Source: a virus
Length of the DNA stretch: 64,000 nucleotides
Virus record (IMG/VR): IMGVR_UViG_3300017917_005108
Coordinates: 1-64,000 of that record
Direction: 5' to 3' (one strand)
The notes beneath the pieces were generated by a model. It did no database searches, was not told the DNA's origin, and was given only the letters and a program-made list of their open reading frames with translations. Every line of letters starts with the position of its first letter. Within the stretch, counting starts at the first letter, position 1. Both the position numbers and the translations under genes were made by a program. Of the stretch, positions 1-64,000 are shown in pieces.

Positions 1-235
1 CAATGCATGGACGGGTGGCACTGTATCAAACACCTTGGGTGAGTTTTTAGCCCAAGATAATCAGCTCACTTCCAGTGCTGTCAATTCAATTCTGGCAGCA
101 TTTGTTGCTGCAAATAAGACTACTGGAACCAGAATTTTAAATTTAGGAGGCACAGGCAATGCTGCACCCACAGGGGCAGGAATAACAGACAAAGCTACTC
201 TTGTGTCCAGAGGCTGGACAGTAACCACAAATTAA
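1..235 (+). CDS. C-terminal fragment of a phage tail/LRR-cap protein (5' end outside window)
   Basis: Frame open from position 2; ends NQLTSSAVNSILAAF...GNAAPTGAG...LVSRGWTVTTN, a C-terminal cap seen on phage LRR proteins. Confidence 0.55.
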   Translation, partial: NAWTGGTVSNTLGEFLAQDNQLTSSAVNSILAAFVAANKTTGTRILNLGGTGNAAPTGAGITDKATLVSRGWTVTTN

Positions 236-282
236 TATGAAAATTTATTCCAATCAAAATGTAAATACAGAAAATAATGCAT

Positions 283-688
283 TGGAGCTGGCGGGAATTG
301 AACCCGCGTCTTGAATAATTTCACTCACAGGCACTACAAGTTTATTTTAGTTATAATTTCATGAGGATTAAACTAAACAAAAAGCCCTCATTCATAACAA
401 TTTTATACATACAATCTATTAATTGTTATAACCCAGATTATACGGAAACTAGTAACACGCTCCATTTTACAAGCTTCAATCTACAATGGAACGATTGAGC
501 TTAAACTAGCTCAAGTGTGGCTTCTGTGTCCACAAAGCCAGCTGCTGCAAGAATTGCATCAGCCTCTTCGAGACTCATAGCCATGTCGAAGTTGTCTTCG
601 GCATTTAATATGATTGCTATTTTATACTGGCATGCCCCAGTACTTGCACTCATGAACTCCACCATTCAATCGATACCTTTACAGCCCC
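283..688 (-). ncRNA. ssrA: tmRNA (one-piece, 406 nt, CCA not encoded)
   Basis: 5' GGGGCTGTAAAGGTATCGA at 688; 3' GACGCGGGTTCAATTCCCGCCAGCTCCA at 283; acceptor stem GGGGCTG/CAGCTCC with G3-U alanine determinant; resume context TTAAAT-GCC; stop TAA sits at the loop of hairpin TTGAGCT..AGCTCAA. Confidence 0.95.
501..602 (-). other. tmRNA tag reading frame (A)AEDNFDMAMSLEEADAILAAAGFVDTEATLELV*
   Basis: Manual translation from resume codon GCC (600-602) to TAA (501-503). Confidence 0.85.
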
Positions 689-706
689 ATTGAGAAAGAA
701 CTATAG

Positions 707-738
707 TTGATTATATTTTATGCGCATTATATAATCAA
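707..738. promoter_or_regulatory. Overlapping bidirectional sigma70-type promoter (tmRNA / gmd)
   Basis: TTGATT-N17-TATAAT on both strands within inverted repeat TTGATTATA...TATAATCAA. Confidence 0.7.
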
Positions 739-746
739 GTATATTT

Positions 747-1757
747 ATGGCGAAGAAAGCTTTGGTCACAGGTATAACAGGTCAAGATGGGTCCTATTTA
801 GCAGAATTACTCTTAGAAAAAGGTTATGAAGTGCATGGTCTTATAAGAAGGTCTTCATCTTTTAATACAGATAGAATAGAACACCTCTATAGGGACAAAC
901 ATCAAAAAGATACTAAACTATTTTTACATTATGGGGATTTAAGTGATAGTAATGTGCTAATAAAATTGCTGGAAAAGATAAAACCTGATGAAATTTATAA
1001 TTTAGGTGCACAGAGTCATGTAAGAGTTAGCTTTGATATCCCTGAATATACAGGTGATGTTACAGGATTGGGTACAATTAGATTTTTAGATGCTATTTTA
1101 AATGTGTGCCCAACTGCAAAGTTTTATCAAGCCTCTAGTTCTGAAATGTTTGGTTTAGTTCAAGAAGTTCCACAAAGAGAAACAACACCTTTTTATCCAA
1201 GAAGTCCTTACGGTGCAGCCAAAGTATATTCTTACTGGATTACAGTTAATTATAGAGAAAGCTATGATTTGTTTGCTTGTAATGGTATTCTTTTTAACCA
1301 TGAAAGCCCTAGGAGAGGTGAAACCTTTGTTACACGTAAGATTACACGTGCTATAGCAAGAATTAAAGCAGGGTTGCAGGATAAACTATATCTTGGTAAT
1401 TTAGATGCAAAAAGAGATTGGGGTTATGCAAAAGATTATGTAGAAGCAATGTGGTTAATGTTGCAACAAGATAAGCCTGATGACTATGTTATTTCTACAA
1501 ATGAAACACATAGTGTGAGAGAGTTCTGTGAAAAAGCATTTGGTTATGCAGGGTTAGATTGGCAAAAATATGTTGCTTTTGATCCGGCTTATTTAAGACC
1601 TGCAGAAGTAGACTTATTAATAGGTGATTATTCAAAAGCAAAAAAACAGCTTGGATGGGAACCCAGGGTTAAGTTTGATGAATTAGTTAAAATTATGGTA
1701 GATGCTGATATTAATCAATTATCTAAAGAAATGTCTGGTAATAGCATTAGAATTTAA
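747..1757 (+). CDS. gmd: GDP-mannose 4,6-dehydratase
   Basis: [52 protein letters not shown] motifs. Confidence 0.97.
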
Positions 1758-1981
1758 ACGTTTTTATCTACTATATCATCTATTCCATCTTTATTCTTAT
1801 CCTTAAATGATAGAGGATCTCTAACAAATATTTCTTTAGCGTTAAGAAATTCTTCACTTAATTCTTCATCTTTATCTAATATTATTTCATTATGGTTTTT
1901 TTTATACTGTATGAATTTTAATATCAACAGGCCTGCAGAGCTTATTAACATTAATACTAAGCTTATCTCTAAAATATTCAC
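1754..1981 (-). CDS. Small membrane protein with C-terminal DKNKDGIDD (Ca-binding-like) motif
   Basis: N-terminal hydrophobic helix; TAAATA-N5-GTG start. Confidence 0.6.
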
Positions 1982-2046
1982 TATAATATTTATTCGGAGG
2001 TAAATAACATAATTGAATATCTAATTATAGGTAATAAATTTTAAAA

Positions 2047-3291
2047 GTGAAGATATTTGTACAGTTTGCTTCTTATAGAGATCCACAATTAGTACCAACA
2101 ATAGAAGATATGCTTGAAAAAGCTTATTACAAAGACATTTTTAATTTTGGTATATGTTGGCAGTATGGTGAAGATGAGGATACTACAAAGTATGATGGTA
2201 AAAGTAATTTTAGAATAAAAAAGCATCATTTTGATGAAAGTGGCGGTCTTGGGTGGGCAAGAAATATAACAAATCAGCTTTATAATGGTGAAGAATTAAC
2301 TTTACAATTAGATTCACATCATAGATTTGAAAAAGACTGGGATAAAGCTATGCTTGAGGATTACGAGCAAGCAAAAGGCATGGCAGAAAAGCCAATTATT
2401 TCAACGTATTGTACACCTTGGGAGCCTGATAAAAACATCTTTAACCCAACACCTTGTTTAATGTCTCAATATGAGTTTAGCAATGATAAATTATTAATGA
2501 GCAGACCTTATTATATTGGTGATTATAAATCTAGAAATAAAGTTATTAAAGCTAGAACATTATCAGGTCATTTCTTTTTAGTAGATGGTAAATTTATTTC
2601 TGAAGTACCTTATGATCCTGAGATATATTTCGGTGGATATACAGAAGAGACAACAATGAGTGTAAGAGCATTTACAAATGGTTATGATTTTTTTAGCCCA
2701 TATAGACAGTTAATATGGCATGAATATACCAGAAATTATAGAAAGAAGCATTGGGAAGATCATGGTACACAATCTAAAACAAAAAAGACAAGCGGTGAAA
2801 GAGATGTATATGCAAGAAACAAGACAAGACAAATGTTTGGTCAAGAACAACACAATATAGATATGAAAAGTTATGGATTAGGATCAGTGCGCTCCTTACA
2901 TGACTATGAAGTATATGGTGGGTTTGATTTTAAGAACTGCTTAATTCAAGAATATACTTTAAAAGTACAAGAGCCGCCAAACCCTTCAGATTGGGAGCAG
3001 CAGTTTATTACAAATGAATATAAAATGCAGGCTTTATGGGATAATACTAAAGTAAACAAAAAAGACAAAAAGCTGCAGTTTGTTGCAATTGGATTTTTAA
3101 ATAAATCTGGTATAGAGTTAAAAAGAGTAGATCTTAATCAGCAAAATGATCCAGAAGTTATAGTATCTGCAAAAAACAATTATATAACAGAATTAAAGAC
3201 AAAGGATAAGCCTGAAAAATGGGTTCTTCATCCTTACTATGAGGGTGAAGGTTGGGGTGAGCGTCAGGAAGGTTCTATTAAATTCTTATAA
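2047..3291 (+). CDS. GT60-like (Skp1-hydroxyproline / polypeptide GlcNAc transferase family) glycosyltransferase
   Basis: IFVQFASYRD, GLGWAR, LQLDSHHRFEKDWD, EVPYDP..F.G..EE..MSVRAFTNGYD motifs typical of the GlcNAc (PF11397-type) family. Confidence 0.8.
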   Translation: MKIFVQFASYRDPQLVPTIEDMLEKAYYKDIFNFGICWQYGEDEDTTKYDGKSNFRIKKHHFDESGGLGWARNITNQLYNGEELTLQLDSHHRFEKDWDKAMLEDYEQAKGMAEKPIISTYCTPWEPDKNIFNPTPCLMSQYEFSNDKLLMSRPYYIGDYKSRNKVIKARTLSGHFFLVDGKFISEVPYDPEIYFGGYTEETTMSVRAFTNGYDFFSPYRQLIWHEYTRNYRKKHWEDHGTQSKTKKTSGERDVYARNKTRQMFGQEQHNIDMKSYGLGSVRSLHDYEVYGGFDFKNCLIQEYTLKVQEPPNPSDWEQQFITNEYKMQALWDNTKVNKKDKKLQFVAIGFLNKSGIELKRVDLNQQNDPEVIVSAKNNYITELKTKDKPEKWVLHPYYEGEGWGERQEGSIKFL

Positions 3292-3994
3292 AATGGTAAT
3301 CAGCATCAGGTCCGTTACCACAGAAATACCTTTCTCTACATTCAGAAAAGATAACTGTTGGGTCAACCAATTTAAAGCCTAATGATTCAATAAAAGGAAT
3401 ACTTTCATTAACTTGCTTAGCCCCTAAATTGTACTCAACATGCTGTAATTCAATAATTAAGTGTTTTGTGTCTTTTAGGGTATTCCTCATACCATTTAAA
3501 ATATCAATCTCAGCTCCTTGTACATCTATTTTAACAAAATCAGGCAGTGGAAAATTTTTCTGTAATACTGCAGTATCAATAGTGGTAGTAATTCTTTTTG
3601 ATTCGTGCTCTTTATCATATATCTTTTCTGCAGCAGGTGAAAATTTTGAATTTTCCTTGTAATAGGAATTACCACCAAGGTAAAGAGGGTGTTCATAAAA
3701 TGTTACTTCGTTATTATCTTGATTACTAAAAACTCCCAACTGATAATCTATTCCATAATCTTTATAAAAATCTTCTACTTCTCTTAAAGCTTCAAATGCA
3801 ATAATTTTTGCATTTGGCCATAGTGTTTTAGCGTTTTTTGCCCAATGAAGAACCGCTGAACCTATATCATATATAACTGTTGGTTCAAAGTTTAAAATAT
3901 TTTTAATACCTTGTAAGTAATCTATACTTTTTTGTGGTATATTACCATCTTTATGTAACGTTTTATAATAATGTGTTAAATTACTATCTATCAT
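3278..3994 (-). CDS. FkbM-family SAM methyltransferase
   Basis: VIYDIGS, IIAFEA, PDFVKIDVQGAEIDILNG, LIIEL. Confidence 0.85.
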   Translation of the reverse strand: MIDSNLTHYYKTLHKDGNIPQKSIDYLQGIKNILNFEPTVIYDIGSAVLHWAKNAKTLWPNAKIIAFEALREVEDFYKDYGIDYQLGVFSNQDNNEVTFYEHPLYLGGNSYYKENSKFSPAAEKIYDKEHESKRITTTIDTAVLQKNFPLPDFVKIDVQGAEIDILNGMRNTLKDTKHLIIELQHVEYNLGAKQVNESIPFIESLGFKLVDPTVIFSECRERYFCGNGPDADYHFIRI

Positions 3995-5169
3995 AAGAAA
4001 TTATTTAAAAAGCTTTCCCACATAGAGCCAATTTTATTTAAATTAAATTTGTCTAATACATATTCTCTACCTTTTATTTGTTTCTCTTCTTTTAAATTAG
4101 GATTATCTTCTAAAAACTTAATTTTATCTACTATGTTTGATGTTATTTTAAACTTACCTTCATAATCTTTAGAGAGAGGCTCCGCTTGCATTTTTTGAAC
4201 ATCAACCCCTTCTGGAAAATCTAACCAATGACACAATCCATCAAAATTTTCTGGTAATGCTCCCAAAGGATATGTTAATACAGATGTACCTAGCGCTAGT
4301 GCTTCTGCAACTACACAAGAGAAGGTATCCTTATGTACATCCTGGTATGGTGTATATAGAGGGTAAATAAAATATTCACTTTCTGCTAAATGGTGAAATA
4401 GAGTTTCCTTATCTACACCATTATGAATGTGAAAAAAATCATCTTGATGTGCATGAATTACCATTAGATAGTCAAACGCATGAAATTCTTTATCAGGATA
4501 GGGCAAACGTCTAACAGATTCAATCGCTACATTACCTCCTCTTGGCCAAGAAGCATGAAAAATAAACTTATGTTTTTTTCTTTGAATGTTTTTAGACAAT
4601 GTCTTAGTTATTATCTCATCAAAAACAGGATTAGGTATCAATGATCTCTCTGTAGGTACTTTAACATTATTAAATATTGCCTGAACTATAGGCTCTGTAC
4701 AACTCTTTTCCCAATTAGAAATATTAACTATTCCTAATTTTAGGTTATGTTTATTTACATAATTAATAATTTCACCCATTCCATATAACCACTGCATGTG
4801 ACACCAGTAAATTAAACCTTTGGTTATGGTAACTGGAAGGTTTTCATAATTATGAAACCAAAGACTATTAACTAAAATATCAAAAGTTTTGTTTTCAACA
4901 TTTTCAAACTTAAAGTTTGAATAAGTAACACCATTAGAAACTGTTCCCCATTGAAATGTACTGCCATTTTTTCTTAAATTATTTTCTAACTGAGGTTCTA
5001 ATTCATCTGAAACAATAACTACTTCGTGCCCCTTAGATGCGAGATGTTCTGCAACTAAAATAGTACTTGTATCAGTTCCTGAAGCTCCTCCCCCACCGTT
5101 TCTAATAGTATCTCCAGTAAGGTAGTTGCTTCTCCTACTGTTTCCTAGGAGCGTGAATAATATTCTCAC
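3991..5169 (-). CDS. GT4-like (GT-B) glycosyltransferase
   Basis: LVAEHLASKGHEV; FHASWPRG; FIYP...DTFSCVVAEALALG...YPLGALPE. Confidence 0.8.
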   Translation of the reverse strand: MRILFTLLGNSRRSNYLTGDTIRNGGGGASGTDTSTILVAEHLASKGHEVVIVSDELEPQLENNLRKNGSTFQWGTVSNGVTYSNFKFENVENKTFDILVNSLWFHNYENLPVTITKGLIYWCHMQWLYGMGEIINYVNKHNLKLGIVNISNWEKSCTEPIVQAIFNNVKVPTERSLIPNPVFDEIITKTLSKNIQRKKHKFIFHASWPRGGNVAIESVRRLPYPDKEFHAFDYLMVIHAHQDDFFHIHNGVDKETLFHHLAESEYFIYPLYTPYQDVHKDTFSCVVAEALALGTSVLTYPLGALPENFDGLCHWLDFPEGVDVQKMQAEPLSKDYEGKFKITSNIVDKIKFLEDNPNLKEEKQIKGREYVLDKFNLNKIGSMWESFLNNFL

Positions 5170-5529
5170 TTATTTTAAAGTTAAAAGATACTTTAATCTG
5201 TTTAAAACAGCTTTCATTTCATCTCGGATATTAAGAAGATCGCTATCTTTATTATTATCAAACTCATTAGAAAGATTATCCAGAAAATCTATTCCGCTAT
5301 CTATAAATCCTATATAATCGGGGTCAAAATTTGATAGAGTTATATTATACTTTAGTTTTGCTTTTGGCTTACCGTATTTACCAGAATATACCTCTACAAA
5401 CTCATCAACTAAATCATTTAAATCTTCATATGCTTTACCAAAGGCTTTATGCTGAGCGTATGTATCTGATTGCCAATGAAATATACGTAATTGTTCTACA
5501 AGAGAGATAAAAGGGTTTATTAACGTCAC
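5170..5529 (-). CDS. DUF5856-like ferritin/Dps-like protein
   Basis: LRIFHWQS..YAQHKAFG..Y..L.DLVDEFVEVY...DLLNIRDEM...KYLLTL. Confidence 0.75.
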   Translation of the reverse strand: MTLINPFISLVEQLRIFHWQSDTYAQHKAFGKAYEDLNDLVDEFVEVYSGKYGKPKAKLKYNITLSNFDPDYIGFIDSGIDFLDNLSNEFDNNKDSDLLNIRDEMKAVLNRLKYLLTLK

Positions 5530-5581
5530 GTAATTATTTATTGTTTATGAATAAAATACAATATTTTTGCTAAATAATTAT

Positions 5582-5884
5582 ATGAAGTTGAATCTCAACA
5601 TTCAAGATAGACACATAAATGAGGGGCTTCAAGGAGAACCTACCGGATGCGCAATAGCTAGAGCATTAAAAGACAAGATCAATAATATTGTCGATGTAGG
5701 TGTATTTCCTAGCCACTTTTTTGTCTCTATCAAGAAAAACAAAAGAGTTCAATATTATACAGGTAAGCTACCAAAAATTGCTTCAAACTTTATAAAAAAG
5801 TTTGATAGAAATAAGGAACAAGCTACACCGTTTAAAATGACTCTTACAGCTAAATCTACTACAAAAACCTTAGCAACTATATAA
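5582..5884 (+). CDS. Hypothetical phage protein (start revised from 5567 to ATG 5582)
   Basis: TAAATA-N5-ATG at 5571-5584; CAIARAL motif. Confidence 0.6.
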   Translation: MKLNLNIQDRHINEGLQGEPTGCAIARALKDKINNIVDVGVFPSHFFVSIKKNKRVQYYTGKLPKIASNFIKKFDRNKEQATPFKMTLTAKSTTKTLATI

Positions 5885-5888
5885 GTTG

Positions 5889-6329
5889 TTATTTTAGTAG
5901 AGGGGCATTAAAGGCTTTGCAAAGAAGCGATGTAACATCTTTTTCTTTTACACCTTCGTAAGCCTCGTAATCACCATAAGGATCATTAGAAGTAGTAGTA
6001 ATTGAAAGAGGAAGTTTTTTTACTTTATCTAAAATAAGAAGTAAGAGTTGGTTTAAAACAACATCACTATAAGCAGAATCAACAAACTCTTTTATATTTT
6101 GGTAATTAAATTTACCACTCAAATCACTTATAGGATTTGCATACATTCCAAATACATAATGAGGAAGATATTTTACAGTCATTGCAGCACAGTCTTTAAT
6201 AACATGATAAGCAGCAGGGTTTTGTATAGTTACACCACTGTCAGGTGTATCAGAACATTTTTGAGCAGGGCTATATAATTTTGCCTCTTTTAACGGTGAG
6301 TTTTCAATTATAATATCTAGGAAACGCAT
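5889..6329 (-). CDS. Hypothetical protein
   Basis: 146-aa ORF with TAAATA-N5-ATG start. Confidence 0.6.
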   Translation of the reverse strand: MRFLDIIIENSPLKEAKLYSPAQKCSDTPDSGVTIQNPAAYHVIKDCAAMTVKYLPHYVFGMYANPISDLSGKFNYQNIKEFVDSAYSDVVLNQLLLLILDKVKKLPLSITTTSNDPYGDYEAYEGVKEKDVTSLLCKAFNAPLLK

Positions 6330-6333
6330 AAAA

Positions 6334-6747
6334 CTATTTAATATGATCTACCGCAATGCCAGCTTTCTTAAGAAGATCAATTCCAGAATTAATTCTATAA
6401 TACTCTGAGAAAACAACCCTCTTTACTTTCGCCTGAATTAATAATTTAGAACATTCAAAGCAAGGAGAAAGAGTAATGTAAACTGTAGCATCTTTACTTG
6501 ATTGTGTACTAGTGGCTAACTTCATTAATGCATTACTCTCAGCGTGTAAAACCTCTGGTCTTGTTACAAAATTTTCATCTTCACAGGAATTATTAAAACC
6601 ACTTGGTGTACCATTATAACCATCGCTAATTATTTGGTGATCTCTTACTACAAGACAACCAACCTGCATTCTTTTAGCTCTGCTAAGTTGACTCCAGGTC
6701 TTAGCAATTTCTAAATATTTTCTATCAAGAAGAAGCTGGTCTGCCAT
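6334..6747 (-). CDS. dCMP deaminase
   Basis: QVGCLVV, GYNGTPSG, HAESNAL, TLSPCFECSK zinc motifs. Confidence 0.92.
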   Translation of the reverse strand: MADQLLLDRKYLEIAKTWSQLSRAKRMQVGCLVVRDHQIISDGYNGTPSGFNNSCEDENFVTRPEVLHAESNALMKLATSTQSSKDATVYITLSPCFECSKLLIQAKVKRVVFSEYYRINSGIDLLKKAGIAVDHIK

Positions 6748-7408
6748 AGCTAAGCATTTTCATTATATCTGAAAACATATAAGGTGTATAATAAAGTTCA
6801 AATTTATTATCACTATTAAGGTAAACAACTCCTAGTTTACCAACAATCTTACCTGTCATTGTATGATACATGAATGCATATAAGGAAAGTTGTAAGCTAT
6901 AAATGTTGTACTCACACTCACTTAAATGACCAATAGGGTCTAACAGAAAAGACTTATAATTAGAGACTAGGTTAAATCTTTTATTTGTCTTAAAATCATA
7001 TACGTTAAATGTATTACCTAGATCTTCAATTACATCAGCAGTACCTGCTATTCTATAAACATGGTTATAAACAAGTTCTTCGCATTTAGACTTCTTACTA
7101 TCATATAAATTCAGACTAATGAGAGAATCAATTATATCCTTATGCTCCGGGTCTATATCACCTGTTTTATTAAAGATATCAATTACATCATGTATCTTAC
7201 TACCTCTAGTTTTGCTTTGAGCATTCATAGTATTCCACCTCTTCTTTATTTCATCAGGAGAAACACCTTCTTTATCTGCAACTTTTTTAGCAAAAAATTC
7301 TGAATCAAACTTCTTTTTAAATTTATTAATTAAAGTTGTAGCAGATGTGTATTCTATATCTGTAAAGATGTTTTTGTAAGTGTGAGATATCTTATCAAAT
7401 TTTAGCAT
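6725..7408 (-). CDS. PD-(D/E)XK family exonuclease
   Basis: RGSKIH, IAGTADVI, VYDFKT, YSLQLSLYA. Confidence 0.8.
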   Translation of the reverse strand: MLKFDKISHTYKNIFTDIEYTSATTLINKFKKKFDSEFFAKKVADKEGVSPDEIKKRWNTMNAQSKTRGSKIHDVIDIFNKTGDIDPEHKDIIDSLISLNLYDSKKSKCEELVYNHVYRIAGTADVIEDLGNTFNVYDFKTNKRFNLVSNYKSFLLDPIGHLSECEYNIYSLQLSLYAFMYHTMTGKIVGKLGVVYLNSDNKFELYYTPYMFSDIMKMLSYGRPASS

Positions 7409-7430
7409 ATCTCATTATAAATGAGACTGT

Positions 7431-7658
7431 TTATGAATCAACTCTTGCTTTAACTAATACATAAGCAACAGTAAAACTATTTGAAATAGCTTGTTTGAAA
7501 GTAAGCTTGAATCCTATGCTTGTAAGTTTTTTATCTAAAACATCAAACCATTCTTTAGATACGCTAACTAAAATTGAATGATTCTTTTTATCAATAAGAA
7601 CTGTATCTGTAAACTCTTCACAGATTGCTTGTATGTAGCTAATGTATGACGTTGCCAT
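7431..7658 (-). CDS. Hypothetical protein
   Basis: 75-aa ORF, TAAATA upstream. Confidence 0.55.
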   Translation of the reverse strand: MATSYISYIQAICEEFTDTVLIDKKNHSILVSVSKEWFDVLDKKLTSIGFKLTFKQAISNSFTVAYVLVKARVDS

Positions 7659-7683
7659 ACATTAATATTTATTCTAAATAAAA

Positions 7684-7899
7684 TTAGTTGTCCAGATCCT
7701 CGTAACTGTCTGTGTCTGTATAAGCTGAATTAATAAAAGAAATATTTTCCATATCTCTTGAGCCATATTTCATAATTTTGATTAAATAATCTAGTTCAAT
7801 TTCATTGAGGTATAAAATGCCAACCTCTTTTTCATCTACTAAAACAGATATATGAAATGCGGTATCAGAACCGCCAGAATTCTTTAATTCAAACTTCAT
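7684..7899 (-). CDS. Hypothetical protein
   Basis: 71-aa ORF, ATGA-coupled to upstream ORF. Confidence 0.55.
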   Translation of the reverse strand: MKFELKNSGGSDTAFHISVLVDEKEVGILYLNEIELDYLIKIMKYGSRDMENISFINSAYTDTDSYEDLDN

Positions 7900-8075
7900 T
7901 TATTATTGTTTACTGAATTTAAAATAGATAGTAGCTTATCATAAACCCCACCAACTGTAGTGAGATCACCAGCTCTAAAAATACCTTTCGTAGAACAAGC
8001 TTCAATAAGAGTAGCTATAACTTTAAGGTCACTTAATGTTAAATTTGTGGTTAGCTCAGTGGTTTCTTGATTCAT
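7896..8075 (-). CDS. Small phage protein (59 aa, absent from ORF track)
   Basis: MNQETTELTTNLTLSDLKVIATLIEACSTKGIFRAGDLTTVGGVYDKLL...; fills gap, ATGA overlap with next gene; resembles a small myovirus family. Confidence 0.7.
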   Translation of the reverse strand: MNQETTELTTNLTLSDLKVIATLIEACSTKGIFRAGDLTTVGGVYDKLLSILNSVNNNK

Positions 8076-8112
8076 ATAAATTATTCTATATTATATAATT
8101 ATTTATTCAACA

Positions 8113-8292
8113 TTATTTTTTTAATATTTTATTTATATAACGCGACTTTAAATTTGTAATAGCGCACTGAGAGCATTTTGTTTGATTTAATTTTTCTAAA
8201 TCTTTCTTATAATCTTCTCTTAATTGTTCGCAATTTGGAATTTCGTTTGGGCAAGGTTTTGTATCATCAAAAAACAGAGCTAAAATATTCAT
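8113..8292 (-). CDS. Four-Cys mini-protein (59 aa, absent from ORF track); paralog of N-terminus of 20618..21088
   Basis: MNILALFFDDTKPCPNEIPNCEQLREDYKKDLEKLNQTKCSQCAITNLKSRYINKILKK; abuts upstream stop. Confidence 0.75.
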   Translation of the reverse strand: MNILALFFDDTKPCPNEIPNCEQLREDYKKDLEKLNQTKCSQCAITNLKSRYINKILKK

Positions 8293-8502
8293 TTAAACAG
8301 CAAAGCCGCTATTTACGTCGTATACTAGTGCTCCTTGATAATCTGTAATTTTTACTATCTCTTGATAGTTATTTGTTCTATTGTATGCTTTTTTATGTGC
8401 TTGTAGAGCACAGTCTTCTTCAATAATAAATTTAAATGACTTTTTGTTAACTAAATCCTTAACAAAAATTGTAAACTTTTCAATATACATATCCATATAC
8501 AT
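8293..8502 (-). CDS. Hypothetical protein
   Basis: 69-aa ORF in co-directional run. Confidence 0.55.
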   Translation of the reverse strand: MYMDMYIEKFTIFVKDLVNKKSFKFIIEEDCALQAHKKAYNRTNNYQEIVKITDYQGALVYDVNSGFAV

Positions 8503-8531
8503 ATAATATAATTAAAAAGTTAATTATCAAG

Positions 8532-8864
8532 TCATTTTTTTGTAACTAAAGCTTTATAAAGGTAGGCTATTGACGGATATGTGAGTGCTGCTAATGGAAT
8601 AAAGGTTAATGGTAAGTTATTTAGTAAAATTAGTATTGAACTGACAAAAATAGATGTCCAAAAAGAAAAACAAATCCAGCAACTAGATAATGTACCGAGT
8701 TTTATATTTTTAGTTAAAAGCCAAGTATCAAAATCTTCTTGAGTTACAAATTCTTTATTAAAAATTTCTCCAATTGAAATTTTAAACGGGCTAAAAAACC
8801 ATATTACTAATACAGTTAAGACGGTAAAGAGGCCTATTAAATATGGCATTAAAAATTCTGACAT
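8532..8864 (-). CDS. Membrane protein with CxxCxSxW motif (DUF1360-like)
   Basis: Three hydrophobic segments; LSSCWICFSFW. Confidence 0.55.
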   Translation of the reverse strand: MSEFLMPYLIGLFTVLTVLVIWFFSPFKISIGEIFNKEFVTQEDFDTWLLTKNIKLGTLSSCWICFSFWTSIFVSSILILLNNLPLTFIPLAALTYPSIAYLYKALVTKK

Positions 8865-8996
8865 AAAAATATTTAAATGGAATAATTAATATTTCAATAT
8901 AAATTTTTTAATGATTAATATTATAAAACATATAATATTTTTTTTGAGACTTAAGCGAAGAAAAGCTACCAAAAAACAAAAATTTATTTATAATAT

Positions 8997-9854
8997 ATGG
9001 TAAATTGCGATAAAGAGTATTTGATTGTTGTAGGTGACAGTAATAGTTATGGTTCAGAATCAATAGTAGATGGGGATATGGACAGTAGAGAAAATATAAA
9101 CAATTGTTATGGATTTTTTTTAGCAGAAAAATTAGGTATTAAAAAAGAAAATTATCATAATTTGTCTTTACCGGGAGCATCTAATCTCTATATAAGTAAA
9201 AAGGTAACAGAATCTTTAGCCTATTTTGAAGAGAAAAATATAGATTTTAGTAAATTGTTAGTAATTGTTGGTTGGTCAGAGCCAACTAGAACAACTATTA
9301 CATTTCCCGGGGAAAAAACAGCTCAAGTTTCCCTATTTCTTTATAACTTATTCTATAAAGTAACTCTTACAGAGCTGTTAACTAAAAAAAGCAAGACTCC
9401 TAAATCAGTTGAGTTTGAATATGATAAAGAGATATACAAAAAATATCTCTCAAAGTGTAAGGAATATCCCTATTATGAGTCTCTTATTAAAGGACTAGGA
9501 TTATATTTTCTAAACTCTGATCTTGCTTTATATCAGGATTTAATCTTAAGACGTGGTGTTGTGGGTATACTTGAAAATAAAGGTATTAATTATTTTTCTT
9601 TTCCTACAATAAGAGAGATTTATTTTAAAAACTACTTTGATATAATTAATACTTTCTCTATTAAAAATAATATATTTACTTTTAAAAAAAATAAGTACTT
9701 TTTTAACTCAAAAAGCCATGCATTAAATTTTTGTTTTTTTGAAAAATTTAGTAAGTTCGGAAGAAGTTCTGTTGCAGGGCACCTAAAGCGTGAAGCGCAT
9801 AATGAGGTTGCAGAGTTTATTTTTAATGAGCTTAGAGCTAGAAAAATTATTTAA
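8997..9854 (+). CDS. SGNH/GDSL-like hydrolase or acyltransferase
   Basis: VVGDSNSYG, NLSLPGASN, VIVGWS, C-terminal GHL...H. Confidence 0.7.
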   Translation: MVNCDKEYLIVVGDSNSYGSESIVDGDMDSRENINNCYGFFLAEKLGIKKENYHNLSLPGASNLYISKKVTESLAYFEEKNIDFSKLLVIVGWSEPTRTTITFPGEKTAQVSLFLYNLFYKVTLTELLTKKSKTPKSVEFEYDKEIYKKYLSKCKEYPYYESLIKGLGLYFLNSDLALYQDLILRRGVVGILENKGINYFSFPTIREIYFKNYFDIINTFSIKNNIFTFKKNKYFFNSKSHALNFCFFEKFSKFGRSSVAGHLKREAHNEVAEFIFNELRARKII

Positions 9855-10618
9855 ATTAAAGCATTATTGTAATATGGATTGAGCGGTATAAACTTTTGCA
9901 AAATAGACATTTTTTCACTAAAATTATCAATTTTGTGCAATTTATTAAAAAGTAAATAGTTAACAGGATGAATTATTAAGCCATCTTTAGATATATCAAA
10001 AAATTTATAATTTTTATTTTTACCCAAGTTTAATATTGCGGCATTATTTAAATTGCAATGGTAGCCAATGGTTACATCTTCTTGATAGAATGGACATACA
10101 TTTTTTTTAAAGCTTTCTACTATTTTTACTGCAATTTGTCTACTTAAAAAATAGCATCCACCTACAGCATATTTGAAATTTCTATTATAGCCTGTATAGC
10201 TATTAAATGTTATCTGTGAATTTTTAGTTTTTAGTTTATAGTATTTTTCTGAATTTTTTAATCTTTTTTTGTGTTTATTAAAGCTCGTTATTATTCCTAT
10301 ATAATCTCTTCCTTTAAAATCTAATTTAGATAATACATCTAAATCTAAATATGTATCATCATCTACTTTTGCAATATAATCAAATCTTTTTGCAGAATTT
10401 AATGCATGTTCAATCATTTTAATAACTTTATATTTTATAGAAATATAGCTATCTTCTACATTAACGAGAATATATGGTAGATTAACATTTATACTATCAT
10501 TTTTACCGAGAAAAAAGTTAAATTCATACCCACTTTTAGAATAATATTTTATTAAAGACTTATGCTTATGTAAATTATTTTTATGCGTAATAATACCTAA
10601 ATAAATATTTTTATTCAT
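9851..10618 (-). CDS. GT31/Fringe-like glycosyltransferase
   Basis: FDYIAKVDDDTY, YAVGGCYFLS, EDVTIG, IIHP. Confidence 0.8.
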   Translation of the reverse strand: MNKNIYLGIITHKNNLHKHKSLIKYYSKSGYEFNFFLGKNDSINVNLPYILVNVEDSYISIKYKVIKMIEHALNSAKRFDYIAKVDDDTYLDLDVLSKLDFKGRDYIGIITSFNKHKKRLKNSEKYYKLKTKNSQITFNSYTGYNRNFKYAVGGCYFLSRQIAVKIVESFKKNVCPFYQEDVTIGYHCNLNNAAILNLGKNKNYKFFDISKDGLIIHPVNYLLFNKLHKIDNFSEKMSILQKFIPLNPYYNNALI

Positions 10619-10702
10619 TTACTATATTTTTAATACTTAGCCTTCTAATTACTAGAAATCAATATAACTAGACTTCTAAATTTTTACTTATAAATTATAT
10701 AA

Positions 10703-12103
10703 ATGAGTGGTTTTTTAGTCACTAATAAAAATATAAATGATAATAATTTAGAAAAGGTAAATTTTTTTTTAAAAAAAAGAGGACCAGATGAAACTACATT
10801 TTCTAATTACGATGATTTATCTATTATCTTTAATTTAAACAACATAAGCAATAATATATGTAGGTATCCGTTTATTCGTGATAATATTTTAATTTTACTT
10901 GACGGAGAAGTCTTTAATTATAGAGACATTTATAAAGAATCTAACTCTTGTTGTGAAAGCATTTTTCATAATTACAAAAACAAAAGAAAAAATTTCTTGA
11001 ATGGTATTGATGGTGAATATGCTATTGTTTTAGTTGATTTTAATAAAAATTTAATCTACGCTACTACAGATTTATTTGAAACAAAACCATTATATATAAG
11101 CATTCAGGATGAAAGCTTTGGAATCAGCTCTCTTCCTAGTGCACTTAAAGCACTTGGATTTAAAAAAATAAAAAATTTTAGAAGTAATTGTGCTCTTGAG
11201 TTTAATCTCAAAAATAAAAAAATTCAAGATATGTATAGTTATTATAAATTTGATATTAATAATGAGCACAAAAAACATTTTGAAGACTGGCATATAGCTT
11301 TTGAAAATGCTGTAAAAAAAAGAGTATCATCTTTGCTACCCACAAGTAATATATGCTTGTCTCTGAGTGAGGGCTATGATAGTGGAGCTGTCGCTGCTAG
11401 TTTTAAGAAGTTTGATATATCTTGTTTTTATTTCTCTTACATTACTCAATTGAATAACCCTGAAGTTTTAAATTATAGACATGATATTGATACTAATCTT
11501 CCTTTAAATAAGAATGGTGAATTATTTATAAGCCCAAATTTTAAAAATAAAAAATTAATACCTATCGATGATAAAACATTTAATATTAGCAAAGCATTAT
11601 ATAAAAGCTTAAATGAAAGTTTTTATTATATAACTTACTTAAATAACGGTACTTTAGTTAAGCGCAAAGGTGATAATCATTTTATGACGTTCATTTATTA
11701 TAGTTTTTATAATTTTATAAAGAATAATAAAATAAAAGTAGGATTTACTGGTATTTCTGGTGACGGAGTAGCATACCCTAACGTAAATGAAATAATTAAA
11801 AAATATAATAGCATACTGCCTATTGCAAACGGCGGAGCAGGAAGCAATCTTCAAGCAAGTATAATATTTGGTAATTTAGGTGTTGAAAGTAGATCTCCTT
11901 TTACAGACCCTGCGCTTCTTCAGGAAAGTCTATGGATGGATAAGAGTGTTTATAGAAATGAAAATAATAATTTAAAAGCCCCTATTCATGATTATCTAGA
12001 AAAAGAAAAATTTCCATTTTATTCTAGAGACAAAACCGGTAAACTAAAGCATGAAAAATATGGATTTGGAAATTACTTAAACTTTAACATTTTATGTGAC
12101 TAA
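10703..12103 (+). CDS. Asparagine synthetase-like amide ligase (degenerate Ntn domain)
   Basis: RGPD, DGEVFNY, IDGEYAI, KPLY, LSLSEGYDSG PP-loop, TGISGD, GVESRSPFTD; N-terminus MSG rather than MCG. Confidence 0.8.
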   Translation: MSGFLVTNKNINDNNLEKVNFFLKKRGPDETTFSNYDDLSIIFNLNNISNNICRYPFIRDNILILLDGEVFNYRDIYKESNSCCESIFHNYKNKRKNFLNGIDGEYAIVLVDFNKNLIYATTDLFETKPLYISIQDESFGISSLPSALKALGFKKIKNFRSNCALEFNLKNKKIQDMYSYYKFDINNEHKKHFEDWHIAFENAVKKRVSSLLPTSNICLSLSEGYDSGAVAASFKKFDISCFYFSYITQLNNPEVLNYRHDIDTNLPLNKNGELFISPNFKNKKLIPIDDKTFNISKALYKSLNESFYYITYLNNGTLVKRKGDNHFMTFIYYSFYNFIKNNKIKVGFTGISGDGVAYPNVNEIIKKYNSILPIANGGAGSNLQASIIFGNLGVESRSPFTDPALLQESLWMDKSVYRNENNNLKAPIHDYLEKEKFPFYSRDKTGKLKHEKYGFGNYLNFNILCD

Positions 12104-12837
12104 TGAATTTTAAATCTTTTTTATTAAGCAATCAGGTCTCTACTTTTTTTAATAAGTATAAAAATATTATTGGTAATAATAATACCTTAGCTGTATTAAT
12201 TTCAAAAAATTATAAAAATAAAAGCACAATTTCTACTAAAATATACTGTGAACTGAGAGATAATAATGTAGATATATATAAAAACTTTTTTACAGATACA
12301 TTATTAATAGAACAGCTATTACCTTTTTGGAATAAAGATAGAGAATCTAGTCTTTGTGTTGGGTTAAAATATATAGAGAGTGAGAAAATATATGTTCCGT
12401 ACTTCCATATAAAATTTAATTATAATAAAATTATTAATTTAAATATCTATAAACCCGAAAAAAGTATATTACCAGAAAATAACCTTAGAGGGATATCTAT
12501 TGAATTTTACAAAACACCTGTCATTAAAAAATATTTTTATTATAACAGCATTTTAGAAAAAGAATTTTTTTCAAAAAAATTTAAATTACATCAACTTCCA
12601 TCTCATTTTGAATATACAGAGTACAATAATTTAAATAAAATGATATTTGTTTATGAAAATAATACAAATATAAAAACAACAACAAATATTTTAAAATTAA
12701 AAAACAAAAAAATTAATTCAGATATAAAATCTACCTATAAATTGTATAAGGTATTACCTTGCTTTTATGGAAAATATATCTCTGATGATGTTACCAGTGT
12801 TTACTGGTCTTTAACAAAGAAGAAACTATTATTTTAA
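12103..12837 (+). CDS. Hypothetical protein
   Basis: 244-aa ORF coupled to upstream stop (TAATG). Confidence 0.6.
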   Translation: MNFKSFLLSNQVSTFFNKYKNIIGNNNTLAVLISKNYKNKSTISTKIYCELRDNNVDIYKNFFTDTLLIEQLLPFWNKDRESSLCVGLKYIESEKIYVPYFHIKFNYNKIINLNIYKPEKSILPENNLRGISIEFYKTPVIKKYFYYNSILEKEFFSKKFKLHQLPSHFEYTEYNNLNKMIFVYENNTNIKTTTNILKLKNKKINSDIKSTYKLYKVLPCFYGKYISDDVTSVYWSLTKKKLLF

Positions 12838-13592
12838 GTATTAAACCATTGCTTGTCAAAGTTAGTACTACCGTCAGTTATCCTAAAATCTAAAGAAAAT
12901 CTTTTGCCTGTCGTAGTGTTTGTACTACCATGAAGAACATCGCTTCTAAAAATAACTGCATCTCCTTTATTCATATTATTTGCAACCCATGTAGTACTCA
13001 TTTCAGCAGGAGTAATATCTATTTTTGCATCTTGCCATGAACTTGAGGGGTTAACTGAATTAAAAGATGATTTAACTTTATCTATATAAGTCTGCAGGTT
13101 AGTGTTGCTCTCATCTGGTTTTACTAGGCAGAGAACACCATTATTCACTTCTAAGTCTTCTAGTGCAACCCAAATTGTATAAAAATAAGAATTTTGAATA
13201 AAGAAAAACCTATCACAATGCGGATAAGTACCGTGTGTATTTTGTGTTTTTCTTACCCATAAATGGTTTGATAGTACGGGATCTTTTAGAAATTTAAAAG
13301 ATTCAAACAAGGGACTATTTTTGATAGAGAAGTATAAATCAACGTCTGTATCAAAGAAGTATTGTTTTTGAAATTTAAATGTATCTTTAGCTTTGGAAAT
13401 ATTTTTAAAATAAAACATTCTTTTATCGTCTTCGAATTGCTGAATTATTTTTGTTAATTGAATATTGGATACATCCAGAGCATTTCTTAAATATACAAAG
13501 CTATTTTTTAAAAGATAATCATGATAATCAAAAAGTGTATAAAAAGGAGCATTTTCTATACTTACTTCGTCTCCAAATATTTGGGCATTCAC
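12834..13592 (-). CDS. PhyH-like 2OG-Fe(II) dioxygenase
   Basis: HCD...H triad, TIWVALED...NGVL, KGDAVIF...LHGS..N...RFSLDFR. Confidence 0.85.
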   Translation of the reverse strand: MNAQIFGDEVSIENAPFYTLFDYHDYLLKNSFVYLRNALDVSNIQLTKIIQQFEDDKRMFYFKNISKAKDTFKFQKQYFFDTDVDLYFSIKNSPLFESFKFLKDPVLSNHLWVRKTQNTHGTYPHCDRFFFIQNSYFYTIWVALEDLEVNNGVLCLVKPDESNTNLQTYIDKVKSSFNSVNPSSSWQDAKIDITPAEMSTTWVANNMNKGDAVIFRSDVLHGSTNTTTGKRFSLDFRITDGSTNFDKQWFNT

Positions 13593-13639
13593 TATATATT
13601 ATTTATTTTGTTTTTAAATATTATCTATTAAGTAATTGC

Positions 13640-14596
13640 ATGATTTATGTTGGTGATTTAGAAGCAGATTTGCATGAAAAGTGTAATTTAAAGTGCGTAC
13701 AGTGTTCACATAGTTCTCCTCATAGTAATTCAGATGATAAAAATTATAGTATTGAAGCATTTAATAAAGATTTAAATATATTATCAAAACATCTTCATAG
13801 TAGAGTTTTTAGAATTGTAGGTGGCGAGCCATTACTTAATAAAAATTTAGTAAAATTTATAGAAAATATTAAAAATGTAAAAATATCAGATAAAGTTTCT
13901 ATGTTTACTAACGGTCTATTAATTAGTAAAACGGATCCCAGGGTTTTTGAATTGCTTGATGAAATTAGAATTAGTGTTTACGATCTAGAGCCACAAAAAA
14001 TGATAGCTATTAAAAATAATATAGATTATTTAAAACAGTTTAAAAATTTAAATGTTGAATATAATTGTTTAAAAACATTTTTAGTTTTTAATATTGTTGA
14101 AAAAAATAAAAATCAAGAGTTAGTTAAAAAAATATTTGATAATTGTTATCATAAAAAAGACTCTTATAGTATTTTTAATGGTAAATTTTATAGGTGTTTT
14201 GCTGCGCGTAAAAAATATAATTTTTTGTCAAAACATAAAGAATTGGTAAAAGATGATTTTGAATACCTTAGAGATAACAAGCAAGACTATCTAAATATAG
14301 ATAAAAATGTAACGGAAGAATCATTGAAACAATTTATTTTTAATGATAATCCTTTATCAGCTTGTGCATGGTGTTTAGGCTGTTCTGGTAAAAAAATAAA
14401 AAATTATCAAATTAATCAAAGTGAGCCTGAGTATATAGGTACACTTGAGGACATAAATTTTAATGAAGGCAGCTCCTATGTAAGCAATTGTCTTTTGAGT
14501 TGGCATAGAAAAAAAGTTGAAGAGCTTAATAAGGATGAATTCTATAATTACGACTCTTTAAAAAGCTATAAAAAATCACATAGTACTACTTTTTAA
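13640..14596 (+). CDS. Radical SAM protein with C-terminal Cys-rich (twitch-like) domain (start revised to ATG 13640)
   Basis: CNLKCVQC, GGEPLL, FTNG, C...GKFYRC...CAWC; TAAGTA-N5-ATG. Confidence 0.9.
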   Translation: MIYVGDLEADLHEKCNLKCVQCSHSSPHSNSDDKNYSIEAFNKDLNILSKHLHSRVFRIVGGEPLLNKNLVKFIENIKNVKISDKVSMFTNGLLISKTDPRVFELLDEIRISVYDLEPQKMIAIKNNIDYLKQFKNLNVEYNCLKTFLVFNIVEKNKNQELVKKIFDNCYHKKDSYSIFNGKFYRCFAARKKYNFLSKHKELVKDDFEYLRDNKQDYLNIDKNVTEESLKQFIFNDNPLSACAWCLGCSGKKIKNYQINQSEPEYIGTLEDINFNEGSSYVSNCLLSWHRKKVEELNKDEFYNYDSLKSYKKSHSTTF

Positions 14597-15925
14597 TGAA
14601 GAAATGACTCCATCCAGCCTTGACTGATAATATGTCTTGAATTTAAATTTACTTAAAAACTTTATTATTTCTTCTTTTTTACTTTCAGCAAGCGTATAAA
14701 TCGATACTTCTGGTAGTAGAGAAGCTGATACTTCTGTAATTTTATCCTTTAAATTAAAATACGATACGGTATCTTTAACACCATTTTCGTGAATACCTTT
14801 TATACGTCCTCCTAAAGGCCCTCTAACTGTGTTTATAGAAAGATCTATATTATACTTTATACAAAATTCTATAATATTGGGTAATTCATATATGTTTTGT
14901 ATCATTGGACAAAAAGCTATTCCTGCAACACGGTTTAAATCATTAAAAAAATTAAAAGTTTCTAAAACTGTTTTTAAATTACCGTTTTTACGTATAAATG
15001 AATAGGTATTTTCATTTAGTGAGTCAAGACTAAAAATAAGTTTAAAATTTGGCAATGAGAGTACAGTTTCTTTTACTTTGTTATTTAAAATTGAACCATT
15101 AGTTGTTGCAAAAACATTAATATTGGGGTTCAAATTTAAAATTTCATTCCAAATTTTGTAATATATAGGAGTTAAAAATGGCTCACCGCCTAAAAAATTA
15201 CATACCTTTAAATGAGGTATAAACTCCTTAAGTTGATCTACAAAATTATTATCATAAACTTGTTTAAGCGGGTCTAATTTTTCTCTGTTTTTTCTTATAG
15301 ATGAAGAAAAATATCCACCGCACATAATACATTCATAATTACAAATATTAGTAATTTCAAATTCAAAAACTGATGGAAATTGGTTATTAGTATAATTAGA
15401 ATAAAAATCAAACTTATGTAGTAAGGAATTTTTAAAATTACCCGTTTTAATCTGATTAAAACATAAATCACATCCTTTTGAAAAATCAAACTCAGCTAAA
15501 CTTTTTCTCATATGATCTAGATAAGCACCAAACCAGACTTCTTTTATACTGTTTTTTGGAAAAGATCCTAAGCTAAACGATCTACTATAACAGCAAACAT
15601 TAATATTACCTGTTTTATCAAAATTTAGAGTAGTGTAAGGAGCATTACATATATATTTTCTTGAACTATGATTAGCATTAAAATACTTTTTAGCTAAAAT
15701 TTTATTGTTGAGCTGTGTAATAATTGTGGAACCTATTTTATCAGTAGAAAAATTTTCTAAAACAAAGTTGAAGTCGCTTACCCCACTATAATTTACCAGA
15801 TCAATAAATTGAGTAAAAAAAACTTTTAATTCTAAAGTATTATTATTTAAAGTTTTATACTTTTTAAAATAATCTTTTAAATCGTTTAATTTTTTTCTGT
15901 TTGCTGCGGTGAGGTTAAATGTCAT
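14576..15925 (-). CDS. Radical SAM protein with N-terminal twitch/SPASM-like domain
   Basis: CNAPY...GNINVCC...CDLC then CNYECIMC, GGEPFL, TTNGS, FSLDS. Confidence 0.92.
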   Translation of the reverse strand: MTFNLTAANRKKLNDLKDYFKKYKTLNNNTLELKVFFTQFIDLVNYSGVSDFNFVLENFSTDKIGSTIITQLNNKILAKKYFNANHSSRKYICNAPYTTLNFDKTGNINVCCYSRSFSLGSFPKNSIKEVWFGAYLDHMRKSLAEFDFSKGCDLCFNQIKTGNFKNSLLHKFDFYSNYTNNQFPSVFEFEITNICNYECIMCGGYFSSSIRKNREKLDPLKQVYDNNFVDQLKEFIPHLKVCNFLGGEPFLTPIYYKIWNEILNLNPNINVFATTNGSILNNKVKETVLSLPNFKLIFSLDSLNENTYSFIRKNGNLKTVLETFNFFNDLNRVAGIAFCPMIQNIYELPNIIEFCIKYNIDLSINTVRGPLGGRIKGIHENGVKDTVSYFNLKDKITEVSASLLPEVSIYTLAESKKEEIIKFLSKFKFKTYYQSRLDGVISSLKSSTM

Positions 15926-17079
15926 ATAAAAAATTCTGTAAAAATATCTTTAAATTTTATATTACTATTATTATCTTTTTCATTAATTTTACTAAAAAAA
16001 GTTTTAAGAGTTGTTTCTTTTGGCTTATCTAATAATTTAATTATTTTAAAAATTTTACTTTTCGGAAGCATTTTATTTGCATATGAATTATTTACATCAG
16101 ATAGAAATTCAATGTATTTTGTAAGCTTTTGTTTAACTAAACATTTTGTTTTATCAGGAAGAACATTTAAAAAATAATGTTTTGGAGATGACAAAATATA
16201 ATAACGTAAATTATCCTTACTAAGTAATTTTTCGTTATACCATTTATAATGAAAATCTGGTAATGTAAAGATATTCATATTAGTGATAACTGCCTGCACC
16301 ATAAATTTAATATTAGAATATTTTAATAATTCTATTCTATTTTTTTCTATATCACGCCATTTAGTTCCTTTTCTTATGTATTCTGCTCTTTCACCGTATG
16401 TGTCTAAGCTAGCTATAACCGTTGCGTTATTAAATTTATTTAAAAGCTCTAAAATTTCATTATTTAAAATACTTAAATTTGTTATAAAATTTATTTCTAC
16501 GTTTAAATTATTAGTGTTATACAGATGTTTTATCATTTCTAAGTATCCTTTCTGTAGCATTGATTCACCTGCTGCAAAATTAATAACTTTTATTTTTTTG
16601 CTAAATTGTTTAAATAAATCTAATTGAGCTTTCAAAGAAACAAAGCTTTTTAAAAGCTTATTAGAATTATTTGCTTTTTCTTCATAAAACATAGTACTGT
16701 ATTTAAAATTACAATACATACATTTAAAATTACATAAGTTTGACTCGTTGATGCTCCATACAATAAAATTTTCAAAAAATGTACCATCAAATGCAGTTTG
16801 CGCAAAATATTCATTTTTTTTATTTAAAATTTCTTCATTTAAAAAATTATTAATAGGTTGTGGTCCAGCAAAACAATGATTAAAACACTCTTTGCACGGG
16901 GTATTTTTAGTAAACGATACCCTTAATTTTTTTAAAACCTCTGAATTCCATAATTCATTAACATTGTCAGAGGTTTTTCCTACTAAAAATTTTTCATTTC
17001 CTGCTAATTTACAGCATGGGTAGACACTACCATCAGAATGATAAAACATATGTACCCAGGGCAATAAACAACTATTCAT
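15922..17079 (-). CDS. Radical SAM protein with N-terminal twitch/SPASM-like domain
   Basis: CLLPW...GSVYPCC...CKECFNHC then CNFKCMYC, AAGES, ITNLS, YIRKGTKW. Confidence 0.92.
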   Translation of the reverse strand: MNSCLLPWVHMFYHSDGSVYPCCKLAGNEKFLVGKTSDNVNELWNSEVLKKLRVSFTKNTPCKECFNHCFAGPQPINNFLNEEILNKKNEYFAQTAFDGTFFENFIVWSINESNLCNFKCMYCNFKYSTMFYEEKANNSNKLLKSFVSLKAQLDLFKQFSKKIKVINFAAGESMLQKGYLEMIKHLYNTNNLNVEINFITNLSILNNEILELLNKFNNATVIASLDTYGERAEYIRKGTKWRDIEKNRIELLKYSNIKFMVQAVITNMNIFTLPDFHYKWYNEKLLSKDNLRYYILSSPKHYFLNVLPDKTKCLVKQKLTKYIEFLSDVNNSYANKMLPKSKIFKIIKLLDKPKETTLKTFFSKINEKDNNSNIKFKDIFTEFFI

Positions 17080-18313
17080 AATTTAAAACTTTAAATTCTG
17101 GAAAAACATTACATAAATTTATCTTTCGTGATGCATCAAGTTTTTTATTAAAATCAATAAAACCTCTAAGTTGATTGCTTTTATCTTCTTTAAACATGTA
17201 TGATATAAAATTTTTATATTCTTTTACGCTTTTATCGTGGTAAAAATTATATATACCATCTTCTTTTATTGACTCCAACCATTTTATATGCGAATTATAT
17301 TTTTCTGCAATCTTAACTTTTAATAAAGCAGGTAACAGTTGAACTGTGTGATCATCTTTAAATACAGGATTTAATCTAAATCTATTTGCTTTAATATAAC
17401 CTTTATTAAAAAATTCTCTATGAAGGTCAGGAACATGAAGTGCATTAATAGCACTTACAGCAGTATAAAGGTGTAGCTCTACTTGTGGAGCTATTTCTAA
17501 AAGATCTTGTATGTTTTGCTCAATAGTTGCCCATAATCCAGCGTTATCATAGCCTCTTATATATTGATTACATTCTCTTAACCCATCGATACTCATTAAA
17601 ATAATAACTTTTTTAAAGCAGGATAATTTCTTAAAAATATCTACACCTTTAAAAAACCTGGTGCTCATGTTTGTATTATATAAAAGATGAACATCTAGAA
17701 TATTATTATCAATAAGGTAGTTTAAAACATCAATATTTTCGCTTGTGAGAAATGGTTCACCAGCTGAACTCATGTGTATAAGTTTTGCATTCTTAAGTTG
17801 AGGTTTAATTTGATTTAAAAATTTTTGTTTTAATTCTGTTGAAATATTGTAGAAATTAACATCAATTTTTTTGTTAAAAAGTTCCTCTGATTCTTTTATC
17901 CAACTACTACTTCTCTCTGGCTCGCACATTCTACACTTAAAATTACATAAATTAGTAAAACTAAGATGTATATATTTTTTTGGTAGTTTAAAAAACAAAT
18001 TTTCAATTACATATTTTTTAATAAATTCTTTAAAATAATAATTACCCCAATTTCTGGGTGATTTATATCCTATATCCTCATACATTTTGCACATTTTACA
18101 GCAATTTAAAAAATTTTTTTTTCTGCTTCTGCTTTTCATTAGTAATTTAATTCTAGAGAAAAAAGTATTTGTTTCTATTTCTTCAGCATTTAGCTTAAAT
18201 AAGCTATTTTTTTCAGAAAAGGTAAACTCCTTTCTCCACATGCATGGGCAAGGCGAGTAGTACCCGTGTAGATTTCTAAATCCTATCCAAGGAAATATGC
18301 AGAATTTTGCCAC
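17072..18313 (-). CDS. Radical SAM protein with N-terminal twitch-like domain
   Basis: FCIFPW...SPC...CKMC then CNFKCRMC, AGEPFL, YNTN, MSIDG. Confidence 0.92.
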   Translation of the reverse strand: MAKFCIFPWIGFRNLHGYYSPCPCMWRKEFTFSEKNSLFKLNAEEIETNTFFSRIKLLMKSRSRKKNFLNCCKMCKMYEDIGYKSPRNWGNYYFKEFIKKYVIENLFFKLPKKYIHLSFTNLCNFKCRMCEPERSSSWIKESEELFNKKIDVNFYNISTELKQKFLNQIKPQLKNAKLIHMSSAGEPFLTSENIDVLNYLIDNNILDVHLLYNTNMSTRFFKGVDIFKKLSCFKKVIILMSIDGLRECNQYIRGYDNAGLWATIEQNIQDLLEIAPQVELHLYTAVSAINALHVPDLHREFFNKGYIKANRFRLNPVFKDDHTVQLLPALLKVKIAEKYNSHIKWLESIKEDGIYNFYHDKSVKEYKNFISYMFKEDKSNQLRGFIDFNKKLDASRKINLCNVFPEFKVLNYE

Positions 18314-18362
18314 AGAAATATTTACATGCTTTATAGTTGTTTACTAGCTGATAAATATAACT

Positions 18363-19649
18363 GTGAAGGTTACGGAAGAACAAAAACAATTCTTAATACA
18401 AAAAAGCAATATTTTCTGTCTTTCACCTTTCATGGGTAATAAACAATATTTTAATTACTTTTCACCTTGTTTGTCTGAATGGAGAGATCACCATTTTGTG
18501 GAAGACAACGATTTAAAAATATATGATGCTAATGAGATTATTAACTTGGAAAAATACAACAAACTGCGTCTTGCAATGCTAAAAAATGATACAACTTGTA
18601 AAGAATTAGATAGATGTAAAATGTGTAAAATGTTTCAATCTGCCGGATCTAGATGTTCTAGAGAATGGAGTAATTATTATTATGCTGATATTTTTGATGA
18701 AATATTAGATAATATAGATGATGATGGTTCATTAAAAGACCCAAATAAAATTTATTATGTACATCTTTCTTATACAAATACATGCAATTACAAGTGTAGA
18801 TATTGCGAACCGGAGCGCTCAGGTGCACTAACAAGCGAATTTAAAGCTTTAAAGAAAAATATTAATTATACAGTAGATACAGAAAAAAAAGATTTTTTTA
18901 AAAAACAATTATTTGAAAAATGGAAGCCAAAGCTACTGTCTACCAGGCTGATACATTTTACCTGTAGTGGCGAAGCATTATTGACCCAGGAAAATATAGA
19001 TGTAATGAATTTTTTAATTGAAAATAATAAAACAGATGTTCATTTACTATATAATACAAACTTATCTGTAAGAACATTTAATAATGTAGATATTTTTAAT
19101 CTGTGGAGCAAATTTAAAAAAGTAATAGTTTTAGTTTCTGCAGAAGGTTTAGATCCTTACAATAAAATTATTAAAGGTTCACCTTGTTCATTCAAAACAG
19201 TAGAAGAAAATATAAAAACTCTACGCACAATGCCTAATATTGTTTTAAATGTTCATGCAACTTACGGTGCACATAATATGTTACATCTTCCTTACTTTCA
19301 TAGATATTTATACGAACAAAAATTAATAAAAGCTAATGAATTTTATTTAAATCCTTTATTTCAAGACCCTGAAAGCGTACAAATTTACCCTCAATATATG
19401 AAGAAAAAGACAGAAGCAGTATTTTTAAAGCATATAGAATGGTTAAACTCAATAAATGAAGAGGGTATAGTAAATTTTTATTTTAATAAAAGCAATATAG
19501 AATATGAAAATGCTATTAAATTTATGTACTCTGCTGATAAAACAAATTTAATAAAAGATTATATACAGGGTTATATAGATATAGATAAATTTAGAAAAAC
19601 AGATTCTTTTGTTCTCGAAGAGTTAAAGCTTTTAAAGATGCACACTTGA
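18363..19649 (+). CDS. Radical SAM protein with N-terminal twitch-like domain (paralog of 17072..18313)
   Basis: FCLSPF...SPC...CKMC then CNYKCRYC, SGEALL, YNTN. Confidence 0.92.
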   Translation: MKVTEEQKQFLIQKSNIFCLSPFMGNKQYFNYFSPCLSEWRDHHFVEDNDLKIYDANEIINLEKYNKLRLAMLKNDTTCKELDRCKMCKMFQSAGSRCSREWSNYYYADIFDEILDNIDDDGSLKDPNKIYYVHLSYTNTCNYKCRYCEPERSGALTSEFKALKKNINYTVDTEKKDFFKKQLFEKWKPKLLSTRLIHFTCSGEALLTQENIDVMNFLIENNKTDVHLLYNTNLSVRTFNNVDIFNLWSKFKKVIVLVSAEGLDPYNKIIKGSPCSFKTVEENIKTLRTMPNIVLNVHATYGAHNMLHLPYFHRYLYEQKLIKANEFYLNPLFQDPESVQIYPQYMKKKTEAVFLKHIEWLNSINEEGIVNFYFNKSNIEYENAIKFMYSADKTNLIKDYIQGYIDIDKFRKTDSFVLEELKLLKMHT

Positions 19650-20621
19650 TAATGGTACAATAAAGCTTGAAGTTACATTATGTTTTAAAGAATATTTTTT
19701 AATTTTATCTTCAATTTCATTTAATTTATTAGCGGGTATTGATTTAAGAGCTATTTGTGATAGGTTTTCAGGGTTGTATTCAATTATAGTAGGTCTAAAG
19801 ACTATATAATTAGTCATAGTTTTAGAAGCTATTTCTATTATTTTTTCATATTCATAAATATTAAGCGTATTTAAATTTACATTTATTTTAGATATAATAG
19901 TTTCTGGTTTTAGTTCATTAAATGTTTTTATATTATTAATAACTTTGTTAAAATTTTTATAAATTCTTATTTTGCTGTAAGTCTCTTTAGTGCCTGCATC
20001 AATAGAAAAGGTCACATTACCATGAGGCACTTCTTTTAAAAAATTTGTTATTATTGTTTTGTTTAGAAGAGTACAATTAGTAATTATATCAATTTTAAGC
20101 GTGTTTTTAAAGGCTTTATAATTAATATAATTTAATATATTAAAGATATTTTTTTTATAAAATGGCTCAGCTAAGCCGGTAATTTTTAAAGTTTTTAAAG
20201 TTGATAAGTAGGGTTTAATTTTATCTAATATTTTGTATGTTAAATTATCATTCTGCGGTATAAAATTAAGTGATGATCTGGGACACATTAAGCATGCTGT
20301 AAATTTAGTTGGCGCAGGTCCGCCTATATTGCAACTATAATTGGGTAGCTCTATTTCTATGCTTTCTATTTCATTTGTATTAATACAATAATTTTTATGT
20401 AATATCATCTTTGGACAACCTAAACTATTAATACAATTATGATGAAATTTATTATTTAATAAATAGCTTTTGATATTATTGTTGGTAGCATTATTAATAA
20501 TTTCTTCTATGTTTTTTATAAAGATATTTCCTAACGGTATCTTTTGATAACAGCAATTAAAAACATTGCCGTGTGAGTCTATTTTTAAATTATTAAAAGG
20601 ATACAGGCAGCGTACACTCAT
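19632..20621 (-). CDS. Radical SAM protein, N-terminal twitch domain, non-canonical CX12CX2C motif
   Basis: CLYPF...GNVFNCC; CNIGGPAPTKFTACLMC; GLAEPF; ITNCT; FSIDAGTKETYSKIR. Confidence 0.85.
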   Translation of the reverse strand: MSVRCLYPFNNLKIDSHGNVFNCCYQKIPLGNIFIKNIEEIINNATNNNIKSYLLNNKFHHNCINSLGCPKMILHKNYCINTNEIESIEIELPNYSCNIGGPAPTKFTACLMCPRSSLNFIPQNDNLTYKILDKIKPYLSTLKTLKITGLAEPFYKKNIFNILNYINYKAFKNTLKIDIITNCTLLNKTIITNFLKEVPHGNVTFSIDAGTKETYSKIRIYKNFNKVINNIKTFNELKPETIISKINVNLNTLNIYEYEKIIEIASKTMTNYIVFRPTIIEYNPENLSQIALKSIPANKLNEIEDKIKKYSLKHNVTSSFIVPLSSVHL

Positions 20622-21088
20622 AAAAGTTTTAAAGAAAAAATTTCTTTTCTTGTTATTGTATCAAAAAATACACAAAAATAGTTTTTGCTGGTGTTTAAAT
20701 AAATCATAAACATGTAATTTTTTAAATTAAATTTAAAGATAATTTTATAAACAGCTACATAGTTTATACTTAAAAAATATATTAAATTATCATAAAAACA
20801 AATAAAAGCTTTTCTTGCTTTACAATAACTAAAAATAGTAAATTTTTTAGGCTTTATTTTGTTTTTTAAATTATATTTTTTAAGTTTTTTTATTTTATTT
20901 TTATCTAACTTTTTAATGCGTTTTATAAAACTGGACTTTAAAAACGATATATCGCAGTCCAAGCAATTTGTCTTCAATAAAAAATTTAGCTGTTTAAAAT
21001 ATTCGTTTCTTAAATTTTCGCAATTATATATTTCACTTGGACATTGCTTTTCTTTATTAAAAAAATTTTCTATTATTATAGGTGTCAT
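20618..21088 (-). CDS. Protein with N-terminal four-Cys domain (paralog of 8113..8292)
   Basis: FFNKEKQCPSEIYNCENLRNEY...L...NCLDCDI..LKS. Confidence 0.65.
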   Translation of the reverse strand: MTPIIIENFFNKEKQCPSEIYNCENLRNEYFKQLNFLLKTNCLDCDISFLKSSFIKRIKKLDKNKIKKLKKYNLKNKIKPKKFTIFSYCKARKAFICFYDNLIYFLSINYVAVYKIIFKFNLKNYMFMIYLNTSKNYFCVFFDTITRKEIFSLKLL

Positions 21089-21873
21089 AAGTACATCTTA
21101 TATTCTCTTAAAGCTGCTTTTAACGCTAAATATTTGTCAGCTGATATAGCGCCTAAGTCTTCATTTAATACAAAGTCATCGTAATTTTCTTTTAATTCAA
21201 AATTTTTATTAAACCATGGTTTTTTATTTCCAACAAAATGTAAAAAAATAGCACTATTTAATTTTTCTTTTGATAGAAAACTAGTGGTGATGAAATATTT
21301 TTGAGGCAAAAGAGTTAAGTGTTTTTTAAATATTATATTAAATGTAGCTTGATTGCCTAACCAAGAATATTTTTTTGCTGTATTATATGCATTTAAGAGA
21401 AATTTTTTATTTAAAAATTTTTTATTTATCAACATTACACCACAATTAAAGCCATCATTAAATCCTATATGTGGTATTTCTTCTTTTATCATTGGGTGGT
21501 GGCAAGCACCAAAGTCTAAATTAAAATCTAACAATTCCTGTATACTTCCTCTACAAATCATATCTACATCTAAAAATATTATTTTCTCAAAGTTTTTTAT
21601 AGTAAAAATTTCAAATCTGTTACCTGGATTTATTCTCCATTGCCTCATTCCAGAAAACTTTAAATTTTTATATCTTTTTTTGTTTATATCACAAACAGTA
21701 ATGTTGGAGTATATCTGTTTAATGGTTTTTATGTCTTTTTCATCTAAATTACCTTCGTTAAAAATAATATATGGTAAACAAATACCCGGGTTGTTTTTGA
21801 GAATACTTTTTAATAAAACTATAAATCCTGGTACATAGTCTTTTGTTAATGTTGAAACAAAGCACTGCTTCAT
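21085..21873 (-). CDS. GT8 family glycosyltransferase (start revised to ATG 21873)
   Basis: DYVPG...LLKSI, KIIFLDVDMI, FNCGVMLI, NQATFN, LHFVGNKKPW; TAAATA-N5-ATG. Confidence 0.88.
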   Translation of the reverse strand: MKQCFVSTLTKDYVPGFIVLLKSILKNNPGICLPYIIFNEGNLDEKDIKTIKQIYSNITVCDINKKRYKNLKFSGMRQWRINPGNRFEIFTIKNFEKIIFLDVDMICRGSIQELLDFNLDFGACHHPMIKEEIPHIGFNDGFNCGVMLINKKFLNKKFLLNAYNTAKKYSWLGNQATFNIIFKKHLTLLPQKYFITTSFLSKEKLNSAIFLHFVGNKKPWFNKNFELKENYDDFVLNEDLGAISADKYLALKAALREYKMYL

Positions 21874-21923
21874 TAAACTATTTACATTGAAAATTACATC
21901 ATCAATATTATAATAAAGCATAT

Positions 21924-22571
21924 ATGCATGTTGTTTTTTTAGTTCCTCATGCTGATGATGAAGTTTTGCTTGGTGGCGGCACTATATCAAAGCATAAGCG
22001 TTGTAATGATACTGTATCTGTATGTACACTGGAGGAAGGTACTACAGATAGAACAATTTGTCAGAATAATGATATTTATGAGGCCGCAAAAATTTTAAAA
22101 ATAGATAATATCCACTGCTTAAATTTAGATGAGGATACGATTAGCAATAAATTAGACATTTTAGCAAAAAAAATTGAAGAGTACCTCTCTTCACAAAAAA
22201 TAGATATATTATATACAGTTTCTCCTGCTGACAACCATCAAGATCATAGAGCTCTTATTAAAGCTGTTAATATTGCAACAAGAGTAATAGGCCCATGCCC
22301 TATACCTGTTATAAGATGTGGTGAAACTATATCCTCTACAGATCAAACATTTAAATGTTTAGCGGCATTTACACCTAACTACTATAATATTTTGACTAAA
22401 GATGATTTACAGAATAAAATTAATGCTCTTAAATGCTATAAAAAAGAATTTAAGTCTCAACCTCATCCGAGATCTACAGAAATATTAAAAGCGTATGCAG
22501 AAATTAGAGGTTCAGAGTGTGGGAGTATGTACGCTGAGGCATTTATGCAAATGCGTAAAATTTCTTTTTAG
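21924..22571 (+). CDS. PIG-L/LmbE family N-acetylhexosamine deacetylase
   Basis: PHADDEVLLGGG, HQDH, KINALKCY, YAEAF. Confidence 0.9.
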   Translation: MHVVFLVPHADDEVLLGGGTISKHKRCNDTVSVCTLEEGTTDRTICQNNDIYEAAKILKIDNIHCLNLDEDTISNKLDILAKKIEEYLSSQKIDILYTVSPADNHQDHRALIKAVNIATRVIGPCPIPVIRCGETISSTDQTFKCLAAFTPNYYNILTKDDLQNKINALKCYKKEFKSQPHPRSTEILKAYAEIRGSECGSMYAEAFMQMRKISF

Positions 22572-23326
22572 CTTTCGTACTTAAAATAGAGATAATTAAG
22601 ATAAGAATCAGGTAAAGGGTTATTTAAATCATACATTACTCTTGAATTCCACTTACCTGTAGTTACAGCTGTGCTGCACCAGTGTATACAATATCTTTCA
22701 TTTAAAAGATTAATTGAATCACTATAGTTATTCAAAAATTTAAATATTTCTTCCATACTATCATTACCAAAATATTTTTTATCTACAACATACGGTAATA
22801 AATTTTCTGATAATATTTGATTATAAAATATTTTCAATGGCTTTATATATTCATTATTATGTTCATTAATACATTTTTCAGTATTTTTTTTAAGCTTTAA
22901 AAGCATGTGGTAGTCTTTAGGTAATTTTATCGTATTAGATACAACTTTAAACTTATTATGTGGCTTAAGAACAATGTGCTTACTTTGAAAAAAATCACTA
23001 TTAAAATTCTTAATACATGTTGTATCAAAGTCTACATACCAGCCACCGTATTTAAATAATAATTCATATCTAAAAATATCAGAGAACCCTCCAATAGAGT
23101 TTAATGGACAATCACCATTGCCTTGATAATAAAAAACCTTATCTTTAGGTAAAATTTCATTTGCATCAGTTATGTTTAAGTTTTTATGCTTTAAATGATC
23201 AAAAGATTTTGAATTATATGTAAAAATATTAACTTTATGGTTATTGATTAGAAAGCTCTTTATATTTAAATTGTCAAATCTAGTGAGAGGTTTACCATCC
23301 CAGAAAAAATTAATATGGTTTTCCAT
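22568..23326 (-). CDS. GT32-like (DXD) glycosyltransferase
   Basis: FFWDG, DANEI, FSDIFRYELLFKYGGWYVDFD, IHW. Confidence 0.85.
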   Translation of the reverse strand: MENHINFFWDGKPLTRFDNLNIKSFLINNHKVNIFTYNSKSFDHLKHKNLNITDANEILPKDKVFYYQGNGDCPLNSIGGFSDIFRYELLFKYGGWYVDFDTTCIKNFNSDFFQSKHIVLKPHNKFKVVSNTIKLPKDYHMLLKLKKNTEKCINEHNNEYIKPLKIFYNQILSENLLPYVVDKKYFGNDSMEEIFKFLNNYSDSINLLNERYCIHWCSTAVTTGKWNSRVMYDLNNPLPDSYLNYLYFKYES

Positions 23327-24095
23327 TGTTTTTTCTGTGGTATTTATTTAAATTAGAATAAAATGTAGCAAGCCTGCTTTTTGAAAATTTAATAAATTCA
23401 TGAATATCTTTAGTAAAACAGTGACCTCCCCATCCAAATTTTTTATCCCTTCCAGGAACATCTAAGTGGGATGAGCCTATACGCTCATCTAATCCAAGCA
23501 TTTTAGTAAACTCTTTAAAAGTACTCCTTAATTTTAGCTTTTTATGTATTAAAAATAATTCATTAGCTAGCGTGACTTTTAAAGATAAAAATACATTTTC
23601 AGAGTATTTTATAAGTGAAGCTGTCTGTATGTCAGTGGTATGAACATTCTTAACTTTCCTAAGTCTTGATTTTAATATCTTGCAGACTGTTTTAGCAGCG
23701 GAAGACTGACCTCCGGCAATAATAAACTTTTGATTAATAAAGTCATGTATATTATTCCAATGTGAGAGATATTCAGGGCTATGAACCAATTTTAAGTGTT
23801 TAAACTGTTTTTCTGCATTTTTGTAGAAAATAGGTGACGCTGTAGATTTGCAACAAACCAATAATTCAGTAAACGTACTGTTTAATGCTTCTAAAATACT
23901 ATTTAATAGTTTAAAATTTTCATTTTTTGGTGTATCAACACAAACGAAGGCAATATCTATTTTTGTATTTTTAAACGTTTGAATAGTATTATTGTTATAT
24001 TTTGGATCAACTATATGAACAATGTCTTTTTTAAAAGCGGATGCAACAGCTTTACCGACATAGCCATAGCCAATTATTAAAACATTATACTTCAC
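23310..24095 (-). CDS. UDP-glucose/GDP-mannose 6-dehydrogenase family, short form
   Basis: GYGYVG, FVCVDTP, KST, SPEYL, KYSENVFL, DERIG, GWGGHCFTKD; C-terminal domain absent. Confidence 0.88.
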   Translation of the reverse strand: MKYNVLIIGYGYVGKAVASAFKKDIVHIVDPKYNNNTIQTFKNTKIDIAFVCVDTPKNENFKLLNSILEALNSTFTELLVCCKSTASPIFYKNAEKQFKHLKLVHSPEYLSHWNNIHDFINQKFIIAGGQSSAAKTVCKILKSRLRKVKNVHTTDIQTASLIKYSENVFLSLKVTLANELFLIHKKLKLRSTFKEFTKMLGLDERIGSSHLDVPGRDKKFGWGGHCFTKDIHEFIKFSKSRLATFYSNLNKYHRKNNGKPY

Positions 24096-24131
24096 TTAAC
24101 TATTATATAAGCTTTTTGCAGAATTACAATA

Positions 24132-25481
24132 TTAAAAATTAAGATTTACCGGAGCCGGCTGTAAGACTGCTGGCCAGTTAGTTATAACATCTAATATACT
24201 GTAGTTATTAAAATTTTCTGAAAAAGATTTTATAGAATCGTTGATTAGTTCTTTTAGTTCTGTAATATCTTTTAAAACATTACTATCAGTAATATCGTTT
24301 TCGTCATCTAAAAATTTAAATATTTCTTTCTTTCTTTCTTCAAGATACTTTAATTTACTGTTAAAAATTTGCAATTTTATATCTTTTTGTTCTTCAGAAA
24401 GACTATCAGTTTCAAATAATTTTTTAACACTATTAACAGATAAATTGTTATCTGGTACATATATATTAATAGCTTTAATAAGTCTAAGAAGATAGTCATT
24501 TATTGCATAAAATTCAATACGCTTGTCTTCATAATCATTAGTAATAATTTTAATATCCTCACTACTATCTAAGCTAGCAGATGAATCTTTTGTGAGAACA
24601 TAAGTAGAGGTCTCTAAGTTAAAATTATTAAATGGCCAATAAAAGAATACATCGTCAATATTTTTAAAAACTGATAACTCTTCTATAAAATTTACTTTTG
24701 ATATTTTCTCAATTTCATTTTTATAACTGGCTTTTAAAAATCTACTATCTGTATTTTTCTCTGATAAATTTTCTATTTTTTTATTAAGCAAATCAATATA
24801 TTCTTCTCTCTTTTTTGACAAAACTGTATTCCAACAAGCTTTAATAAGTTCTCTTCTTTTATAATCGTCGACTTCGTTAATAACAGAAAGCTGAACTTCT
24901 TTATCAAAATGATATAGAATGTTAGCAATAGGTTGGCTTAGAGCGTCGATAACTTTTTTATTTTTAGAATAAAAAGCTTCTGCAAGAGCACCATCATACC
25001 TAACAATTAATAGGTCTAAGGTATCCATGTTAACATTGACTGGCTCGCCTAACATAGCATTACTTCTAAAAGCATCTATAATTTTTAACTCAATATCTGT
25101 ATTGCGTTGATAAGATACTTTTTGTGTTTTTCTTATTAACTTAAGTCTATCTATAATATACTTACAGTTTGATATTACATCATCTTTTAAAAAGTTACCT
25201 GGGGTTTGACCTGTAGGTATGCTTATAAAAATATTATATGATATATCTTTATAATCTAATGTGACTAAATTACCGCTTTTTAAATCAATAAAAGTTATGC
25301 TATTTTCACCTACTATAATTTTATTAGTGGGTACTGTATCTAAGCAATATTCTAAAAGCTCTTTATTAAGGGTTGTGAAATAAAAATTTTCGTTTGAATC
25401 ACCAACTATATTAATTTGCAGAGATAGCCCCCTTACAAAATGTTCTATATCTTTTTTTGTTATTAAAATTCTATTGCTCAT
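24132..25481 (-). CDS. Hypothetical protein, possible tail-fiber chaperone with two helical units ending in WP
   Basis: DVFFYWPF and DVITNWPAVLQP; last gene of fiber run. Confidence 0.4.
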   Translation of the reverse strand: MSNRILITKKDIEHFVRGLSLQINIVGDSNENFYFTTLNKELLEYCLDTVPTNKIIVGENSITFIDLKSGNLVTLDYKDISYNIFISIPTGQTPGNFLKDDVISNCKYIIDRLKLIRKTQKVSYQRNTDIELKIIDAFRSNAMLGEPVNVNMDTLDLLIVRYDGALAEAFYSKNKKVIDALSQPIANILYHFDKEVQLSVINEVDDYKRRELIKACWNTVLSKKREEYIDLLNKKIENLSEKNTDSRFLKASYKNEIEKISKVNFIEELSVFKNIDDVFFYWPFNNFNLETSTYVLTKDSSASLDSSEDIKIITNDYEDKRIEFYAINDYLLRLIKAINIYVPDNNLSVNSVKKLFETDSLSEEQKDIKLQIFNSKLKYLEERKKEIFKFLDDENDITDSNVLKDITELKELINDSIKSFSENFNNYSILDVITNWPAVLQPAPVNLNF

Positions 25482-26068
25482 GGGTATGTTTGGTTTGGAG
25501 TTTTTTTAAATTCTAGCTTGTTGCCACAACCCTCACTATCTTGAATCCAAATTTGAAAAGTTGCTGTACCTGCTGACATTCCAGAAAATGAATAATCTTT
25601 TGTGGGAGACCCTGATTGCCAGCTATCAAGACCTGCAGCAGTACCGAGATTTGTATTAACCCAGAAATAATATGGTGAACCTGCATCGCTATTTGATCCT
25701 TGACATCGTAAAGTAAAGGTATCTCTATTTCCTGAACCTATATTACTAACTGAAATTACAGGTTTACTATTATAAGAACTAAAAAACTCTGACATTCTTG
25801 CTGCTCTCCAGTTTGTAGAACCAAATGTAGATGAAATTGATTCCCAATTAGCGTTGGGAGCATAAAACCCACCATTTGCTACAGATTTTGCAGCTTCTAG
25901 TTGATATGGCATGCAAAGACTGTTTGCAGCACTGGCATTAGCGGATAATATACCACCCATTGCAGTTACTTCAGTCTGATCTAAAGAACTATTGGGATTA
26001 GTTAATCCCATATAAAATCTTATTGTACTAAACTGTAGTGGATTACCAGCGGTAGGTAGTCTAGCCAT
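25478..26068 (-). CDS. Putative fiber-associated/tip protein
   Basis: MARLPTAGNPLQFSTI N-terminus and RMSEFFS motif typical of genes following S74 fibers. Confidence 0.5.
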   Translation of the reverse strand: MARLPTAGNPLQFSTIRFYMGLTNPNSSLDQTEVTAMGGILSANASAANSLCMPYQLEAAKSVANGGFYAPNANWESISSTFGSTNWRAARMSEFFSSYNSKPVISVSNIGSGNRDTFTLRCQGSNSDAGSPYYFWVNTNLGTAAGLDSWQSGSPTKDYSFSGMSAGTATFQIWIQDSEGCGNKLEFKKTPNQTYP

Positions 26069-26072
26069 AAAC

Positions 26073-27683
26073 TTATTTATTTAATGCTTTTATTGATTCA
26101 ATAAGAAGAGGTATTAATTTCTCATATCTAACAGCTTTATAGCCATCATCTCTTGTTTCTACTATCTCAGGCATTACTTTCTCTACTTCTTGAGCTATAA
26201 CACCATAGTCTTTACCGTTTTTTCCAGAATTTTCACTCCATTCAAAATATACCCCTCTTAATTTGTTTATTTTTTCTAATGGAGATTCAATAGTACTGAC
26301 ATTATCTTTAAGACGCTCATCAGAAGAAGCAAAAGCTATAATATCTTGTGAAGCTCTAATAGCACCAGAAACTGTTAGATAACTAGATGAACCACCAGCT
26401 CCAATACGAGCTAGCATTCCTGAACCTGCACTTATTGTAATATAACTAGAATTTTGATTAAAGTAAATTTTACTACCATTAGTATTTTCTATATTAACAA
26501 AATCACCGTTATCACTTATAATGTTACAAGACCCATTATATGCATATAAAGATCCTGGCGAGTTGTATGCATTGATTGTTAATGCATAATTGTTGTTAGC
26601 AGGATTTATGTTAATACCTGCTACCCCTCCTCCAGAAGAAGCATTATCTTTAATAATTAGATAGGGGCTTGTATCGGGTCCCATTACTCTTAAAATAGTT
26701 TGATTATTAGGGCTACCAAGCTGTTGAATTACTACTGTATCTATATTGTTGTTATAATTAATAACACTTAAAGTACTTGTTACAGATACAATAGTATCGA
26801 GATAAGTAAGATCTCCTTGAACAGATAAATTTCCAACTACAGTAAGGTCACTTGAAAATAAAGAATTATCTCTAAATTGTGCAAAACCATAGAAATCAAA
26901 ATCAGGTGAACCTGCAACACCAGTTCGGTTAGATGAAAATGTAGTTACATATGTATCAGCAACTTTTAAAGCATTTTTTCCATTAGCTTTTAAATTAATA
27001 GAGGCTTTACCCTGTAAATCAAAGTTTCCTGAAACTGAATCTATTAATGAATTACCTAACGCACTTCTTGCATAAATTCCAATTTGATTAGGGCTTACAT
27101 TAATATCATTTACAAAAATATTTTTATCTACATTAACAGTTGCATCAAAATTGTTTAATACTTTTCTATTAGCTATACTACCAAAATAAAAACTGTTGCG
27201 TACAGCACAAAGAGAGAGATACGTAGAATCAAACTGTAGTTTACCTTGAATTCCCTGTATTTGTGTTGCACCTGCGTCGGGGTAACTAACAGAAAACCCT
27301 TCTCCTGTAAAATCTGGAGAAATTCGTAATTTATTTTCAAAAGGATCGCTATTAATGTTAGATATGTTGTTTATTGTATAAAATTTAGGATTTAAATTAC
27401 TCCATGAGCCACCTCCATTGTACGCATATAGAATATTGTTTTCATATATTAAGTCGCCTTGAGAGCTATAAGGATTAAAAGAGTTTTTATCACCTGTTTC
27501 CCCCAGGTATTTGTTACCAGCGGGTGTACCGCCTGGTGTAATACCGTCGCCAATAAACAATCTTCTTGTATCAATTGAATAGCCTAGCTCTCCTTCAGTC
27601 AAAACAGTAAGAACTCTTTCAGATTCTAGTCCTCTACGAACTAAAATCTTTACTATTGTGTCAGATGTAATTTCTACAGCCAT
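26073..27683 (-). CDS. Tail fiber with C-terminal peptidase S74 intramolecular chaperone
   Basis: VRRG...EGELGYSIDTRRLFIGDG N-terminus; SSDERLKDNV...GVIAQEVE..MPE.V......AVRYEKLIPLLIESIK. Confidence 0.9.
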   Translation of the reverse strand: MAVEITSDTIVKILVRRGLESERVLTVLTEGELGYSIDTRRLFIGDGITPGGTPAGNKYLGETGDKNSFNPYSSQGDLIYENNILYAYNGGGSWSNLNPKFYTINNISNINSDPFENKLRISPDFTGEGFSVSYPDAGATQIQGIQGKLQFDSTYLSLCAVRNSFYFGSIANRKVLNNFDATVNVDKNIFVNDINVSPNQIGIYARSALGNSLIDSVSGNFDLQGKASINLKANGKNALKVADTYVTTFSSNRTGVAGSPDFDFYGFAQFRDNSLFSSDLTVVGNLSVQGDLTYLDTIVSVTSTLSVINYNNNIDTVVIQQLGSPNNQTILRVMGPDTSPYLIIKDNASSGGGVAGININPANNNYALTINAYNSPGSLYAYNGSCNIISDNGDFVNIENTNGSKIYFNQNSSYITISAGSGMLARIGAGGSSSYLTVSGAIRASQDIIAFASSDERLKDNVSTIESPLEKINKLRGVYFEWSENSGKNGKDYGVIAQEVEKVMPEIVETRDDGYKAVRYEKLIPLLIESIKALNK

Positions 27684-27684
27684 A

Positions 27685-28377
27685 TTATAATTTTACCTTT
27701 AAAATTCCTGTTACAAGCTCGTAATACACCTGCCCTGTTCTGAGTGAGCCTACTGTAGAAGAATCTGGCAGAGAAAATAAAGCAAGATTACTCCATGTTA
27801 AATTTTTACCAGAGAAGTTTAAATTATTCACATTTAATGCTGATTCATCTACAGTTAAAGCACCACCAACTATTTTAATCTTCACATTATCATAACTAAC
27901 GCTCACCTTGCCTATACCTGAAGCTCTAGAAAAACCTTGAGTTAGGTCAAATACATCAGAGTTTACCTGAGCGGCACTAATACCTGTAGTTTGCACTACA
28001 AGTTGACCGCCGCCATTATATGTCATTGTTTTATTATCTGTTCTTGGACCTATAAATTGATAGGCTGCAGGATCTCCATAATTTGGAAAATTTGATGAAT
28101 CATAACCTGTTAATGCATAAAGCTTGCTATCGCTAGTACTAAAAATAATATCACCTATCTGCGCAGTAGCTAAATTAGTCCCTGTGGCCACACTTCCATT
28201 ATAATAAAGCTTAGCCCCGGTAGGATATCCGCCTTTTGTAACACCATCGCCTGCAAATAGGCGTTTTGATGCAGAATCAATAACATAGCCTAATTCTCCG
28301 TTATCTAGAGTAATTAGCTTTCTTTCAGCATCAGTACCTCTTCTAACTTTAAGTTTTACTACATTTACTGTGGCCAT
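27685..28377 (-). CDS. Short tail fiber-like protein (Mtd-N/hyaluronidase-like N-terminus)
   Basis: KLKVRRGTDAER...GELGY...KRLFAGDGVTKGG. Confidence 0.7.
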   Translation of the reverse strand: MATVNVVKLKVRRGTDAERKLITLDNGELGYVIDSASKRLFAGDGVTKGGYPTGAKLYYNGSVATGTNLATAQIGDIIFSTSDSKLYALTGYDSSNFPNYGDPAAYQFIGPRTDNKTMTYNGGGQLVVQTTGISAAQVNSDVFDLTQGFSRASGIGKVSVSYDNVKIKIVGGALTVDESALNVNNLNFSGKNLTWSNLALFSLPDSSTVGSLRTGQVYYELVTGILKVKL

Positions 28378-28408
28378 TGAAATTATTTATTAAAAATACT
28401 CTATTTCA

Positions 28409-30028
28409 CTAGTTTAAATATATAATAGTACTATCTAAAGGAGCCTTTTTAACTTCATCTTTTAGAATATTTAAAAGATTTTCCTGTATGTCATATATCT
28501 TCTCTAGACATCTATTAACGACAGCATTTTGAAATACTTCATTTTTACCTATAAAAAAGTCAATATCAGTTTCAAAATAAATAGATTCTCTTTCTTCTAC
28601 TGTTAAATATCTTGTAAATTTAAAAACTATATTATTTTTTTCATCTCTTTTAAATAAAAATTTTCCTATTATTTGATCTCTAAATCTCATATGATTTATT
28701 AAAAGTTTAGAAAGTGCTTTATTAAAGATCCAGCTTTGAACATACTCTAATTCATTAAATTTGATTTCATCATATGTATATACATCATAATTAGGAATAG
28801 TTAAAATATCATATAGGTTTACATTATCGTAAAATGAATTAAACATAGGCGTGTTTCCGTTTTTTGTATATACTATATTTCTATCATTTTGATTATCTTT
28901 AGTTGGAATTGTGGTAAAACCGTAAACTATTTGAGGTGTGGTGTAGTTAAAGAGGTAGAACAAATATTTACCTATTGTTTCTTGAGGAAGTGAGACAAAT
29001 TTTTTATATATATTTTTGTTGCTAGTTACATAAAATATATTGTCATCTGTTTGTGAGAAAAATAAATTAGTAAAAACCTCATCATCATTAGTAATAGAAG
29101 AAAGAGATACAACAGTTTTTGTACTGAAATTACTGTCGTATTTTAATAATAAACTATTATTACATAATATATACATATTTCCAAAATTATCATTTTTAAT
29201 TCTTATAGGGTATGCGCTTAATAAATCTCTTTGTAAGCCGTAAGTATATTTCCAATTTAAATTTTCATCATATTCTTTTACACATAAATTTCCGCTATCT
29301 AAGATGTAGATATTATTATCGTAGTAGCTTATACCTCTTGGATTCTTAAATTCATACTTATCTTTTATAGAACCATTACCGCCAATAGCTTTTTGAAAAA
29401 ATAACCTATTGGTTAAAATATTATCATCTGTGTAGAGACCGTTACCATCGTACTTGTAAAGTTTACTTGCACTTAAATCTAAGACTAAAATACTATTATT
29501 TGGGCCTTTACTAATGTCGTTAATATATCCGAAATTAATACCGGTTGGCTGCTCTGTGCTATAATCAGTAGTACTCAATACAACTCCTATAGTAGATTGA
29601 TTTATATTTGAATCTAATAGTATTAATTTTTGTCCTGTTGTAGCTAGAATATTATATTTTTGCGCTTCAGGGTTATTTGCACCGTAAATTAATGTAAGAT
29701 TATCAAGGTCAGGGAGGCCTACACTTGAAAGAGGTTGAAATTGTTGTGAAGATGCACCATAATACCACGTAAATTCATTATGCAATGAAGACACACCAGC
29801 AATCGCTGTTGAAGATAGAGGAATTAAATTGCTAGCAATTTTACTGTATTTGTAGAGATATAAAAAATTATCATATAAATGTTTTATTTTTAAATTAACT
29901 AAACCTGCAGTTACGGTATCGTTTGGCGCTATTTTTATTTTATCTCTATTAAAAGGTAGAGTTAAATTATAACTTACAAATCTATCGTATATTAATCCTG
30001 AATTGTTAAAGACTTCTTCTATATTCAT
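28409..30028 (-). CDS. Putative virion protein with NHL-type beta-propeller
   Basis: FKNPRGI...IYILDSGNLCVKEYD. Confidence 0.6.
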   Translation of the reverse strand: MNIEEVFNNSGLIYDRFVSYNLTLPFNRDKIKIAPNDTVTAGLVNLKIKHLYDNFLYLYKYSKIASNLIPLSSTAIAGVSSLHNEFTWYYGASSQQFQPLSSVGLPDLDNLTLIYGANNPEAQKYNILATTGQKLILLDSNINQSTIGVVLSTTDYSTEQPTGINFGYINDISKGPNNSILVLDLSASKLYKYDGNGLYTDDNILTNRLFFQKAIGGNGSIKDKYEFKNPRGISYYDNNIYILDSGNLCVKEYDENLNWKYTYGLQRDLLSAYPIRIKNDNFGNMYILCNNSLLLKYDSNFSTKTVVSLSSITNDDEVFTNLFFSQTDDNIFYVTSNKNIYKKFVSLPQETIGKYLFYLFNYTTPQIVYGFTTIPTKDNQNDRNIVYTKNGNTPMFNSFYDNVNLYDILTIPNYDVYTYDEIKFNELEYVQSWIFNKALSKLLINHMRFRDQIIGKFLFKRDEKNNIVFKFTRYLTVEERESIYFETDIDFFIGKNEVFQNAVVNRCLEKIYDIQENLLNILKDEVKKAPLDSTIIYLN

Positions 30029-31755
30029 TAATTACTCCATTTAATTTCATTTATTTTTATATAAGCAGGAACTGTTTTAGCTAAAATAGAATATATTCTT
30101 TTTTCTATTTCTAACTTTAATTCATCGTTTAATATACTGCTATTTTTAAGAACTATATTCATTAAGGTAGATTTATTACCGGGGATACTAAATTTAAAGT
30201 ATCTTTCAATTTCTTCTAAATAATTTCTCCTACCACAAGCAGTGTCAAATACAATATCTTGAATTTCTCCAGAATTAGCTTTAGCATGAAACGCAATATC
30301 AAAATAATTTAAAGGTTCACTATATAAATAAAAATTTTTCATTGTAATACCTGTTGTGTTAAAATTATTATCTTTTAAAAATTCAAACAACGGTAGTGAA
30401 TTAGTGTAAGGTGCTGTTCCTATAAAAAACGGTCTATCTATTAAATTAGAAAATTCATATTTTCTTGGCTTGAAAGTGTCATTAGCTACTATTTGATTAT
30501 CTATTAGAAAATAAGCTGTTCCTGTATATGTATCTACACGGAAACAGAAATTATGGTATCCAGGATCTAGAGTGGATAAATTATATACCAAATTTACATA
30601 AGCATAATCTAGATTATTAAGAGAATTTACAAGTTTTAATTTAAAATTAATACTTGATTTTGGATATAAATCCAAAATATATTCTCTTAAATAGCTAGTC
30701 TGTGTTAGTGGGATATTTACTGACGGTATGTAGTAAATTTTATAATCTTTAAATATCTCTAAATTATCATTCATTTTTAAAAACTGTGTATGATAAGATC
30801 CTGAAGAAGAAATGCTTTGTACTAATGCAGTTTTTACTATTGTATTATTTTCTAATTCATAGGTAAAGTCTATAGACGTGCATGATTTTGCGAAATTTAT
30901 AGTTGATGCAGATGCAATAAACACTAATGTGCTATCAAATTTCGAAACATTTGTATTATTATGTAAAATCCATATATTACCATCTAGATCAATATTGTAA
31001 TTGTTTAAGATTGTCTGAGATTGAAAAACTTCTGAAACATCAAAAAATGGAGAGGTTATGTTTTTCCATTTATAGATAGAATTGCCGTCAACAAAATATA
31101 TAGTACTTTTTACTCTTTTAGAATTGTTTTTTCCAGTTAAGTATAGTTTATCATCGTATAAATTAATCGTAGTTGCTCGTGAGAGAATAGTACCATAAAC
31201 TTTTTTCTCAACATCAGTATCAGCTATTACATCTTGTATGCTTCCTGTGTCTAATTCAATACGAAGTATTGATCTTCCTGGGTTAGTATTAACAAGAAAA
31301 TAAGCATATTTTTCATCGTAATCATAATCTAAAAGCTCTGTTAGAAGTGAATTATATACTGAATATACCTCTACATTTAGATTTGTGTATTTTATAAAAA
31401 TACCTGTATCATATAGTATAAAATAATCATTAAATCCTTCTTTTCTTATAACAGCAATTGCTGAAGCAGGTAATTCTACAGTATTTAAAATATCAAAGTT
31501 TAAATTGGTAATTACTAAAGCGCTTGCAGAATTTATAAATAGTGTAGGTGTTAGGTAGTTAATATTAAAAATTCCAAAACCGTCATTTGAATAATTTCCG
31601 ATTAACTGATAAGAAAATGGCTTATTCCAGTCATCCGCATACATGTCAAATACTAGAGTGAAGTTGTTTGAATATTGTATAGAAGAAAGATTGGTTGTTT
31701 TACTATATGTATATTTGTCAAAATATACTTCTTCAGTGTCATAGTAAACTGACAT
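30028..31755 (-). CDS. Putative virion protein, LamG-like halves flanking a propeller-like insert
   Basis: FTLVFDMY..DW; GYHNFCFRVD...FLIDN...FFIG...MKNFYLYSEPL. Confidence 0.55.
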   Translation of the reverse strand: MSVYYDTEEVYFDKYTYSKTTNLSSIQYSNNFTLVFDMYADDWNKPFSYQLIGNYSNDGFGIFNINYLTPTLFINSASALVITNLNFDILNTVELPASAIAVIRKEGFNDYFILYDTGIFIKYTNLNVEVYSVYNSLLTELLDYDYDEKYAYFLVNTNPGRSILRIELDTGSIQDVIADTDVEKKVYGTILSRATTINLYDDKLYLTGKNNSKRVKSTIYFVDGNSIYKWKNITSPFFDVSEVFQSQTILNNYNIDLDGNIWILHNNTNVSKFDSTLVFIASASTINFAKSCTSIDFTYELENNTIVKTALVQSISSSGSYHTQFLKMNDNLEIFKDYKIYYIPSVNIPLTQTSYLREYILDLYPKSSINFKLKLVNSLNNLDYAYVNLVYNLSTLDPGYHNFCFRVDTYTGTAYFLIDNQIVANDTFKPRKYEFSNLIDRPFFIGTAPYTNSLPLFEFLKDNNFNTTGITMKNFYLYSEPLNYFDIAFHAKANSGEIQDIVFDTACGRRNYLEEIERYFKFSIPGNKSTLMNIVLKNSSILNDELKLEIEKRIYSILAKTVPAYIKINEIKWSN

Positions 31756-31789
31756 ATTATTATTTACTATTCAAGTTAGATACAACTAC

Positions 31790-32356
31790 TTATGAAATTT
31801 TGTTTATTTTCACATTAGCATAGATTTCTGTAGTAAAGTTACCTTCAACTCCAAATCCATTAGTGCTTTGGGTAGATTGACATCTTTGCTGTAATTCAAA
31901 CGTTTTACTAGAAGCAATAGTAAATCTACCTTGTATAATATTGTTTACAGTAACGTTTGAATAAGCGTAAATAGCTCCTCCTAGTAAAGTTGTAGATGTG
32001 TCTGTTATATTTTGCAGCCTTGCTTGCACTCTATTACAAGAATAGGCTGGTGCTACTGCAAAAAAATCATATGTACCTGGAGGCAAAGTAAACTGATTAC
32101 TAGCTAGTGAACATATATTGCCTGTATCTAATACTTTAGTATTAAGTGTTCTAGTTCTCCAATCACCGCTAGTAAATGACCCACCGGGGGTGTTTTGAGT
32201 TTTTTGATCCTGTAAAACTACTGTATAGTCAACTCTACCGGTTGAAACAGCAGAAGCTAATGTAGTTCTATACGTTACTACCCCAGTTGTTAGTGGAAAA
32301 TAGTCAAAACTAGCTGGCTGCTGTATAGGTAAATCTATAATTTTTACGTTTGCCAT
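31790..32356 (-). CDS. Small fiber/spike-like protein (C1q/TNF-like head)
   Basis: MANVKIIDLP N-terminus; WRTRTLNT...NQFTLPPGTYDF...FELQ. Confidence 0.55.
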   Translation of the reverse strand: MANVKIIDLPIQQPASFDYFPLTTGVVTYRTTLASAVSTGRVDYTVVLQDQKTQNTPGGSFTSGDWRTRTLNTKVLDTGNICSLASNQFTLPPGTYDFFAVAPAYSCNRVQARLQNITDTSTTLLGGAIYAYSNVTVNNIIQGRFTIASSKTFELQQRCQSTQSTNGFGVEGNFTTEIYANVKINKIS

Positions 32357-32366
32357 ATATTATTAT

Positions 32367-34232
32367 TTATGGTCCAGTTATTATATAGTCACCGCTATCT
32401 GCAATAATAGGATCACTTGCATCTGTTAATAGCTTATCTACTAAAGTAGGTGTAGGAGTGGGTGTAGGCGTAACAGTAGGTGTAGGTGTTGGTGTAGGTG
32501 AAGGACCAGGAATTGTTGGAGTAGGTGTAGGAGTTGGTGTGTTTGTAGGTGTAGGAGTAGGTGTAGGTGTGGGTGTGGGTGTAGGTGTTGGTTTTGGAGC
32601 AGTAAATCCATTAGTGTCTTTTTCTATTATATTAGTATTAAATAACTGTAACCCTTTTTGAACTAAACTACCTGTTAATGAGTTTAATAGGTTTATACTA
32701 AAATCTGGTCCTATATGATGATAGGCGTAATACGTGCCTTTTTCAAATACTAAACTTGAAGGTATGTCAAATACATCAACATAACCAAACAAATCATTAA
32801 TATCCTTTACCAAACAATCAAAAACTGAAGTAAATTCAATAGCATTAAAAGTAGATGCAGTCAATGCATTTATATAGGATACTTTTATAGGGTTATAATA
32901 TCTGTCTATCCATATTGGTTTAACTTTTGGGTCTAAACTACCAGAAAGCCAAGAGCATAGAAAATCACCAGATGTTTCTTCTAGTGTATTGCCAAAATAA
33001 CTATTTCTTGAATAGTTTCCTTTTTTCTTAAAAATTTTATCACTCTTAAGAGGATGATCACCTGGAATTGCTCCTGCCTCTATTAACCCTGAATCATTTA
33101 TATTAAGTTTTGTAAATGGATAAAATATTTGGGGTATGTGAAAATAAGTAACTTTATCTTTTTTAAGAATTATATTTGAAGTATAACTTTCATATCCAAC
33201 AGTTATATTATCATTTCCTAGTAATTGGTTAGATCCTGTAAACAGTTTTTTATAATCTCTTTGAACAATTCTTTGCTCATTAAAAAATGGGTTATTTCTA
33301 GATTGATAATTTTCAGGTGTATTAGAATTCTTTAAAGATAGTAAATTAATATAAATTTCATTGCCAGAAATAGTAAAATATTCATTATTAAGTAAAAAAT
33401 TATCAAATGCATCATTATAGCTTAAACTTTCATTTATTGGTAAAGAATTATTTTTAAAGTTTTTAAGATATGATACCCAGGGGTCTGAAATATCTGTAAA
33501 GTTAGGCCCATAATTTCTTTTAACACATCTAAAAATAGAATTGTTTGTAAAAGCAGCTTGAGTACCTGTAATGGGATCAACTAAAGTTAATTCATCTAAA
33601 TCAGGATTATAAGTTACATATTTTATAATATCATTTATATTTTTTTGCAATACTATAAAATTATCACCTCTATCATAGTTGTAGATAAAAATTTGAGGTG
33701 AATACTGTCCAAAATTATCTGCATCAATATCTTTACACATGCTTAAATTTCCTGTATAATCAAGTGTTAAAAATCTCTTTACACCGTCATTTTCATGAGC
33801 AATTTTACACAATGCATCAGTTAAAAATACAATTTCAAAAAAGTATCTGTTGTCAATTAAGTCACTTTTACCAGAAACTGCTACATTACAATTAAAAATG
33901 TTTGGTGATGGCTCTGCTGCAACCCAAAATTTAGAAAGCGGTGAAATAAAATCAATAGCGTTTACAGCAAGATAGGTAGAAAACCCCTCATCTGGTAATG
34001 GCTCTAATGGTTCTATCTCTAGAACATCAGATAAAAAATTAGTTTTAGAAAGATATAAATTCGAGTAGTTGTTTGTTGAAGTATCATTAGCATCTTTAAA
34101 AACACTTGCAAATGAAAAATTTATACTGTTTTCAGTATAAATGTTTTGTGTTTTTAAATTTAAAGTTTCGTCTAAATTATACTTGGCTGATAAGGGTATA
34201 AAATTAGTAGATGATAAGCCAAATACTTGCAT
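32367..34232 (-). CDS. Putative virion protein with C-terminal Pro-Thr stalk and terminal acidic peptide
   Basis: 621 aa; (PT)n tract then [19 protein letters not shown]. Confidence 0.65.
32445..32597 (-). repeat. (Pro-Thr)n coding tandem repeat
   Basis: Degenerate 6-bp GGTGTN/GGAGTN repeats on the + strand. Confidence 0.95.
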
Positions 34233-34240
34233 ATTATTAT

Positions 34241-36217
34241 TTAAGAAATAGTTCCATATACAACACCTGCCCCTATATTATTTACAGTAGCAGTATATCC
34301 GTTTAAATTAATTGCTTTGCCTGCAGCGCCACCTTGGCCTCCTCCATTTGAAGCTGATGCTCCATTAATACCTAAATTACCACCATTACCGCCAGGAGCA
34401 GCAGACGCACCAGCAGCGCCTCCTGTAAGATAACTGCCAGGGCTTGAAGCTTCTCCTACACCAGATGCGCAATCTCCTAGCGCCAACCCTTGACCAACAT
34501 TTATTCCAGCGCCACCACCTGAGCGACCACCTCTAATTGCTCCAAATATAATATTAGTTGATCTTCCTCCTCCTCCTGCACCTCCACCGCCACCTATAAT
34601 ACCTGAGTTATTAATTGTTAGATTATAGTTTAAGTTAATTGCATTTCCACCAGAATTGCCATTTAAAAACTCACATACGCCATTGCCACCCTTACCAGCC
34701 ACGACACCATTTGCAGGTGAATTGGTTCCATCAGATACAGCTGGTACTACCAATGTAATATTTGATCCAGCAGGCCAGCTACCGGTATCTAATGCTGCTG
34801 TTCCTGTTGAAGTGCTTCCTATATTTCCTATTACAGTAAATGAAATGTTTACTGGGTTATTGGATGAATCACCGGTTTGAGATTCATAAGATGATCTAAG
34901 ATTTACATTATAAGTAGTTGAGCTAGCGGAACCAATAGTTAGATTACTAGGTGTGTTAGTTGGAGTAGGCGTAGGTGTTGGAGTTGGGGTAGGTGTAGGA
35001 GTGGGAGTTGGTGTGGGGGTAACGCAAATTTGCATTACTGCTGGTAGCCCACCAAAAGGATTAGTAAATCCAGTGGCATTGTTGCAATAGTACACAGTAG
35101 CTCCGGAGCCTAAGTCATTACCAACGCCTAAGCTTGGAGCATTTCCAGAAAAATAAATACCCGATAAGCTATCACAACTACCAAACACAAGATCATCTAC
35201 TAGTGTTACACTACTTGGAATGGTAATATCTTTTAAGAGTTTGCAAACTGAAAATGCATTACCCAGAATAGTAGTTACACTGTTAGGTATATTGACGCTT
35301 GAAAGCCCATAAAGATTCCGGGCAAAACAATAATAATCAAGGGTTGTTACACTGTTTGGAATTGTATAAGCATCTTTTCTGCCAGCAGGGTAAGTCAGCA
35401 AAGTAGTTTGATTTTTGTCAAATAGTACTCCATTGATAGAGCTGTAATTAGGATTAGCAGGGTTTACATTGATGCTTGATAGTGAAGTACAGGATGAAAA
35501 GGTACGGCTGGCTATAGATGCTAGCCCGCTACCTAACTCTACAGATCCAGTAAGAGCAAAACAATACCTAAAAGAACTACTTCCAAAAGTGGTCACATTT
35601 TTAAGGCTAGGAATAGTAACTAGATAAGAACATGAGGTGAAAGCTTGTGAACCTATGTTAGTTACGTTAGAGCCACCCTCTACACTTATTAGACTGCCTT
35701 GATTATAAAACGCATTACTACCAATGCTGGTGACACCAGAGCCAATGACTATATTGGTAAGTGTTTTACTTGTATTGTAACTGTTTGATGTTAATGTGGT
35801 ATCAGAACTCTGTGAGGTAGTATTGTCACTATAAAAGAACACAGTATGTACGGGTGGTAGCGTGGGTGTAGGCGTAGATGTCGGAGTATTTGTTGGTGTA
35901 GGTGTTGGTGTAGGGGTAAATGTTGGAGTGGGAGTGGGAGAAGGTGTTGGTGTATTAGTTGGAGTAGGTGTAGGCGTAGGAGTACCTACTGGTGTAAAAT
36001 TAACTGGTATTGTGTTTAAATCAAATACATAATCTTTATTTGGTTCTAATGAAGTTAAAGTATTAGTAACGCTATTTGGGGTAAAAGTAATTAAACCTGT
36101 TCCAGCAGTATTAGGAGTAATAATTCTATTAATTTTATTTTTATCAGGAAAATTAGGTAAGAAGCATCCTTCTGCTTCTGTGTATTTAGTAATTATTTTA
36201 TTTTTGTTTATATTCAT
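34241..36217 (-). CDS. Modular adhesin: N-module / PT / BspA-type LRR / PT / gp38-like Gly-rich head
   Basis: [16 protein letters not shown] repeats; C-terminal [13 protein letters not shown]...GGAAGKAI. Confidence 0.8.
34949..35021 (-). repeat. (Pro-Thr)n coding repeat
   Basis: TPTPTPTP tract. Confidence 0.9.
35856..35985 (-). repeat. (Pro-Thr)n coding repeat
   Basis: [14 protein letters not shown] tract. Confidence 0.9.
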
Positions 36218-39200
36218 GGTATATACTCATATGTTACTACATTTCTAGATACGTCACCGCCACCTATTATATAGACTTTTTCTGAGCTGTCCTTTGTTAT
36301 TCCCTCTCCGCCGTAACCACCTTGATTTATTGAGGAGGAAACAAAAGATAAAACAGGCTGATTACCATTTGGGTAAACTGGATAGGTAATGACAATTCCG
36401 CTTGCAAGTGTTGTACTCCCTACAGCAATTAATCTTTTTACCCCGCCATTATTAGTGAAAATAGCATTCGATATACTATATGTAAAATTCAATGGAACGT
36501 TGGCCCAGGTAGCCCCGTTATCATTAGAGCATTTAAAAAACTGTGAGGTTGAGGGAAATTTAGCTAATCCCATAGCAACCCAATTGTTACTTCCATCTGT
36601 TGTAACTACTCTAAAATCAAAATTATCTGTATTAGGATCAGGATCTGGCCAGTCGTTCCATTGTAATTTTGACCAAGAGAGACCATTATCTGTAGATCTA
36701 TAATAAGCTTTGCTTAATCCTACAGCAACCCATACCCCATTACCGTAGTCTATAGATCTTATATCGGTGTTGACAGTACCTACTGATGGTTGAGAGATGG
36801 TAGTCCATGTGGCTCCGTTATCTGTCGATCTATATAATCCTCCATTTTGAACCCATGAAGCTATCCATACCCCATTACCATATTTTGCTACAGATTGATT
36901 GAATACCGTACTTTCAAGTTTTTTACTCCAGTTTAATCCATCAGTAGAGTATAGATATCTTGTATAAGGGCCTGGTGTATTTAAATCATCAAAGCTGCCG
37001 CTCATTATCCACAAACCATTACCATAAGCTATATCAAAAGGCTGAGTATTAATTGGAAGATTAGTCATCTTAGTCCAATTAACACCATCTGTTGATGTTA
37101 GATATTCATTATTGCCTGGGGGAGGTGTATTAAAATTAATAGCTGTGAATCTATTGTTACCATAAGCTACTTTATAAACTGCGCCATTAAAAGGTGCAGG
37201 TAACTTATTGCTATATAAAGTAAATCCAAGATCTCCTGGTATTTGTGTAGACGTTGGGGTAGGTGAAGGTGTTGGAGTAGGAGTAGGTGTAGGGGTAGCA
37301 GTAGGCGTTGGAGTGGGTGTGTTAGTAGGGGCAGGTGTAGGTGATGGTGTAGGAGTAGGTGTAGGTGCAAAAGGATCGTAATTAATTATATAAGGAATAA
37401 CTGATGAGTTAATCAAATAATATCTGCCAGCAGAAAGGTATTGCATAGTGCTAGGTCCACCAGGCTTATAAATTAAGAATGTAGTTCCGTTTAAGTCTGT
37501 CCCAGTAATTCCTATGATGTTACTGTTACCATAATATCCTGGCATGAAAATGTCAGTCTGACTATTGTTGTAAACTATTTGCCAGTATTTGTTGACTTCT
37601 ATGCCCAGAGGGTTAAGAGTGGGAGTAGGCGTAGGTGTAGGAGTAGGGGTAGGAGTGGGTGTAGGAGTGGGTGTAGGAGTAGGGCCTTGACGAGGTCTAG
37701 TATATAAATTGTATATTTTTAATATAGAAGATCCAGTATTTGCAAAAGTAAATGAATATAAGCTTTCTTGTGTAGTACTAATGGTTGCATTAGTTGTTAT
37801 ATAAACAGGATTATTATCTATAGAAGTTTCAGAAAAATTATAGGCAGATAGATAATTTTGAGCATATATAGGCGAATAGTTATTAAAGAAAGAATGATTA
37901 GGGAAGGGCGGTGAAATTAAATCTACATCATAGAATACATTAAACGAGGTAACATTTGTAGCTACTGTTATGTTATAAGACTCAGTAGATTTTACAAATA
38001 TATCTAAGCCATTTTTATCTATATAGTATGTAGATTCTTTAGGCAACACTTGATATGAAATTACATCTGTAGAAAGTAATTTAAAGTTTGTAACATAGTT
38101 AGCAGAATCAGCTTCTGCTACAATCATATTTTTATAGATATCATTGCTCAATCCTATTTTGTTTAGAGCGTTTATATTTTCTACATCATAATAAGATAGA
38201 GGTACGGAAGTAAAAGCAAGGTTAAAAATGTTAAAAACTGAATTTCCATTTATAACAGTTACAGAAGGTGTATAAAGTGTTAGGTTTTCATTTTGAGGAT
38301 AATATTCATGCTTTGGATATACAAACTTTGGATTACCTGGCTGATATCCAAAAGTATTAGAAGCATTAGGGTCTATGTTTGTATAATTAACTATAATTTC
38401 TTTTTCTACATCTAATATTTCAGAACCATCTCCAAAATCATATATAACTTTTAAAGTAGTATAAAAAGAATTATCTATAGCTGAGGGTATAAAAGTTAAA
38501 GTATATGGACCTTTTAAAATTCCTAAATTTATATTTTCTATCGTATTTTGTATTTGATATCCCCATGGAAAAAACAACCCACCATATGTAGATAAAGTAT
38601 ATGCAGATGTTTGACCAAATAAAAATGTTGATGTATAATAGTCGTTTAATACTTCTGCCTGTGAGAGCGCGGTGTTATAAATTTTTACACTTTGCACATT
38701 ACCCTTAAACCCCTCTCCGTTTGTTGGATCATTAGTAGGATCAGCTCTTCCTATTAAAAACGGCGCAGTGTTGGTTGCTGATAATGTTGTTGCAGCTGCA
38801 GAAAAATCTAAATCAAAACCACTAATATTTAAAACTAAATTAGTTGCAACATGTGATTGACTAGGACATAAAAACTTTTTAGATCCGTTTACATAGCACT
38901 GTAATATTTTGCTGGACTGATCTACTACTAATGCAACATGGTTATAACCATTTATAATACAGTTATCAATAGTAGTATGATAGATTGCACTAAGTGGACT
39001 CGGACTAAGCCCTGATCCAATACCAACATAAACATTTTTATTAGCAGTTTGTATTATATATCCAGGGCTAAAAAACCAATGTCCTTTATTTACAACTCTT
39101 TGCAAACTACTTCTTCCTGATGAAAAAATAGCAGTAATAGTAAAGCTGTTTTGTTCAAAATTAAATCTTTTATCATTATCAGCTGATAATACGGAAAGAC

Positions 39201-39510
39201 TACTGTAGAGAGTGTTATTTAAAGAATATACTCCAGTATTACTTGTTCTGTTTAATTTTAAATCATTTGTTTGAGTGGTAGAGGTATCATTAGCTGATAC
39301 CGTACTATATCTTGATTCAGGGTCTTCTGTATCTATTTTTAATACTTGAGGTGTTATGCTTGCAGAAAGAACTGTAAAAACACCGCCATCTACGTTATTT
39401 GGATATGTAAAGGCTGTTCCGTATACAGGATCTAAGAAAAACCAGTGATTTAAGTAATTTGGCTTTCCAGATATTTGATAACTGGACAGTATTACATTAA
39501 GAAAATTCAC
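36214..39510 (-). CDS. Large virion protein: LamG, PKD-like, two PT tracts, BNR/Asp-box propeller
   Basis: YNHVALV...YVNG...FKGNVQSVKIYNTALS; YDFGDG; STDGxxW / STDNGATW repeats. Confidence 0.8.
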   Translation of the reverse strand: MNFLNVILSSYQISGKPNYLNHWFFLDPVYGTAFTYPNNVDGGVFTVLSASITPQVLKIDTEDPESRYSTVSANDTSTTQTNDLKLNRTSNTGVYSLNNTLYSSLSVLSADNDKRFNFEQNSFTITAIFSSGRSSLQRVVNKGHWFFSPGYIIQTANKNVYVGIGSGLSPSPLSAIYHTTIDNCIINGYNHVALVVDQSSKILQCYVNGSKKFLCPSQSHVATNLVLNISGFDLDFSAAATTLSATNTAPFLIGRADPTNDPTNGEGFKGNVQSVKIYNTALSQAEVLNDYYTSTFLFGQTSAYTLSTYGGLFFPWGYQIQNTIENINLGILKGPYTLTFIPSAIDNSFYTTLKVIYDFGDGSEILDVEKEIIVNYTNIDPNASNTFGYQPGNPKFVYPKHEYYPQNENLTLYTPSVTVINGNSVFNIFNLAFTSVPLSYYDVENINALNKIGLSNDIYKNMIVAEADSANYVTNFKLLSTDVISYQVLPKESTYYIDKNGLDIFVKSTESYNITVATNVTSFNVFYDVDLISPPFPNHSFFNNYSPIYAQNYLSAYNFSETSIDNNPVYITTNATISTTQESLYSFTFANTGSSILKIYNLYTRPRQGPTPTPTPTPTPTPTPTPTPTPTLNPLGIEVNKYWQIVYNNSQTDIFMPGYYGNSNIIGITGTDLNGTTFLIYKPGGPSTMQYLSAGRYYLINSSVIPYIINYDPFAPTPTPTPSPTPAPTNTPTPTPTATPTPTPTPTPSPTPTSTQIPGDLGFTLYSNKLPAPFNGAVYKVAYGNNRFTAINFNTPPPGNNEYLTSTDGVNWTKMTNLPINTQPFDIAYGNGLWIMSGSFDDLNTPGPYTRYLYSTDGLNWSKKLESTVFNQSVAKYGNGVWIASWVQNGGLYRSTDNGATWTTISQPSVGTVNTDIRSIDYGNGVWVAVGLSKAYYRSTDNGLSWSKLQWNDWPDPDPNTDNFDFRVVTTDGSNNWVAMGLAKFPSTSQFFKCSNDNGATWANVPLNFTYSISNAIFTNNGGVKRLIAVGSTTLASGIVITYPVYPNGNQPVLSFVSSSINQGGYGGEGITKDSSEKVYIIGGGDVSRNVVTYEYIP
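37254..37684 (-). repeat. Two (Pro-Thr)n tracts flanking an ~80-aa module
   Basis: PT tracts at ~37254-37368 and ~37617-37684. Confidence 0.9.
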
Positions 39511-39562
39511 TTAATTATTTAATTTTATATTATATTATCCAATATATAAATACATCTTTATG

Positions 39563-41125
39563 TTACTGTAACAATGCAAAGCTTTCTAAAGCTCCAGCTT
39601 GAGCTGCTGACCAGCTACCAGATATCTGACTAAATGCACCTCTTGTTGTTGTATCACCCAGTCCTAATTGACCGTATTCATTATATCCTGTTCCTAGTAA
39701 TACAGTACTATTAGCTGATAATCCTATTGTATGACCTAATCCAGCTCCTACAAATTGAGACCAGGTACCTGTCATTGATGTAAATGTTGTATAATTTGTA
39801 AAGGAACTAAACCCTAGCTGGCCTAAATTATTAGCTCCAGTACCGAATAGTTTATAATAACTACCGTTTGCAGATATACCTATAGTGAATGCACTGCCAG
39901 TGCTTACAAGAGTTGAAGATGAAATTACATGTACAACAGTAAATGTTGTTCTATCTGTAGTATCTCCTACACCCAACTGACCCCTATTATTACTGCCAGT
40001 CCCATACCACCTACAATTTGCAAAAGGTGTACCAGAGGATAGAGCAAGAGTATGGTTATAGCCAGGTGATATACTATCCCAATTTCCAGGTAGTCTATTA
40101 AACCCATTTCTACTAATTCTATCTCCTAACCCGAGTTGACCTGATAAGTTATTTCCTGTGGTAAACCATACACTATTAGGTGTAGCTGATTGTGCAAATA
40201 CATAATTATCACCTGCAAGTACTGTATTCCAACTACCTGTTAGCTGAACAAAGGTATTAGATGTTGCGGGTATATTAGCTTGCAAACTAGTCAAAGTACC
40301 AGCTGCAAACATAGTATTTGTACCAGCAGAAATAGCTACTGTAAATGCACCTGCTGGAGCTATATAATCCCAGTTTCCATTTACAATAGTATAAGTTGAT
40401 TTGTTAGTGTTGTCACCTACACCTAACTGACCTTCTGTATTTCTACCCGCAGCATACCACGTAGTGGTGCCTGTACTTCTAGCAAACGTATATAGATATG
40501 TATTGCTCTTTGTAGATTTAAATATGTCAAAGTTTCCTGGTACATTACCAAATGAATTCATTTGACTACCTGTACCGGATTCACCGTAAATATTAGATCC
40601 TGCTCTTCTAATTATATAAGTTGGTACTGTAGGTGTAGGCGTGGGTGTATTAGAAGGTGTGGGTGAAGGTGTTGGTGTGTTGGTAGGTGTAGGTGTGGGT
40701 GTATTAGTAGGTGTATTAGTTGGGGTAGGCGTAGGTGTATTGGTAGGTGTTGGTGAAGGCGTAATAGTGGGTGTATTGGTAGGTGTCGGTGTAGGTGTAA
40801 TTGTAGGCGTCGGTGTAGGAGTATTTGTAGTAAAGATTGTAGGTGTGGGAGTCGGAGAAGGAGTTGGTGTGGGAGTTGGAGTTGGTGTGGGACAAATAAT
40901 AGTATAGGGAACTGTATTAGAAATAAACAAATAGTCTGTATTTGGAAAAACGTGATTTAAGGTATTTAAAGAACTTAATGGGTTGTATGTTAATAGATAA
41001 TTTCCAGTTGAACCTATTCCTATTATCTTATTGATATTCAAACGACTAGGAAAAGCTGATAGGGGTATAGGTGTAGATGTTGTACACCCTAGATTAACAA
41101 ATTCATATATGTTAGAAATTGTCAT
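39563..41125 (-). CDS. Modular protein: N-module / long PT stalk / RCC1-BLIP-II propeller
   Basis: Repeated GxNxxGQLGxGD motif. Confidence 0.85.
40628..40892 (-). repeat. Longest (Pro-Thr)n tract (~88 codons)
   Basis: [13 protein letters not shown]...TNTPTPTP. Confidence 0.95.
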
Positions 41126-41139
41126 TTATTATTATATAT

Positions 41140-44100
41140 TTATAACACCTGAACAGAGCCAGGTGCAAATATCCCTTCATAATTAGTTTGTGTATTAAAC
41201 TTAAAGTATGTAAATTTTTGACCTAGATATATTGGATCAAAGTTTACAGTAGCAACAAAAGCATTATTAATATAGATATCCATTGTTAATGGTAAATCAG
41301 TTGGATACTTGTTATCATAGGAAAGAATATCGCTTTGATACAATGAAGCAAATGAAACACCATAATAGCCTACAACGCCTCCGGAGATCGGTATCTGTAT
41401 AGAGGAATCAAATGTAGTAGGCTCTACAGGAGTACTATAATCATTATTAAAGTAGCCATTAATATTGAAGTTTTTAATTTTTAATGTAGCAGCTGTTAGA
41501 CCAGAGCTATATGATAAACAAGGTCTAACTGCGTTAGGCGTTAAATCACCAAAATTATAATCAAGATAGGTAGAAAAATCTCTAGCACTTAATTCTTTTT
41601 GTTGAACTATAACTCTTTTACCTAAATCACAAAATCTAATTCTTATTCTTCTATATACAGGCAAATCTGTACCAGTTATTTGTTGATAAATTGAAATTGG
41701 ATTGTCAAAGCTAGATAAAGAGTTAGTTCTTGTTATAACTTGATAGTTATCATAAAATCCGCCTCTTAATGTTATAGAGTTTGATACGCTTGTAGGTAAT
41801 CCAGTTACACCATAACTTGAAGTGCCAAAATTACCAGTTGAGTCAAAGCCTATACCTAAGATACCACTATAAAGACCGTTATAATTTATAAATGCTGCGC
41901 CACCTGTTGAATTAGTACTCAAGTAATTAGCGTTTGTATAATTCAACCCATATCCTGGTGCGCCACCACTTACTATAGGTGTGTAACCTATTAAAGATAC
42001 ACAGAATCCTTCTCCTGCTTGTGTTGTTGAACCGTAGAAAGCATAATCAAAAGTAATTACTATATCTTTTCTTGTATCAAAACCGCTTGTGCTATAAATT
42101 AGAGTGCTTTTTGCACTTACAGGTAACGTATAAAAGCCTGTTGGGTAAATTGTCATGGTTGTAGTGGCTGAACCAGAATAATTACCGTTCACCGAAACAG
42201 CACTTACTGTATAAGAACCTGTTTCAATTGGAGTGACAAAACTACCTGAAGAAAGATAATAGGTTAACAACCCTACACCGGGATAAGAAGGTGAAAACGC
42301 TGACACGCTCTTTGGACTACCTGTATAAACAAAGCTGGTATTTGTAAATTGTATAAAATTAGAAATGTCTAATCTTGTTAGTGTAATATCAAATAAAGCT
42401 GTTGCAGGAGCAAAAACTGTAGTGGATAAAGAGCTTACTAAAACTGTTATTGTACCTGTACCAGATAAAGCAGAAACTGTTGGACTTAAAGTCTTACCAG
42501 GACCACTTAGAACTGTATAAAATGTTTGTAATCTGTTACCCAGGTATGATGCAGTTGCTGATAAGTCTAGGGTTTGTGTGTATTGAAGTGTTGCAGGCAG
42601 AGAAGGCTGAACTATAGATATTTTAGGAACAGGCTGGCTTACAGTATTGTTGGGTTCATCAGGGTATAAGACGACTCCCTGAGTAGACATGTGTGTATAC
42701 TGCTGATTGGAATAACTGGATCTGCCAGTTTTGTTGTTTGTATAATCATAAATGTAAGCGCCACCTGCGCACAGTGAGTAAAATAATGCATCTATAGATT
42801 CTGAATCTAGTAAATTGTTGTTTACATATGCTTCATAGGAAATTTTTGTAGAAGTAAGAACATTTATTGATGTTAAATTATTGTACTCGCAATGAATATA
42901 CTCTAACCCGGTGAGTGGTGTTAAATCTAATGTTGAAATGTTATTGTCTTGAATTTGAAGGTTGGTTATGTTTTTGCTGTAGTTTAAATTAATTGTAGAA
43001 AGATAATTTGTAAATGCTTGAAAATATATAAGAGACGAAAAAGCAGATAAATTGATACTGCTTAGCTGATTAGTATTAGCTGTAAACTCTGTTATACCGG
43101 AACATTTATGCAAAACGGTGAAATTGTTAATTTCTCTTAAACGGTTATTACTAATATTAACTGATGAAAGATTTACAGAGCCAGTAAAATCAAAAGACGT
43201 CAGTCCATTGTTATTGAGGCTTAGATAGGCTAGATTAGGGAGATTAGACAACGTAATGCTGTTAGCGTCTCCGCCTCCAAATACCAGATAGTTTAATACA
43301 GGGTAATTGGAAAAGTTAATAGATGAGATGTTATGATAATAAACATTTATTCGTTCCATTGTGCCTGGTAATGTTGGCAGCGATGTTAAGTTAGTATAAT
43401 AAAGAAAAATGCTTGATAAAACAGTACAATTTGTAAAATCAATAGAGTTTATAGGTCCATAATAATATATTTGATTTAAATTGTAGCAGTTAGAAAAATC
43501 TACAAATTTATTTGAAGATTGTATGCTGAGAAAATAGAAATAATTTAACTGTGGGTTGTTTTTTATATTAATGTTTTTTAATGGAGAGCCATCCATATAA
43601 ATGGTTTTTAAAACAGGAGCACCAGTCAGAGTGAATGCGCTCAACGAATTGTTGTATCTAGTAAAGAAAAAACTATCAAATGTTATAGAAGTTAAACTAG
43701 CAAAATAGTTGTTTTCAGTTTTAACTGCAGAAAGGTGCACATTTCCTGTAAAAACTAAAGTATCTATACTGCTTAGACCTTTAGTTAAATCTATTTCAGG
43801 GGCAGAAGTTCTGCAGTTAAAATATTTTAATGCACTCAATCCAGCTAGCTGCACAGATGATAGACTGTATGAATTAAGTGTTAATGATATTAAATTGTTT
43901 AGTGTATTGTAATTAAAGGAAGTGATAAAACGTGAGTTAGTAAACGCAATATTTTCTAAATTGTTAGGTATTGCAGGTAGAATTAAAGATCTTAGATTAG
44001 ATGTGGCTCCTAAGTCTAAAAATTTGAGGGCTGACAGACTTGATATATCTAATGAAGACAGGGATTGGCTATTAAAGAGGTTTAAAGCTGTTAGAGAGTC

Positions 44101-45246
44101 TGCTAAATTATCTAAATTTAGTGAAGTCAGGGAACAATTTAATGCTGATAAATTTCTAAGCTTAAAAGAAGATGGGTAGTTATTAAAATTTATTTCAGTT
44201 ATAGGATTACAAGATACATCAAGTGTTTCAAGTGCAGATAATGCTGATAGACCTATAATAATGTTTAAAGAACTTAAAGAACCAACAGGAGAAGAAAAAT
44301 AATTATAGCCGCCTACATCTAAATACTGTAATGCTGTTAGACCTGTTACATTAAGTGATGTCAGAGGATTGGTATTCAGATACAAGTATTGTAGAGCAGG
44401 TAAATTTATTAGAACAGGATCAGTAATTAAGTTACCATTTGTTAATCCAAGATTATAGTAAGTAATTGGATCGTACCCACGGCGATCACCGAGGTGTAAA
44501 TAACTCAAAGTAGGTATGTTTTGTAATACAAAAGAAGTTAGCTGGTTGTTATTACAGAAAAGATATCGCAAACTGCTCAAAGGCCCAGTAAAATTAAATG
44601 AGCTTAATCTACTAGTGTAATTGGAATAGATGTTATGAGGCCCTAGATTTAAAGATGCAATACCACTAAGAGCTCTGGTATCAGATAGTGTAAAGTCTAA
44701 TACTTTTAATGGTGTTCTACCTATATCTAATGAAAATAAGCTACAATTATTAAATTTAAATGCACTAAGATAAGAGCTGTCTAGATTAAGGTAAGATAAT
44801 TTAGTACCACTTAAATTAACATACTGATATGATCCATTGCGTATGTCTAGACTAAAGAGGTTTTGTAGTCCTATAACTCTGATGCCTGATATACCGCCTG
44901 TCCATGTGTAGAAATTATATAAAGAAGCATTTTCCCTTAGATCTGCTTCAAACAATGTATTGTTCCCTGCTCCATGAAATGTCACCAGGTTAGGAAATAA
45001 TCTGAAATCTAAATATGTAAGAGACTGCTGAAATGGTAGTTCATAAAGTCCGCTGTATAAATCTGTTACTAAAGCCAATCTAGGTGAAGTGTTTTCAATG
45101 TAAAGTGTATTGTTACCGACGTTTAAGCCTTCTTTTTGCACATAATAATCAGTGCCAGAGAGTAAAGGAGGGTATGGTACAAAAAAAGCAGATATACTAC
45201 TTGTTTGATTGTTATTGCTTGCGGTTGCTGCTCTTACCCATGCCAT
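41140..45246 (-). CDS. Giant LRR protein with MBG-like and L-type lectin-like domains
   Basis: LxxLxLxxNxLTSL repeats; FVYTGSPK...GSYTVSAV...NYSGSAT; GEGFCV...LGIGFD. Confidence 0.8.
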   Translation of the reverse strand: MAWVRAATASNNNQTSSISAFFVPYPPLLSGTDYYVQKEGLNVGNNTLYIENTSPRLALVTDLYSGLYELPFQQSLTYLDFRLFPNLVTFHGAGNNTLFEADLRENASLYNFYTWTGGISGIRVIGLQNLFSLDIRNGSYQYVNLSGTKLSYLNLDSSYLSAFKFNNCSLFSLDIGRTPLKVLDFTLSDTRALSGIASLNLGPHNIYSNYTSRLSSFNFTGPLSSLRYLFCNNNQLTSFVLQNIPTLSYLHLGDRRGYDPITYYNLGLTNGNLITDPVLINLPALQYLYLNTNPLTSLNVTGLTALQYLDVGGYNYFSSPVGSLSSLNIIIGLSALSALETLDVSCNPITEINFNNYPSSFKLRNLSALNCSLTSLNLDNLADSLTALNLFNSQSLSSLDISSLSALKFLDLGATSNLRSLILPAIPNNLENIAFTNSRFITSFNYNTLNNLISLTLNSYSLSSVQLAGLSALKYFNCRTSAPEIDLTKGLSSIDTLVFTGNVHLSAVKTENNYFASLTSITFDSFFFTRYNNSLSAFTLTGAPVLKTIYMDGSPLKNINIKNNPQLNYFYFLSIQSSNKFVDFSNCYNLNQIYYYGPINSIDFTNCTVLSSIFLYYTNLTSLPTLPGTMERINVYYHNISSINFSNYPVLNYLVFGGGDANSITLSNLPNLAYLSLNNNGLTSFDFTGSVNLSSVNISNNRLREINNFTVLHKCSGITEFTANTNQLSSINLSAFSSLIYFQAFTNYLSTINLNYSKNITNLQIQDNNISTLDLTPLTGLEYIHCEYNNLTSINVLTSTKISYEAYVNNNLLDSESIDALFYSLCAGGAYIYDYTNNKTGRSSYSNQQYTHMSTQGVVLYPDEPNNTVSQPVPKISIVQPSLPATLQYTQTLDLSATASYLGNRLQTFYTVLSGPGKTLSPTVSALSGTGTITVLVSSLSTTVFAPATALFDITLTRLDISNFIQFTNTSFVYTGSPKSVSAFSPSYPGVGLLTYYLSSGSFVTPIETGSYTVSAVSVNGNYSGSATTTMTIYPTGFYTLPVSAKSTLIYSTSGFDTRKDIVITFDYAFYGSTTQAGEGFCVSLIGYTPIVSGGAPGYGLNYTNANYLSTNSTGGAAFINYNGLYSGILGIGFDSTGNFGTSSYGVTGLPTSVSNSITLRGGFYDNYQVITRTNSLSSFDNPISIYQQITGTDLPVYRRIRIRFCDLGKRVIVQQKELSARDFSTYLDYNFGDLTPNAVRPCLSYSSGLTAATLKIKNFNINGYFNNDYSTPVEPTTFDSSIQIPISGGVVGYYGVSFASLYQSDILSYDNKYPTDLPLTMDIYINNAFVATVNFDPIYLGQKFTYFKFNTQTNYEGIFAPGSVQVL

Positions 45247-45252
45247 AAAAAA

Positions 45253-48200
45253 TTAGAAAGTTAGTTCTCCTCCGGTTAGAGTTGGCGTATCACCTATTAC
45301 AACAAAAGTGCTGTAATTTAATAAATTAGTTGGATTACTAAAATTGTTGTGTATTGTTCCTATATTTGGTCTATACATACTACTTTGTATATTAGTTAAT
45401 ATACCGTTAAAGTATTTAAAGTCTGTTACAAATGCATAAAACATATTAGTTGTATCTTTGGCAAGATAGGTAATACTATATATATTTGTTTCAGAATTTA
45501 AAGTCATAATAGGCTTGTCTATAGTAATAATATCAATGTTCTGGTTAGTACCTGTTAGACTAAACTGTACTACGTCAAGATAGTTTACATCTGCAAGCTT
45601 TTTGTAAGGGTAGAGCTGTACTAAACTAAATGTGTTTAAATTTAAAGAATATATAACAGGATATATTGATTTAAAGTTTGAAGCACTAGCTATAGGGTGT
45701 AGTGTTGTTTTTGCAAAAATAAGTTCATTATTCTTTTCATCAAACCAAACAGTGGAAAACTTTTCAAATTCTTTATTAATACCTCTTTCTACATAGGTTT
45801 CGTTATTAGAAGGTGTCCTGACATTATTAGTGGAATAATTAAAATCAATTTTATCAAAAATTAAATGATTTTCTGTTTCAACTTGTAATGTATCATAATA
45901 TACATCAAAATTAATAACACAGTTATTAACCTCTTCTCTTATATGTTGAGGGTATTTTATAAAAATGCTTGAAAGTGCAGAAGAAACTGGTTCTATTAGA
46001 GAAGAATTAGAATTTCTCATATAAAAATCTCCATATGTAGAATATCTAGTATTGTAAATAGAAACTTTACCTGAGGAGCCTGTTAAAGTAGGTACATATT
46101 CAGTTTCTCTATTTTGTAGTCTGATATTAAAGAAATTACTAGGTAATGTAAAATCAGGCTCCTGTGTAAATTGATCATTACAGGGAGTAAATTGATCGGT
46201 AAAACTACTTACAACAAAATAATAACCTAGATATTGTGGTAAAGCAGAAGCTGGGGGTTCAAATGTAAATGAAGCTGCATATGCAAATGTGGGTCTATAA
46301 TCAGGTGCAATAGGATTAGCTCCTGCATCTACAAGCTCATCATAAAAAGTTGGTGTTACATTAGGTACAAATGAGGGGTTATCAGTGCAGGGATCAACTA
46401 ATAAAGTTCCATTTGGTGAGATAAAAGAAAATCCGTCTTTAACATAGCAAATAATTGTAGTTTTAACTATTTCTGAACAAAATCTTTCTGGTTGAAATGC
46501 ATAGGATGCAATGTTATAAGGTGAACCAGAAAGAGCAAATTCTGGTATACCGTCTGTGTACTGTGTTGCTGAAAGCGGTGATATTGCAGTAAGAGATCCA
46601 GAATAAACAAAATAACCTGATCCTGGAGGATAGTTATTAGTTGTTCTTAATATAACACCAGAATAATTTTTTAAAGCATTAATTTCTGTATAATCAAAAT
46701 TAAATCCTGATACAACATCATAAAAAACATGTCCATCTATTATTAAACAATCTTTATCTGTTAAAAGACTACCACTATTTGAGTATGCAGATAAAATACC
46801 GGAAGTGTTTTTAAAGTCACCAGTAATTTTGTATAAACCATAATCATTACCATAGACATCTGATTTAAATTGAACTAATGTTTTGTTAAGTGAAAGTAAT
46901 TTTTCAAGTCTTAAATCTATTGGGTATTGGTTAACAGGGTGGAGAGGATATATATCATCATTTGCCCAAGTATCTTTTTTATAATTTTTAAAAAATTCTT
47001 GAGGGTCTATATATCTAGATAATCCTTGATTAGAAAATGTTATGCTTTGCTCTCTGCTTTGATATCCTCTAAAAGTATGTAATAGAGGGTCACTTTTAAC
47101 ATCGCCGAATTTATAGCCGTTTGTATAATCTATTTGAGTAAAGCTATTATCTTCTATAAAAATTAAGGGTGACTCTTGATCTTGCTGTGTATTACCTGAG
47201 ATATTTCCAAATTTACTTGGATCTGGAAAAATATAAACAGTGTTGGGTGTTAAAGTAGAAACACTTACTGTTGAAGTAAAATTAAAATTATAAAAATTAA
47301 GTAGCCCTAATTTATCTGGTTTAAAAAACAATCCTTGTGCTTTTGGTGTTTTTAAAAGACTTTCTTCGGGTACAAATGCTACAGTTGGAGAAGTTTTATT
47401 TAAATAGTTTGCAAATGGGCTCTCTGCTTTAAATAAAATACCAGAGGTAATATTTGTAACTGTATTTCCGGTTGATACATAATAAAAATCTGTACCCATG
47501 TATTTTTTTGTAACTTCTTTAAGTAAGCTTAGCCTTAAATTATTTTGACTATTATTGTTTATATTATTAATAAAGTCTCTATCTTTAAGAAAGTTTAATT
47601 GGGTTGAATTAATTGTTGGTGTAATAGAGAAATTATTTGTACCTAATTCAACTAAAAAGAATGGGTAGCTTGTGATTGCATTTACTATAGATTTGTCAAA
47701 ATTTAAATAATAATTTGCATCTATATCTAGTAAATTAAGAACAAATTCAGTATTTCGTAATCCTGTTGCCCCGTAGGCTGATGCGGGTAAAGTACCTAAA
47801 TCAAAATAGCTAGAATTATTATCATATAGTTCTTCTAACTCTACTATTATGTTATTTCTTACTGCAGAGGGAGTAATATTTAGAGTTTGAATTAGTTCAG
47901 TTAAATCTTGTGCTTCTAAACTTTTTGATATTTCATTGTAGATTAGTTTTTCTACGCCGTATATACTACCCTTTAGGTTATACTCAACAGCGCTAAACTT
48001 TGCTTTATCACGTAAAGTAGAGAAATATATACAAATATCCTTTATTTTTTTAGCAAAAAATGGAACTGCAATAGCTAAGTCTCTAGGGCTGTTTTTATCT
48101 ATATTTTGTAAGAATCTTCTTTCATCAATAGATGAATAATTTAAAACTATTTCTGTTATAAAGTCTTTATATAATTCGGTAATAGCATCAGAAGATGCTT

Positions 48201-48411
48201 GAGGCGCATAATCTTTAGCTTCAAACCAATTATTAAGATAATTGTTATATCTTTGAAATAATTCTTCTGTACTTAGGGATAAGGTACCGTTATATTTTAA
48301 CCAGTCTATAAATGATATAGGTGTTGTTCTATCAATTGGAAATTCAACTAATGTGTCTTTAGTAATAGAATTATCTAATTTTTCATCTACAAATCTATTA
48401 ACATCTGGCAT
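45253..48411 (-). CDS. Large putative virion structural protein
   Basis: 1052 aa within baseplate/tail run; TAAATA-N5-ATG. Confidence 0.6.
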   Translation of the reverse strand: MPDVNRFVDEKLDNSITKDTLVEFPIDRTTPISFIDWLKYNGTLSLSTEELFQRYNNYLNNWFEAKDYAPQASSDAITELYKDFITEIVLNYSSIDERRFLQNIDKNSPRDLAIAVPFFAKKIKDICIYFSTLRDKAKFSAVEYNLKGSIYGVEKLIYNEISKSLEAQDLTELIQTLNITPSAVRNNIIVELEELYDNNSSYFDLGTLPASAYGATGLRNTEFVLNLLDIDANYYLNFDKSIVNAITSYPFFLVELGTNNFSITPTINSTQLNFLKDRDFINNINNNSQNNLRLSLLKEVTKKYMGTDFYYVSTGNTVTNITSGILFKAESPFANYLNKTSPTVAFVPEESLLKTPKAQGLFFKPDKLGLLNFYNFNFTSTVSVSTLTPNTVYIFPDPSKFGNISGNTQQDQESPLIFIEDNSFTQIDYTNGYKFGDVKSDPLLHTFRGYQSREQSITFSNQGLSRYIDPQEFFKNYKKDTWANDDIYPLHPVNQYPIDLRLEKLLSLNKTLVQFKSDVYGNDYGLYKITGDFKNTSGILSAYSNSGSLLTDKDCLIIDGHVFYDVVSGFNFDYTEINALKNYSGVILRTTNNYPPGSGYFVYSGSLTAISPLSATQYTDGIPEFALSGSPYNIASYAFQPERFCSEIVKTTIICYVKDGFSFISPNGTLLVDPCTDNPSFVPNVTPTFYDELVDAGANPIAPDYRPTFAYAASFTFEPPASALPQYLGYYFVVSSFTDQFTPCNDQFTQEPDFTLPSNFFNIRLQNRETEYVPTLTGSSGKVSIYNTRYSTYGDFYMRNSNSSLIEPVSSALSSIFIKYPQHIREEVNNCVINFDVYYDTLQVETENHLIFDKIDFNYSTNNVRTPSNNETYVERGINKEFEKFSTVWFDEKNNELIFAKTTLHPIASASNFKSIYPVIYSLNLNTFSLVQLYPYKKLADVNYLDVVQFSLTGTNQNIDIITIDKPIMTLNSETNIYSITYLAKDTTNMFYAFVTDFKYFNGILTNIQSSMYRPNIGTIHNNFSNPTNLLNYSTFVVIGDTPTLTGGELTF

Positions 48412-48419
48412 TGAATTAT

Positions 48420-51400
48420 TTAATTATTGTATACAATATCAACAGTATTAGTAAATAGCTTTAAGCCTTTAGTTAGCTCATAACTTAAAATATTTTGCAT
48501 GATTCCGTTATTCTTTGACCAGTCTTTATAAGAGCTTAATGTGGGAGACAGTAGATTAATTGGGTCATTCCAATTTAAAATATTGTTATAGAAAGAGTTT
48601 TCAGTAATATCATTAAATTGATAGAAGGAATAATAATTTTTAATATTTATACCAGTAAGACTCTTAGGCGCTACTAAGCCCCAGCCCCAGTCATACGTGT
48701 ATGAACTTAAAGGTAATATATCTCCTAAATTATAGCCTTTGATATTAGATGTGTTTACTATTGTATAAAGGTCAGAGAAGAGCTCTAAAGCTACTATAGA
48801 TTTTCCAGAAATAATAGTACCTGACAATACATTTATTTGATTGCCTAAATTTATTCCATATTTTGAGCTATTAATATATCCTTTTTTATCAAAATTTCTA
48901 TTAAACGTATTTCTATCACCCCAAAGTATTTTGTGTTTTATTGATAAAAGATCTACAAGTCTTCTTAATTGAGGTGGAAAGGGATAATTATATTCCTCAA
49001 ACTGTAGACTTAACTCATCGCAAAAAGATAGAAGTTTATCTAAATTGCATTTATCTATATCTGAGTTGTTGGAAACAAAGTTTGCTGTTTTTTCATATAC
49101 TACTTTTCCCAACTCATAAGGTTGAGCACTAATGCTGCCTACTATTGTGCTTAAAAAATTATCAAAAAACATTTTTTTATTAAAAAGAACTTCTTGATAT
49201 CTTAAATCTTTATAAAAATTACCAGCATCAAAATCTTCATTTATTTTTGTAACGTTATATTTACCGGTAGAAGGATATACGTTAAAAAGCGCAGACTCGC
49301 CAGATAGATATCTTGTAACATTAAAAGGAACCATATATTTGTTAATCCATCTTGATCCAATCCAATCACCGTAGGCCTGGAATATTCTTTCTTGGAAAGC
49401 AGATACGGGATTAGATGTTGAATCTGGAGGAAACTCTAAAGTAATACTGTCAACACCTGCAATAGAAGACATGCTTTCGTTAGTAGTGTCAACATAATAC
49501 AATTTGTTTTCAAAATTGTTTATTACCCAAAGATAATTTGCAGTATCACATGCAATACCACCTATACTACCTATATAGTTTGTTGTGTTAACACCGGAAC
49601 CGCCAGGAAAAGAAGTAACTTTTTGAGGATTATTTGCATCTAGCTTTATTATTGTTTCTCTATCATTAACAACATAAGCATTTTGTGCACCATCAACAGT
49701 TATATTGCCTGCTAGTCTAAACCCTGTAAGAGGATATCCTGTGAGAAGGTTACCGTCTTTATCAAACTTATATACAAAATCATTTTTACCTGTTAAAGAA
49801 ACAGAAGGTGAAACAGGATAATTCATATTTAAAGTAGTAAGCCATACATAATTGTTTCTATCAACACAAATTTCTACCGGGGATATTAAACTTGGAAATG
49901 GTATTACTTTTATAAAATTACCTGTATCATCAAATTTAAATAAAAAGTTTGATATTGGATGTGTATAAGCAACCCATATATTATTTTGTGTATCGGTATC
50001 TATAGATGCAGGTAGTAAAGTATTTTCACCAGCAAATCCACTTAGGGGAGCTAAATTGTAATCAGAACTTAAAGCATACACCAGATTTTTATACATAGGT
50101 ACAGCAACAGATTTTGCTTGTCCTGTATATCTATCAATTTTTATTGATGAGACTGCATCAAAAAGTGTAAACCATACATCGCTATTACCGTCCATAACAA
50201 TACTCGCAGGAGCAGCGCTAGATAGTTCTGTTGATCTAAGATCAACATAGTAGGTAGAGTTGTATCCTGAAAAAGGATATGAAGATAAATTAAATGCAGA
50301 GAGAATTCCGCCGTAAATATCAATTTTATAAATTTTATCTGCTTGTCCGTCTGCTACCCATGTTCTATAGTCTTCACCAAACCCTGCTCCAGATGGTGCA
50401 ACTTGAAATGAATAGCTTTCAACACTTCCAGGTGTATCATAATCTGATACATAGGCTGAAAGAAACTCTTCCATTGTACCATCACAGTAATTAAAGTTTC
50501 TAGTTTTAAAAATACGTTTTACCTTGAAGTATTGTGGCATAGATACCCATCCTACTAAACTATCTTTAGGAAAGTTTACCGGGTCAACAACAGTCATGCC
50601 AGCAGTTAATAATAAATTCTCACTGCTAATATGAGGAATAAAATATCCTTTATAAAATCCACCAATGCTTCTTGGTATATCAACAGAAAAATCACTATAA
50701 AAGCTTACTGCAGATATACAGGTGCGAGTTAAGTCATTATTTTGCTTTACTAAGCTTATGGCTAAATCATAAGAAGTGACATTTTGCGCAAGAGTTTCAA
50801 TTGTAGATGATGATAGAGGTGGATATGTTTTTGTAGTATAATTTTCAAAATCTTTCATTCTAATAACAAAAGGTATCTCAGTATACTGCCAACTAATTTC
50901 AGGAATGTTAAAGTTAGTTGCTGACAAAGCACCTTCGCCATCAATACCATTGGAAGTAATGCTCAGTCTACCTGCAGAATTATGTCTAACTTTAATAATA
51001 GGTAGACATGCGGGGTCTAGTTGCTGAAAACCGTAAGGCGGATATCCAACGTAGTCTTGTATGCTAGTAACCATGGAGTATGCATCTTTAAATTTTGCAT
51101 TGTCAAAAGTAGCAAAAATTAAAATTGGCGGTTCTCTTGTAGTGTAATTTTTTGTTCTATCATCAACATAATAAAATTCTGCATATCCGGTGGTACCGGC
51201 AAACCTAGATCCAGTGTCATTCTCTTGACACTGTTGAATATTGTTATTAACTATGTTTGCGTATATTTTTGTATCTTTTGTTATCACTTTATCAACTATT
51301 ACAAATTCATCAAAATCTCCTATTTTTTGAACTTCATAAAGTCGTGACAAACTTCTTAAATGACTCCATTTGTCTCTAATAAAAGAATTATAATCAATAT

Positions 51401-51893
51401 AGTCTCCAGCTGCTCCAGAAGCATAAAGATTTAATGTATATCCTTCTGCACTTAAAGCTCTATAGGACTGCCAACTATTTTGACGTTGTATTGTGAGAGG
51501 CTCTATAATTCTACTAGCTGGTACGTCATATATAAAACGTTTAAAATCTTTGAACCCTAATTTATCTGCAACAAAGTCGTAAATTGCAATGGTTGGTTGA
51601 TAACTAGAATCGTATGCATTACCATAGCTGTCAAATATAACAAGCTTCGGTTTATAAAAACCGGGGAATTTATAATGATGAGTAGCTGTTAAATCGTTTG
51701 AGTAAGTTCCATCACCAAAATGCCATTCAATTTTTTTATTACTAATAACTGTAGATCCGGTTAATAATGGAGAAGAAGTAAAATCAGGAATAAAAGTTAT
51801 AGGTGTTATATCAAGAGAATATGAAGAAAGGGTATTATTTCCTGAGTAATCTCTAGTATAAAAATAGAGATATGTGTAGTTTAAAGATTCCAT
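48420..51893 (-). CDS. Baseplate-associated protein with PKD domain and beta-propeller
   Basis: IEWHFGDG...HHYKFPGFY; DxxNxVW repeats; directly after gp6-like gene. Confidence 0.7.
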   Translation of the reverse strand: MESLNYTYLYFYTRDYSGNNTLSSYSLDITPITFIPDFTSSPLLTGSTVISNKKIEWHFGDGTYSNDLTATHHYKFPGFYKPKLVIFDSYGNAYDSSYQPTIAIYDFVADKLGFKDFKRFIYDVPASRIIEPLTIQRQNSWQSYRALSAEGYTLNLYASGAAGDYIDYNSFIRDKWSHLRSLSRLYEVQKIGDFDEFVIVDKVITKDTKIYANIVNNNIQQCQENDTGSRFAGTTGYAEFYYVDDRTKNYTTREPPILIFATFDNAKFKDAYSMVTSIQDYVGYPPYGFQQLDPACLPIIKVRHNSAGRLSITSNGIDGEGALSATNFNIPEISWQYTEIPFVIRMKDFENYTTKTYPPLSSSTIETLAQNVTSYDLAISLVKQNNDLTRTCISAVSFYSDFSVDIPRSIGGFYKGYFIPHISSENLLLTAGMTVVDPVNFPKDSLVGWVSMPQYFKVKRIFKTRNFNYCDGTMEEFLSAYVSDYDTPGSVESYSFQVAPSGAGFGEDYRTWVADGQADKIYKIDIYGGILSAFNLSSYPFSGYNSTYYVDLRSTELSSAAPASIVMDGNSDVWFTLFDAVSSIKIDRYTGQAKSVAVPMYKNLVYALSSDYNLAPLSGFAGENTLLPASIDTDTQNNIWVAYTHPISNFLFKFDDTGNFIKVIPFPSLISPVEICVDRNNYVWLTTLNMNYPVSPSVSLTGKNDFVYKFDKDGNLLTGYPLTGFRLAGNITVDGAQNAYVVNDRETIIKLDANNPQKVTSFPGGSGVNTTNYIGSIGGIACDTANYLWVINNFENKLYYVDTTNESMSSIAGVDSITLEFPPDSTSNPVSAFQERIFQAYGDWIGSRWINKYMVPFNVTRYLSGESALFNVYPSTGKYNVTKINEDFDAGNFYKDLRYQEVLFNKKMFFDNFLSTIVGSISAQPYELGKVVYEKTANFVSNNSDIDKCNLDKLLSFCDELSLQFEEYNYPFPPQLRRLVDLLSIKHKILWGDRNTFNRNFDKKGYINSSKYGINLGNQINVLSGTIISGKSIVALELFSDLYTIVNTSNIKGYNLGDILPLSSYTYDWGWGLVAPKSLTGINIKNYYSFYQFNDITENSFYNNILNWNDPINLLSPTLSSYKDWSKNNGIMQNILSYELTKGLKLFTNTVDIVYNN

Positions 51894-53755
51894 TAGAACT
51901 CTCTTTCAAAATACTGAATGGAAGGGGTTATAACATTTATTTTGTTTATAAAATCTAATTGATTATTTAAAAATGGAAATTTAAAAAATGGCAGTGCAGT
52001 GTCTTGTGTGATAATCTGTATATCATCATAAGGATACACTGGGTTATATACTAGTAAGCTAACCCCTGGTGTTTCTATTTGATTACCATCTATATTTTTT
52101 ACTGTTTTAATATCCTGTACTCCTTCAATTGCTCTTATTTGATTTGTAATGTCGGTTAGTGATATAGATAATCCAAGATTATCTTTTGTAGTTGAAAAAT
52201 AATTTTGAAATATTTGACTTATTTGTTTTTTAATAGTTTCAGGATTTCTTTTAGCTGTTACTGTGCGTGTTATCTGTAAAAAGGTATTATTAGATAACTC
52301 CGGAGTTAATTCTTCACCGGAAGCTCTTAGACCTAAATCAACTAATACATAAACTGGATCAGTTACAACTAATTCAGCTGTTGCAAGTTTTACATTATTT
52401 AAATCATTTGTAATTAATTGCTTTTGTGCACTATTTAAGTAATTAGCTCTCGTGGTTAGTGAGGTAAGTTTTTCTAATTTTGGTACAGCATATATATAAA
52501 TGTTATTAAAATTACAAGTATCTGAAAACTTTACTTGGTTAAACAATACTCTCGATTCAATATCAGGTTTTTCAACACCAATATCAAAATAATATTTTAT
52601 ATGCTGGCTTAAAAAATCCCAGTTGTTGACAACTTTTACAGATGCTAAAATATTGCTATAGTTTTTAAGAAGATAATTAGTGAAGTCTTCTGAAGTTATA
52701 AGTCTATACTGACTTTTAAAGGTATTAATAGCATTTTGTTTGATGCTAGTTACAGATTCAGCTTCAACAAAATTAGTTGAGGGCTCGGGGTTAGAGAATG
52801 TTAGATAACCTGCTTGTGTTTGAGTTATTAACGTGAGATTTAAAGGAGTAGTATCAATCTGTATTTGTGAAAATCTTGAAGTATTATAAAAAAACAATTG
52901 ATTATTATCAAGCAAGCTATTGCTTATCTGTCCAGATGTTCCATCTGATTTTAGATAATAAATAGCAATTTCATCATTAGCATTAAGCATTTTACCGTTA
53001 ATGTTATTTCCAAATTTTATTTCATACCTGCCATTTTCGTTTAAACGAATTTCATATTTTAATGCATTTGATCTTTCTAAGAATAAAGATGCAGTTGGTT
53101 CATATTTAGCCCATTTTGGATTTTCTATAGTATTATCTTTTACGTAAACATCAACATTAAAATGATCAATTATTGTATTATTATTAGTTGAATCAACAGT
53201 AGTCATAGTAACTACTTCAAAAGGTTCTCCAGTAGCTATATAAGTTGGATATTCAGTATATGTGCCTTGATATAGTAAATACTGAGAAGAAAAATCTTCT
53301 AATACTTCTGTACCTGAAGTTGCTTTAGTAAATGAAATATCATTATTAAATGAGTAGTTTACTCCATTAACAGTAAAATAAGAATATCTTGGTATGGTAT
53401 ATGTTTCAGGTACTAATTGATCGGATGCTGTAGCTATAAATGGTAAAATAGCAGTTTGATAGCCTGTGGGGTTATAATTTATTAATTTTACAATTTTATT
53501 AATATTTTCATATAGCTCAGCGTTTGTAAAAGTGGCTTCTGAACTTGTTCTGTTGAGATAAAAAAGCAGTACATGATATGCATACGCAATTATATCAATT
53601 ATGGAAGATATATTGCTACCTTCAAAATTTTGATCAGTAAAAACAGTATTACTGTTTAGTCTTTTTATAATTAAATTTTTTAAAGAAAGAGCATCAAATG
53701 CAGCGTAGCCATCTACATTCAAATTAAAGTTGTTAAATGTGTTCTGTGTTGCCAT
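51893..53755 (-). CDS. Baseplate wedge subunit (T4 gp6-like)
   Basis: FTDQNFEGSNISSIIDIIAY, YEIKFGNNINGK, ESVTSIK...QYRLITSEDF. Confidence 0.88.
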   Translation of the reverse strand: MATQNTFNNFNLNVDGYAAFDALSLKNLIIKRLNSNTVFTDQNFEGSNISSIIDIIAYAYHVLLFYLNRTSSEATFTNAELYENINKIVKLINYNPTGYQTAILPFIATASDQLVPETYTIPRYSYFTVNGVNYSFNNDISFTKATSGTEVLEDFSSQYLLYQGTYTEYPTYIATGEPFEVVTMTTVDSTNNNTIIDHFNVDVYVKDNTIENPKWAKYEPTASLFLERSNALKYEIRLNENGRYEIKFGNNINGKMLNANDEIAIYYLKSDGTSGQISNSLLDNNQLFFYNTSRFSQIQIDTTPLNLTLITQTQAGYLTFSNPEPSTNFVEAESVTSIKQNAINTFKSQYRLITSEDFTNYLLKNYSNILASVKVVNNWDFLSQHIKYYFDIGVEKPDIESRVLFNQVKFSDTCNFNNIYIYAVPKLEKLTSLTTRANYLNSAQKQLITNDLNNVKLATAELVVTDPVYVLVDLGLRASGEELTPELSNNTFLQITRTVTAKRNPETIKKQISQIFQNYFSTTKDNLGLSISLTDITNQIRAIEGVQDIKTVKNIDGNQIETPGVSLLVYNPVYPYDDIQIITQDTALPFFKFPFLNNQLDFINKINVITPSIQYFEREF

Positions 53756-53756
53756 A

Positions 53757-54236
53757 TTAATTATTAAAATAGAATCCAGAATTACTTAATGTTCCAATCA
53801 GTCTGAACGAAGAGTTTATAATTCTAGGAACAGTTATTGTTAAAGTTATTATGTATTCTTGTTTGTCTACATTTACCACAACATCAACATTATTAACTGT
53901 TACTCTTGGTTCAAATTTATTAATGCCTTCTACTATTTCTTGACCTATAAGATAGCCATTGTTCTGGCTAACTGGCTCAAACAAGTATTGAGCTAAATTA
54001 AGACCATAAACAGGGTTCAACAGCTTTTGACCGGGTATAGTAGTAAAAAGGTTGTAAATACTGTTTCTTATTGCATCATAGTCTAGGCTATTTACAGAAT
54101 CCTTAATTTCTTTATTTTTAAGTAGTTCGTTGTTTCTTGTATAGTCAAACTCTAAATCTAATGTTATGTCTGAATACGTAAATCCTTGGTATGTTTCAAC
54201 TGGTTTTCTTATTGATTTTACATTAATAGAGGCCAC
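53757..54236 (-). CDS. Baseplate wedge subunit (T4 gp25-like)
   Basis: AIRNSIYNLFTTIPGQKLLNPVYG...YLFEP...FEPRV. Confidence 0.9.
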   Translation of the reverse strand: MASINVKSIRKPVETYQGFTYSDITLDLEFDYTRNNELLKNKEIKDSVNSLDYDAIRNSIYNLFTTIPGQKLLNPVYGLNLAQYLFEPVSQNNGYLIGQEIVEGINKFEPRVTVNNVDVVVNVDKQEYIITLTITVPRIINSSFRLIGTLSNSGFYFNN

Positions 54237-54295
54237 AAAATTATTTATTATAAAAATTAAATAAGAAACTCATATTGAATAAGATAAATATTTCT

Positions 54296-54898
54296 ATGGA
54301 AAAGAAGTTTGTTAAGCTATATGAAACAACATTAAGCAGATACAATAGAGGAGGCTTTCTTACTAGCGATAGAGTTAAGTTTATTGATAATGTTTTACGT
54401 AACGATTTCTTTAAAAACCAACCAGACTCTGTAAGAGATGCTGTAAAAGGGTTAATTGATTCAGGTCTTAACTTAAGAGTTAAGAACGTAAAATCATATT
54501 TTCCTACAGCTATGGGTGCTGGTAATACTGATTATAATGGATATAGCTATACAGTAGAAATAGTGCCTGAAATAGCTCCTGGAAGATTTGATGTTAATAA
54601 GACTGTAGTAGTCCCTGCAAGCTTACTAACACATCAAAATGATGGTGTAAATCTACCTCCTGTACCTGATCAATTTAAATATAACAACAACGTTAAAATT
54701 AAGCCTGAAGAGCCTGAGATAGCTGACACAAAAAATTATTTAACACCTAAACAACAAACACATAATTCTGATGTAAATGGTAAAATGGTACCAGGTGATA
54801 GAGAGTTGGGCGATAAAAATGTAAAAATTCCTTCCTCACCTGCTGAAGGTCAAAAAGACCCTGCTGCTTATACAGCAATGTATTTACCTAAAAACTGA
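54296..54898 (+). CDS. Hypothetical protein (start revised to ATG 54296)
   Basis: TAAATA-N5-ATG. Confidence 0.6.
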   Translation: MEKKFVKLYETTLSRYNRGGFLTSDRVKFIDNVLRNDFFKNQPDSVRDAVKGLIDSGLNLRVKNVKSYFPTAMGAGNTDYNGYSYTVEIVPEIAPGRFDVNKTVVVPASLLTHQNDGVNLPPVPDQFKYNNNVKIKPEEPEIADTKNYLTPKQQTHNSDVNGKMVPGDRELGDKNVKIPSSPAEGQKDPAAYTAMYLPKN

Positions 54899-55834
54899 AA
54901 ACAACGCAGGTTCAGTTAAAAGTATAAAACAACTAAAACAGTTAATTTCTTGATCTACTACAAAACTAGATCTATAGAGATGCTCAGCAATAATTATTAA
55001 TGATTTCTTTTTCTGTTCTAGATTGCTTTCATTTTCTTCGATATACTTAAACAAGGTTCGTAATAACGAAACATAATCTGAATTAAACGATCCTTCATTT
55101 TCAATTAAAGCTTTTCTTAGTGCATTTATGTTTTTTGCTTTTATTTCTTTATAAATTAGTGTTACTAGTTCTTCATTTTTAAAATTATAGATTTTTAATT
55201 TACCTGTAGAAGAATATTTCTGTAATTCGTTAATACATGACCTTAGGTCTGGATAACAAGACTTAATAAAATCTAAGAGTATACTCTTTTGCTCACTATC
55301 AATTTCAACCTTTTCTTCCTTAAGAATAGATACACATCTTTTTATTGATCTATCTAACGGAGGCGTTAAATCTAAGAACTGACATCTGCTTTGCAAAGCA
55401 GGTATAATTCTATATTTGTAGTTCGCTGTTAGTATAAAGCGCGTAATAGAGGAAAACTCCTCCATGGTATTACGCAATGCTCTTTGTCCTTCTAGTGAAA
55501 TACCGTCTGCTTCATCTAAAATAACAACCTTTATATTACCATCTATGCTTTTTGTTTGAGAAAATTGAGTTACTTTTGTTCTTATAGTATCGATACCGTT
55601 TTCATCGCTTGCATTTATATAAAGATATTGACACTTTAAAATATCGTTTACAATAATTTTAGCTAGTGACGTTTTTCCAAGACCTTGTTTACCTGCTAAG
55701 AGCAAATTAGGTATTTGACCTTTAACAGAAAAGCTATTAACTATTTCTAAATTTGAATCTGATATTACAAAGTCATCTAGCTTTTTAGGTCTATACTTCT
55801 CTACCCACAAACTTGATATATCACTTAAATTCAT
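54884..55834 (-). CDS. Sliding-clamp loader AAA+ subunit (T4 gp44 / RFC-like)
   Basis: LWVEKYRP, GKQGLGKTS, INASDENGID, VVILDEAD, QSRC. Confidence 0.93.
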   Translation of the reverse strand: MNLSDISSLWVEKYRPKKLDDFVISDSNLEIVNSFSVKGQIPNLLLAGKQGLGKTSLAKIIVNDILKCQYLYINASDENGIDTIRTKVTQFSQTKSIDGNIKVVILDEADGISLEGQRALRNTMEEFSSITRFILTANYKYRIIPALQSRCQFLDLTPPLDRSIKRCVSILKEEKVEIDSEQKSILLDFIKSCYPDLRSCINELQKYSSTGKLKIYNFKNEELVTLIYKEIKAKNINALRKALIENEGSFNSDYVSLLRTLFKYIEENESNLEQKKKSLIIIAEHLYRSSFVVDQEINCFSCFILLTEPALFSVFR

Positions 55835-56298
55835 TTACCAGAACTACCAAAACCCTTTTCACCTCTAGATGTTTCATTAATTTCACCCCATTCTATCTGC
55901 ATTCCTATATTAAAATATACAACGAATTGTGCAATACGATCACCAGCTTTAATAGAATAGTCGGTATCAGATAAATTATACAGCTTTACACCTGCATCTC
56001 CTCTATATCCATTGTCAATAATACCTGGATGTGCGAGTATGCTATGTTTAAACCCAAGGCCACTTCTACTTTCTACTTTTACCCAGTATCCTTCCGGTAT
56101 ATCTGCAAATTTTAACCCAACACTCACCACGGCGTTACCTTTTGCGGGTATTATCTTGTCTTCTACTGAATAAACATCGTAGCCTGTATCAGATTCGTGG
56201 TTCTTAGTGGGTAATTTTGCATCTTGATGTGTCTTAGCAAACTTTAACACTGGTATATACGCAAAATTAGGGTCTAATGCAGTGGTAGAAGAGATCAT
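55831..56298 (-). CDS. dut: Trimeric dUTPase
   Basis: GYDV, RSG, GIIDNGYRG, GDRIAQ, RGEKGFGSSG. Confidence 0.95.
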   Translation of the reverse strand: MISSTTALDPNFAYIPVLKFAKTHQDAKLPTKNHESDTGYDVYSVEDKIIPAKGNAVVSVGLKFADIPEGYWVKVESRSGLGFKHSILAHPGIIDNGYRGDAGVKLYNLSDTDYSIKAGDRIAQFVVYFNIGMQIEWGEINETSRGEKGFGSSGK

Positions 56299-56349
56299 AC
56301 CACTATAATAAGATAAGTTTATAAAAAATCAATTGTAATAAGTAATAAT

Positions 56350-56826
56350 ATGAGTGATGAGCTTAATGAAATGGTAGGAGATCTTCTAAATCAATTGGAA
56401 GATGCTAATAAAAAGGCTAAAGATATTGAAAAAGAACAAAATACATTAAAAAAAGAAGATCTAGAGAGGTTTGTTGTTGAAAAGGCAGGGTCACTAGTAC
56501 AAGAAAGCCTGGAAATGTTAAAAAATGTAAAAGATTATATTGTAAGTGCGCCTGAAAGTAAGGATGTAGCCTCTTTTAGTGAATTAGTTGCAGCAACTTC
56601 TACAGCTTTAGATACCCTTAACAAAATTTTAGTAAGTGATAAAAAGAATGAAACGATTGTTAATGTTAAGAAAATGGATATTGATGCTAGAAAAGAATTA
56701 AAACAGGAAGATACTACACAAAAAATGTTAGCTACAAGAGAAGAAGTGTTTAAAATGCTTTTAAATAATGTAAAGACCGCTGAAAAGGAAGTTATTGAAA
56801 TAGAATCTGAGAATACTAGCAAGTAA
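56350..56826 (+). CDS. Helical protein, possible terminase small subunit (gp16-like)
   Basis: Two amphipathic helices and C-terminal LATREEVFKML; TAAGTA-N5-ATG. Confidence 0.35.
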   Translation: MSDELNEMVGDLLNQLEDANKKAKDIEKEQNTLKKEDLERFVVEKAGSLVQESLEMLKNVKDYIVSAPESKDVASFSELVAATSTALDTLNKILVSDKKNETIVNVKKMDIDARKELKQEDTTQKMLATREEVFKMLLNNVKTAEKEVIEIESENTSK

Positions 56827-58498
56827 ACAGATTTTTATATAAATCTTCAAACGTTTTTGTTATATTATCCACAAAGTTATCTGCAGCATTTTCTAATACT
56901 TTGGATAAATCAAAACTATCGATACCGAATTTAGGAAATATGTTTAAAATCTTAAAAAAGGAATCAAAGAAATTAGCAGGAAAATCAAAATTAGGTGCAG
57001 TAAATGTTGGTAACTGAAAGTTACACAGTGTTGTTTTAAGTTGCTCAATTGAGTTAAATATAGCCATAGGATCTGAAGGTAGTCCTCCATTAAAGGACGC
57101 TGCTAATCCTGCTAGTTCTCCAAATGACCCCAATCCAAAGCCGGGTAAAAATTGGTTAGATGTTGCAAAACCTGTAAACTGGTTTAATAAACTAGGATCT
57201 AGAGATGGTAAAAAGTTAGGAACTGAGGGTAAGCTGAGCTCAGGTATTATAGTGTTTAAATTTAATGACTGTAAAGGTGTATTTTGAAATACATTTCCAG
57301 CAAATTGAGTAGGAAAATTTAAAAATTGATTAACATCACCTATTGCGGTATTAAAGAATTGATTTGGCAAATTCAAGTATTGGTTAGCTTGACCTATAGT
57401 ACTATTTAGTAATTGGTTAGGTTGATTTAAGTAATTTGTAAAATCTATATTAAAATCAAATTTAGGTAGCTCTAAGCTTGTAGGCGAAGGTATAGATGTC
57501 TTTGAAACACTTGGATTCAGATTTAATTGATTTGTTGACCTGTTGTATGCATACGTATTTCTTGTCTTTGGATTAGATAGAGTATTTTTAATTGTTTTGT
57601 CGCTTAAAACTAGCTGAAGTTTGTTGAGCAAGAAGTCAACATTTTGAGTTACATTTTCAACATTAATATCAAAATAAAAATTGTCTACTTTCTGTGCATT
57701 AGATTTATCTAAATCTCTCAGGTTACATGCAATATCGTTTTTTATGTTACTATAATATTCAATAAATGTAAAAAGCTTATTATAATAATCCATTAAAGAA
57801 ACAAATAATCTTGCTAAAATATTTGTATAATCAATAAAAAACTTATAATCACTAACTAAATTCAACCCATGTGATACAGTTGAATCAACATATGGAGGAG
57901 TATTTGGTGAAACATAGTATATATTTCTTAAATTAGTTCTAATCCTAGATGTAGTTTTACTGCTTAACTCATTACTAATATTTGCAGTTATCTCAGATAT
58001 TTTATTTCTAAGCTGTACTGGTATATAGTTAGGAGCACCATATATATTGCAATATATATCGTATGTAGGTGTTGTTGAATCATCTAATTTATTTTCTGTA
58101 TTAACTAGTAAACCTATAGAATCAGAAACAGATGTGTAAAAATTTTTCTTTTTTCCTATCTTTTCTAGCACTTTTTGCTTTATAGGCTCTATAGAACTAT
58201 AAAATCTTTTAGACCAAAATTCTATAAATTCATTGTCTATTTGTTCAAATTTATTATCGTTTAAATCTAAATAAAATTCAGTTAGCTTAGTTACTGGGTC
58301 ACAATCTTGTATATTATTATAGTAAGCTAAGCTTATATTAATTTGATCTTCTATATTTTTAATATTTTCTACATATGTGGAGAATTCTTTAATTATATCT
58401 AAATTAGATGCATAATTTATATCTGCTAGCTGTGGTTGTACAGTCTTCAGGGTTGTTTTTTTGTTACTAGTTTTTTTAGCTGTAAATTCAGGTATCAT
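56816..58498 (-). CDS. Hypothetical protein with 18-aa internal repeat
   Basis: 560 aa; NQPNQLLNSTIGQANQYL/NLPNQFFNTAIGDVNQFL. Confidence 0.6.
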   Translation of the reverse strand: MIPEFTAKKTSNKKTTLKTVQPQLADINYASNLDIIKEFSTYVENIKNIEDQINISLAYYNNIQDCDPVTKLTEFYLDLNDNKFEQIDNEFIEFWSKRFYSSIEPIKQKVLEKIGKKKNFYTSVSDSIGLLVNTENKLDDSTTPTYDIYCNIYGAPNYIPVQLRNKISEITANISNELSSKTTSRIRTNLRNIYYVSPNTPPYVDSTVSHGLNLVSDYKFFIDYTNILARLFVSLMDYYNKLFTFIEYYSNIKNDIACNLRDLDKSNAQKVDNFYFDINVENVTQNVDFLLNKLQLVLSDKTIKNTLSNPKTRNTYAYNRSTNQLNLNPSVSKTSIPSPTSLELPKFDFNIDFTNYLNQPNQLLNSTIGQANQYLNLPNQFFNTAIGDVNQFLNFPTQFAGNVFQNTPLQSLNLNTIIPELSLPSVPNFLPSLDPSLLNQFTGFATSNQFLPGFGLGSFGELAGLAASFNGGLPSDPMAIFNSIEQLKTTLCNFQLPTFTAPNFDFPANFFDSFFKILNIFPKFGIDSFDLSKVLENAADNFVDNITKTFEDLYKNLFTC

Positions 58499-60054
58499 AG
58501 TGTATTTGATGTTAAGAATATATTATTGTTTGCATAAGTTTTAACACATACCAAATCATTAAAATAAGTAGCATTTTCAAAAACATGTTTCACATTTACA
58601 ATAAAATATACACCTAAAAGCTTTGAATCAAAATCTGACTGAGGTAAGTTAGTATCTCTACTAATTGAAATAAATCTTCCTGCTTGTCTGTGTGTTGATC
58701 CATAAACTCTAAAAATTACAACGTTACTATTCATTACATAGTCATATATTACATTTGATCTTCCAATTGAAAGTCGCTGTTCAGGAGTGCTCTCAAGAGG
58801 ATAAAAAATGTGTTTTATATTTTTATTTTTATCTCTAAATTCTCCTGGTATAATATTAGCATAGTTTGAATTAAAAGGTGTACAAAAATAAGCTATTATT
58901 CTTTTAAAAGTTTCTTTAGAAGAATTTTGTTCATAATCAATCTCAAACATTTTATCTGTATAGCTATAATAATGTACAGCTGTGGGTATTATTTCATCTT
59001 GACTGTGATCTCCTGGCATATTATCAAAAGAATATGAAATAATGTTACCTAGTGTTCTAAAGTAAGGAGCAAACTTTGGTGAATAATTATTTAAAACAGC
59101 ATAATTAGATTGTGTTTGTCCATCTGCGTAACCAGCTAAACGATAGTCTTCTAAATAATATCTGCCTGGTGCCATACCATCTCCAGTTTTTCTAACTGCA
59201 TTTACAAAATAATCACTTAAACTTATTAAAGAAAATTCTTTTGGATATCTCTCTAGTCTTAATATACTAGGCTCATAAGCTGCTCCATCAGAAACTTGTA
59301 AAGAGACGAGGTAATTTAAACTGTCTATAGCTTTATATTTAGCGGGGGCAGAAAAAAATATACTTGTAGCACCCTCATTAAAGTCATCACTAAATGTAAT
59401 ATTAAGATTTTCTTCCTGGTTAAGTGATTGTCTTAAGAGTTCTTTTATTGCTATACCGGTTTTAAGAGAACGCTGCGAATTAGATAAATCATATACTTGA
59501 CCCTGTGTTTGCGGTTCAGAATTATCTGAGTTTATATTAGCAGTAGAAAAATAAGAATCTTTTTCTTTTAAAATTTCATAGTGAATATCCCAAAAATGTA
59601 GTGTTTTGGTTTTATCTGATATATTTTTACCTGCAGAGTCTTCTTCATGATATATAATAAATTCAAAATCTAGTAAAAAATATTTTAAAGACTCTTCATC
59701 TATTGTATCAGCTCCTTCAGTTAGTTTTGGCATTATCTGTATTTTTAATACATCTCTACTATCTCCTTTTAAAATAAATCCTCTATTTTGTTGATTACTC
59801 TCTTCTAATTTTGTTTGTTCTAAATTATCAAAAGAGTTATCAAGCACAACAAATCCTTTGTGAAACGGTGTAGTTAGATCATCTTCTATTACTAATTTTT
59901 TTATGGATTGTGGATTTAAAACTTTTAATCTACCATCAAATGTAGCGATAGAAACACTAAAAATATAATAGTTGTCATTAATTACATAATTAAAGCCTTC
60001 GCTTAAATTGTAGGTTTTTAAAAATGAATTGTTTGAAGGCTGTGTTGAGTTCAT
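58495..60054 (-). CDS. Putative baseplate hub / tail protein (gp27-like)
   Basis: LVIEDDL..PF..G; G.T.RQAGRFI.I...LLGVYFIVNVKHVF....Y...L.CVK C-terminus. Confidence 0.6.
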   Translation of the reverse strand: MNSTQPSNNSFLKTYNLSEGFNYVINDNYYIFSVSIATFDGRLKVLNPQSIKKLVIEDDLTTPFHKGFVVLDNSFDNLEQTKLEESNQQNRGFILKGDSRDVLKIQIMPKLTEGADTIDEESLKYFLLDFEFIIYHEEDSAGKNISDKTKTLHFWDIHYEILKEKDSYFSTANINSDNSEPQTQGQVYDLSNSQRSLKTGIAIKELLRQSLNQEENLNITFSDDFNEGATSIFFSAPAKYKAIDSLNYLVSLQVSDGAAYEPSILRLERYPKEFSLISLSDYFVNAVRKTGDGMAPGRYYLEDYRLAGYADGQTQSNYAVLNNYSPKFAPYFRTLGNIISYSFDNMPGDHSQDEIIPTAVHYYSYTDKMFEIDYEQNSSKETFKRIIAYFCTPFNSNYANIIPGEFRDKNKNIKHIFYPLESTPEQRLSIGRSNVIYDYVMNSNVVIFRVYGSTHRQAGRFISISRDTNLPQSDFDSKLLGVYFIVNVKHVFENATYFNDLVCVKTYANNNIFLTSNTL

Positions 60055-60416
60055 GTAAGAGAGGTGCTTATTTCAGAAAGCACATTTTTTAAGTATGAGG
60101 GATTTAGTACTTTTAAAACTGTTCCTATATCTGGAGCTCTTATAGGGTTTTCTATTTTATTTAACAGACATATAAGCCACCAAAGTTCTGTAGTACCGTA
60201 CGTATTATAGCTTATAGTTGTCCAAGGCATTTTTTGTCTTACTGTTACATAGCCTAATTGAGTTGAATCAAGTTCTTCTGGAAAATTAATAGCTTTTTGA
60301 ATATTATAATAAAATTGACCTGTTTTTAACTGATACATTTTAAAGATATTTTCATATCTTATATTGCTTAATTTAGACAATTGAGAAACCTCGTTTTGGT
60401 ACTTACCTAAATCCAT
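60051..60416 (-). CDS. Baseplate wedge protein (gp53/LysM-like)
   Basis: WTTISYNTYGTTELWWLICLLNKIENP. Confidence 0.8.
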   Translation of the reverse strand: MDLGKYQNEVSQLSKLSNIRYENIFKMYQLKTGQFYYNIQKAINFPEELDSTQLGYVTVRQKMPWTTISYNTYGTTELWWLICLLNKIENPIRAPDIGTVLKVLNPSYLKNVLSEISTSLT

Positions 60417-60441
60417 AGAAGTATTTATAAGTAAATTATTA

Positions 60442-61884
60442 TTATACAGTAATGCCTGTATAATTAGGTAACCTAGTTGGAGAATTATTTAGTACTTCAG
60501 AGCTAGTAGTATTTTGTGGGTTTAGCGTAGTGCTTGTTATTAAATCAGTGCTTCCGGAAGCAAAACTATCTGCTAAAGATGTTTCTCCTGAGCCACCGCT
60601 AGAAGCGCTTTCTCTTACTGTAATTTTATTTGTTTGTGACTTTAATTTATATGTGTATGCTAAGAAATTTTTAGTTTCGGATAGTAAGGATCTTAAAGTT
60701 ATTTTAACTTGATATGCATCAGGAATAATAGCTTCAATAGTACTAGATGTATAGTTTACTTGCGATCCTACATTTTGATTGTTTGGCATATAAGGTGTAG
60801 GTGAATCAGATGTTGGTGTTACAAAGAGTGAGTTAGGACCCTGTGGAAGATTAAATTTTAATTTTCTTCTAGCTCCTTTAAAAGTAACTACCATTTCAGA
60901 GATATAGCAAAATGGTATAAATTTTTGGCCTGGTATTTCAGCTTCATAAATTACAGGGGGTTCAATAACCGTTCTATTAATTCTTGATGGCTTGTTTTGA
61001 TATAAAAGTAAAAATAAAAATTGCCAGTTTTTAATAACATCTTCAAAAGTAGCACTTCCAGTATTGATAAGAGGAAAATTAATTACAAATTCTTCACCAT
61101 TTTGATCAAAATTATAAAATTTTGCTCTCTCTTGAAAAGAAAATCCAAATGATGATTGTAGTGACCCTATAACATCTGCTGCAGTTACTAATTTAGCTCT
61201 AGTTGGTGAAAATATATTTAAAGGAGCATCGTCACCAAATGTTACATTACTTGCGTTGTAGTAATCTTCAAAGTAAGGAAGTCTGTAATTAAACCCTGTT
61301 GGTTCAGTTAAGTATAAATCTTTATAAGCCCTTAGAAGATCGTCATTAAGTCTAGGATTATCATCTGTGGTATAGTTTTTTATATCTTCTGCAATTCTTG
61401 AATTAGATACAGACTGCCCTAGATTACCTATTTGCTGACCAACACTTTGTGCTATATTTGTAGATGCTATTCTTGTTAAGAAAGATGTAAAACTGCTAGA
61501 GACATTGCCTAGAGGTGTATTTACATTTAAATAATTTACAATATTAGATATACCTTCAACTGATGCTCCAAAAGATGATTTAATTTGAGCTATAACTGAA
61601 TTTGTTTTTAAGCGTTTCTCACTTAAAAAAATAGAAGGCACCTCTAATCTTGCAGGTTCACCTTTTTTAGAGTATGTCCAATAGAAATCTTTAACAACAT
61701 CAATAATAGTATATTTTCTATTTGGTCTTAGAACTGGTGGAATACTTTCAAGTCTAACATTTGAAGTAGAAGAGTTGTTCTGCGCAACATAATTTGTATT
61801 AAAATTGCCACCTAGCCCACCTGCGGTGTTTCCGTTAGAATTGTAAGCAAGTTCAGGGCCTGAAACTACATAATCTGTTGGCAT
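60442..61884 (-). CDS. Putative tail-tube initiator / baseplate protein (gp48/gp54-like)
   Basis: INFPLINT, PPVIYE..IPG....PFCYI....V...G, IIPDAYQVKITL. Confidence 0.5.
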   Translation of the reverse strand: MPTDYVVSGPELAYNSNGNTAGGLGGNFNTNYVAQNNSSTSNVRLESIPPVLRPNRKYTIIDVVKDFYWTYSKKGEPARLEVPSIFLSEKRLKTNSVIAQIKSSFGASVEGISNIVNYLNVNTPLGNVSSSFTSFLTRIASTNIAQSVGQQIGNLGQSVSNSRIAEDIKNYTTDDNPRLNDDLLRAYKDLYLTEPTGFNYRLPYFEDYYNASNVTFGDDAPLNIFSPTRAKLVTAADVIGSLQSSFGFSFQERAKFYNFDQNGEEFVINFPLINTGSATFEDVIKNWQFLFLLLYQNKPSRINRTVIEPPVIYEAEIPGQKFIPFCYISEMVVTFKGARRKLKFNLPQGPNSLFVTPTSDSPTPYMPNNQNVGSQVNYTSSTIEAIIPDAYQVKITLRSLLSETKNFLAYTYKLKSQTNKITVRESASSGGSGETSLADSFASGSTDLITSTTLNPQNTTSSEVLNNSPTRLPNYTGITV

Positions 61885-61894
61885 ACATTAATAT

Positions 61895-64000
61895 TTAAGC
61901 ATAAACTGTAGGTCCCTGTAGACCTACACGGTTTCTAAAAGATGTTGAAGTATAAGAATCTACATTTATTAAATTGTTATTAACAGCTGTATTAACCATA
62001 CTAACATTATTTCCTTCCTCAGTTAGTATTTGGTTTAATTCTGCTATTTTTTCTAAAAGAGTTGTTTGCTTTTTGACTTCAACAGTTGTTTCAAAAGTTC
62101 CTTTCTTTTGCTGTTCAACTAACTGTTTAAGAGCTTTTTCTACATTTTTATAACTTTCAGCTATTTGATCCTTCAGTGGATCAAAGACTCCTGCAGATTT
62201 AAATGCTAATATATTATCTTCTGAAGAAAACATTATTGGTGGTTGATTAGGTCTAGAGAGAAAGTCTTGTGCGACTCTTGTTTTATTACCAAATAGCTGT
62301 CCAAAGGGGCCCTGCTCTTTCCCAGGTTGCGTAGGCGCTGGCACGGAAGCTATATTACCTAATTTATCAAATTTCAATTTGTTTAAGTTTTCTACTGCAT
62401 TTTTAACTGAATCTGTACCGCCTGATCCTAAAGCTTTAAATATATGTTCTATAGCTTTAGCATTTCTGTCTAATTTATCCCCATCTATTTTTTCAAAATC
62501 TTTAATTATATCTAATGCAGATTTTTGACCGGTTAATTTACCCCAAAAATTAGTAAAAGTATTTGCAAGTGTTTGTGTTACACCAGTAAATGATTGTAAG
62601 GTTAGAGCACCAACTAAAGCAGAAATACCACCTGCAACTAATAGTAAATTACTGCCATTCATTTCAGAATATGACTTAAATAAATCTCTCAGCCCCTCAA
62701 AACCAGGCATTCCTTCTTCTAATGCTTTACCAATTAAATAAATAGAACCTGCTACCGCAGCACCACCTAAGAAAAATACTCCAAGCCCGGCTAAAACTAA
62801 CGGATCTGCTAAAACTGCACCAAATTTTCCCAATGCTACTAAACCGACTCCTAAAGCTCCTAATGCTGTACCAGCCTTTCCTATAGTTTCCCAGTTTATT
62901 GTATCCCACCCTTCTAAAGCAGCTTTAATTCCTTTCAAATAAAATATAATGCCTGCTCCTACACCTCCAGCCACTAAAAACGGTTTAATATCATTAAAAG
63001 TTGGGCCCATTTTGGAAGTAAAAAACAACACTCCAAATAAACCACCTATTGCTGCAGTGGCTTTACCTATTGTTTCCCATGAAATTTCCTCTAATGTTTT
63101 AAACGAATTAAAATAATACCCTAACGAATATACCAAAGCTGCAGTTGCAGCAGCATTTAAAACTCTTAGAGGTTTTGTAATAGCAGCAATTGCTGCGATT
63201 AAACCTACCGGTAAAGATAGTGAAAATAAAAATAATAAATTTTGATAAAAACTATTTTCAGATAGTTTTTTACCTAAATCATTCATATCATTTAAAAATC
63301 CAACAATCTCCTGTCTAATAACTGGAATATTTTTAAGCAATAAGTCAAATAAAACAGGTAATTGATTTAAAAGGCTATCTATTGTATCTAGTGTTCTATC
63401 AAAAAAGTATATTGCAGTGTCTGTAAAATCATCCCAAAATGGAAACAAATTCTTTCTCAAAGAGTCTAAGATATCTGGTAAATTTTGTTTTCCTGATTTT
63501 AAAACCATATCAATACTTTTTGCTATTTTTTCTATATTTTTTACAATATAAAATGCTAAGGCTATGCCGCCTGCTGTTAGCAATAAAGGTATTAGCTTAT
63601 TAAATGATCCTAGAAATCCAAATGCACCACCAATTAAATCACCTAGAAATCCTAATACGCCTCCTTTTTTTGCTGTTTTTTCTTTAGTTACTTTACCTAT
63701 TGCTTCAGCAATATCAGGTATAACTTTTTTAATAGTACTCTCTATACCTCTAAAAGTTTTTTTATCAAAAGTTACGGTTAATGCTTTTGATTTTTCAATT
63801 CCTTCTTCTTCTTTATTTGGCTCTAAATTTTCAAATAAATCTTTAAATTCTGTTTTATAAATTTTTGCTATTTTTTGTATTCTTCTTTTTTCGTTGCCCT
63901 GTACCCTTACATCATTCCTGTCCTCTAATAAAGCTTCTTTAACAGAAGATGTTATCCCTGTTTTTTGTTCTTTAGTTAAAGAGGTGTCTTTATTTAAAAA
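61895..64000 (-). CDS. Tape-measure-like protein (5' end beyond window)
   Basis: Frame checked open from 63583 to window edge; Ala/Gly/Leu amphipathic repeats, duplicated WETIGKA. Confidence 0.65.
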   Translation of the reverse strand, partial: FLNKDTSLTKEQKTGITSSVKEALLEDRNDVRVQGNEKRRIQKIAKIYKTEFKDLFENLEPNKEEEGIEKSKALTVTFDKKTFRGIESTIKKVIPDIAEAIGKVTKEKTAKKGGVLGFLGDLIGGAFGFLGSFNKLIPLLLTAGGIALAFYIVKNIEKIAKSIDMVLKSGKQNLPDILDSLRKNLFPFWDDFTDTAIYFFDRTLDTIDSLLNQLPVLFDLLLKNIPVIRQEIVGFLNDMNDLGKKLSENSFYQNLLFLFSLSLPVGLIAAIAAITKPLRVLNAAATAALVYSLGYYFNSFKTLEEISWETIGKATAAIGGLFGVLFFTSKMGPTFNDIKPFLVAGGVGAGIIFYLKGIKAALEGWDTINWETIGKAGTALGALGVGLVALGKFGAVLADPLVLAGLGVFFLGGAAVAGSIYLIGKALEEGMPGFEGLRDLFKSYSEMNGSNLLLVAGGISALVGALTLQSFTGVTQTLANTFTNFWGKLTGQKSALDIIKDFEKIDGDKLDRNAKAIEHIFKALGSGGTDSVKNAVENLNKLKFDKLGNIASVPAPTQPGKEQGPFGQLFGNKTRVAQDFLSRPNQPPIMFSSEDNILAFKSAGVFDPLKDQIAESYKNVEKALKQLVEQQKKGTFETTVEVKKQTTLLEKIAELNQILTEEGNNVSMVNTAVNNNLINVDSYTSTSFRNRVGLQGPTVYA

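Follow-up and report, generated by a model that had tools for sequence, protein, structure and literature searches.

Phage tmRNAs have been known since 2003, when the tmRNA of mycobacteriophage Bxz1 was described (PMC4131195). They are found in approximately 2.3% of phage genomes (PMC9004378) and are also present in huge phages (PMC7162821). In the case of the marine myophages (Melnitz, pelagimyophages and cyanophages), the tmRNAs have been proposed to sustain translation or to tag host proteins (PMC9004378). As a rule, phage tmRNAs are counted among the accessory translation genes, and their function is assumed to be that of the host copy. In cellular tags, the last three residues, LAA, are the critical determinant for ClpX; a DAS end minimises ClpX binding, and the engineered DAS+4 tag is degraded efficiently only with tethering by SspB (PMC9382460). 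Some E. coli tag variants accept Val as the last residue (AAV), and the longer tag of Mesoplasma has been re-specified for Lon (PMC9382460). The reading frame of the tag is set by a conserved A at position -4, shortly after pseudoknot 1 (PMC2481249).

We read the tag of Bxz1 with ARAGORN from NC_004687: it has 25 residues, is acidic and Ala-rich, and ends in ALV. A long acidic phage tag with an LV end has a precedent in Bxz1. In the literature searched, we found no functional study of the Bxz1 tag and no published discussion of such long phage tags. Here we describe a phage tmRNA with a still longer tag. The window, the whole stretch of 64,000 nucleotides that was analysed, makes up positions 1 to 64,000 of an IMG/VR record of 162,497 bp, which is rated 77% complete.

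The tmRNA gene, its relatives and its carrier

ARAGORN called one tmRNA in the window, the coding part of which lies at positions 87-188 of the gene (window 501-602). Rfam RF00023 matched 282-688 (-) at full length (model positions 1-374) with 96.3 bits (E = 2.7e-36), against a gathering score of 47 bits. Thus, the intact phage tmRNA proposed in the initial annotation was called as a full-length gene by both programs. The gene, at 283-688 (-), is the sole tmRNA of the 162,497-bp record and does not encode the 3' CCA. Its features are as follows, all on the minus strand.

710-738 (-): candidate sigma-70-type promoter, TTGATT-17 nt-TATAAT, approximately 22 nt upstream of the mature 5' end
283-688 (-): complete one-piece tmRNA (ssrA), from ARAGORN and Rfam RF00023
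669-688 (-): 5' end, with the acceptor 5' strand (GGGGCUG, containing G3) and a D-loop-like segment, from Rfam
616-647 (-): pseudoknot 1 region; the stem pairs covary, and the region is usable as a tag-independent search pattern
603-608 (-): frame-setting UUAAAU, with U at -5 and A at -4, abutting the resume codon
504-602 (-): tag frame of 33 codons, from GCC (600-602) to Val33 (504-506); a six-frame profile search delimited exactly 504-602
534-575 (-): conserved tag core, codons 10-23, from invariant alignment columns; read as a capped amphipathic acidic helix
501-503 (-): stop codon TAA, in the loop of helix 5
494-515 (-): helix 5 hairpin with the stop codon in its loop; the last tag codons make up its 5' strand (RNAalifold)
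283-310 (-): T-arm and 3' strand of the acceptor stem, with the U opposite G3, from the Rfam alignment and covarying acceptor and T-arm pairs

The alanine-identity G3:U pair is kept in a 7-bp acceptor stem, in which GGGGCUG pairs with CAGCUCC. In one family member (L040, 2148-2318 +), the 5' start is apparently GGGCCAG instead of GGGGCUG, and this may alter the G3:U pair. The candidate promoter has 10 of 12 consensus matches and lies in an AT-rich spacer, in which the consensus scan gave 10 sites against 4.0 +/- 2.2 in shuffled sequences. The T-arm and acceptor strand at 283-310 is the sole part that is similar by BLAST to bacterial tmRNAs. Within 669-688, the GUAAAGGU segment is not conserved among the relatives described below, and this explains why a search with the exact 19-nt 5'-end pattern found no relatives. 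The resemblance of the GTAAAGGT segment to tmRNAs of the PVC group had been taken as a weak clue to the host; because the segment varies freely within the family, we do not retain this clue.

Relatives were collected with two patterns. For the first, tag residues 1-8 were back-translated, and a search of viral contigs with the resulting pattern gave 19 contigs. The second was independent of the tag (helix 2 to pseudoknot 1), was validated on 20 of 20 copies and gave 10 further members; three other matches of this pattern (L035, L043 and L045) were rejected as chance matches inside a protein gene. The RNA family, hereafter the LELV family, comprises 30 viral contigs, with RNA identities of 65-87% outside the tag. 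Rfam found a full-length tmRNA at 17 of the 19 loci of the first set, the remaining two being truncated by the locus end, and the scores of the relatives were 84.6-106.9 bits.

It should be mentioned that ARAGORN called only 3 of the 30 family tmRNAs (2 of 19 in the first set and 1 of 13 in the second, the latter with a wrong internal resume codon), while the 30 were shown to be complete by Rfam or manual reading (loci L002-L020 and L034-L046). Because ARAGORN misses most members, surveys based on this program, including that which gave the figure of 2.3%, probably undercount phage tmRNAs.

Among 24 distinct family sequences, RNAalifold showed compensatory double changes in 31 of 81 consensus base pairs, including those of helix 5 and the downstream stems. 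The placement of the stop codon in a hairpin loop, which had been noticed at the outset, was borne out by this comparison: the loop is that of helix 5, and its stem covaries across the relatives. The RNA is intact, phage-borne and under structural constraint.

Among the genes of the record are those for a baseplate wedge protein of the T4 type, long tail fibres, a tail sheath, the large terminase, the portal, a major head protein, a DNA polymerase and a helicase. Judged by this gene content, the carrier is a T4-like myovirus, lytic in type. Identity between its major head protein and those of cyanomyoviruses is no more than 32-34%, so the phage belongs to a deep T4-like lineage without a cultured relative. 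Genes for dCMP deaminase and GDP-mannose dehydratase adjoin the tmRNA. In the window's record the tmRNA lies 282 bases from the contig end; in relatives, there are phage genes on both sides of it. The tmRNA is also internal in two LELV-family relatives rated complete, one of 217 kb (tmRNA at 35 kb) and one of 230 kb (tmRNA at 198 kb). No tyrosine integrase was found in the window's record or in two others (G001 and G002). The partial ORF at the contig edge (window 2-235, +) has 77 residues and ends in GWTVTTN; it matched neither Pfam nor PHROG, and the related loci contain no homologue of it.

The surroundings of the tmRNA gave no candidate for a partner protein: among the contexts inspected no gene consistently travels with the tmRNA, and the small conserved genes upstream of it in relatives belong to no informative family. 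A tRNA-Met gene lies 10-20 nt upstream of the tmRNA in six relatives (L002, L012-L014, L017 and L018). The only tRNA gene of the window's record, also tRNA-Met, is at 159,242-159,316 (-), at the opposite contig end, and the local gene order has thus been rearranged. One of these relatives, a 158-kb record (L018) flagged as a provirus by IMG/VR, has a group I intron (Rfam RF00028, 70.9 bits) at 7675-7911 (-), approximately 3 kb from the tmRNA.

We found no SmpB gene in the window's record or in seven related phage records, four of which are rated complete, and no ClpP in the three LELV-family records searched. Because the phage has no SmpB of its own, the tmRNA must use host SmpB and could compete for it, as had been suggested. 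The reader of the tag, in turn, would have to belong to the host or be an unrecognised phage protein.

The tag frame and the wider class of long tags

In the 27 distinct RNAs, the resume codon is GCC in all and A at -4 is present in all, while U at -5 is present in 23. Rfam aligns the GCC of the window to the consensus resume codon. The conservation of the peptide also begins at this codon: A1 is fixed, F5 and D6 are invariant, and the region upstream is unconserved. The internal resume codon that ARAGORN chose in one relative was rejected, since it is an Ala codon in only 13 of the 27 RNAs and has no conserved upstream context. The use of another resume codon, which was named in the initial annotation as a result that would speak against it, was not supported; GCC stands at this site in 27 of 27. 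We regard it as close to certain that the gene is a functional tmRNA, the 33-codon frame of which would be translated.

The tag read by ARAGORN is exactly the one given in the initial annotation: it has 33 residues with nine acidic and no basic residues, and ends in LELV. Its start follows the pattern A-x-x-N-(F/V)-D, which resembles that of ordinary bacterial tags. The canonical tag of the ClpXP type has approximately 10 residues and an LAA or AA end; the tag of the window has neither. All 30 family copies have a 33-residue tag with an (L/F)ELV end, except for one stop-loss copy. In this copy (L034, 13214-13315, -), the stop TAA is changed to TAC, and the tag runs to LELVY before TGA; it is the only tag of the class with an aromatic last residue among the matches listed.

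We counted pairwise codon differences over codons 9-33, which lie outside the constraint of the first search pattern. In frame, there were 700 synonymous and 449 non-synonymous differences. When the frame was shifted by +1, the numbers were 148 and 983, and by +2, 77 and 978. The numbers of variable columns at the first, second and third codon positions were 9, 5 and 16. Nineteen of the 33 tag positions are invariant, including E31, L32 and V33. The last four codons double as the stem of helix 5, so part of their conservation is an RNA constraint. However, synonymous changes at these codons (GAG/GAA and CTA/TTA) are compensated on the opposite strand of helix 5, and thus both RNA and peptide are constrained there. 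The comparison of codon substitutions shows selection at the peptide level on the frame of 33 codons and on its ELV end.

As had been expected, the long frame is maintained in all 30 related tmRNAs, and the excess of synonymous changes is present in this frame only. Comparison of tags among related phages likewise showed that the end without Ala-Ala, E31-L32-V33, stays invariant through synonymous changes. In contrast, an LAA buried within the tag, to which attention had been drawn, is not a property of the family: an internal LAA occurs in 5 of 21 distinct tag variants, and the others mostly have LAQH, LAQY, LAST or LATA instead.

An alignment of the 21 distinct LELV-family tags was made into a profile and searched against 1.84 billion proteins. 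There were 24 matches, most of which are small ORFs laid by gene callers over the tags of other tmRNAs. Two matches (P0004 and P0021) were judged to be spurious; both come from repeat proteins in which a segment partly resembles the tag. The matches share a core, M-A-(M/P)-S-(L/V)-x-E-A-D-A-(I/V)-L-A-x-x-G-(F/W/Y). With Ile also admitted after the Ser, this core within the tag frame of a one-piece tmRNA defines the class, and the tag of the window carries it. The endings of the profile-match tags are AVAA, LAVA, LALA, AALV, ALV and ELVA.

A scan of the viral collection with the core gave 73 loci, 45 of which were new. The new loci have tags of 30-31 residues, mostly ending in AAVAA or AAMAA, and Rfam confirmed a tmRNA in 8 of 8 sampled sister loci and in one metagenome contig. 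The same scan of the metagenome collection gave at least 120 contigs, and the class comprises at least 145 loci in phage and metagenome contigs. Among the matches listed there are 67 distinct core-to-stop peptides: 31 are of the ELV type, 18 end in AA and the rest have other small hydrophobic ends, the last residue being V or A in 66 of the 67. It should be noted that the DNA pattern fixes the core residues, and hence the invariance of the core in the sister loci partly reflects the way in which they were found; it is the profile search that supports the core without this bias.

Outside the tag, RNA identity between the two main families falls to 34-47%. Codons of both blocks, AGY (28) and TCN (31), are used for the invariant Ser. 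The core is shown, at the level of these sequences, to be common to very divergent phage tmRNAs. We read the motif as an S-x-x-E capping box followed by a hydrophobic I/V-L pair and then Gly and an aromatic residue. AlphaFold2 predicted a helix at tag residues 11-20 with moderate confidence (mean pLDDT 66.7).

The tag had no match in deposited phage genomes (tblastn), in the PDB (phmmer) or in a protein feature atlas. When the tmRNA of the window was compared with deposited phages by blastn, only a 30-nt T-arm match to mycobacteriophage tmRNAs was obtained, and a sister tmRNA gave no match.

The sister tmRNAs have the same long acidic core with canonical AVAA, AMAA or ALAA ends. Because the same core occurs with Ala-Ala ends, length and acidity are not in themselves a device for avoiding ClpXP. 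The long core is a common invention of the class and LELV is a derived ending. The point of interest is a common helix with two alternative endings and not the length of the tag as such.

With respect to gene order, the GDP-mannose 4,6-dehydratase gene at window 747-1757 has homologues (median identity 42%) near the tmRNA in many sister loci (L063-L107). A homologue of the record's gene at 121,222-122,211 is likewise found near sister-family tmRNAs. Although weak, this synteny recurs. Two sister-family genomes that are complete and have terminal repeats carry the tmRNA at 64 kb and 168 kb.

Proposed reading of the tag and possible fate of tagged proteins

The distinct tag, the strong peptide-level selection and the motif common to diverged RNA bodies together point to a specific molecular reader. 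With such a reader, the virus would deliberately control how ribosomes are rescued and what becomes of incomplete proteins. The tag is most likely a bipartite signal, which consists of a docking helix and a short hydrophobic end. We propose the following sequence of events. During infection, the phage tmRNA would be charged with alanine by the host, and host SmpB and EF-Tu would bring it to stalled ribosomes. Translation would resume at GCC (window 600-602), and the stalled chain would gain the 33-residue tag specified by the phage. The conserved acidic helix would then most likely dock onto a reader, which might be a host adaptor, a host AAA+ protease or an unrecognised phage factor. The short hydrophobic end of the tag, a canonical Ala-Ala degron in the sisters, has been replaced here by the fixed E-L-V. 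The ELV end would weaken direct recognition of the ClpX type, and the fate of the tagged protein would depend on the reader of the helix. By analogy with tethered degradation, what becomes of tagged proteins may have come to depend on this reader in the LELV branch. Because some E. coli tag variants accept a last Val, LELV might still be a usable degron. As a whole, a working phage tmRNA that appends a helix-plus-end bipartite tag, with the fate of LELV-tagged proteins set by the helix reader, is our best explanation, and we hold it with moderate confidence.

A wider form of this proposal is that several unrelated lineages of large phages have a common acidic tagging helix, which they append by hijacking trans-translation, for one conserved reader from the host or the phage, and that LELV has been uncoupled from Ala-Ala and ClpXP. 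We offer this form tentatively and regard it as more doubtful than the explanation for the LELV family itself. If it is true, phages themselves set the fate of every protein that leaves a stalled ribosome, by conditional degradation, sequestration or blocking of a protease.

Another explanation, which the initial annotation had put forward beside a re-routing to other proteases, is that the phage rescues ribosomes without destroying the product. LELV would then not be a degron, the tagged chains, including truncated phage proteins, would be spared, and the helix would keep them soluble. The invariant ELV has no residue in common with LAA at the three critical positions, the tag is strongly acidic (9 acidic and 0 basic residues), and no phage-encoded protease was found when ClpP was searched in three LELV-family records; all these observations agree with sparing. 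However, solubility leaves the near-total invariance of 19 of 33 positions and the conservation of the helix on all faces unexplained. Moreover, sisters with the same core keep Ala-Ala, which suggests that the core evolved in the setting of a degradation tag, and the ends are still small, hydrophobic and degron-like, with A or V last in 66 of the 67 distinct tags listed. We therefore consider sparing to be unlikely.

The next explanation to be weighed is that the tmRNA of the host has an equivalent long tag, and that the phage copy only boosts normal trans-translation. Long tags are known in some bacteria, for example in Mollicutes (PMC9382460). Furthermore, the class-wide profile was run on a part of bacterial diversity, 401 genomes of the Bacteroidota, the phylum suggested by translation signals in the whole record. 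A Shine-Dalgarno sequence precedes 7.6% of its 144 ORFs as compared with 5.5% of random windows, and is thus essentially unused; this hints at a Bacteroidota host. In addition, 20% of the start codons have a TAAATA box no more than 16 nt away, as compared with 0.8% at random, and boxes at this distance would fit T4-type late promoters.

When the start pattern of the LELV-type tag was scanned over 185,579 species genomes, there were 4 matches, none of which was in a tmRNA. In the 401 Bacteroidota genomes, the tag profile gave no match, with a positive control of 5 of 5, and the BLAST matches to the tmRNA were confined to the 28 nt of the T-arm and acceptor end. The bacterial tags that we read with the same tool were short (9-10 residues) and ended in AA. 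Thus, an equivalent bacterial tag, which in the host would have counted against the initial annotation by its own terms, was found neither in the scan of 185,579 genomes for the tag start nor in the 401 Bacteroidota genomes.

The contexts of the class that we inspected were all phage-like. One has a tail-fibre collar gene, and others have a family-A polymerase with UDG, homing endonucleases, a SNF2 helicase, a sigma factor, T5orf172 or a gp15-like gene. Ten clusters of tag ORFs that were looked up came from metagenome sources only, and no metagenome contig among the matches listed exceeded 230 kb. In view of these results, a host counterpart of the tag seems improbable.

To about the same degree, we think it improbable that the tmRNA acts in sabotage, by out-competing the host tmRNA for SmpB while its tag blocks a host adaptor or protease and is itself little degraded. 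Phage proteins would thereby be shielded, or proteolysis in the host altered. Without a phage SmpB, competition for the host protein is unavoidable, and a docking helix with a weakened end is what would be expected of a tight-binding poor substrate. It has also been suggested that the tmRNA of phage DS6A, which consists of the tRNA-like domain only, may titrate SmpB (PMC4131195). However, the Ala-Ala tags of the sisters would be degraded, so that a decoy would not be the ancestral function.

The bipartite tag also has to be set against the view that the frame encodes a small protein of 27 residues, which starts from the in-frame ATG at codon 7 and for which the tmRNA is the messenger. Gene callers predict such ORFs in metagenomes, and ATG is present at codon 7 in all family members. 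Nevertheless, conservation starts at the GCC resume codon (A1, F5 and D6) with none upstream, and the unbiased profile matches have K or F instead of this Met. All tmRNA features and the A at -4 are retained; Shine-Dalgarno sequences are not used, and there is no late TAAATA box at the usual distance of 5-7 nt. The probability of this view is very low. Lower still is that of an inert passenger, a captured host ssrA or attachment-site remnant without function in the phage: ssrA is a common integration site of prophages and its fragments occur in phage genomes (PMC9004378), and the gene lies 282 bases from a contig end, but its full length, covariation and purifying selection across 30 copies already contradict this idea, and its internal position in complete genomes, the absence of an integrase from the three records searched and the T4-like, lytic type of the phage speak against a prophage attachment-site fragment.

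Comparison with described tmRNAs

The tmRNA of the window shares with canonical SsrA a G3:U pair in the tRNA-like domain, predicted pseudoknots, an Ala resume codon preceded by A at -4, and a stop codon in the loop of helix 5. The start of its tag resembles the canonical A-N-D-E-N-Y. Unlike canonical SsrA, its tag is three times longer, contains an inserted conserved helix and ends in ELV instead of LAA; the gene is encoded by a virus without SmpB, and CCA is not encoded.

In Mollicutes (Mesoplasma florum and Mycoplasma), a longer tag with a non-LAA end marks a switch of the reading protease to Lon (PMC9382460). These tags are cellular and co-evolved with the loss of ClpXP, and they have no sequence resemblance to the tag of the window, the carrier of which is a phage.

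The marine myophage tmRNAs are likewise found in T4-like aquatic phages (PMC9004378). However, they are circularly permuted two-piece RNAs of the alphaproteobacterial or cyanobacterial type, some with a glutamine riboswitch, whereas that of the window is a one-piece RNA. No bacterial relative of this one-piece tmRNA was found in the genomes searched.

Bxz1 and the cluster C1 mycobacteriophages share more with the present system: a one-piece tmRNA in a large lytic myovirus, with a long acidic tag that ends in LV. The Bxz1 tmRNA lies within or near tRNA genes, as is the case in several LELV-family relatives, and its tag is unlike the short bacterial tags. We compared the Bxz1 tag with the class profile. 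The score was 3.2 bits, and 266 of 4,963 composition-matched shuffles scored as high. We therefore rejected homology of the Bxz1 tag to the class; the likeness is one of length, acidity and LV end only. In contrast to the tag of the window, the Bxz1 tag does not have the S-x-x-E...G-aromatic core, and both the phage lineage and the host differ.

The closest system is the sister family with tags of 30-31 residues (for example, L064 and L102). Its members have the same architecture and core in a one-piece tmRNA, are carried by large phages without SmpB, and often have a GDP-mannose dehydratase homologue near the tmRNA, as in the window. They differ in the Ala-Ala end, in Pro for Met before the Ser and in Trp for Phe after the Gly. 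The RNA bodies of the two families are 34-47% identical, which is near background, and the phages are distant, their ribonucleotide reductases being 23-29% identical. Because AVAA and LELV ends are placed on one core, the two families provide a natural comparison that could separate tethering from degron recognition.

Follow-up and report, generated by a model that had tools for sequence, protein, structure and literature searches.

In marine T4-like phages, the hypervariable region encoding the tail fibres is known to harbour 'LPS' gene clusters and cassettes of glycosyltransferase (GT) and radical SAM (rSAM) genes (PMC1079782, PMC7029224). Characterised members of CAZy family GT60 are polypeptide alpha-GlcNAc transferases which start mucin-type chains and are related to the ppGalNAc-Ts of family GT27 (PMC8724618), and in the case of TcOGNT1 the product is GlcNAc-alpha-Thr, to which Gal or Galf is subsequently added (PMC9472816). 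No paper on a pairing of GT60 with Thr-Pro tracts was found in the literature. The window analysed here comprises the first 64 kb of the 162-kb record of an uncultured, aquatic and distantly T4-like phage, for which a set of 205 proteins was considered. Using Pfam and NCBIfam profile matches, genes for GDP-mannose 4,6-dehydratase (Gmd), a short UDP-sugar dehydrogenase, GT60-like, GT4-like, GT31, GT8 and GT32 glycosyltransferases, an FkbM-family methyltransferase, a PIG-L de-N-acetylase, a PhyH oxygenase, an AsnB-like protein and six radical SAM proteins could be distinguished in the window. Most of the sugar supply, transferase and tailoring inventory of the original prediction was thus recovered, with the GT4, SGNH and 'amide ligase' assignments being weaker calls. 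Transmembrane (TM) segments are absent from all island enzymes. On balance, we favour the reading that this is a hypervariable fibre region in which receptor-binding fibres are accompanied by two enzyme modules that can be separated, the first of which (Module A) O-glycosylates the Pro-Thr linkers, (PT)n, of the fibre proteins.

Fibre genes and start signals

Four adjacent fibre or adhesin genes (32367–41125, minus strand), recognised by PHROG tail-fibre and Pfam head-domain matches, encode proteins with (PT)n linkers, the runs measuring 20 to 72 aa. These are PT621 (32367–34232), PT658 (34241–36217; BspA-LRR and gp38 adhesin), PT1098 (36214–39510; ConA-like lectin and BNR propeller) and PT520 (39563–41125; RCC1 propeller), and they bear out the tail genes with PT stalks that had been predicted next to the enzymes. 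The four proteins are proposed as the acceptors of the Module A glycans; their gp38, LRR, lectin and propeller heads, the PHROG fibre matches and the late boxes at 34232 and 39510 mark them as fibre proteins. The fibre genes that separate the enzymes from the PT proteins (26073–32356, minus strand), which include an S74-chaperone fibre (PF13884), Mtd_N proteins (PF18454) and a tail-fibre PHROG member (phrog_24210), have no PT tract. Large baseplate-proximal structural proteins follow (41140–53755, minus strand), among them an LRR protein (41140–45246; LRR_4/LRR_EndoS/LRR_8) and a gp6-like wedge (51893–53755; phrog_219). The 'LSA' tripeptide, predicted to be a recurring Ser/Thr motif of the tails, is indeed enriched, with 29 copies in tail proteins versus 11 elsewhere (7.4-fold per residue). 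Its role as a Ser/Thr modification motif was rejected, as it is mostly leucine-rich-repeat consensus: 11/29 of the tail copies occur in the LRR protein, most of them in or beside the leucine-rich-repeat region as L-S-A-L.

The sequence TAA(A/G)TA occurs 4–9 nt upstream of the start of 59–61/205 genes, compared with 1.15 % of all ATG/GTG codons. The TAAATA form precedes known late genes (sheath, tube, portal, gp13, protease and gp25), while a TATAAT box precedes the early genes for primase, gp41, UvsX, DNA polymerase and RNR. TAA(A/G)TA is thus a real signal and marks late genes. Within the island, late boxes are found ahead of the DUF5856-GT4-FkbM operon, FkbM itself, PhyH, GT8 and the rSAM operons, with the early box ahead of Gmd, the nucleotide-sugar dehydrogenase, UDP-galactopyranose mutase (Glf) and PIG-L. 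The signal that had been ascribed to PhyH, three rSAMs and GT8 precedes PhyH, rSAM1, rSAM4, rSAM5 and GT8, in the case of rSAM1 and GT8 after correction of their starts to 13640 and 21873, respectively. Since this signal was validated on known late and early genes, it lends support to the predicted late co-expression in the case of GT4-FkbM, PhyH, GT8 and the rSAM operons.

A GT60-like glycosyltransferase and its associated enzymes

Gmd (747–1757, plus strand) matches PF16363 at 501 bits and TIGR01472 at 559 bits, above the equivalog cut-off of 415 bits for the latter, and has an early-type TATAAT box 11 nt upstream of its start. It would be expected to supply a 6-deoxyhexose of the fucose or rhamnose type. 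A soluble GT-A transferase (2047–3291, plus strand) matches PF11397, which is equivalent to CAZy GT60, at 189.6 bits; it incorporates a C-terminal beta-sandwich domain and no TM segment. The motif D89-S-H91 (DSH) is invariant among the closer homologues, and H225 is invariant in 14/14 aligned sequences. The best PDB matches to its AlphaFold model, which is of mediocre quality (pLDDT 65), are ppGalNAc-T2/4/10/12. Both its family and its best structural matches point to the polypeptide O-glycosyltransferases, and we propose that it is the initiating polypeptide O-HexNAc (GlcNAc) transferase for the (PT)n linkers. The GT60 gene lacks a canonical late box and lies 29 kb away from the PT genes.

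The FkbM-family methyltransferase (3278–3994, minus strand; PF05050, E 2.6e-15) has its own late box with a spacing of 7 nt, and its family suggests a probable role in sugar O-methylation. The adjoining GT4-like GT-B transferase (3991–5169, minus strand) has weak Pfam GT4/GT1 matches, below the cut-offs (E 0.002), and is encoded downstream of the late-box gene DUF5856 (5170–5529). Its homologues (53–63 % identity) always lie directly after GT60 in other phages, and adjoin GT60 in 22/80 loci, these being the best 80 of at least 585 GT60 relatives. GT4 and FkbM are fused in one locus (L235, 11217–13199), and the recurrent gene order in other phages is [PT protein]-GT60-GT4(-FkbM, fused in L235)-GT25-like-GT11-Glf. 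In the present genome GT11, GT10-like and GT2-like transferases and Glf are encoded at 115–122 kb, outside the window. As GT11 and Glf are conserved members of the GT60 pathway, Module A is not confined to the window.

Association of GT60 with Pro-Thr tracts across phages

IMG/VR contains at least 585 GT60 relatives, and association was counted in the best 80 loci, with a PT-tract ORF defined as one lying no more than 10 kb from GT60 and containing a P/T/S run of at least 16 aa. Such an ORF was present in 45/80 GT60 loci and absent in the remaining 35/80, compared with 0/80 rSAM-cassette control loci (Fisher p = 9e-18). The controls were drawn from other phage lineages, so that part of this genome-level enrichment could be a lineage or host effect. 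A within-locus adjacency test is free of this weakness: a PT ORF adjoins GT60 in 27/80 loci, as against a permutation expectation of 9.0, and the observed 27 was not attained in any of 20,000 permutations. In 25/80 loci the gene immediately upstream of GT60 is itself the nearest PT ORF, and it lies on the same strand in 24/25 of these. Adjacency is seen in 11/33 GT60 clusters (70 % identity), and the 77 PT proteins fall into 32 unrelated groups once their tracts are masked. The reverse test, in which 80 loci picked solely for (PT)8-coding DNA were queried with all 205 proteins of the genome, returned GT60 as the sole recurrent match (7/80 versus 0/80 controls). The predicted co-occurrence of island genes with PT proteins therefore holds for GT60 in both the forward and the reverse direction. 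Furthermore, a homologue of PT1098 adjoins the GT60 gene in locus L234, while a homologue of the fibre protein at 45253–48411 adjoins GT60 in locus L271 and itself has a PT tract. A protist-type 'mucin starter' enzyme accompanies Pro-Thr-repeat proteins in hundreds of phages.

The coupling is statistical and not obligatory. When whole records were searched, GT60 was found elsewhere in 4/9 further PT-bearing viral records, as compared with 0/5 control records, and was absent from 5/9, of which three are 100 % complete by CheckV; conversely, a strict (PT)6 tract is missing in 3/4 GT60 records.

The published reading of such islands is that, in the course of infection, their enzymes alter the O-antigen, LPS or capsule of the host, possible purposes being to exclude superinfecting phages or to keep progeny from re-adsorbing to lysed cells, as proposed for the cell-surface or O-chain modification in marine T4-like phages (PMC1079782, PMC7029224). 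HTVC008M carries a sugar island like that of the present phage, and has no GT60 match in the reverse test. The GT8, GT2, GT11, GT25-like, Gmd, Glf and UDP-sugar dehydrogenase families are all typically associated with the O-antigen, lipid-linked sugars can serve as substrates for soluble transferases, and nothing ties the second enzyme set (Module B) to a protein acceptor. Enzymes acting in this way would use the lipid carrier, flippase and polymerase of the host, and no multi-pass membrane protein of the Wzx/Wzy/WecA type is encoded in the 162-kb record. Host remodelling leaves unexplained, however, that GT60 lies directly downstream of unrelated PT proteins in many lineages, and that it alone recurred in the loci selected for PT-coding DNA. 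The substrates of the characterised GT60 enzymes are polypeptides (PMC8724618, PMC9472816), and many of the transferase and tailoring genes bear the late signal of structural genes, which is late for superinfection exclusion. We consider this explanation rather unlikely, although it retains some weight.

DNA is a frequent substrate of phage glycosyltransferases (Pyle et al. 2024, as cited in PMC12619734), and genes for a dCMP deaminase, a dUTPase and a PD-(D/E)XK nuclease occur in or near the island. Models for such hypermodification are the glucosylation of hmC in T4 and the multi-sugar DNA glycans of metagenomic phages. Glycans placed on the DNA bases of the phage by these transferases and tailoring enzymes would, however, depend on an attachment point, and no thymidylate-synthase-family hydroxymethylase that would create it was found in the record, which is 77 % complete. 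A separate set of the 7-deazaguanine type is found at 134.5–138 kb (QueF-like, 265 bits; GMP-reductase-like; formyltransferase-like). DNA-modifying enzymes are needed during replication, whereas many of the island genes are late, and a protein acceptor is indicated both by the GT60 family and by the PT tracts in its neighbourhood. DNA modification by the island is unlikely, to the extent that we give it hardly any credence.

Returning to protein glycosylation, the enzymes adjoin fibre genes and GT60 travels with Pro-Thr proteins, so that the phage probably coats its own fibres with sugars along their flexible stalks. Module A, consisting of Gmd, GT60, GT4 and FkbM in the window and the GT2-like, GT11, GT10-like and UDP-galactopyranose mutase proteins at 115–122 kb, may constitute a cytoplasmic mucin-type protein O-glycosylation pathway, for which we infer the following donor, acceptor residue and order of steps. 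The sugar-nucleotide enzymes would be produced early from TATAAT-type starts, after which the soluble GT60 would add a first HexNAc (by family, alpha-GlcNAc) to the (PT)n linkers that connect anchor modules with adhesin heads in the four fibre proteins, the acceptor residue being Thr or perhaps hydroxy-Pro. Chain extension by GT4 and the remaining transferases would follow, probably using fucose or a different 6-deoxyhexose together with galactofuranose, and FkbM would methylate the extended glycan. The likely benefit, if so, would be stiff, protease-resistant and shielded linkers on the virion.

Radical SAM proteins and further tailoring enzymes of Module B

Module B would represent a second, largely late tailoring set, comprising the six radical SAMs, GT31, GT8, GT32, PIG-L, AsnB-like and PhyH proteins, with possible SGNH and PT-barrel members. 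The set belongs to a phage rSAM cassette, present in more than 509 contigs, which is distributed separately from GT60. Neither GT60 nor a PT tract was found in any of 80 rSAM-cassette loci (0/80), nor an rSAM in the best 80 GT60 loci (0/80), and the rSAM array is therefore a separate module. The island is composite, and its reading as a single pathway is not supported. The suggestion that virions may carry an elaborated glycan coat, drawn from gene content, gains from the reciprocal comparative tests for the GT60/GT4/FkbM module, and is not supported as one pathway that includes the rSAM array.

One possible member is an SGNH/GDSL esterase or acyltransferase (8997–9854, plus strand), a weak match to PF00657 (E 0.0095, below cut-off) with homologues in 9/80 rSAM-cassette loci. 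The soluble GT31 (galactosyltransferase/Fringe-like; 9851–10618, minus strand; PF01762, E 1.4e-14) has no TM segment and occurs in two copies in the related locus L014. The AsnB-like, amide-forming glutamine amidotransferase (10703–12103, plus strand; PF13537, E 1.8e-10), previously called an amide ligase, matches only the N-terminal half of asparagine synthase (TIGR01536 partial, 79 bits, below cut-off). A 244-aa protein (12103–12837, plus strand) has no Pfam or NCBIfam match; Atlas feature matches to DUF5838/PTase_Orf2 clusters (0.87–0.91) provide a lead to a possible PT-barrel (ABBA prenyltransferase-like) fold, and its homologue adjoins rSAMs in L014. The PhyH-family 2OG-Fe(II) oxygenase (12834–13592, minus strand; PF05721, E 1.2e-12), with TAAATA 7 nt ahead of its GTG start, lies back to back with rSAM1 (13640–14596, plus strand; PF04055/PF13353), which has a MoaA-like core, is not of the N-twitch type and, with its start corrected from 13451, has TAAGTA 5 nt ahead of its ATG.

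The rSAM4 (17072–18313), rSAM3 (15922–17079) and rSAM2 (14576–15925) genes form an operon (14576–18313, minus strand) headed by a single late box at 18313. All three proteins are of the N-terminal-twitch type with CX3CX2C intact, and match NF033640 at 229, 226 and 147 bits against a cut-off of 170. The N-terminal-twitch rSAM5 (18363–19649, plus strand; NF033640, 202 bits) is divergent from rSAM4 and has its own late box. A further late operon (19632–21873, minus strand; PF01501, NF033640) encodes GT8 (21085–21873; PF01501, E 1.1e-26), with the late box at its corrected start, a four-Cys protein of 156 aa (20618–21088) with a paralogue at 8113–8292, and rSAM6 (19632–20621), which is atypical in that CX12CX2C replaces CX3CX2C (NF033640 partial, 95 bits). 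Three of the six radical SAMs are thus above the NF033640 cut-off and two below, with the MoaA-like protein as the sixth, and five are assigned to the N-terminal-twitch type. The PIG-L/LmbE-family de-N-acetylase (21924–22571, plus strand; PF02585, E 2.9e-17) has an early-type TATAAT box 9 nt ahead of its start. The nucleotide-sugar dehydrogenase (23310–24095, minus strand; PF00984/PF03721; TIGR03026 partial, 115 bits), likewise with an early-type box, is a short protein of 261 aa which spans only positions 74–279 of the 413-position model; its gene is followed by that of a GT32-type DXD transferase (22568–23326, minus strand; PF04488/PF05704), both co-directional with the fibre genes. Most of Module B appears to be late-expressed.

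The combination of GT4, PIG-L, twitch rSAM and carbamoyltransferase belongs to the enzyme vocabulary of aminoglycoside pathways, and a carbamoyltransferase is present in 45/80 phage rSAM cassettes. The six rSAMs, AsnB-like, PhyH and PT-barrel-like proteins, perhaps with GT and PIG-L steps, might build a RiPP or an aminoglycoside-like pseudo-oligosaccharide for use against the host or competitors; alternatively, radical chemistry might directly modify the backbone of a virion protein. Many peptide maturases are found among the SPASM/twitch rSAMs, AsnB-like enzymes include lasso-peptide cyclases (though the match here is weak), two four-Cys mini-proteins flank the rSAM array, and the 244-aa protein offers its PT-barrel lead. 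In a fold search the rSAM3 model (pLDDT 80) ties with SkfB, anSME, SuiB and CteB and equally with BlsE and viperin (Z 11–12), so that rSAMs acting on peptides are not distinguished from those acting on nucleotide sugars. The window yielded no precursor peptide, RRE domain, protease, exporter, 2-deoxy-scyllo-inosose synthase or aminotransferase, however, and a peptide or small-molecule product appears improbable. The most plausible role of Module B is to make an unusual sugar or glycan, or to decorate one; its neighbours are overwhelmingly sugar enzymes. GT31, GT8, GT32, PIG-L, AsnB-like and PhyH are linked to the fibres by position and late boxes only, and the rSAM cassette adjoins fibre-like genes in other phages as well.

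Phage affiliation and enzyme complement

The source record, of which the window comprises the first 64 kb, is a single IMG/VR virus of 162,497 bp with a GC content of 31 % and a CheckV completeness of 77 %. The sheath, terminase, portal, capsid, gp41, UvsX, DNA polymerase and RNR proteins share 25 to 53 % amino acid identity with those of Pelagibacter phage HTVC008M. Judged by these core gene sequences, the phage is a distant T4-like myovirus, with the pelagimyophages as its nearest cultured counterparts (25–53 % protein identity), while no nucleotide-level relatives emerged from 50,697 phage records when 43 kb of the window served as megablast query. The enzyme island, at 8 to 24 kb, has a GC content of 24 to 26 %, versus 31 % genome-wide. 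A tmRNA is encoded at window 282-688 (-; Rfam RF00023, 96 bits), with an ARAGORN-predicted tag of 33 residues ending in LELV instead of Ala-Ala.

What the original prediction had observed proved largely right, and nearly all of its enzyme list is supported by Pfam and NCBIfam searches. Gmd could be identified at the NCBIfam equivalog level, and support was obtained for a GT60-type (PF11397) glycosyltransferase (2047-3291), an FkbM family protein (3278-3994), GT31, GT8 and GT32-type DXD transferases, PhyH, PIG-L and a nucleotide-sugar dehydrogenase. The GT4-like protein (3991-5169) scores below the Pfam cut-offs. The SGNH assignment is similarly weak (E 0.0095), and the presumed amide ligase matches the N-terminal part of asparagine synthase only. 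All six radical SAM proteins (rSAM1-6) are real, five being related to NF033640 and one being MoaA-like. The nucleotide-sugar dehydrogenase (23310-24095, -; 261 aa) covers positions 74-279 of the 413-position model. Comparably short dehydrogenases (264–287 aa) recur in the viral loci L012, L055, L062 and L286, so that this protein may represent a truncation that has been conserved, and not the product of a broken gene.

Fibre proteins with Pro-Thr tracts

The stalks noted originally are present as (PT)n runs of 20 to 72 residues in the products of four neighbouring genes (PT621, PT658, PT1098 and PT520; 32367-41125, -). Their heads comprise BspA-LRR and gp38 adhesin domains, a ConA-like lectin with a BNR propeller and an RCC1 propeller, and the proteins match tail-fibre PHROGs. 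The enzyme island abuts this fibre module, placing phage-encoded transferases close to structural genes. Across the whole record, PT tracts are confined to these four fibre proteins and a late protein of 92 aa with a 27-residue PT run, which is encoded at G000:C1:154060-154338 (+) of the full 162-kb record, distant from the fibre module, and has its own late box (TAA[AG]TA). The recurring LSA tripeptide is indeed concentrated in the tail proteins, with 29 copies versus 11 elsewhere (7.4-fold enriched per residue), but a role as a Ser/Thr modification sequon can be ruled out: eleven of the 29 occur in one 1368-aa protein (41140-45246), most within or beside its LRR region as L-S-A-L repeats, and the motif largely reflects the leucine-rich-repeat consensus.

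Association of GT60-like genes with Pro-Thr tracts

A profile built from homologues of the GT60-like protein detected at least 585 relatives in IMG/VR, the best 80 loci of which were analysed. In 45/80 loci, a P/T/S run of at least 16 residues is encoded by an ORF within 10 kb of GT60, versus 0/80 control loci surrounding phage rSAM cassettes (1.5 Mb; p = 9e-18). In 25 loci the closest PT ORF is the immediate upstream neighbour of GT60, in 24 of them on the same strand. A PT ORF adjoins GT60 in 27 loci, where permutation of ORF positions predicts 9.0 and none of 20,000 permutations reached 27. The pattern extends over 11/33 GT60 clusters (70 % identity). When the tracts were masked, the 77 PT proteins fell into 32 unrelated groups, and the association is therefore with the tract and not with one protein family. 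Homologues of the window's own fibre proteins take part in it: GT60 genes of other phages adjoin a PT1098 homologue (L234) and, in locus L271, a protein that is homologous to the neighbouring fibre protein from 45253-48411 and carries a PT tract.

The reverse comparison gave a concordant picture. Eighty loci were picked solely for (PT)8-coding DNA and searched with all 205 proteins of the genome; GT60 was the sole recurrent match, found by HMM in seven loci and mostly 1 to 3 kb from the tract. No GT60 was detected in the 80 control loci or in HTVC008M. In whole-record searches, GT60 occurs elsewhere in 4/9 further PT-bearing records, versus 0/5 control records. The link between GT60 and PT tracts, the testable core of the original prediction, is supported in both directions. 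PT tracts also persist without GT60, which is missing from 5/9 PT-bearing records, three of these five being rated complete. No tract occurs within 10 kb at 35/80 GT60 loci, and a strict (PT)6 tract is missing from three of four GT60 records. The coupling is non-obligatory. Bacteria of many phyla harbour GT60 relatives as well, at 486 loci, with P/T/S-run ORFs near 19/80, a count made soft by high-GC genomes. The closest homologue among prokaryote assemblies (54 % identity) lies on a short, 16-kb Cryomorphaceae MAG contig (L296) from a Flavobacteriales bin; this contig could itself be phage, and may provide a weak host hint.

A recurring gene order, [PT protein]-GT60-GT4(-FkbM)-GT25-like-GT11-Glf, is observed across phages, and outside this genome GT60 lies immediately downstream of PT-tract or fibre genes. 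A single 660-aa GT4-like/FkbM fusion is encoded in another viral locus (L235:11217-13199, +), which links the separate GT4-like and FkbM genes of the window functionally. The layout particular to the window is split: a distance of 29 kb separates GT60 from its presumed substrates, GT11 and Glf are 110 kb away, and the six-gene rSAM island lies in the same fibre region. GT11 and Glf belong to a second glycosylation island (L292; G000:C1:114836-122211), which encodes a GT2-like protein, a GT11 fucosyltransferase, a GT10-like protein, UDP-galactopyranose mutase and four proteins of 250 to 290 aa without assignment; homologues of its GT11 and Glf form part of the conserved GT60 module elsewhere. 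An RmlD-like reductase is encoded at 77.7 kb. In a 185-kb viral contig, a full-length Hsp70/DnaK (L004:17547-19406, +; 861 bits) is encoded a few genes downstream of the GT60 module, between PT-tract proteins.

Nature of the GT60-like enzyme

The GT60-like protein matches PF11397 with 189.6 bits (cut-off 21) over profile positions 96-351 of 352. This family corresponds to CAZy GT60, whose characterised members in T. cruzi and Dictyostelium start mucin-type chains by attaching alpha-GlcNAc to Thr (PMC8724618, PMC9472816), and which is related to the animal GT27 ppGalNAc-Ts (PMC8724618). D89-S90-H91 is invariant in eight homologues; in an alignment of 14, conservation is at least 90 % at D89 and H91 and complete at H225. 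The best Foldseek PDB matches of the predicted model (pLDDT 65) are ppGalNAc-T2/4/10/12 (E 6e-8; TM about 0.41), while a PDB sequence search returned no match. Motif and model together point to a GT-A fold with a DxH/DxD-type metal motif, related to GT27. On this basis, and given the strong though indirect link to PT-tract proteins by gene neighbourhood, the GT60-like protein is a candidate polypeptide glycosyltransferase.

The protist enzymes TcOGNT1/2 of T. cruzi and the mucin-type pp-alphaGlcNAcT and Skp1 Gnt1 of Dictyostelium belong to the same PF11397 family. They share with the phage protein a GT-A fold nearest to that of the GT27 ppGalNAc-Ts, the lack of a ricin-type lectin domain (PMC8724618) and Thr/Pro-rich acceptor regions, which in the phage are predicted from gene neighbourhood. 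The combination of GT60, UDP-Galp mutase and fucosyltransferase genes in phages echoes both the GlcNAc-alpha-Thr and Galf glycans of T. cruzi (PMC9472816) and the Fuc-Gal-GlcNAc chain of Skp1. No membrane segment was found in the phage protein, which is soluble, as is the cytoplasmic Gnt1. Unlike the protist GT60 enzymes, it is phage-encoded with relatives in many bacteria, has no membrane anchor, is predicted by the structural model to carry a C-terminal beta-sandwich domain of its own, and has virion fibre linkers as its presumed acceptors. If the phage's own fibres are glycosylated in this way, mucin-type O-glycosylation, thought to be eukaryotic, would extend to phages and many bacteria, and would follow a simple sequence rule, namely a Pro-Thr tract beside a GT60 gene.

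Giant viruses, including the chlorovirus PBCV-1 with its capsid and mimivirus with its fibrils, build unusual methylated glycans on their own surface proteins with virus-encoded sugar-nucleotide synthesis and soluble transferases, and the Pro/Thr linkers of microbial cellulases are classic sites of O-glycosylation, through which they gain stiffness and protease resistance. The former are eukaryotic viruses and the latter secreted cellular enzymes, and the sequence relationship established with the phage consists of shared CAZy families. Virion glycosylation is already known in giant viruses and, with other enzymes and sites, in mycobacteriophages (PMC12619734). Mycobacteriophage transferases glycosylate the phages' own structural proteins, at the C-termini of capsid and tail-tube subunits (PMC12619734); the finding is credited to Freeman et al. 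2023 (Cell Host Microbe), as cited in PMC12619734 and PMC12801897. Both systems employ phage-encoded transferases close to structural genes, and those of the window would likewise modify the phage's own structural proteins in the host cytoplasm. They differ in that the sites predicted here lie within fibre/adhesin proteins, in their (PT)n linkers, rather than at C-termini, and in that the mycobacteriophage glycans were demonstrated by mass spectrometry whereas the window system is predicted from genes. The phage of this study also differs in its transferase family, host group and far larger enzyme set. A literature search returned nothing on phage GT60, glycosylated PT fibre linkers or viral N-twitch rSAMs.

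Start signals and timing of expression

The start signal TAA[AG]TA ends 4 to 9 nt ahead of the start codon in 59–61 of the 205 genes, compared to 1.15 % of all ATG/GTG triplets, a spacing too short to accommodate a ribosome-binding site. The signal is found at the genes for sheath, tube, portal, gp13, prohead protease, gp25 and terminase, while TATAAT, at a spacing of 3 to 14 nt, precedes those for primase, gp41, UvsX, DNA polymerase and the RNR small subunit. As each box marks its known gene set and the late box was found at none of the known early genes, the two can be used to classify genes as late or early. In agreement with the original prediction, structural genes share the late box with the PhyH, rSAM and GT8 genes of the island. 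It precedes FkbM, DUF5856 (head of the GT4-FkbM operon), PhyH, rSAM1 (true start 13640), rSAM4 (head of the operon with rSAM3 and rSAM2), rSAM5 and GT8 (true start 21873), the last heading an operon with a 156-aa protein and rSAM6. The early box is found at Gmd, PIG-L and the dehydrogenase (with GT32 downstream) and, beyond the window, at Glf; GT60, GT31 and the AsnB-like gene have no clear box. Precursor supply would accordingly be early and the transferases and tailoring enzymes late, a pattern which fits substrates made only late in infection.

The same pattern suits DNA modification poorly. Hypermodification of the phage DNA by the island enzymes is unlikely on several further grounds, including the lack of any match to the ThyA-family hydroxymethylase PF00303 in the record, which is 77 % complete, versus its presence in 10/14 control genomes. 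Furthermore, a separate gene set consistent with DNA modification of the 7-deazaguanine type is present at 134.5–138 kb (L293; G000:C1:134547-138750), with QueF-like (265 bits), GMP-reductase-like and formyltransferase-like genes in one run; a DpdA-type gene was not found using the Pfam TGT model (PF01702).

These promoter-like boxes abut start codons genome-wide, the late TAAATA at a spacing of 5 to 7 nt and the early TATAAT at 3 to 14 nt, for example at window positions 26068, 28377, 34232, 39510 and 54236. Shine-Dalgarno sequences are absent from the box-marked starts, at which GTG codons are common, and most mRNAs would therefore be leaderless.

The radical SAM array

rSAM3, rSAM4 and rSAM5 score 226, 229 and 202 bits against NF033640 (cut-off 170), while rSAM2 (147–148 bits) and rSAM6 (95 bits) fall below this cut-off and rSAM1 is MoaA-like. 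rSAM6 (19632-20621, -), far under the family cut-off, has a CX12CX2C motif versus CX3CX2C in its paralogues. NF033640 comprises N-twitch rSAMs with no assigned reaction, and we know of no member with a known substrate. As in that family, an auxiliary Cys-rich domain precedes the CX3CX2C core: the Pfam SPASM match of rSAM2, rSAM3 and rSAM6 is located on the N-terminal side of the core, while in rSAM4 and rSAM5 the match to NF033640 spans the entire protein. In the window the proteins form an array of five plus the MoaA-like one within a sugar-enzyme island.

IMG/VR contains more than 509 relatives of the N-twitch family, of which the best 80 loci (L014-L093) were analysed. Scans with rSAM4, the 244-aa possible PT-barrel protein and GT8 each gave no relatives among IMG/VR loci, and the co-occurrence of the second group of enzymes (the rSAMs, GT31, GT8, GT32, PIG-L, AsnB-like, PhyH, possible SGNH and PT-barrel proteins) was therefore studied through the rSAM3 family only. 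The gene-context counts cover the IMG/VR loci and stand apart from 252 rSAM homologues obtained in another search; tblastn of rSAM3 against the 50,697 phage records returned nothing. The cassettes are co-directional arrays of one to eight paralogues (median five), with a carbamoyltransferase in 45/80 loci, about eight conserved unassigned proteins and a fibre-like protein upstream in 36/80. Most cassette proteins belong to no named family in PHROGs v4, and in a representative cassette (L073) just two features, the carbamoyltransferase and a virion-protein N-terminus, could be assigned with Pfam and PHROGs. L014 is the sole close relative of the window version among the best 80 loci, with PIG-L, two GT31 proteins, a homologue of the 244-aa protein and three rSAMs. 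None of the 80 contains GT60 or a PT tract. The single virion-glycosylation pathway proposed originally is not supported in view of this independent distribution, and is better replaced by two separable modules. For the GT60 module the interpretation is right in kind with slightly better than even confidence, resting on the PT-tract association and the enzyme family; the rest of the pathway is unproven.

For the rSAM-containing module in particular, remodelling of the host surface is possible, this being the published reading of such islands. The LPS/GT and rSAM cassettes in the hypervariable fibre region of pelagimyophages and cyanomyophages were interpreted as modifying the host O-chain or cell surface (Zaragoza-Solas et al. 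2020, PMC7029224; Sullivan et al. 2005, PMC1079782) and, like the present island, lie beside tail fibres in T4-like marine or aquatic phages and include GT8, UDP-glucose dehydrogenase, 2OG oxygenases and rSAMs. The window differs in the neighbourhood link between GT60 and PT tracts and in the late boxes on most of its tailoring genes, and neither paper mentions GT60 or PT tracts. Remodelling of the host leaves both the GT60/PT-tract gene pair and the late boxes unexplained. O-antigen or capsule assembly is further disfavoured by the lack of a flippase-, polymerase- or priming-type membrane protein in the record. A hydropathy scan of the 162-kb record, 77 % complete, detected no multi-pass membrane protein save a tape-measure-like one, although host machinery could serve, and the island enzymes contain no TM segment. 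For twenty years, the sugar islands beside the fibre genes of marine T4-like phages have been interpreted as means of altering the host surface. If some of these genes instead serve to glycosylate the receptor-binding appendages of the phage itself, this would change the view of host range, of virion persistence in protease-rich water and of escape from surface defences.

The rSAM3 model (pLDDT 80) retrieved BlsE, SkfB, anSME, SuiB, CteB and viperins at tied scores (Z 11–12), so that fold searches do not separate a sugar-nucleotide from a peptide substrate. The company of the rSAMs consists of sugar-tailoring enzymes, namely GTs, PIG-L, SGNH and FkbM here and the carbamoyltransferase elsewhere, and a carbohydrate substrate is accordingly our best guess. 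The module may alternatively make a small molecule or RiPP, no sign of a precursor, of a leader-binding domain or of an exporter being found in the window. A bolder and rather unlikely reading takes the fibres of aquatic phages to carry mucin-like glycoproteins of the phages' own making, which in this phage would be further rewritten, in their glycans or in the linker backbone itself, by the rSAMs together with GT31, GT8, GT32, PIG-L, the amidotransferase, the 2OG oxygenase and the possible PT-barrel enzyme. Such rewriting would involve radical chemistry, for example C-methylation, epimerisation, deoxygenation or cross-links. It would provide a function for an rSAM cassette found in more than 500 viral contigs, and represent a class of virion post-translational modification without described phage precedent. 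The rSAM arrays constitute a large phage enzyme family without a known reaction. Full-length structural relatives are found among numerous uncultured phages and also in two cultured vibriophages, KVP40 and phi-pp2, which offer an experimental entry point. On either side of the array lies a four-Cys mini-domain (CP-x5-NC ... CxxC), one at window 8113-8292 (-) and its paralogue at the N-terminus of the protein encoded at 20618-21088 (-); they could be a small metal/Fe-S partner or a peptide substrate.

Follow-up and report, generated by a model that had tools for sequence, protein, structure and literature searches.

Six clustered radical SAM genes, five with an N-terminal twitch/SPASM-like domain, in a tail-fibre-adjacent island of an uncultured T4-like phage

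Results

Organization of the radical SAM block

We analysed a window of 64,000 nucleotides, taken from the start of the 162,497-bp record of an uncultured T4-like phage (IMG/VR IMGVR_UViG_3300017917_005108). Positions 13,640 to 20,621 were filled by six back-to-back radical SAM (rSAM) genes, R1 to R6, with overlaps or gaps of at most 49 nt (Table 1), as an earlier note on this DNA had reported. All six matched the Pfam Radical_SAM family (PF04055), R1–R3 above and R4–R6 below the gathering score, and they were the only PF04055 matches in the whole record; this clustering in a single block is far beyond chance. The proteins were 22–41% identical (41% between R4 and R5), in line with the divergence already noted, and are old paralogues. 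Glycosyltransferases (GTs) and sugar-related genes were found on both sides of the block; Gmd and additional GTs lay upstream, and the tail fibres lay downstream. A candidate TAAATA box, resembling a T4 late promoter, was located 5 nt upstream of the GTG start of R4, and likewise of R5.

Table 1. Features of the rSAM block and neighbouring genes (L and P numbers denote contigs)
Feature	Position	Strand	Remarks
SGNH/GDSL-like hydrolase, partner family c1	8997..9854	+	c1 profile 1.3e-18; hhalign 97%
GT31-like glycosyltransferase (Galactosyl_T/Fringe)	9851..10618	-	kept in L161, L163, L164, L165 and P0135
AsnB-like glutamine amidotransferase/amide ligase	10703..12103	+	Pfam GATase_7; also present in L165
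u244, 244 aa, ABBA prenyltransferase (PT-barrel) fold	12103..12837	+	AF2 pLDDT 86
PhyH-family Fe(II)/2OG oxygenase	12834..13592	-	divergent from R1; Pfam PhyH 1.2e-12
R1, rSAM, normal domain order	13640..14596	+	318 aa
R2, divergent N_Twi relative	14576..15925	-	449 aa
R3, N_Twi_rSAM	15922..17079	-	385 aa
R4, N_Twi_rSAM	17072..18313	-	413 aa; opens R4-R3-R2 operon
Divergent intergenic region	18314..18362		49 nt; TAAATA box before R4 and R5
R5, N_Twi_rSAM	18363..19649	+	428 aa
R6, divergent N_Twi-like rSAM	19632..20621	-	329 aa
u156, 156 aa, translationally coupled between GT8 and R6	20618..21088	-	L163 orthologue 37% identity
GT8	21085..21921	-	set common to L163 and L164
PIG-L deacetylase	21924..22571	+	set common to L163 and L164
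GT32-like	22568..23326	-	set common to L163 and L164
UDP-glucose/GDP-mannose dehydrogenase-like	23310..24095	-	set common to L163 and L164
u449, u196, first tail-fibre gene (Mtd_N + Peptidase_S74 chaperone)	24132..27683	-	bound the island; order kept in L163 and L164

Domain order and cluster motifs

R1 exhibited the canonical order, with a core CX3CX2C motif near the N-terminus and a C-terminal twitch/SPASM-like motif (C-x11-G-x4-C ... CxxCxxC). Because its orthologues in related phage contigs L161 and L163 (64% identity) were 318 aa long, its true start was placed at M64 (position 13,640), as previously assigned. About 30 relatives of R1 were found on phage-sized contigs.

In R2 to R6, a domain with five or six Cys was located ahead of the core, which agrees with the N-terminal twitch/SPASM-like domain described earlier for five of the genes. 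R2 was characterized by a 90-aa extension, followed by the twitch/SPASM domain (residues 93–155; Pfam SPASM 3e-5) and the core (C195x3Cx2C; Radical_SAM 4e-13). R3 carried Cys at positions 4, 22, 23, 62, 65, and 69, with a SPASM match over residues 4–65 (3.5e-10) and a core at C116x3Cx2C; its AF2 model (pLDDT 93.7) consisted of an N-terminal Cys domain made of a beta-hairpin and helices, followed by a partial TIM barrel and, at the C-terminus, a helical domain. The core motifs of R4 and R5 were C123x3Cx2C and C141x3Cx2C, respectively. R6, which matched SPASM over residues 5–57 (3.7e-6), exhibited a non-canonical C97-x12-C110-xx-C113 in place of CX3CX2C, a spacing kept in its orthologue (53% identity). 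The GGE motif also varied as had been reported (GGE in R1 and R2, AGE in R3 and R4, SGE in R5, and LAE in R6).

Family membership and distribution

The NCBIfam model NF033640 (N_Twi_rSAM; cut-off 170 bits) was matched end to end by R3, R4, and R5 (225.6, 229.4, and 202.1 bits, respectively) and partially by R2 and R6 (147.4 and 94.8 bits). The latter two, which formed a separate deep branch in the tree, R2 grouping with cellular Bacteroidota copies, are divergent relatives of the family. R2 to R6 all followed its order of N-terminal Cys domain, rSAM core, and helical C-terminal region. R1 fell outside it.

The family comprised at least 8,351 clusters at 50% identity, and its ESM Atlas clusters were 95–100% viral. 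The expected occurrence of such enzymes in environmental phages was borne out, since 324 of the 333 family hits in 79 IMG/VR loci had this architecture; many of these loci belong to one lineage, so that their synteny is partly inherited and not independent. Arrays reached 12 copies, natural fusions of two or three units occurred, and one member was fused to a TPR protein-binding array. Our search found no characterised member, reaction, structure, or paper, and the family has a name only; the earlier note likewise named no assigned reaction.

Conservation of the island

Each paralogue had orthologues at 53–78% identity in related phage contigs (61–62% for R2, 53–65% for R3, and 78% for R5 in L163, with none in L161), and the R4-R3-R2/R1/PhyH block was conserved, the PhyH position being kept in L161, L163, and L164. 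The gene encoding u244 was also conserved beside the rSAM genes in this lineage. The island, with one to five N_Twi copies and an R1-like gene beside Mtd_N/Peptidase_S74 fibres, recurred in five related contigs.

In an independent phage lineage, arrays of 7–12 N_Twi copies came after genes for a tail fibre, a protein resembling a fibre, and GT-like proteins, the GT calls being weak (c2 weakly GT8-like; c0 GT2-like by Atlas naming). Next to come were genes for an SGNH-like protein, a carbamoyltransferase, and an epimerase. Partner family c1 flanked N_Twi genes in 37 viral loci, in 11 cellular loci, and in the cultured Ralstonia phage RsoM2USA, whose N_Twi gene lay among three SGNH-like paralogues and a carbamoyltransferase. 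Cellular loci contained a UbiA-GT4-GDSL fusion, a sulfotransferase, a carbamoyltransferase, an epimerase, PhyH (L112), a GT2 (L126), a WelO5-like halogenase, and an ABC exporter; PhyH occurred in many copies, and its paralogues flanked N_Twi genes there too. Some single-copy cellular members were found in non-glycan settings, with haem genes (Vicingaceae) or MauG-like and Pirin genes (Reichenbachiella).

Comparison with characterised enzymes

In fold searches, the closest matches to the rSAM core were twitch/SPASM, viperin, and MoaA-type enzymes. The top VIA-align hit was the sugar-nucleoside enzyme BlsE (Z 13.5; rmsd 3.4 Å over 215 residues), with MoaA at Z 12.2. The phage enzymes had in common with the sugar twitch/SPASM enzymes BtrN, BlsE, AprD4, and DesII, and with the twitch-like prototype MoaA, a partial TIM-barrel core and the auxiliary-cluster signature CX9-15GX4C ... 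CXXC, and their genes lie in a sugar context. However, they differed from these enzymes in the position of the auxiliary domain (ahead of the core, not behind), in an extra C-terminal helical domain of ~80–130 residues, and in forming paralogue arrays where antibiotic clusters have single genes; identity was 14–17%, and scores against the NCBIfam BlsE and MoaA models were far below cut-off. The protein and RiPP maturases anSME, SkfB, CteB, SuiB, and ChlB (Z 11.2–13.2; 13.2, 12.9, and 12.5 for the first three) scored level with the sugar enzymes. The fold comparison thus does not tell rSAMs that act on sugars from those that act on proteins or peptides, and a specific BtrN-like relationship was not supported. 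The N-terminal domain matches Pfam SPASM as in the SPASM maturases, but the phage enzymes are permuted, lack RRE and leader-binding domains, have no precursor peptides encoded next to them, and carry enough Cys in that domain for one auxiliary cluster, not two.

The block was also considered as part of a characterised cofactor or nucleobase pathway, either QueE and 7-deazaguanine DNA modification or MoaA and molybdopterin. R1 and R3 gave weak partial matches with MoaA and QueE models, and the phage encodes QueC and QueD, which points in this direction; however, model scores were 13–57 bits against cut-offs of 200–325, QueE does not share the N-terminal twitch arrangement, MoaC was not found in the phage genome, and a separate 256-aa ORF at ~112.3–113.1 kb, beside QueD, matched five QueE models over its full length. 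The QueC/QueD/QueE-like set (87–113 kb) is separate from the rSAM block. Mapping of all six genes to such pathways, which the earlier note had named as contrary to its reading, was thus not found, and we rejected this explanation as highly improbable.

Discussion

Our leading interpretation, to which we give an even chance, is that the block encodes diverged rSAM tailoring enzymes of a glycan (glycoconjugate) pathway, located in a tail-fibre-adjacent "host recognition" island. Functional evidence is guilt by association throughout. The GT31, GT8, GT32, PIG-L, UDP-glucose dehydrogenase-like, SGNH-like, and AsnB-like neighbours count for this reading (the AsnB-like protein scored far below the cut-offs of NCBIfam asparagine synthase models), as do the lack of an RRE-like domain in the R3 model and of precursor-peptide arrays nearby. 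Tailoring of sugars or glycoconjugates is favoured because partners of the same kinds (GT-like, SGNH-like, carbamoyltransferase, epimerase, and PhyH) accompany the family in phage and bacterial lineages that are independent of each other. For the sugar substrates suggested in the earlier note, gene context is the sole support, although it recurs in independent lineages; the fold search does not discriminate.

Observations against a sugar substrate include the TPR fusion, the non-glycan settings of some cellular members, and the ABBA fold of the adjacent, co-conserved u244. This protein had no match in Pfam, PHROG, or NCBIfam, but its Foldseek matches included LimF, PirF, PagF, and DciF (E down to 2.5e-7), and its top 19 VIA-align hits were all ABBA prenyltransferases (Z 11.3–14.8), a class whose acceptors, as far as known, are aromatics and the side chains of peptides rather than sugars.

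The TPR fusion and the ABBA fold would suit enzymes that modify a tail fibre, another virion protein, or a small peptide by cross-linking, epimerisation, or side-chain oxidation, with the PhyH hydroxylase, u244, the AsnB-like ligase, and the GTs tailoring the same protein. LimF, PagF, PirF, and DciF are cyanobactin peptide prenyltransferases, the closest solved rSAM cores include the five maturases, and the genes always adjoin tail-fibre genes, with late-type boxes before R4 and R5. A conserved four-Cys 59-aa ORF at the island edge also counts for this reading, but this sole small four-Cys ORF lies ~5 kb from the block and is zinc-ribbon-like. Beside the arrays there is no conserved protein rich in Cys, Gly, or His that resembles a substrate, RRE-like domains and leader-bearing precursor arrays are missing, and the partners shared across lineages (carbamoyltransferase, SGNH-like, NAD-epimerase, GTs, and sulfotransferase) are typical carbohydrate-tailoring enzymes. 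We regard protein or peptide modification as possible but rather unlikely.

BtrN, AprD4, and BlsE are characterised sugar-acting twitch enzymes of small-molecule antibiotic pathways. The block could likewise make or modify a small molecule or lipid, such as a prenylated or aminoglycoside-like secondary metabolite or a polyprenyl-linked intermediate, in order to manipulate the host or competitors. The ABBA-fold protein and the resemblance of cellular loci to natural-product clusters (PhyH copies, halogenase, exporter, UbiA fusion, and carbamoyltransferase) are in keeping with such a product. However, the window contains no exporter, core scaffold synthase, or resistance gene, phage copies consistently sit between fibre genes and GTs, and late-type promoter boxes are better suited to virion assembly than to host manipulation, which makes this explanation improbable.

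A comparable setting has been described in the host-recognition cluster of pelagimyophages, where rSAM cassettes lie beside GTs and fibres (Zaragoza-Solas et al. 2020; PMC7029224); these cassettes receive one sentence there, with no family, architecture, or function. Both phages are T4-like and marine, with a hypervariable island combining tail fibres, GT8-type GTs, UDP-glucose dehydrogenase, and variable rSAM cassettes, but the present phage is not established as a pelagimyophage (gp6 ~25% identical to cyanomyovirus gp6).

Each enzyme would bind the SAM-cleaving [4Fe-4S] cluster in its partial TIM barrel. The twitch domain, which is N-terminal in R2–R6 and in its usual C-terminal place in R1, very probably holds one auxiliary [4Fe-4S] cluster. 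If the block does tailor a glycan, each paralogue would abstract hydrogen from its own sugar, or from its own position on a sugar, within the product that the neighbouring GTs and sugar-nucleotide enzymes build, the auxiliary cluster handling the electron so that epimerisation, dehydrogenation, deoxygenation, or a similar step results. The age of the paralogues and their separate orthologues, together with the natural fusions, point to steps that differ from one another but work together. Judging by a 6-nt motif in AT-rich DNA, the R4-R3-R2 operon and R5 probably belong to the late transcripts, along with the virion genes; the host envelope is an alternative target, but late transcription would make a virion protein, for instance a tail fibre, the most likely bearer of the modified glycan.

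Composition of the radical SAM gene block

The parent record measures 162,497 bp, is estimated to be about 77% complete and has the window as its first 64 kb. The source phage is a distant T4-like myovirus that encodes a clamp loader of the gp44 type, a baseplate wedge resembling gp6, DUF5856 and a dCMP deaminase; its tail fibres carry Mtd_N, Peptidase_S74 and Gp38 domains. Its gp6 shares only about 25% identity with cyanomyovirus gp6. Between 13640 and 20621, in a region with a GC content of 24-30%, six radical SAM (rSAM) ORFs, R1 to R6, are separated by overlaps or gaps of at most 49 nt. The start of R1 was placed at M64, since its orthologues measure 318 aa. The Pfam Radical_SAM profile (PF04055) matched all six ORFs and no seventh anywhere in the record, so their clustering is not a matter of chance.

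Coordinates of the features (positions in the record; those of the Que genes lie outside the window)
Feature	Position	Strand	Remarks
tmRNA gene	282-688	-	full length; Rfam RF00023, 96.3 bits; ARAGORN tag peptide unusual in length
Four-Cys ORF, 59 aa	8113-8292	-	CPx5C ... CxxC, zinc-ribbon-like; island edge; 72% identity in related phage contig L163, 46% in L161
u244	12103-12837	+	
PhyH	12834-13592	-	Fe(II)/2OG oxygenase
R1	13640-14596	+	rSAM
R2	14576-15925	-	rSAM, N-terminal twitch
R3	15922-17079	-	rSAM, N-terminal twitch
R4	17072-18313	-	rSAM, N-terminal twitch
R5	18363-19649	+	rSAM, N-terminal twitch
R6	19632-20621	-	rSAM, N-terminal twitch
u156	20618-21088	-	
QueC	87095-87730		
QueD	110572-110967		
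QueE-like rSAM, 256 aa	~112348-113118 (L008:1228-1998)		divergent; adjoins QueD; five QueE models match full length

Domain order, cysteine motifs and fold

PF04055 scores reached the gathering score of 29.5 bits for R1 (38 bits), R2 (50.3 bits) and R3 (45.6 bits), and were lower for R4, R5 and R6 (20.1, 26.1 and 24.3 bits, respectively). R4 and R5 nevertheless passed the full-length HMM of NF033640, an NCBIfam family (hereafter N_Twi) with a twitch domain N-terminal to the rSAM core: R3, R4 and R5 matched it end to end above the curated cut-off of 170 bits (225.6, 229.4 and 202.1 bits), with R2 (147.4 bits), R6 (94.8 bits) and R1 (28.7 bits) below it.

The SAM-cleaving [4Fe-4S] motif CX3CX2C is present in R1 to R5. 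R6 carries CX12CX2C instead, and the same spacing in a 53%-identical orthologue indicates a conserved variant rather than decay; a longer Cys loop has a precedent in the QueE model TIGR04508 (Cx14CxxC). The GGE-motif variants listed in the earlier note (GGE, AGE, SGE and LAE) were confirmed in the six sequences. In R2 to R6, five or six Cys stand ahead of the core motif, in an N-terminal twitch-type domain that was also recognized by the Pfam SPASM profile in R2, R3 and R6. In a 35-member alignment, C65 was invariant, and C4, C22, C23 and C69 were conserved in at least 90% of members; as judged from sequence, this set would suffice for one predicted auxiliary [4Fe-4S] cluster. R1 has the usual order, with the core followed by C-x11-G-x4-C ... 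CxxCxxC, a C-terminal motif with five Cys.

R3, the one rSAM of the six that was modelled with AlphaFold2 (pLDDT 93.7, pTM 0.92), showed a Cys-flanked beta-hairpin and helices at its N-terminus, in a twitch layout, ahead of a partial TIM barrel; its C-terminal domain is helical throughout. At least 40 solved rSAM cores aligned with this partial (beta/alpha)6 TIM barrel at Z ≥ 8.

Age of the copies and conservation in related phages

R4 and R5 share 41% identity; the remaining pairs share 22-30%, or BLAST finds no alignment between them. Their sequences mark the copies as old. In the tree, the R3 clade was sister to the R4/R5 clade, and R2 and R6 fell on a separate deep branch, joined by cellular Bacteroidota genes. 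Related metagenomic phage contigs hold orthologues of each of the six copies, at 53-78% identity. The order and orientation R4-R3-R2 / R1 / PhyH are the same in two of these contigs (L161 and L163); the presence of R5 and R6 varies. In more distant relatives, an R1-like gene occurs with one to three N_Twi genes; GT31, GT8, GT32, PIG-L or AsnB-like genes always accompany them, and Mtd_N/Peptidase_S74 fibre genes always lie next to them.

In the 49-nt divergent spacer between R4 and R5 (18314-18362), TAAATA boxes lie 5 nt ahead of both GTG starts. The motif alone hints at T4-type late transcription, and hence at a virion-associated role; its placement directly before the starts agrees with what the earlier note had recorded on late genes in this genome. 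TAAATA boxes were likewise observed upstream of 13592 and 26068; at all these sites they lie a few nt from start codons and leave little or no space for a Shine-Dalgarno sequence. Scanning for sigma-70 promoters gave no information in DNA this rich in AT (122 sites observed versus 127.5 expected).

Comparison with characterised radical SAM classes

The earlier note had raised the case that all six genes map to characterised cofactor or QueE-like pathways; this is contradicted by the QueE and MoaA models, which scored 13-57 bits against cut-offs of 200-325 bits. For QueE, R1 reached 21 and R3 26 bits (cut-offs of 260-300 bits), and a separate QueE-like ORF adjoins QueD at about 112 kb. Together with QueC, these genes point to a 7-deazaguanine synthesis pathway separate from the six-gene block, probably for DNA modification. 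For MoaA, the best score was that of R1 (57.3 bits; cut-offs of 231-325 bits), and no MoaC was found in the record at its estimated completeness.

The traits of RiPP maturases were also absent from the block. No PqqD/RRE match was obtained in R1 to R6, the C-terminal region of R3 is all-helical, and no precursor array was found near the block. The RiPP-type C-terminal SPASM domain with seven Cys (two auxiliary clusters) was lacking, given the position and Cys content of the auxiliary motifs of R1 to R6. A four-Cys peptide was rejected as substrate, the candidate being a single conserved small ORF, zinc-ribbon-like, located about 5 kb from the block and not adjacent to it.

The N_Twi family at large

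The family profile retrieved at least 8,351 cluster representatives (50% identity level) at E ≤ 1e-30. Among the top 150 representatives, 27 were two- or three-unit fusions, and such fusions were also present among the library representatives P0210-P0220. The ESM Atlas clusters near R3 were 95-100% viral. Across 79 IMG/VR loci, many of which share ancestry and thus are not independent observations, 324 of the 333 matches had four or more Cys ahead of a core motif that lay at residue 90 or beyond. Arrays of 7-12 paralogues on one strand were common, with array positions orthologous between contigs.

Deposited phage genomes are nearly devoid of the family. Neither blastn of the block nor tblastn of R3 gave a match in 50,697 such genomes, and a viral scan with R4 as query yielded no confirmed relative; the carriers found were Vibrio phages K566/K567, with four copies, and the Ralstonia jumbo phage RsoM2USA. 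Cellular homologues, for which a genome collection was scanned with a tighter alignment (A2), were mostly single-copy and came from Bacteroidota, Bdellovibrionota and a few others. One single-copy subfamily of about 350 aa, in Vicingaceae and other Flavobacteriales MAGs (L130, L133, L137), keeps synteny with hemB, hemL and hemE and with the genes for a ChaN haem-binding protein and an ABC transporter, which hints at another role for it, possibly one linked to tetrapyrroles. In the Elusimicrobia bin MJ-2014_bin-0981, dozens of N_Twi units were observed within ORFs of 600-1000 aa on many contigs (L092, L096, L099, L100, L102 and others); these may be multi-unit fusions or mis-binned phage DNA.

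NF033640 is already catalogued as a family; the arrays described here are of twitch/SPASM rSAMs with permuted domain order, within phage host-recognition islands. Literature searches on the family name, on N-terminal SPASM and on twitch with phage returned nothing relevant: no paper, reaction, solved structure or characterised member was found.

Gene context and candidate substrates

Within the window, the block lies in an island at 8997-25481 and is preceded by genes for an SGNH-like hydrolase, GT31, an AsnB-like ligase, u244 and PhyH, with Gmd, a GlcNAc-transferase and an FkbM methyltransferase farther upstream. It is followed by u156, GT8, PIG-L, GT32, a UDP-sugar dehydrogenase and then the tail fibres. 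Another large phage lineage (L009, L015, L017, L022 and others) carries 9-12 tandem N_Twi genes in fixed positional order. Conserved before these arrays are a tail fibre (partner family c6), a Thr/Ala/Gly/Ser-rich fibre-like protein (c4), c5, two copies of c2, c8 and c0; SGNH-like paralogues, a carbamoyltransferase and an NAD-epimerase follow them. Among these proteins, c2 and c0 bear DxD motifs: c2 is weakly GT8-like (hhalign probability of only 58%), and the nearest Atlas clusters of c0 are named GT2-like, hhalign giving no match for c0. No match in Pfam or PHROG was obtained for c0, c2, c4, c5, c7 or c8.

The SGNH-like family and the carbamoyltransferase again adjoin the N_Twi genes of bacterial loci and of RsoM2USA, where the one N_Twi rSAM, gp202, is flanked by a carbamoyltransferase and three SGNH-like paralogues of family c1 (gp199-gp203, all annotated as hypothetical). 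Moreover, on a complete Crocinitomicaceae chromosome, three N_Twi copies are accompanied by genes for a UbiA-GT4-GDSL fusion, sulfotransferase, carbamoyltransferase, epimerase, PhyH and WelO5-like enzyme. Such partners are typical of carbohydrate tailoring, and because they recur we favour sugar or glycoconjugate tailoring as the role of the block, a reading drawn from gene context whose probability we consider evenly balanced.

Two other readings were weighed against sugar tailoring: direct action of the rSAMs on a protein substrate, which we regard as rather unlikely, and a small-molecule or lipid product, which seems improbable. The fold of R3 leaves room for both. Foldseek and VIA-align did not separate sugar-acting from peptide-acting relatives: BlsE ranked first (Z 13.5), but anSME (13.2), SkfB (12.9), viperin and CteB (12.5) lay within 1 Z unit, with MoaA at 12.2, so the substrate class is not identifiable from the fold alone. 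The BlsE model TIGR04466, whose cut-off is 400, gave 16-23 bits, and a sequence search of the PDB gave weak core matches only (CteB, 1e-4; SkfB, 7e-3).

Both alternatives also draw support from u244, a gene conserved together with the block in this lineage. In the model of its product (pLDDT 86), ten strands form five hairpins, and the fold is clearly that of an ABBA prenyltransferase (PT-barrel): the top 19 VIA-align matches were all ABBA prenyltransferases (Z 11.3-14.8; 219-241 of the 244 residues aligned), and the next match had Z 8.9. The cyanobactin peptide prenyltransferases DciF, PatF and PagF led the matches, and aromatic prenyltransferases were also among the best. Invariant Lys, Tyr and Glu occupy alternate strand positions, as expected of a working barrel interior; in the model this is suggestive of putative prenyl-diphosphate binding and transfer. 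No Pfam, PHROG or NCBIfam match was obtained for u244. ABBA prenyltransferases are known to act on aromatic compounds and on the side chains of peptides as acceptors, and we know of no described ABBA prenyltransferase-like protein from a phage.

Two observations from the wider family likewise leave room for the protein and the small-molecule or lipid readings. Some single-copy cellular N_Twi genes adjoin genes for haem synthesis, or else MauG-like and Pirin genes, and one family member carries a TPR array. Apart from this array, the extra domains fused to N_Twi units had no PDB match, and none belonged to a partner family (Rosetta-stone test).

Implications for phage biology

Building on the carbohydrate reading, we tentatively propose that N_Twi enzymes might be a phage-borne toolkit for undescribed radical carbohydrate or glycoprotein chemistry. 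In this proposal, which we consider less likely than not, 5-12 specialised, sometimes fused paralogues would act in sequence on a virion-displayed glycan, on tail fibres or other parts, as a rapidly swappable means of diversifying or masking the host-recognition surface.

The N_Twi family is very large and almost wholly viral, its members occur in arrays of as many as 12 copies and in multi-unit fusions, and its genes lie in the most variable, host-recognition region of abundant aquatic phages. To our knowledge, the auxiliary domain follows the core in every characterised twitch or SPASM enzyme, and an assigned N_Twi reaction would therefore establish a new branch of radical SAM enzymology. 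The cultured carriers render the family testable, with RsoM2USA as a tractable model alongside K566/K567. Such an assignment would tell whether phages carry out chemical tailoring of glycans, be it on their own virions or on the host surface, a question that touches host range, superinfection exclusion and the large share of marine viral genes of unknown function.

Follow-up and report, generated by a model that had tools for sequence, protein, structure and literature searches.

A recurrent Leu-(Ser/Thr)-small motif in the outer virion proteins of a clade of uncultured T4-like phages, and its putative role as a modification tag

Introduction

The closest described parallels to dense, sequence-guided modification of surface-exposed proteins come from bacterial adhesins, from a general bacterial glycosylation system and from phage virions. 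TibC heptosylates many serines of the adhesins TibA and AIDA-I; the TibC/AAH enzymes are soluble, they act at dozens of sites per protein, and the adhesins depend on the modification for their function (PMC4358343). The general O-glycosylation system of Bacteroidota recognizes the sequon D-(S/T)-(A/I/L/V/M/T) (PMC8550257). Mycobacteriophage virions are reportedly glycosylated by phage-encoded glycosyltransferases (Freeman et al. 2023, cited in PMC12801897). In phages, host range is determined by the receptor-binding proteins, and no parts of the virion are more exposed to the environment.

Here we analyse a 64,000-nucleotide stretch of an uncultured virus (positions 1 to 64,000 of IMG/VR record IMGVR_UViG_3300017917_005108), which we call the window. 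An earlier note had described a recurring hydrophobic-Ser/Thr-small tripeptide across its unrelated tail proteins, and had proposed that it is a selected modification sequon analogous to that of Bacteroidota.

Results

Excess of L-S-[AGS] in the fibre block

The L-S-[AGS] motif is in excess in the outer virion proteins of this phage and only there, and the excess depends on residue order and lies at the protein level. The fibre block comprises 13 ORFs at positions 25478-51893; the rest of the genome consists of the other 42,600 residues. Expectations for tripeptides in the block were obtained from 2000 shuffles of each protein. LSA occurs 29 times versus 3.65 +/- 1.9 expected, a count reached by 0/2000 shuffles, and only the TPT/PTP linkers rank as more enriched. 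The counts given in the earlier note were exact, both for the block and for its 1368-aa, 1098-aa and 1157-aa proteins (11, 6 and 4 LSA), and it was also right about the single LSA at 9-24 kb, which lies within ORF 13451-14596. Among the companion tripeptides that it listed, LSS (29 versus 7.7) and LTG (16 versus 5.1) are in clear excess, with 0/2000 shuffles reaching either count, and LSG stands as well (12 versus 5.3; 20/2000), but VSA (6 versus 2.4; 68/2000) and ISA (7 versus 3.0; 56/2000) are only weakly raised.

The LSA expectation rises to 4.9 when residues are shuffled inside 20-residue blocks and to 10.4 under a first-order Markov model (P = 1.7e-6 for the observed 29). With the leucine-rich repeat (LRR) protein left out, enrichment over composition-matched shuffles survives, with LSA at 18 versus 2.7 (P = 6e-10) and a Markov expectation of 6.3 (P = 1e-4). 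The permuted tripeptides LAS, SLA and ASL occur 4, 1 and 4 times versus 3.7 expected. For the union motif L-S-[AGS] we counted 70 versus 16.6 (z = 14.6) in the whole block and 35 versus 9.1 (z = 9.0) without the LRR, RCC1 and LRR_5 proteins; the corresponding figures for the reverse, [AGS]-S-L, are 25 versus 16.4 and 12 versus 9.4. The rest of the genome has no L-S-[AGS] excess over its 42,600 residues (48 versus 43.3). Because the codons vary (six Leu, five Ser and three Ala codons), the excess acts on the protein and not as a DNA word. The recurring motif is thus real, and stronger than first described.

Motif-bearing proteins in the window

The 1157-aa protein (48420..51893, minus strand) occupies the gp7 position directly after gp6 and combines a PKD domain, recognized by Pfam, with an NHL/YVTN-type beta-propeller; its AF2 model (pLDDT 81.6) gave Foldseek matches to NHL, YVTN+PKD and Vgb lyase structures. 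It carries 14 L-S-[AGS] sites, of which 4 read LSA; at the level of its family, L-[ST]-[AGS] sites number 19. Both strings that had been quoted as examples are real and lie in this protein, ILSAFNLSSYPFSGY at residues 530-544 and LLTGYPLTGF at residues 716-725 (49719..49748, minus strand). The tandem pair LSA-FN-LSS (residues 531-538; 50280..50303, minus strand) is predicted to form a strand and then a tight turn, and its family columns contain L70/S54 and L76/S77 of 86; family column 722 contains L67 I15 / S54 T18 / G86 in the same 86 sequences.

The neighbouring 1052-aa protein (45253..48411, minus strand) belongs to no Pfam family. Its own family averages 5.3 L-S-[AGS] per sequence versus 1.5 expected, with 7 family-level sites, almost all in the C-terminal half; four sites in the confident parts of its low-confidence AF2 model (pLDDT 63.7) are coil or turn. 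In the 1368-aa LRR protein (41140..45246, minus strand; Pfam LRR_4, LRR_EndoS and MBG_3), most of the 11 LSA, 11 LSS and 5 LSG fall within the LRR consensus L-S-x-L-x-x-L. The RCC1 consensus A-L-[ST]-x-x-G likewise accounts for part of the motif content of the 520-aa protein (39563..41125, minus strand; Pfam RCC1), which joins RCC1 repeats to a Pro-Thr linker, and the repeat consensus is also seen in the relative G001_32136. The 1098-aa protein (36214..39510, minus strand), with LamG-like and BNR/sortilin-like parts, has 6 LSA versus 0.33 expected, outside recognizable repeats. Further motif-enriched proteins of 658 aa (LRR_5 plus gp38-like), 621 aa, 575 aa and 539 aa (NHL-like) are encoded at 28409..36217 (minus strand), with family ratios of 3.9-5.0x, and a 188-aa ORF within the same interval has zero sites. 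Large fibre proteins have 14-27 candidate sites each. The gp6-like baseplate wedge protein (51893..53755, minus strand; Pfam Gp6-like, with tblastn matches to cyanophage gp6) provides an internal contrast, since its family in six genomes contains 0 L-S-[AGS] versus 4.3 expected.

Residue preferences

Computed over 80 kaa of clade fibre proteins, the specificity ratios favour L at position 1 (6.5x) over V (2.4x), I (1.9x) and F (1.0x), and S at position 2 (6.5x) over T (2.8x). After L-S, position 3 is A (6.5x), G (4.8x), S (3.7x) or T (1.9x), with the aliphatics at 1.2x (I), 0.7x (L and V) and 0.8x (M). With Asp at position 1, D-S-A is depleted (0.4x) and D-T-A stands at 0.9x. The flanks are nearly uninformative, the strongest preference being Pro at -1 (2.5-3.2x); hydrophobic residues are raised and charged ones lowered at -5, -3, +3, +5 and +7, and Leu at +5 is enriched 2.0x.

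Several familiar signals were rejected. An N-X-S sequon read as N-L-S fails because Asn is not enriched before Leu, and a lipobox of the form L-S-[AG]-C fails because Cys is absent from the residues enriched at +3. A signal-peptidase-like site fits at positions 1 and 3, and Pro at +3 is depleted, but the many internal cleavages that it entails are implausible.

Spread across the clade and beyond

L-S-[AGS] is spread across the clade, in whose outer baseplate and tail-fibre proteins it reaches four to six times the chance level, and its sites are conserved in position. The motif is enriched 3.3-6.3x in at least 10 BLAST-distinct families from six genomes, and core and inner-virion families lie at 0-2.4x. 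An independent replicate of 28 families without similarity to this genome gave LSA 17 versus 4.2, LSG 21 versus 5.5 and LSS 18 versus 7.5, with the reverse tripeptides at 0.5-0.9x. The genome-contig search returned two unclassified MAG contigs as its only matches and yielded no clue to the host, and the motif behaves in the same way in two remote MAG contigs. Among cultured phages, pelagiphage Mosig and cyanophages come closest, with 36-39% in the clamp loader, and the 1157-aa protein has zero matches in the phage collection. Among control phages, which were not matched for fold class, there is no excess in the fibres of T4 (7 versus 7.8), cyanophage S-SM1 (LSA 4 versus 5.2) or Mosig (18 versus 11.8).

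The assertion that the motif is not one domain's consensus was borne out over at least 10 distinct families. An all-against-all BLAST of the fibre proteins yielded a single paralogous pair, and an LRR-like context (LxxFxF, or hydrophobic at +3 and +5) surrounds 52/273 sites (19%) versus 8% background, with the LRR consensus itself found only in the 1368-aa protein. A single-domain consensus and paralogy are ruled out as the cause on these two grounds.

Site conservation and structural context

Conservation was read in two 86-sequence families, those of the 1157-aa and 1052-aa proteins, and in both the sites stay at fixed columns over 38-84% identity. Identity at the motif Ser of the 1157-aa family is 74% (89% S/T), versus 45% (56%) for other Ser (P = 0.002). 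Where the Ser is missing, N, G, K, P, D or Q usually takes its place and A or C seldom does, a pattern to be expected of an exposed hydroxyl. The Leu is replaced by other hydrophobic residues in 228/339 cases. In a comparison that carries an ascertainment bias, Leu and Ser are better conserved (0.79/0.74 and 0.76/0.64) than the respective family means (0.64 and 0.60), and the flanks are less so (0.44-0.62).

In the AF2 model of the 1157-aa protein, 13/19 motif Ser are predicted in coil and the remainder in strands or short helical turns. A strand-start cap does not describe the sites (7/19 motif sites versus 33/69 other Leu in the same model), nor does a propeller-blade repeat consensus, since the sites occupy non-equivalent blade positions. 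A helix N-cap with a hydrophobic staple was rejected as the main cause, with a helix in L-2 to L+5 at 2/19 sites only, and it is further disfavoured because the helix-rich rest of the genome lacks the excess. Together, alignments and models support the view that the sites behave like a selected short linear motif, with residue order, Ser/Thr hydroxyl and following small residue retained between variable flanks in what are mostly predicted loops.

The enzyme island and Pro-Thr linkers

A low-GC (25%) enzyme island, recognized by Pfam matches and composition, adjoins the motif-bearing proteins at 8997..24095. Its genes encode GT31-like, amidotransferase, PhyH, six radical-SAM/SPASM, GT8, PIG-L, GT32-like and UDP-sugar dehydrogenase-like proteins. 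Hardly any of the island occurs outside this genome, and it is not conserved together with the motif. A tie between the two, implied by the earlier note, fails: relatives without radical-SAM, GT8 or GT60-like genes show the same excess, as in G003, where the motif occurs 183 times versus 62.7 despite zero radical-SAM, GT2, GT8 or GT60 matches. A link to GT8 or GT60 was rejected, and so was one to the six radical-SAM genes, for which the closest relative has a single weak homologue and G002-G005 have none. All the relatives are contigs, with an estimated completeness of 51-77%, which makes the absence of a gene from them weak evidence.

Each clade genome has some glycosyltransferase, of differing family, and the motif is constant. 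The 38 core families of the clade include no recognizable protein-modifying enzyme and no shared enzyme candidate. The 162.5-kb genome has no match to the GT9-type/TibC-like heptosyltransferases (PF01075) or to GT41 (PF13844), which we take to be the families holding adhesin-modifying enzymes.

A GT60-like glycosyltransferase gene (PF11397, Pfam E = 1.4e-55) lies at 2047..3291 on the plus strand and has homologues among the relatives in G001 and G004 only. Pro-Thr linkers occur in G000, G001, G004 and one G002 protein and are absent from G003 and G005. The presence of the GT60-like gene tracks the Pro-Thr linkers and not the L-S-small motif; of the two, the linkers make better candidates for substrates of the island. 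The analysis thus separates two features that lie side by side, Pro-Thr linkers that follow the GT60-like gene and an L-S-small motif that does not follow the island.

Discussion

Our results lead us to propose, tentatively and at somewhat less than an even chance, that L-[S>T]-[A>G>S] is a selected linear motif in predicted surface loops of outer baseplate and fibre proteins throughout a large clade of uncultured T4-like phages, most likely read in trans as the site of a putative O-modification. In such a scheme a site would be specified by its Leu and its small residue, and its Ser/Thr hydroxyl would receive the modification in the cytoplasm of the host, ahead of virion assembly. The leading candidate chemistry would be O-glycosylation, by analogy with the cytoplasmic hyperglycosylation of bacterial adhesins. 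Because the adjacent island does not encode it, the putative enzyme would have to be an unrecognized phage protein or a host enzyme. Of the original idea of a selected modification sequon, the behaviour of a selected motif has held and the link to neighbouring enzymes has not. A broader version is doubtful: this clade of uncultured T4-like phages may apply an undescribed cytoplasmic O-modification at Leu-(Ser/Thr)-(Ala/Gly/Ser), by an enzyme of the phage core or of the host, and other phage clades may use other tripeptides, so that the coating of phage adhesins at such sequons would be widespread.

Several observations count against a tag. Ordinary LRR or RCC1 consensus accounts for some of the excess, and the fixed positions, the hydrophobic replacements of Leu and the alternating depletion of charge in the flanks would also fit a buried structural anchor. 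That the motif is intrinsically structural, and that nothing reads or modifies it, is nearly as likely as a tag. Leu would anchor a loop or strand end in the core, Ser/Thr would cap backbone amides and the small residue would permit a tight reversal, an arrangement favoured by beta-rich modules (LRR, RCC1, PKD, propeller and LamG). The positional constancy across 38-84% identity is consistent with this, as are the presence of D and N, which resemble capping residues, among the Ser replacements, the occurrence of L-[ST]-x in the LRR and RCC1 consensus sequences and the independence of the excess from any enzyme island. However, the sites share no common secondary-structure context, being neither strand starts nor helix N-caps, and LRR-like sites make up only 19%. 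The helix-rich rest of the genome lacks the excess (48 versus 43.3), as do the T4, S-SM1 and Mosig fibres and, within the clade's own phages, the beta-rich gp6, sheath and inner baseplate proteins; and the packing of beta-strands does not usually favour L over I/V or S over T.

It is unlikely that L-S-small is instead the last recognizable remnant, after rapid divergence, of a few modules from which the clade's fibre proteins were assembled by duplication and shuffling. The fibre genes have a modular build and swap parts, the relatives share homology in part and domain by domain, IPLSA recurs near the N-terminus of two proteins and internal LRR and RCC1 repeats multiply the motif; yet the block contains one paralogous pair, the sites sit in different folds at non-equivalent positions and their flanks are almost free of information (at most Pro at -1). 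In T4, gp57A and gp38 have roles like that of a fibre assembly factor or chaperone, and a fibre-specific factor of this kind could hold unfolded outer-virion proteins by Leu-Ser-small segments, which would account for the clade specificity of the motif, for its hydrophobic anchor and small residues and for its restriction to a class of proteins whose folding in T4-like phages depends on dedicated helpers. We consider this improbable: chaperone motifs rarely require a hydroxyl, whereas S/T is kept here at 89%, no candidate factor was identified, and the motif is also carried by the 1157-aa protein at the gp7 position, although we know of no dependence of T4 gp7 on such a fibre chaperone. An artefact of composition, multiple testing or a DNA-level word has a negligible probability. 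The motif was chosen after looking at the same data, in Ser- and Leu-rich proteins, but the excess outlasts all composition controls, its codons vary and, once specified in advance, it replicates in independent sequence (the 28 dissimilar families and the two MAG contigs), by which an artefact is already refuted.

If the motif is a modification tag, it would represent a clade-wide layer of virion biology shown by no phage model system, for example a coat of sugar or another group that affects stability, adsorption or recognition, and it would offer a simple sequence rule by which the genomes of uncultured phages could be searched for outer virion proteins. A purely structural motif would still be a useful marker of the clade's fibre modules and a caution against inferring sequons from tripeptide counts.

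Set beside known systems, the motif resembles several and coincides with none of them. LRR (L-S-x-L-x-x-L) and RCC1 (A-L-[ST]-x-x-G) consensus sequences account for the majority of sites in the 1368-aa protein and for some in the RCC1 protein, but they cover only about one-fifth of clade sites, and the excess persists without these proteins (35 versus 9.1). HMW1C-type cytoplasmic N-glycosylation, in which a GT41 enzyme acts at N-X-S/T, with Asn two residues ahead of the Ser/Thr, does not describe the sites, given that PF13844 had no match in the genome and that Asn is not enriched before Leu. The Bacteroidota sequon is likewise three residues centred on Ser/Thr, with a small or aliphatic residue next, and is found across unrelated proteins. 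However, it has Asp at position 1 where these phages have Leu, and the analogy fails on this defining residue (D-S-A, 0.4x); the position-3 rule (A, I, L, V, M or T) is not followed here either (I 1.2x, L/V 0.7x, M 0.8x), and the Gly and Ser used here fall outside the sequon. Bacteroidota O-glycosylation acts on exported proteins, and phage virion proteins remain in the cytoplasm until lysis.

The mycobacteriophage case shares phage-encoded glycosyltransferases near structural genes, with GT31-like, GT8, GT32-like and GT60-like genes in the window, and virion proteins as substrates, putatively so here; in our clade, however, the glycosyltransferases vary by genome and the motif is constant. 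The mycobacteriophage substrates are reportedly capsid and tail-tube proteins, and we know of no such tripeptide described for them. The TibC/AAH systems differ in that the sites of TibA and AIDA-I lie in one repeated fold, whereas those described here are spread over many folds, and in that this genome has no GT9-type or TibC-like gene detectable by PF01075. The likeness to them would be that of many Ser sites in beta-rich adhesins, which in these phages are candidate acceptor sites.

Results

Proteins resembling gp25, gp6 and the clamp loader of a T4-like myovirus are encoded in a minus-strand block at 24-64 kb of the window, where thirteen large proteins (the fibre block, 25478-51893) with PKD, NHL-like, LRR, RCC1, LamG, BNR, gp38-like, Mtd_N and S74-chaperone domains lie downstream of gp6. 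The genome is one contig of 162.5 kb and 31% GC. Its nearest cultured phages are the pelagiphage Mosig and cyanophages (clamp loader 36-39% identity, gp6 about 25%), and a search of 50,697 phage records turned up nothing matching the 1157-aa protein at the gp7 position. Metagenomic relatives are abundant: a gp6 relative is encoded on 107 viral contigs, and the two largest conserved proteins have 149 and 181 homologues. Five large relatives (G001-G005; contigs of 51-77% estimated completeness) were taken in full, and all proteins of these and the present genome (G000) were clustered into families.

The fibre block is strongly enriched in the tripeptide LSA. The by-eye counts of the earlier note proved exact, with 29 occurrences in the block (11, 6 and 4 in the 1368-, 1098- and 1157-aa proteins) and a single one in the enzyme island at 9-24 kb. 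Per-protein shuffling gave an expectation of 3.65 ± 1.9, and none of 2000 shuffles reached 29; the expectation was 4.9 for shuffling within 20-residue blocks and 10.4 under a first-order Markov model (P = 1.7e-6). Among all tripeptides, LSA ranked third in the block, behind the linker words TPT and PTP. By per-protein shuffles LSS (29 versus 7.7 expected) and LTG (16 versus 5.1) were also significant, LSG was weaker (12 versus 5.3), and the excess of VSA and ISA was weaker than that of LSS and LTG. Residue order matters, as LAS, SLA and ASL occur 4, 1 and 4 times against 3.7 expected. The union L-S-[AGS] reached 70 versus 16.6 (z = 14.6; reverse [AGS]-S-L, 25 versus 16.4), and the excess survived removal of the LRR, RCC1 and LRR_5 proteins (35 versus 9.1, z = 9.0; reverse, 12 versus 9.4). 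The remainder of the genome had 48 versus 43.3. The 29 LSA are written with six different Leu codons, five Ser codons and three Ala codons, so selection acts at the protein level.

Outside the clade, LSA showed no excess in 12,860 residues of baseplate and fibre proteins from cyanophage S-SM1 (4 versus 5.2), T4 gp7-gp12, wac and gp34-gp37 had no L-S-[AGS] excess (7 versus 7.8), and Mosig (33% GC) had 18 versus 11.8. The excess therefore belongs to this clade's outer virion proteins and is not general to fibres or low-GC phages, although these controls are not fold-matched because their fold content differs.

Within the clade, 80 related loci contained 221 LSA downstream of gp6 (35 expected) and 29 upstream (32 expected). 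Across the six genomes, L-S-[AGS] ratios were 3.3-6.3 in ten fibre-region families and 0 to 2.4 in replication, head, sheath and inner-baseplate families. The motif, specified beforehand, was tested independently on those downstream segments of relatives that lack BLAST similarity to anything in G000 (28 families, 12,044 residues); LSA (17 versus 4.2), LSG (21 versus 5.5) and LSS (18 versus 7.5) were again in excess, with reverse words at 0.5-0.9x. Two remote MAG contigs behaved in the same way, with gp6 free of the motif as in the six genomes. Over 80,000 residues of clade fibre proteins, position 1 favoured L (6.5x) over V (2.4x), I (1.9x) and F (1.0x), position 2 favoured S (6.5x) over T (2.8x), and position 3 favoured A (6.5x), G (4.8x), S (3.7x) and T (1.9x).

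In the six genomes gp6 itself (51893-53755) had no L-S-[AGS] against 4.3 expected, and four other inner-baseplate families (56816-64066) stood below expectation at 0-0.46x; this shortage could be avoidance, in sequences that are not independent. Two neighbouring proteins with an N-terminal Mtd_N domain (major tropism determinant; 26073-28377, minus strand), the first with a C-terminal Peptidase_S74 intramolecular chaperone, are the most distal fibre proteins, and L-S-small sites are almost absent from them. In G001, the closest relative, a locus beyond the fibre block (149638-153652) encodes two further motif carriers: a 425-aa trypsin-like protein (GDSGS; 4 LSA) and a protein of 550 aa whose N-terminus bears a Pro-Thr linker (5 LSA). 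The motif thus extends to accessory proteins, which may be virion-associated.

The 1157-aa family (86 sequences, 38-84% identity) carries 7-18 L-S-[AGS] per sequence, and at 19 alignment columns 40% or more of the members have L-[ST]-[AGS]. Identity is 74% for motif Ser (89% counting S or T) and 45% (56%) for the remaining Ser (P = 0.002). Motif Ser gives way mainly to N, G, K, P, D or Q and rarely to A or C, and Leu mostly to hydrophobic residues. Leu and Ser at the sites lie above the family mean in conservation and the flanks below, in a comparison biased by the choice of sites. In the AlphaFold model (pLDDT 81.6), which has an NHL/YVTN-type propeller besides a PKD domain, 13 of the 19 motif Ser fall in coil; of the other six, five belong to strands and one to a helical turn. 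Equivalent propeller-blade positions and strand starts were both ruled out. The 1052-aa family is similar, with 5.3 sites per sequence versus 1.5 expected and seven fixed columns; its model is poor (pLDDT 63.7), but where it is confident it includes four sites, all in coil or turn. Residue preferences in the flanks are weak, with Pro enriched at -1 (2.5-3.2x), and hydrophobic residues favoured and charged ones depleted at -5, -3, +3 and +5. About a fifth of sites have an LRR-like context, and RCC1 repeats add their own A-L-[ST]-x-x-G.

The enzyme island encodes GT31-like, GT8 and GT32-like transferases, a PIG-L deacetylase, an amidotransferase, a PhyH oxygenase and six radical-SAM/SPASM enzymes; a GT60-like gene (PF11397) lies at 2047-3291 on the plus strand. 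GT9 and GT41 are absent from the genome. Searches with tblastn showed it to be nearly exclusive to G000; only the closest relative has weak homologues, of a few genes. Its GC content (8001-24000) is 25%, compared with 31-35% for the fibre block and 31% for the whole genome, consistent with a cassette that was acquired recently or is exchanged fast. The six radical-SAM genes are consecutive (13451-20621) and almost private, with one weak homologue in G001; in four of them SPASM stands before the radical-SAM core, which it would usually follow.

Radical-SAM domains occur in one of the five relatives, GT8 in one and PF11397 in two, absences on contigs 51-77% complete being weak evidence. A tie between motif and island did not hold up: G003 (148.8 kb) is without radical-SAM, GT8 and PF11397, yet has 183 L-S-[AGS] versus 62.7 expected. 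Every genome has some glycosyltransferase, of differing families (GT2 in G001, G002 and G004; GT1 in G003 and G004). The 38 families common to G000, G003 and G005, of which 34 occur in all six genomes, comprise structural, replication and 7-deazaguanine-pathway genes, with no recognisable protein-modifying enzyme among them. Outside the window, in G000, the clade core genes for GTP cyclohydrolase I (107875-108531), a QueF-like nitrile reductase (134547-135497) and a formyltransferase (137372-138750) suggest 7-deazaguanine-type DNA modification.

Pro-Thr linkers (in G000 within 32367-41125, minus strand) are confined to genomes of the PF11397-carrying branch. They occur in G000, G001, G004 and one G002 protein; the PF11397 gene was found in the first three, none being found on the contig of G002 (61% complete), and G003 and G005 have neither linkers nor gene.

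Discussion

Chance, composition and a DNA word are excluded as sources of the excess. The earlier note's contention that the motif is not one domain's consensus stands, as neither a single repeat consensus nor detectable paralogy can be the source; hidden modular ancestry seems improbable. We tentatively favour, at somewhat less than even confidence, a tag read in trans on the Ser/Thr hydroxyl, for which O-modification would be the first candidate by analogy with TibC/AAH (PMC4358343). Several features count for a tag: the motif is confined to a single clade and a single class of proteins, it depends on residue order and prefers Leu and Ser, its hydroxyl is conserved and gives way to polar residues, and its sites lie in loops without sharing one structural context. 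The deep positional conservation of the sites, the hydrophobic position 1, the beta-type flanks and the failure to find a co-varying enzyme point instead to an intrinsic structural anchor, which is nearly as likely. A motif for a chaperone or assembly factor is quite unlikely.

Should the island glycosylate virion proteins, its likelier substrates are the Pro-Thr linkers; for the GT60-like PF11397 transferase, too, the linkers are likelier than the L-S-small motif, in a small sample confounded by relatedness. The earlier note had likened the motif to the O-glycosylation sequon of Bacteroidota (PMC8550257), and the analogy holds in form only, with D-S-A depleted (0.4x). The Asp before Ser/Thr that defines that sequon is absent here, where Leu takes position 1.
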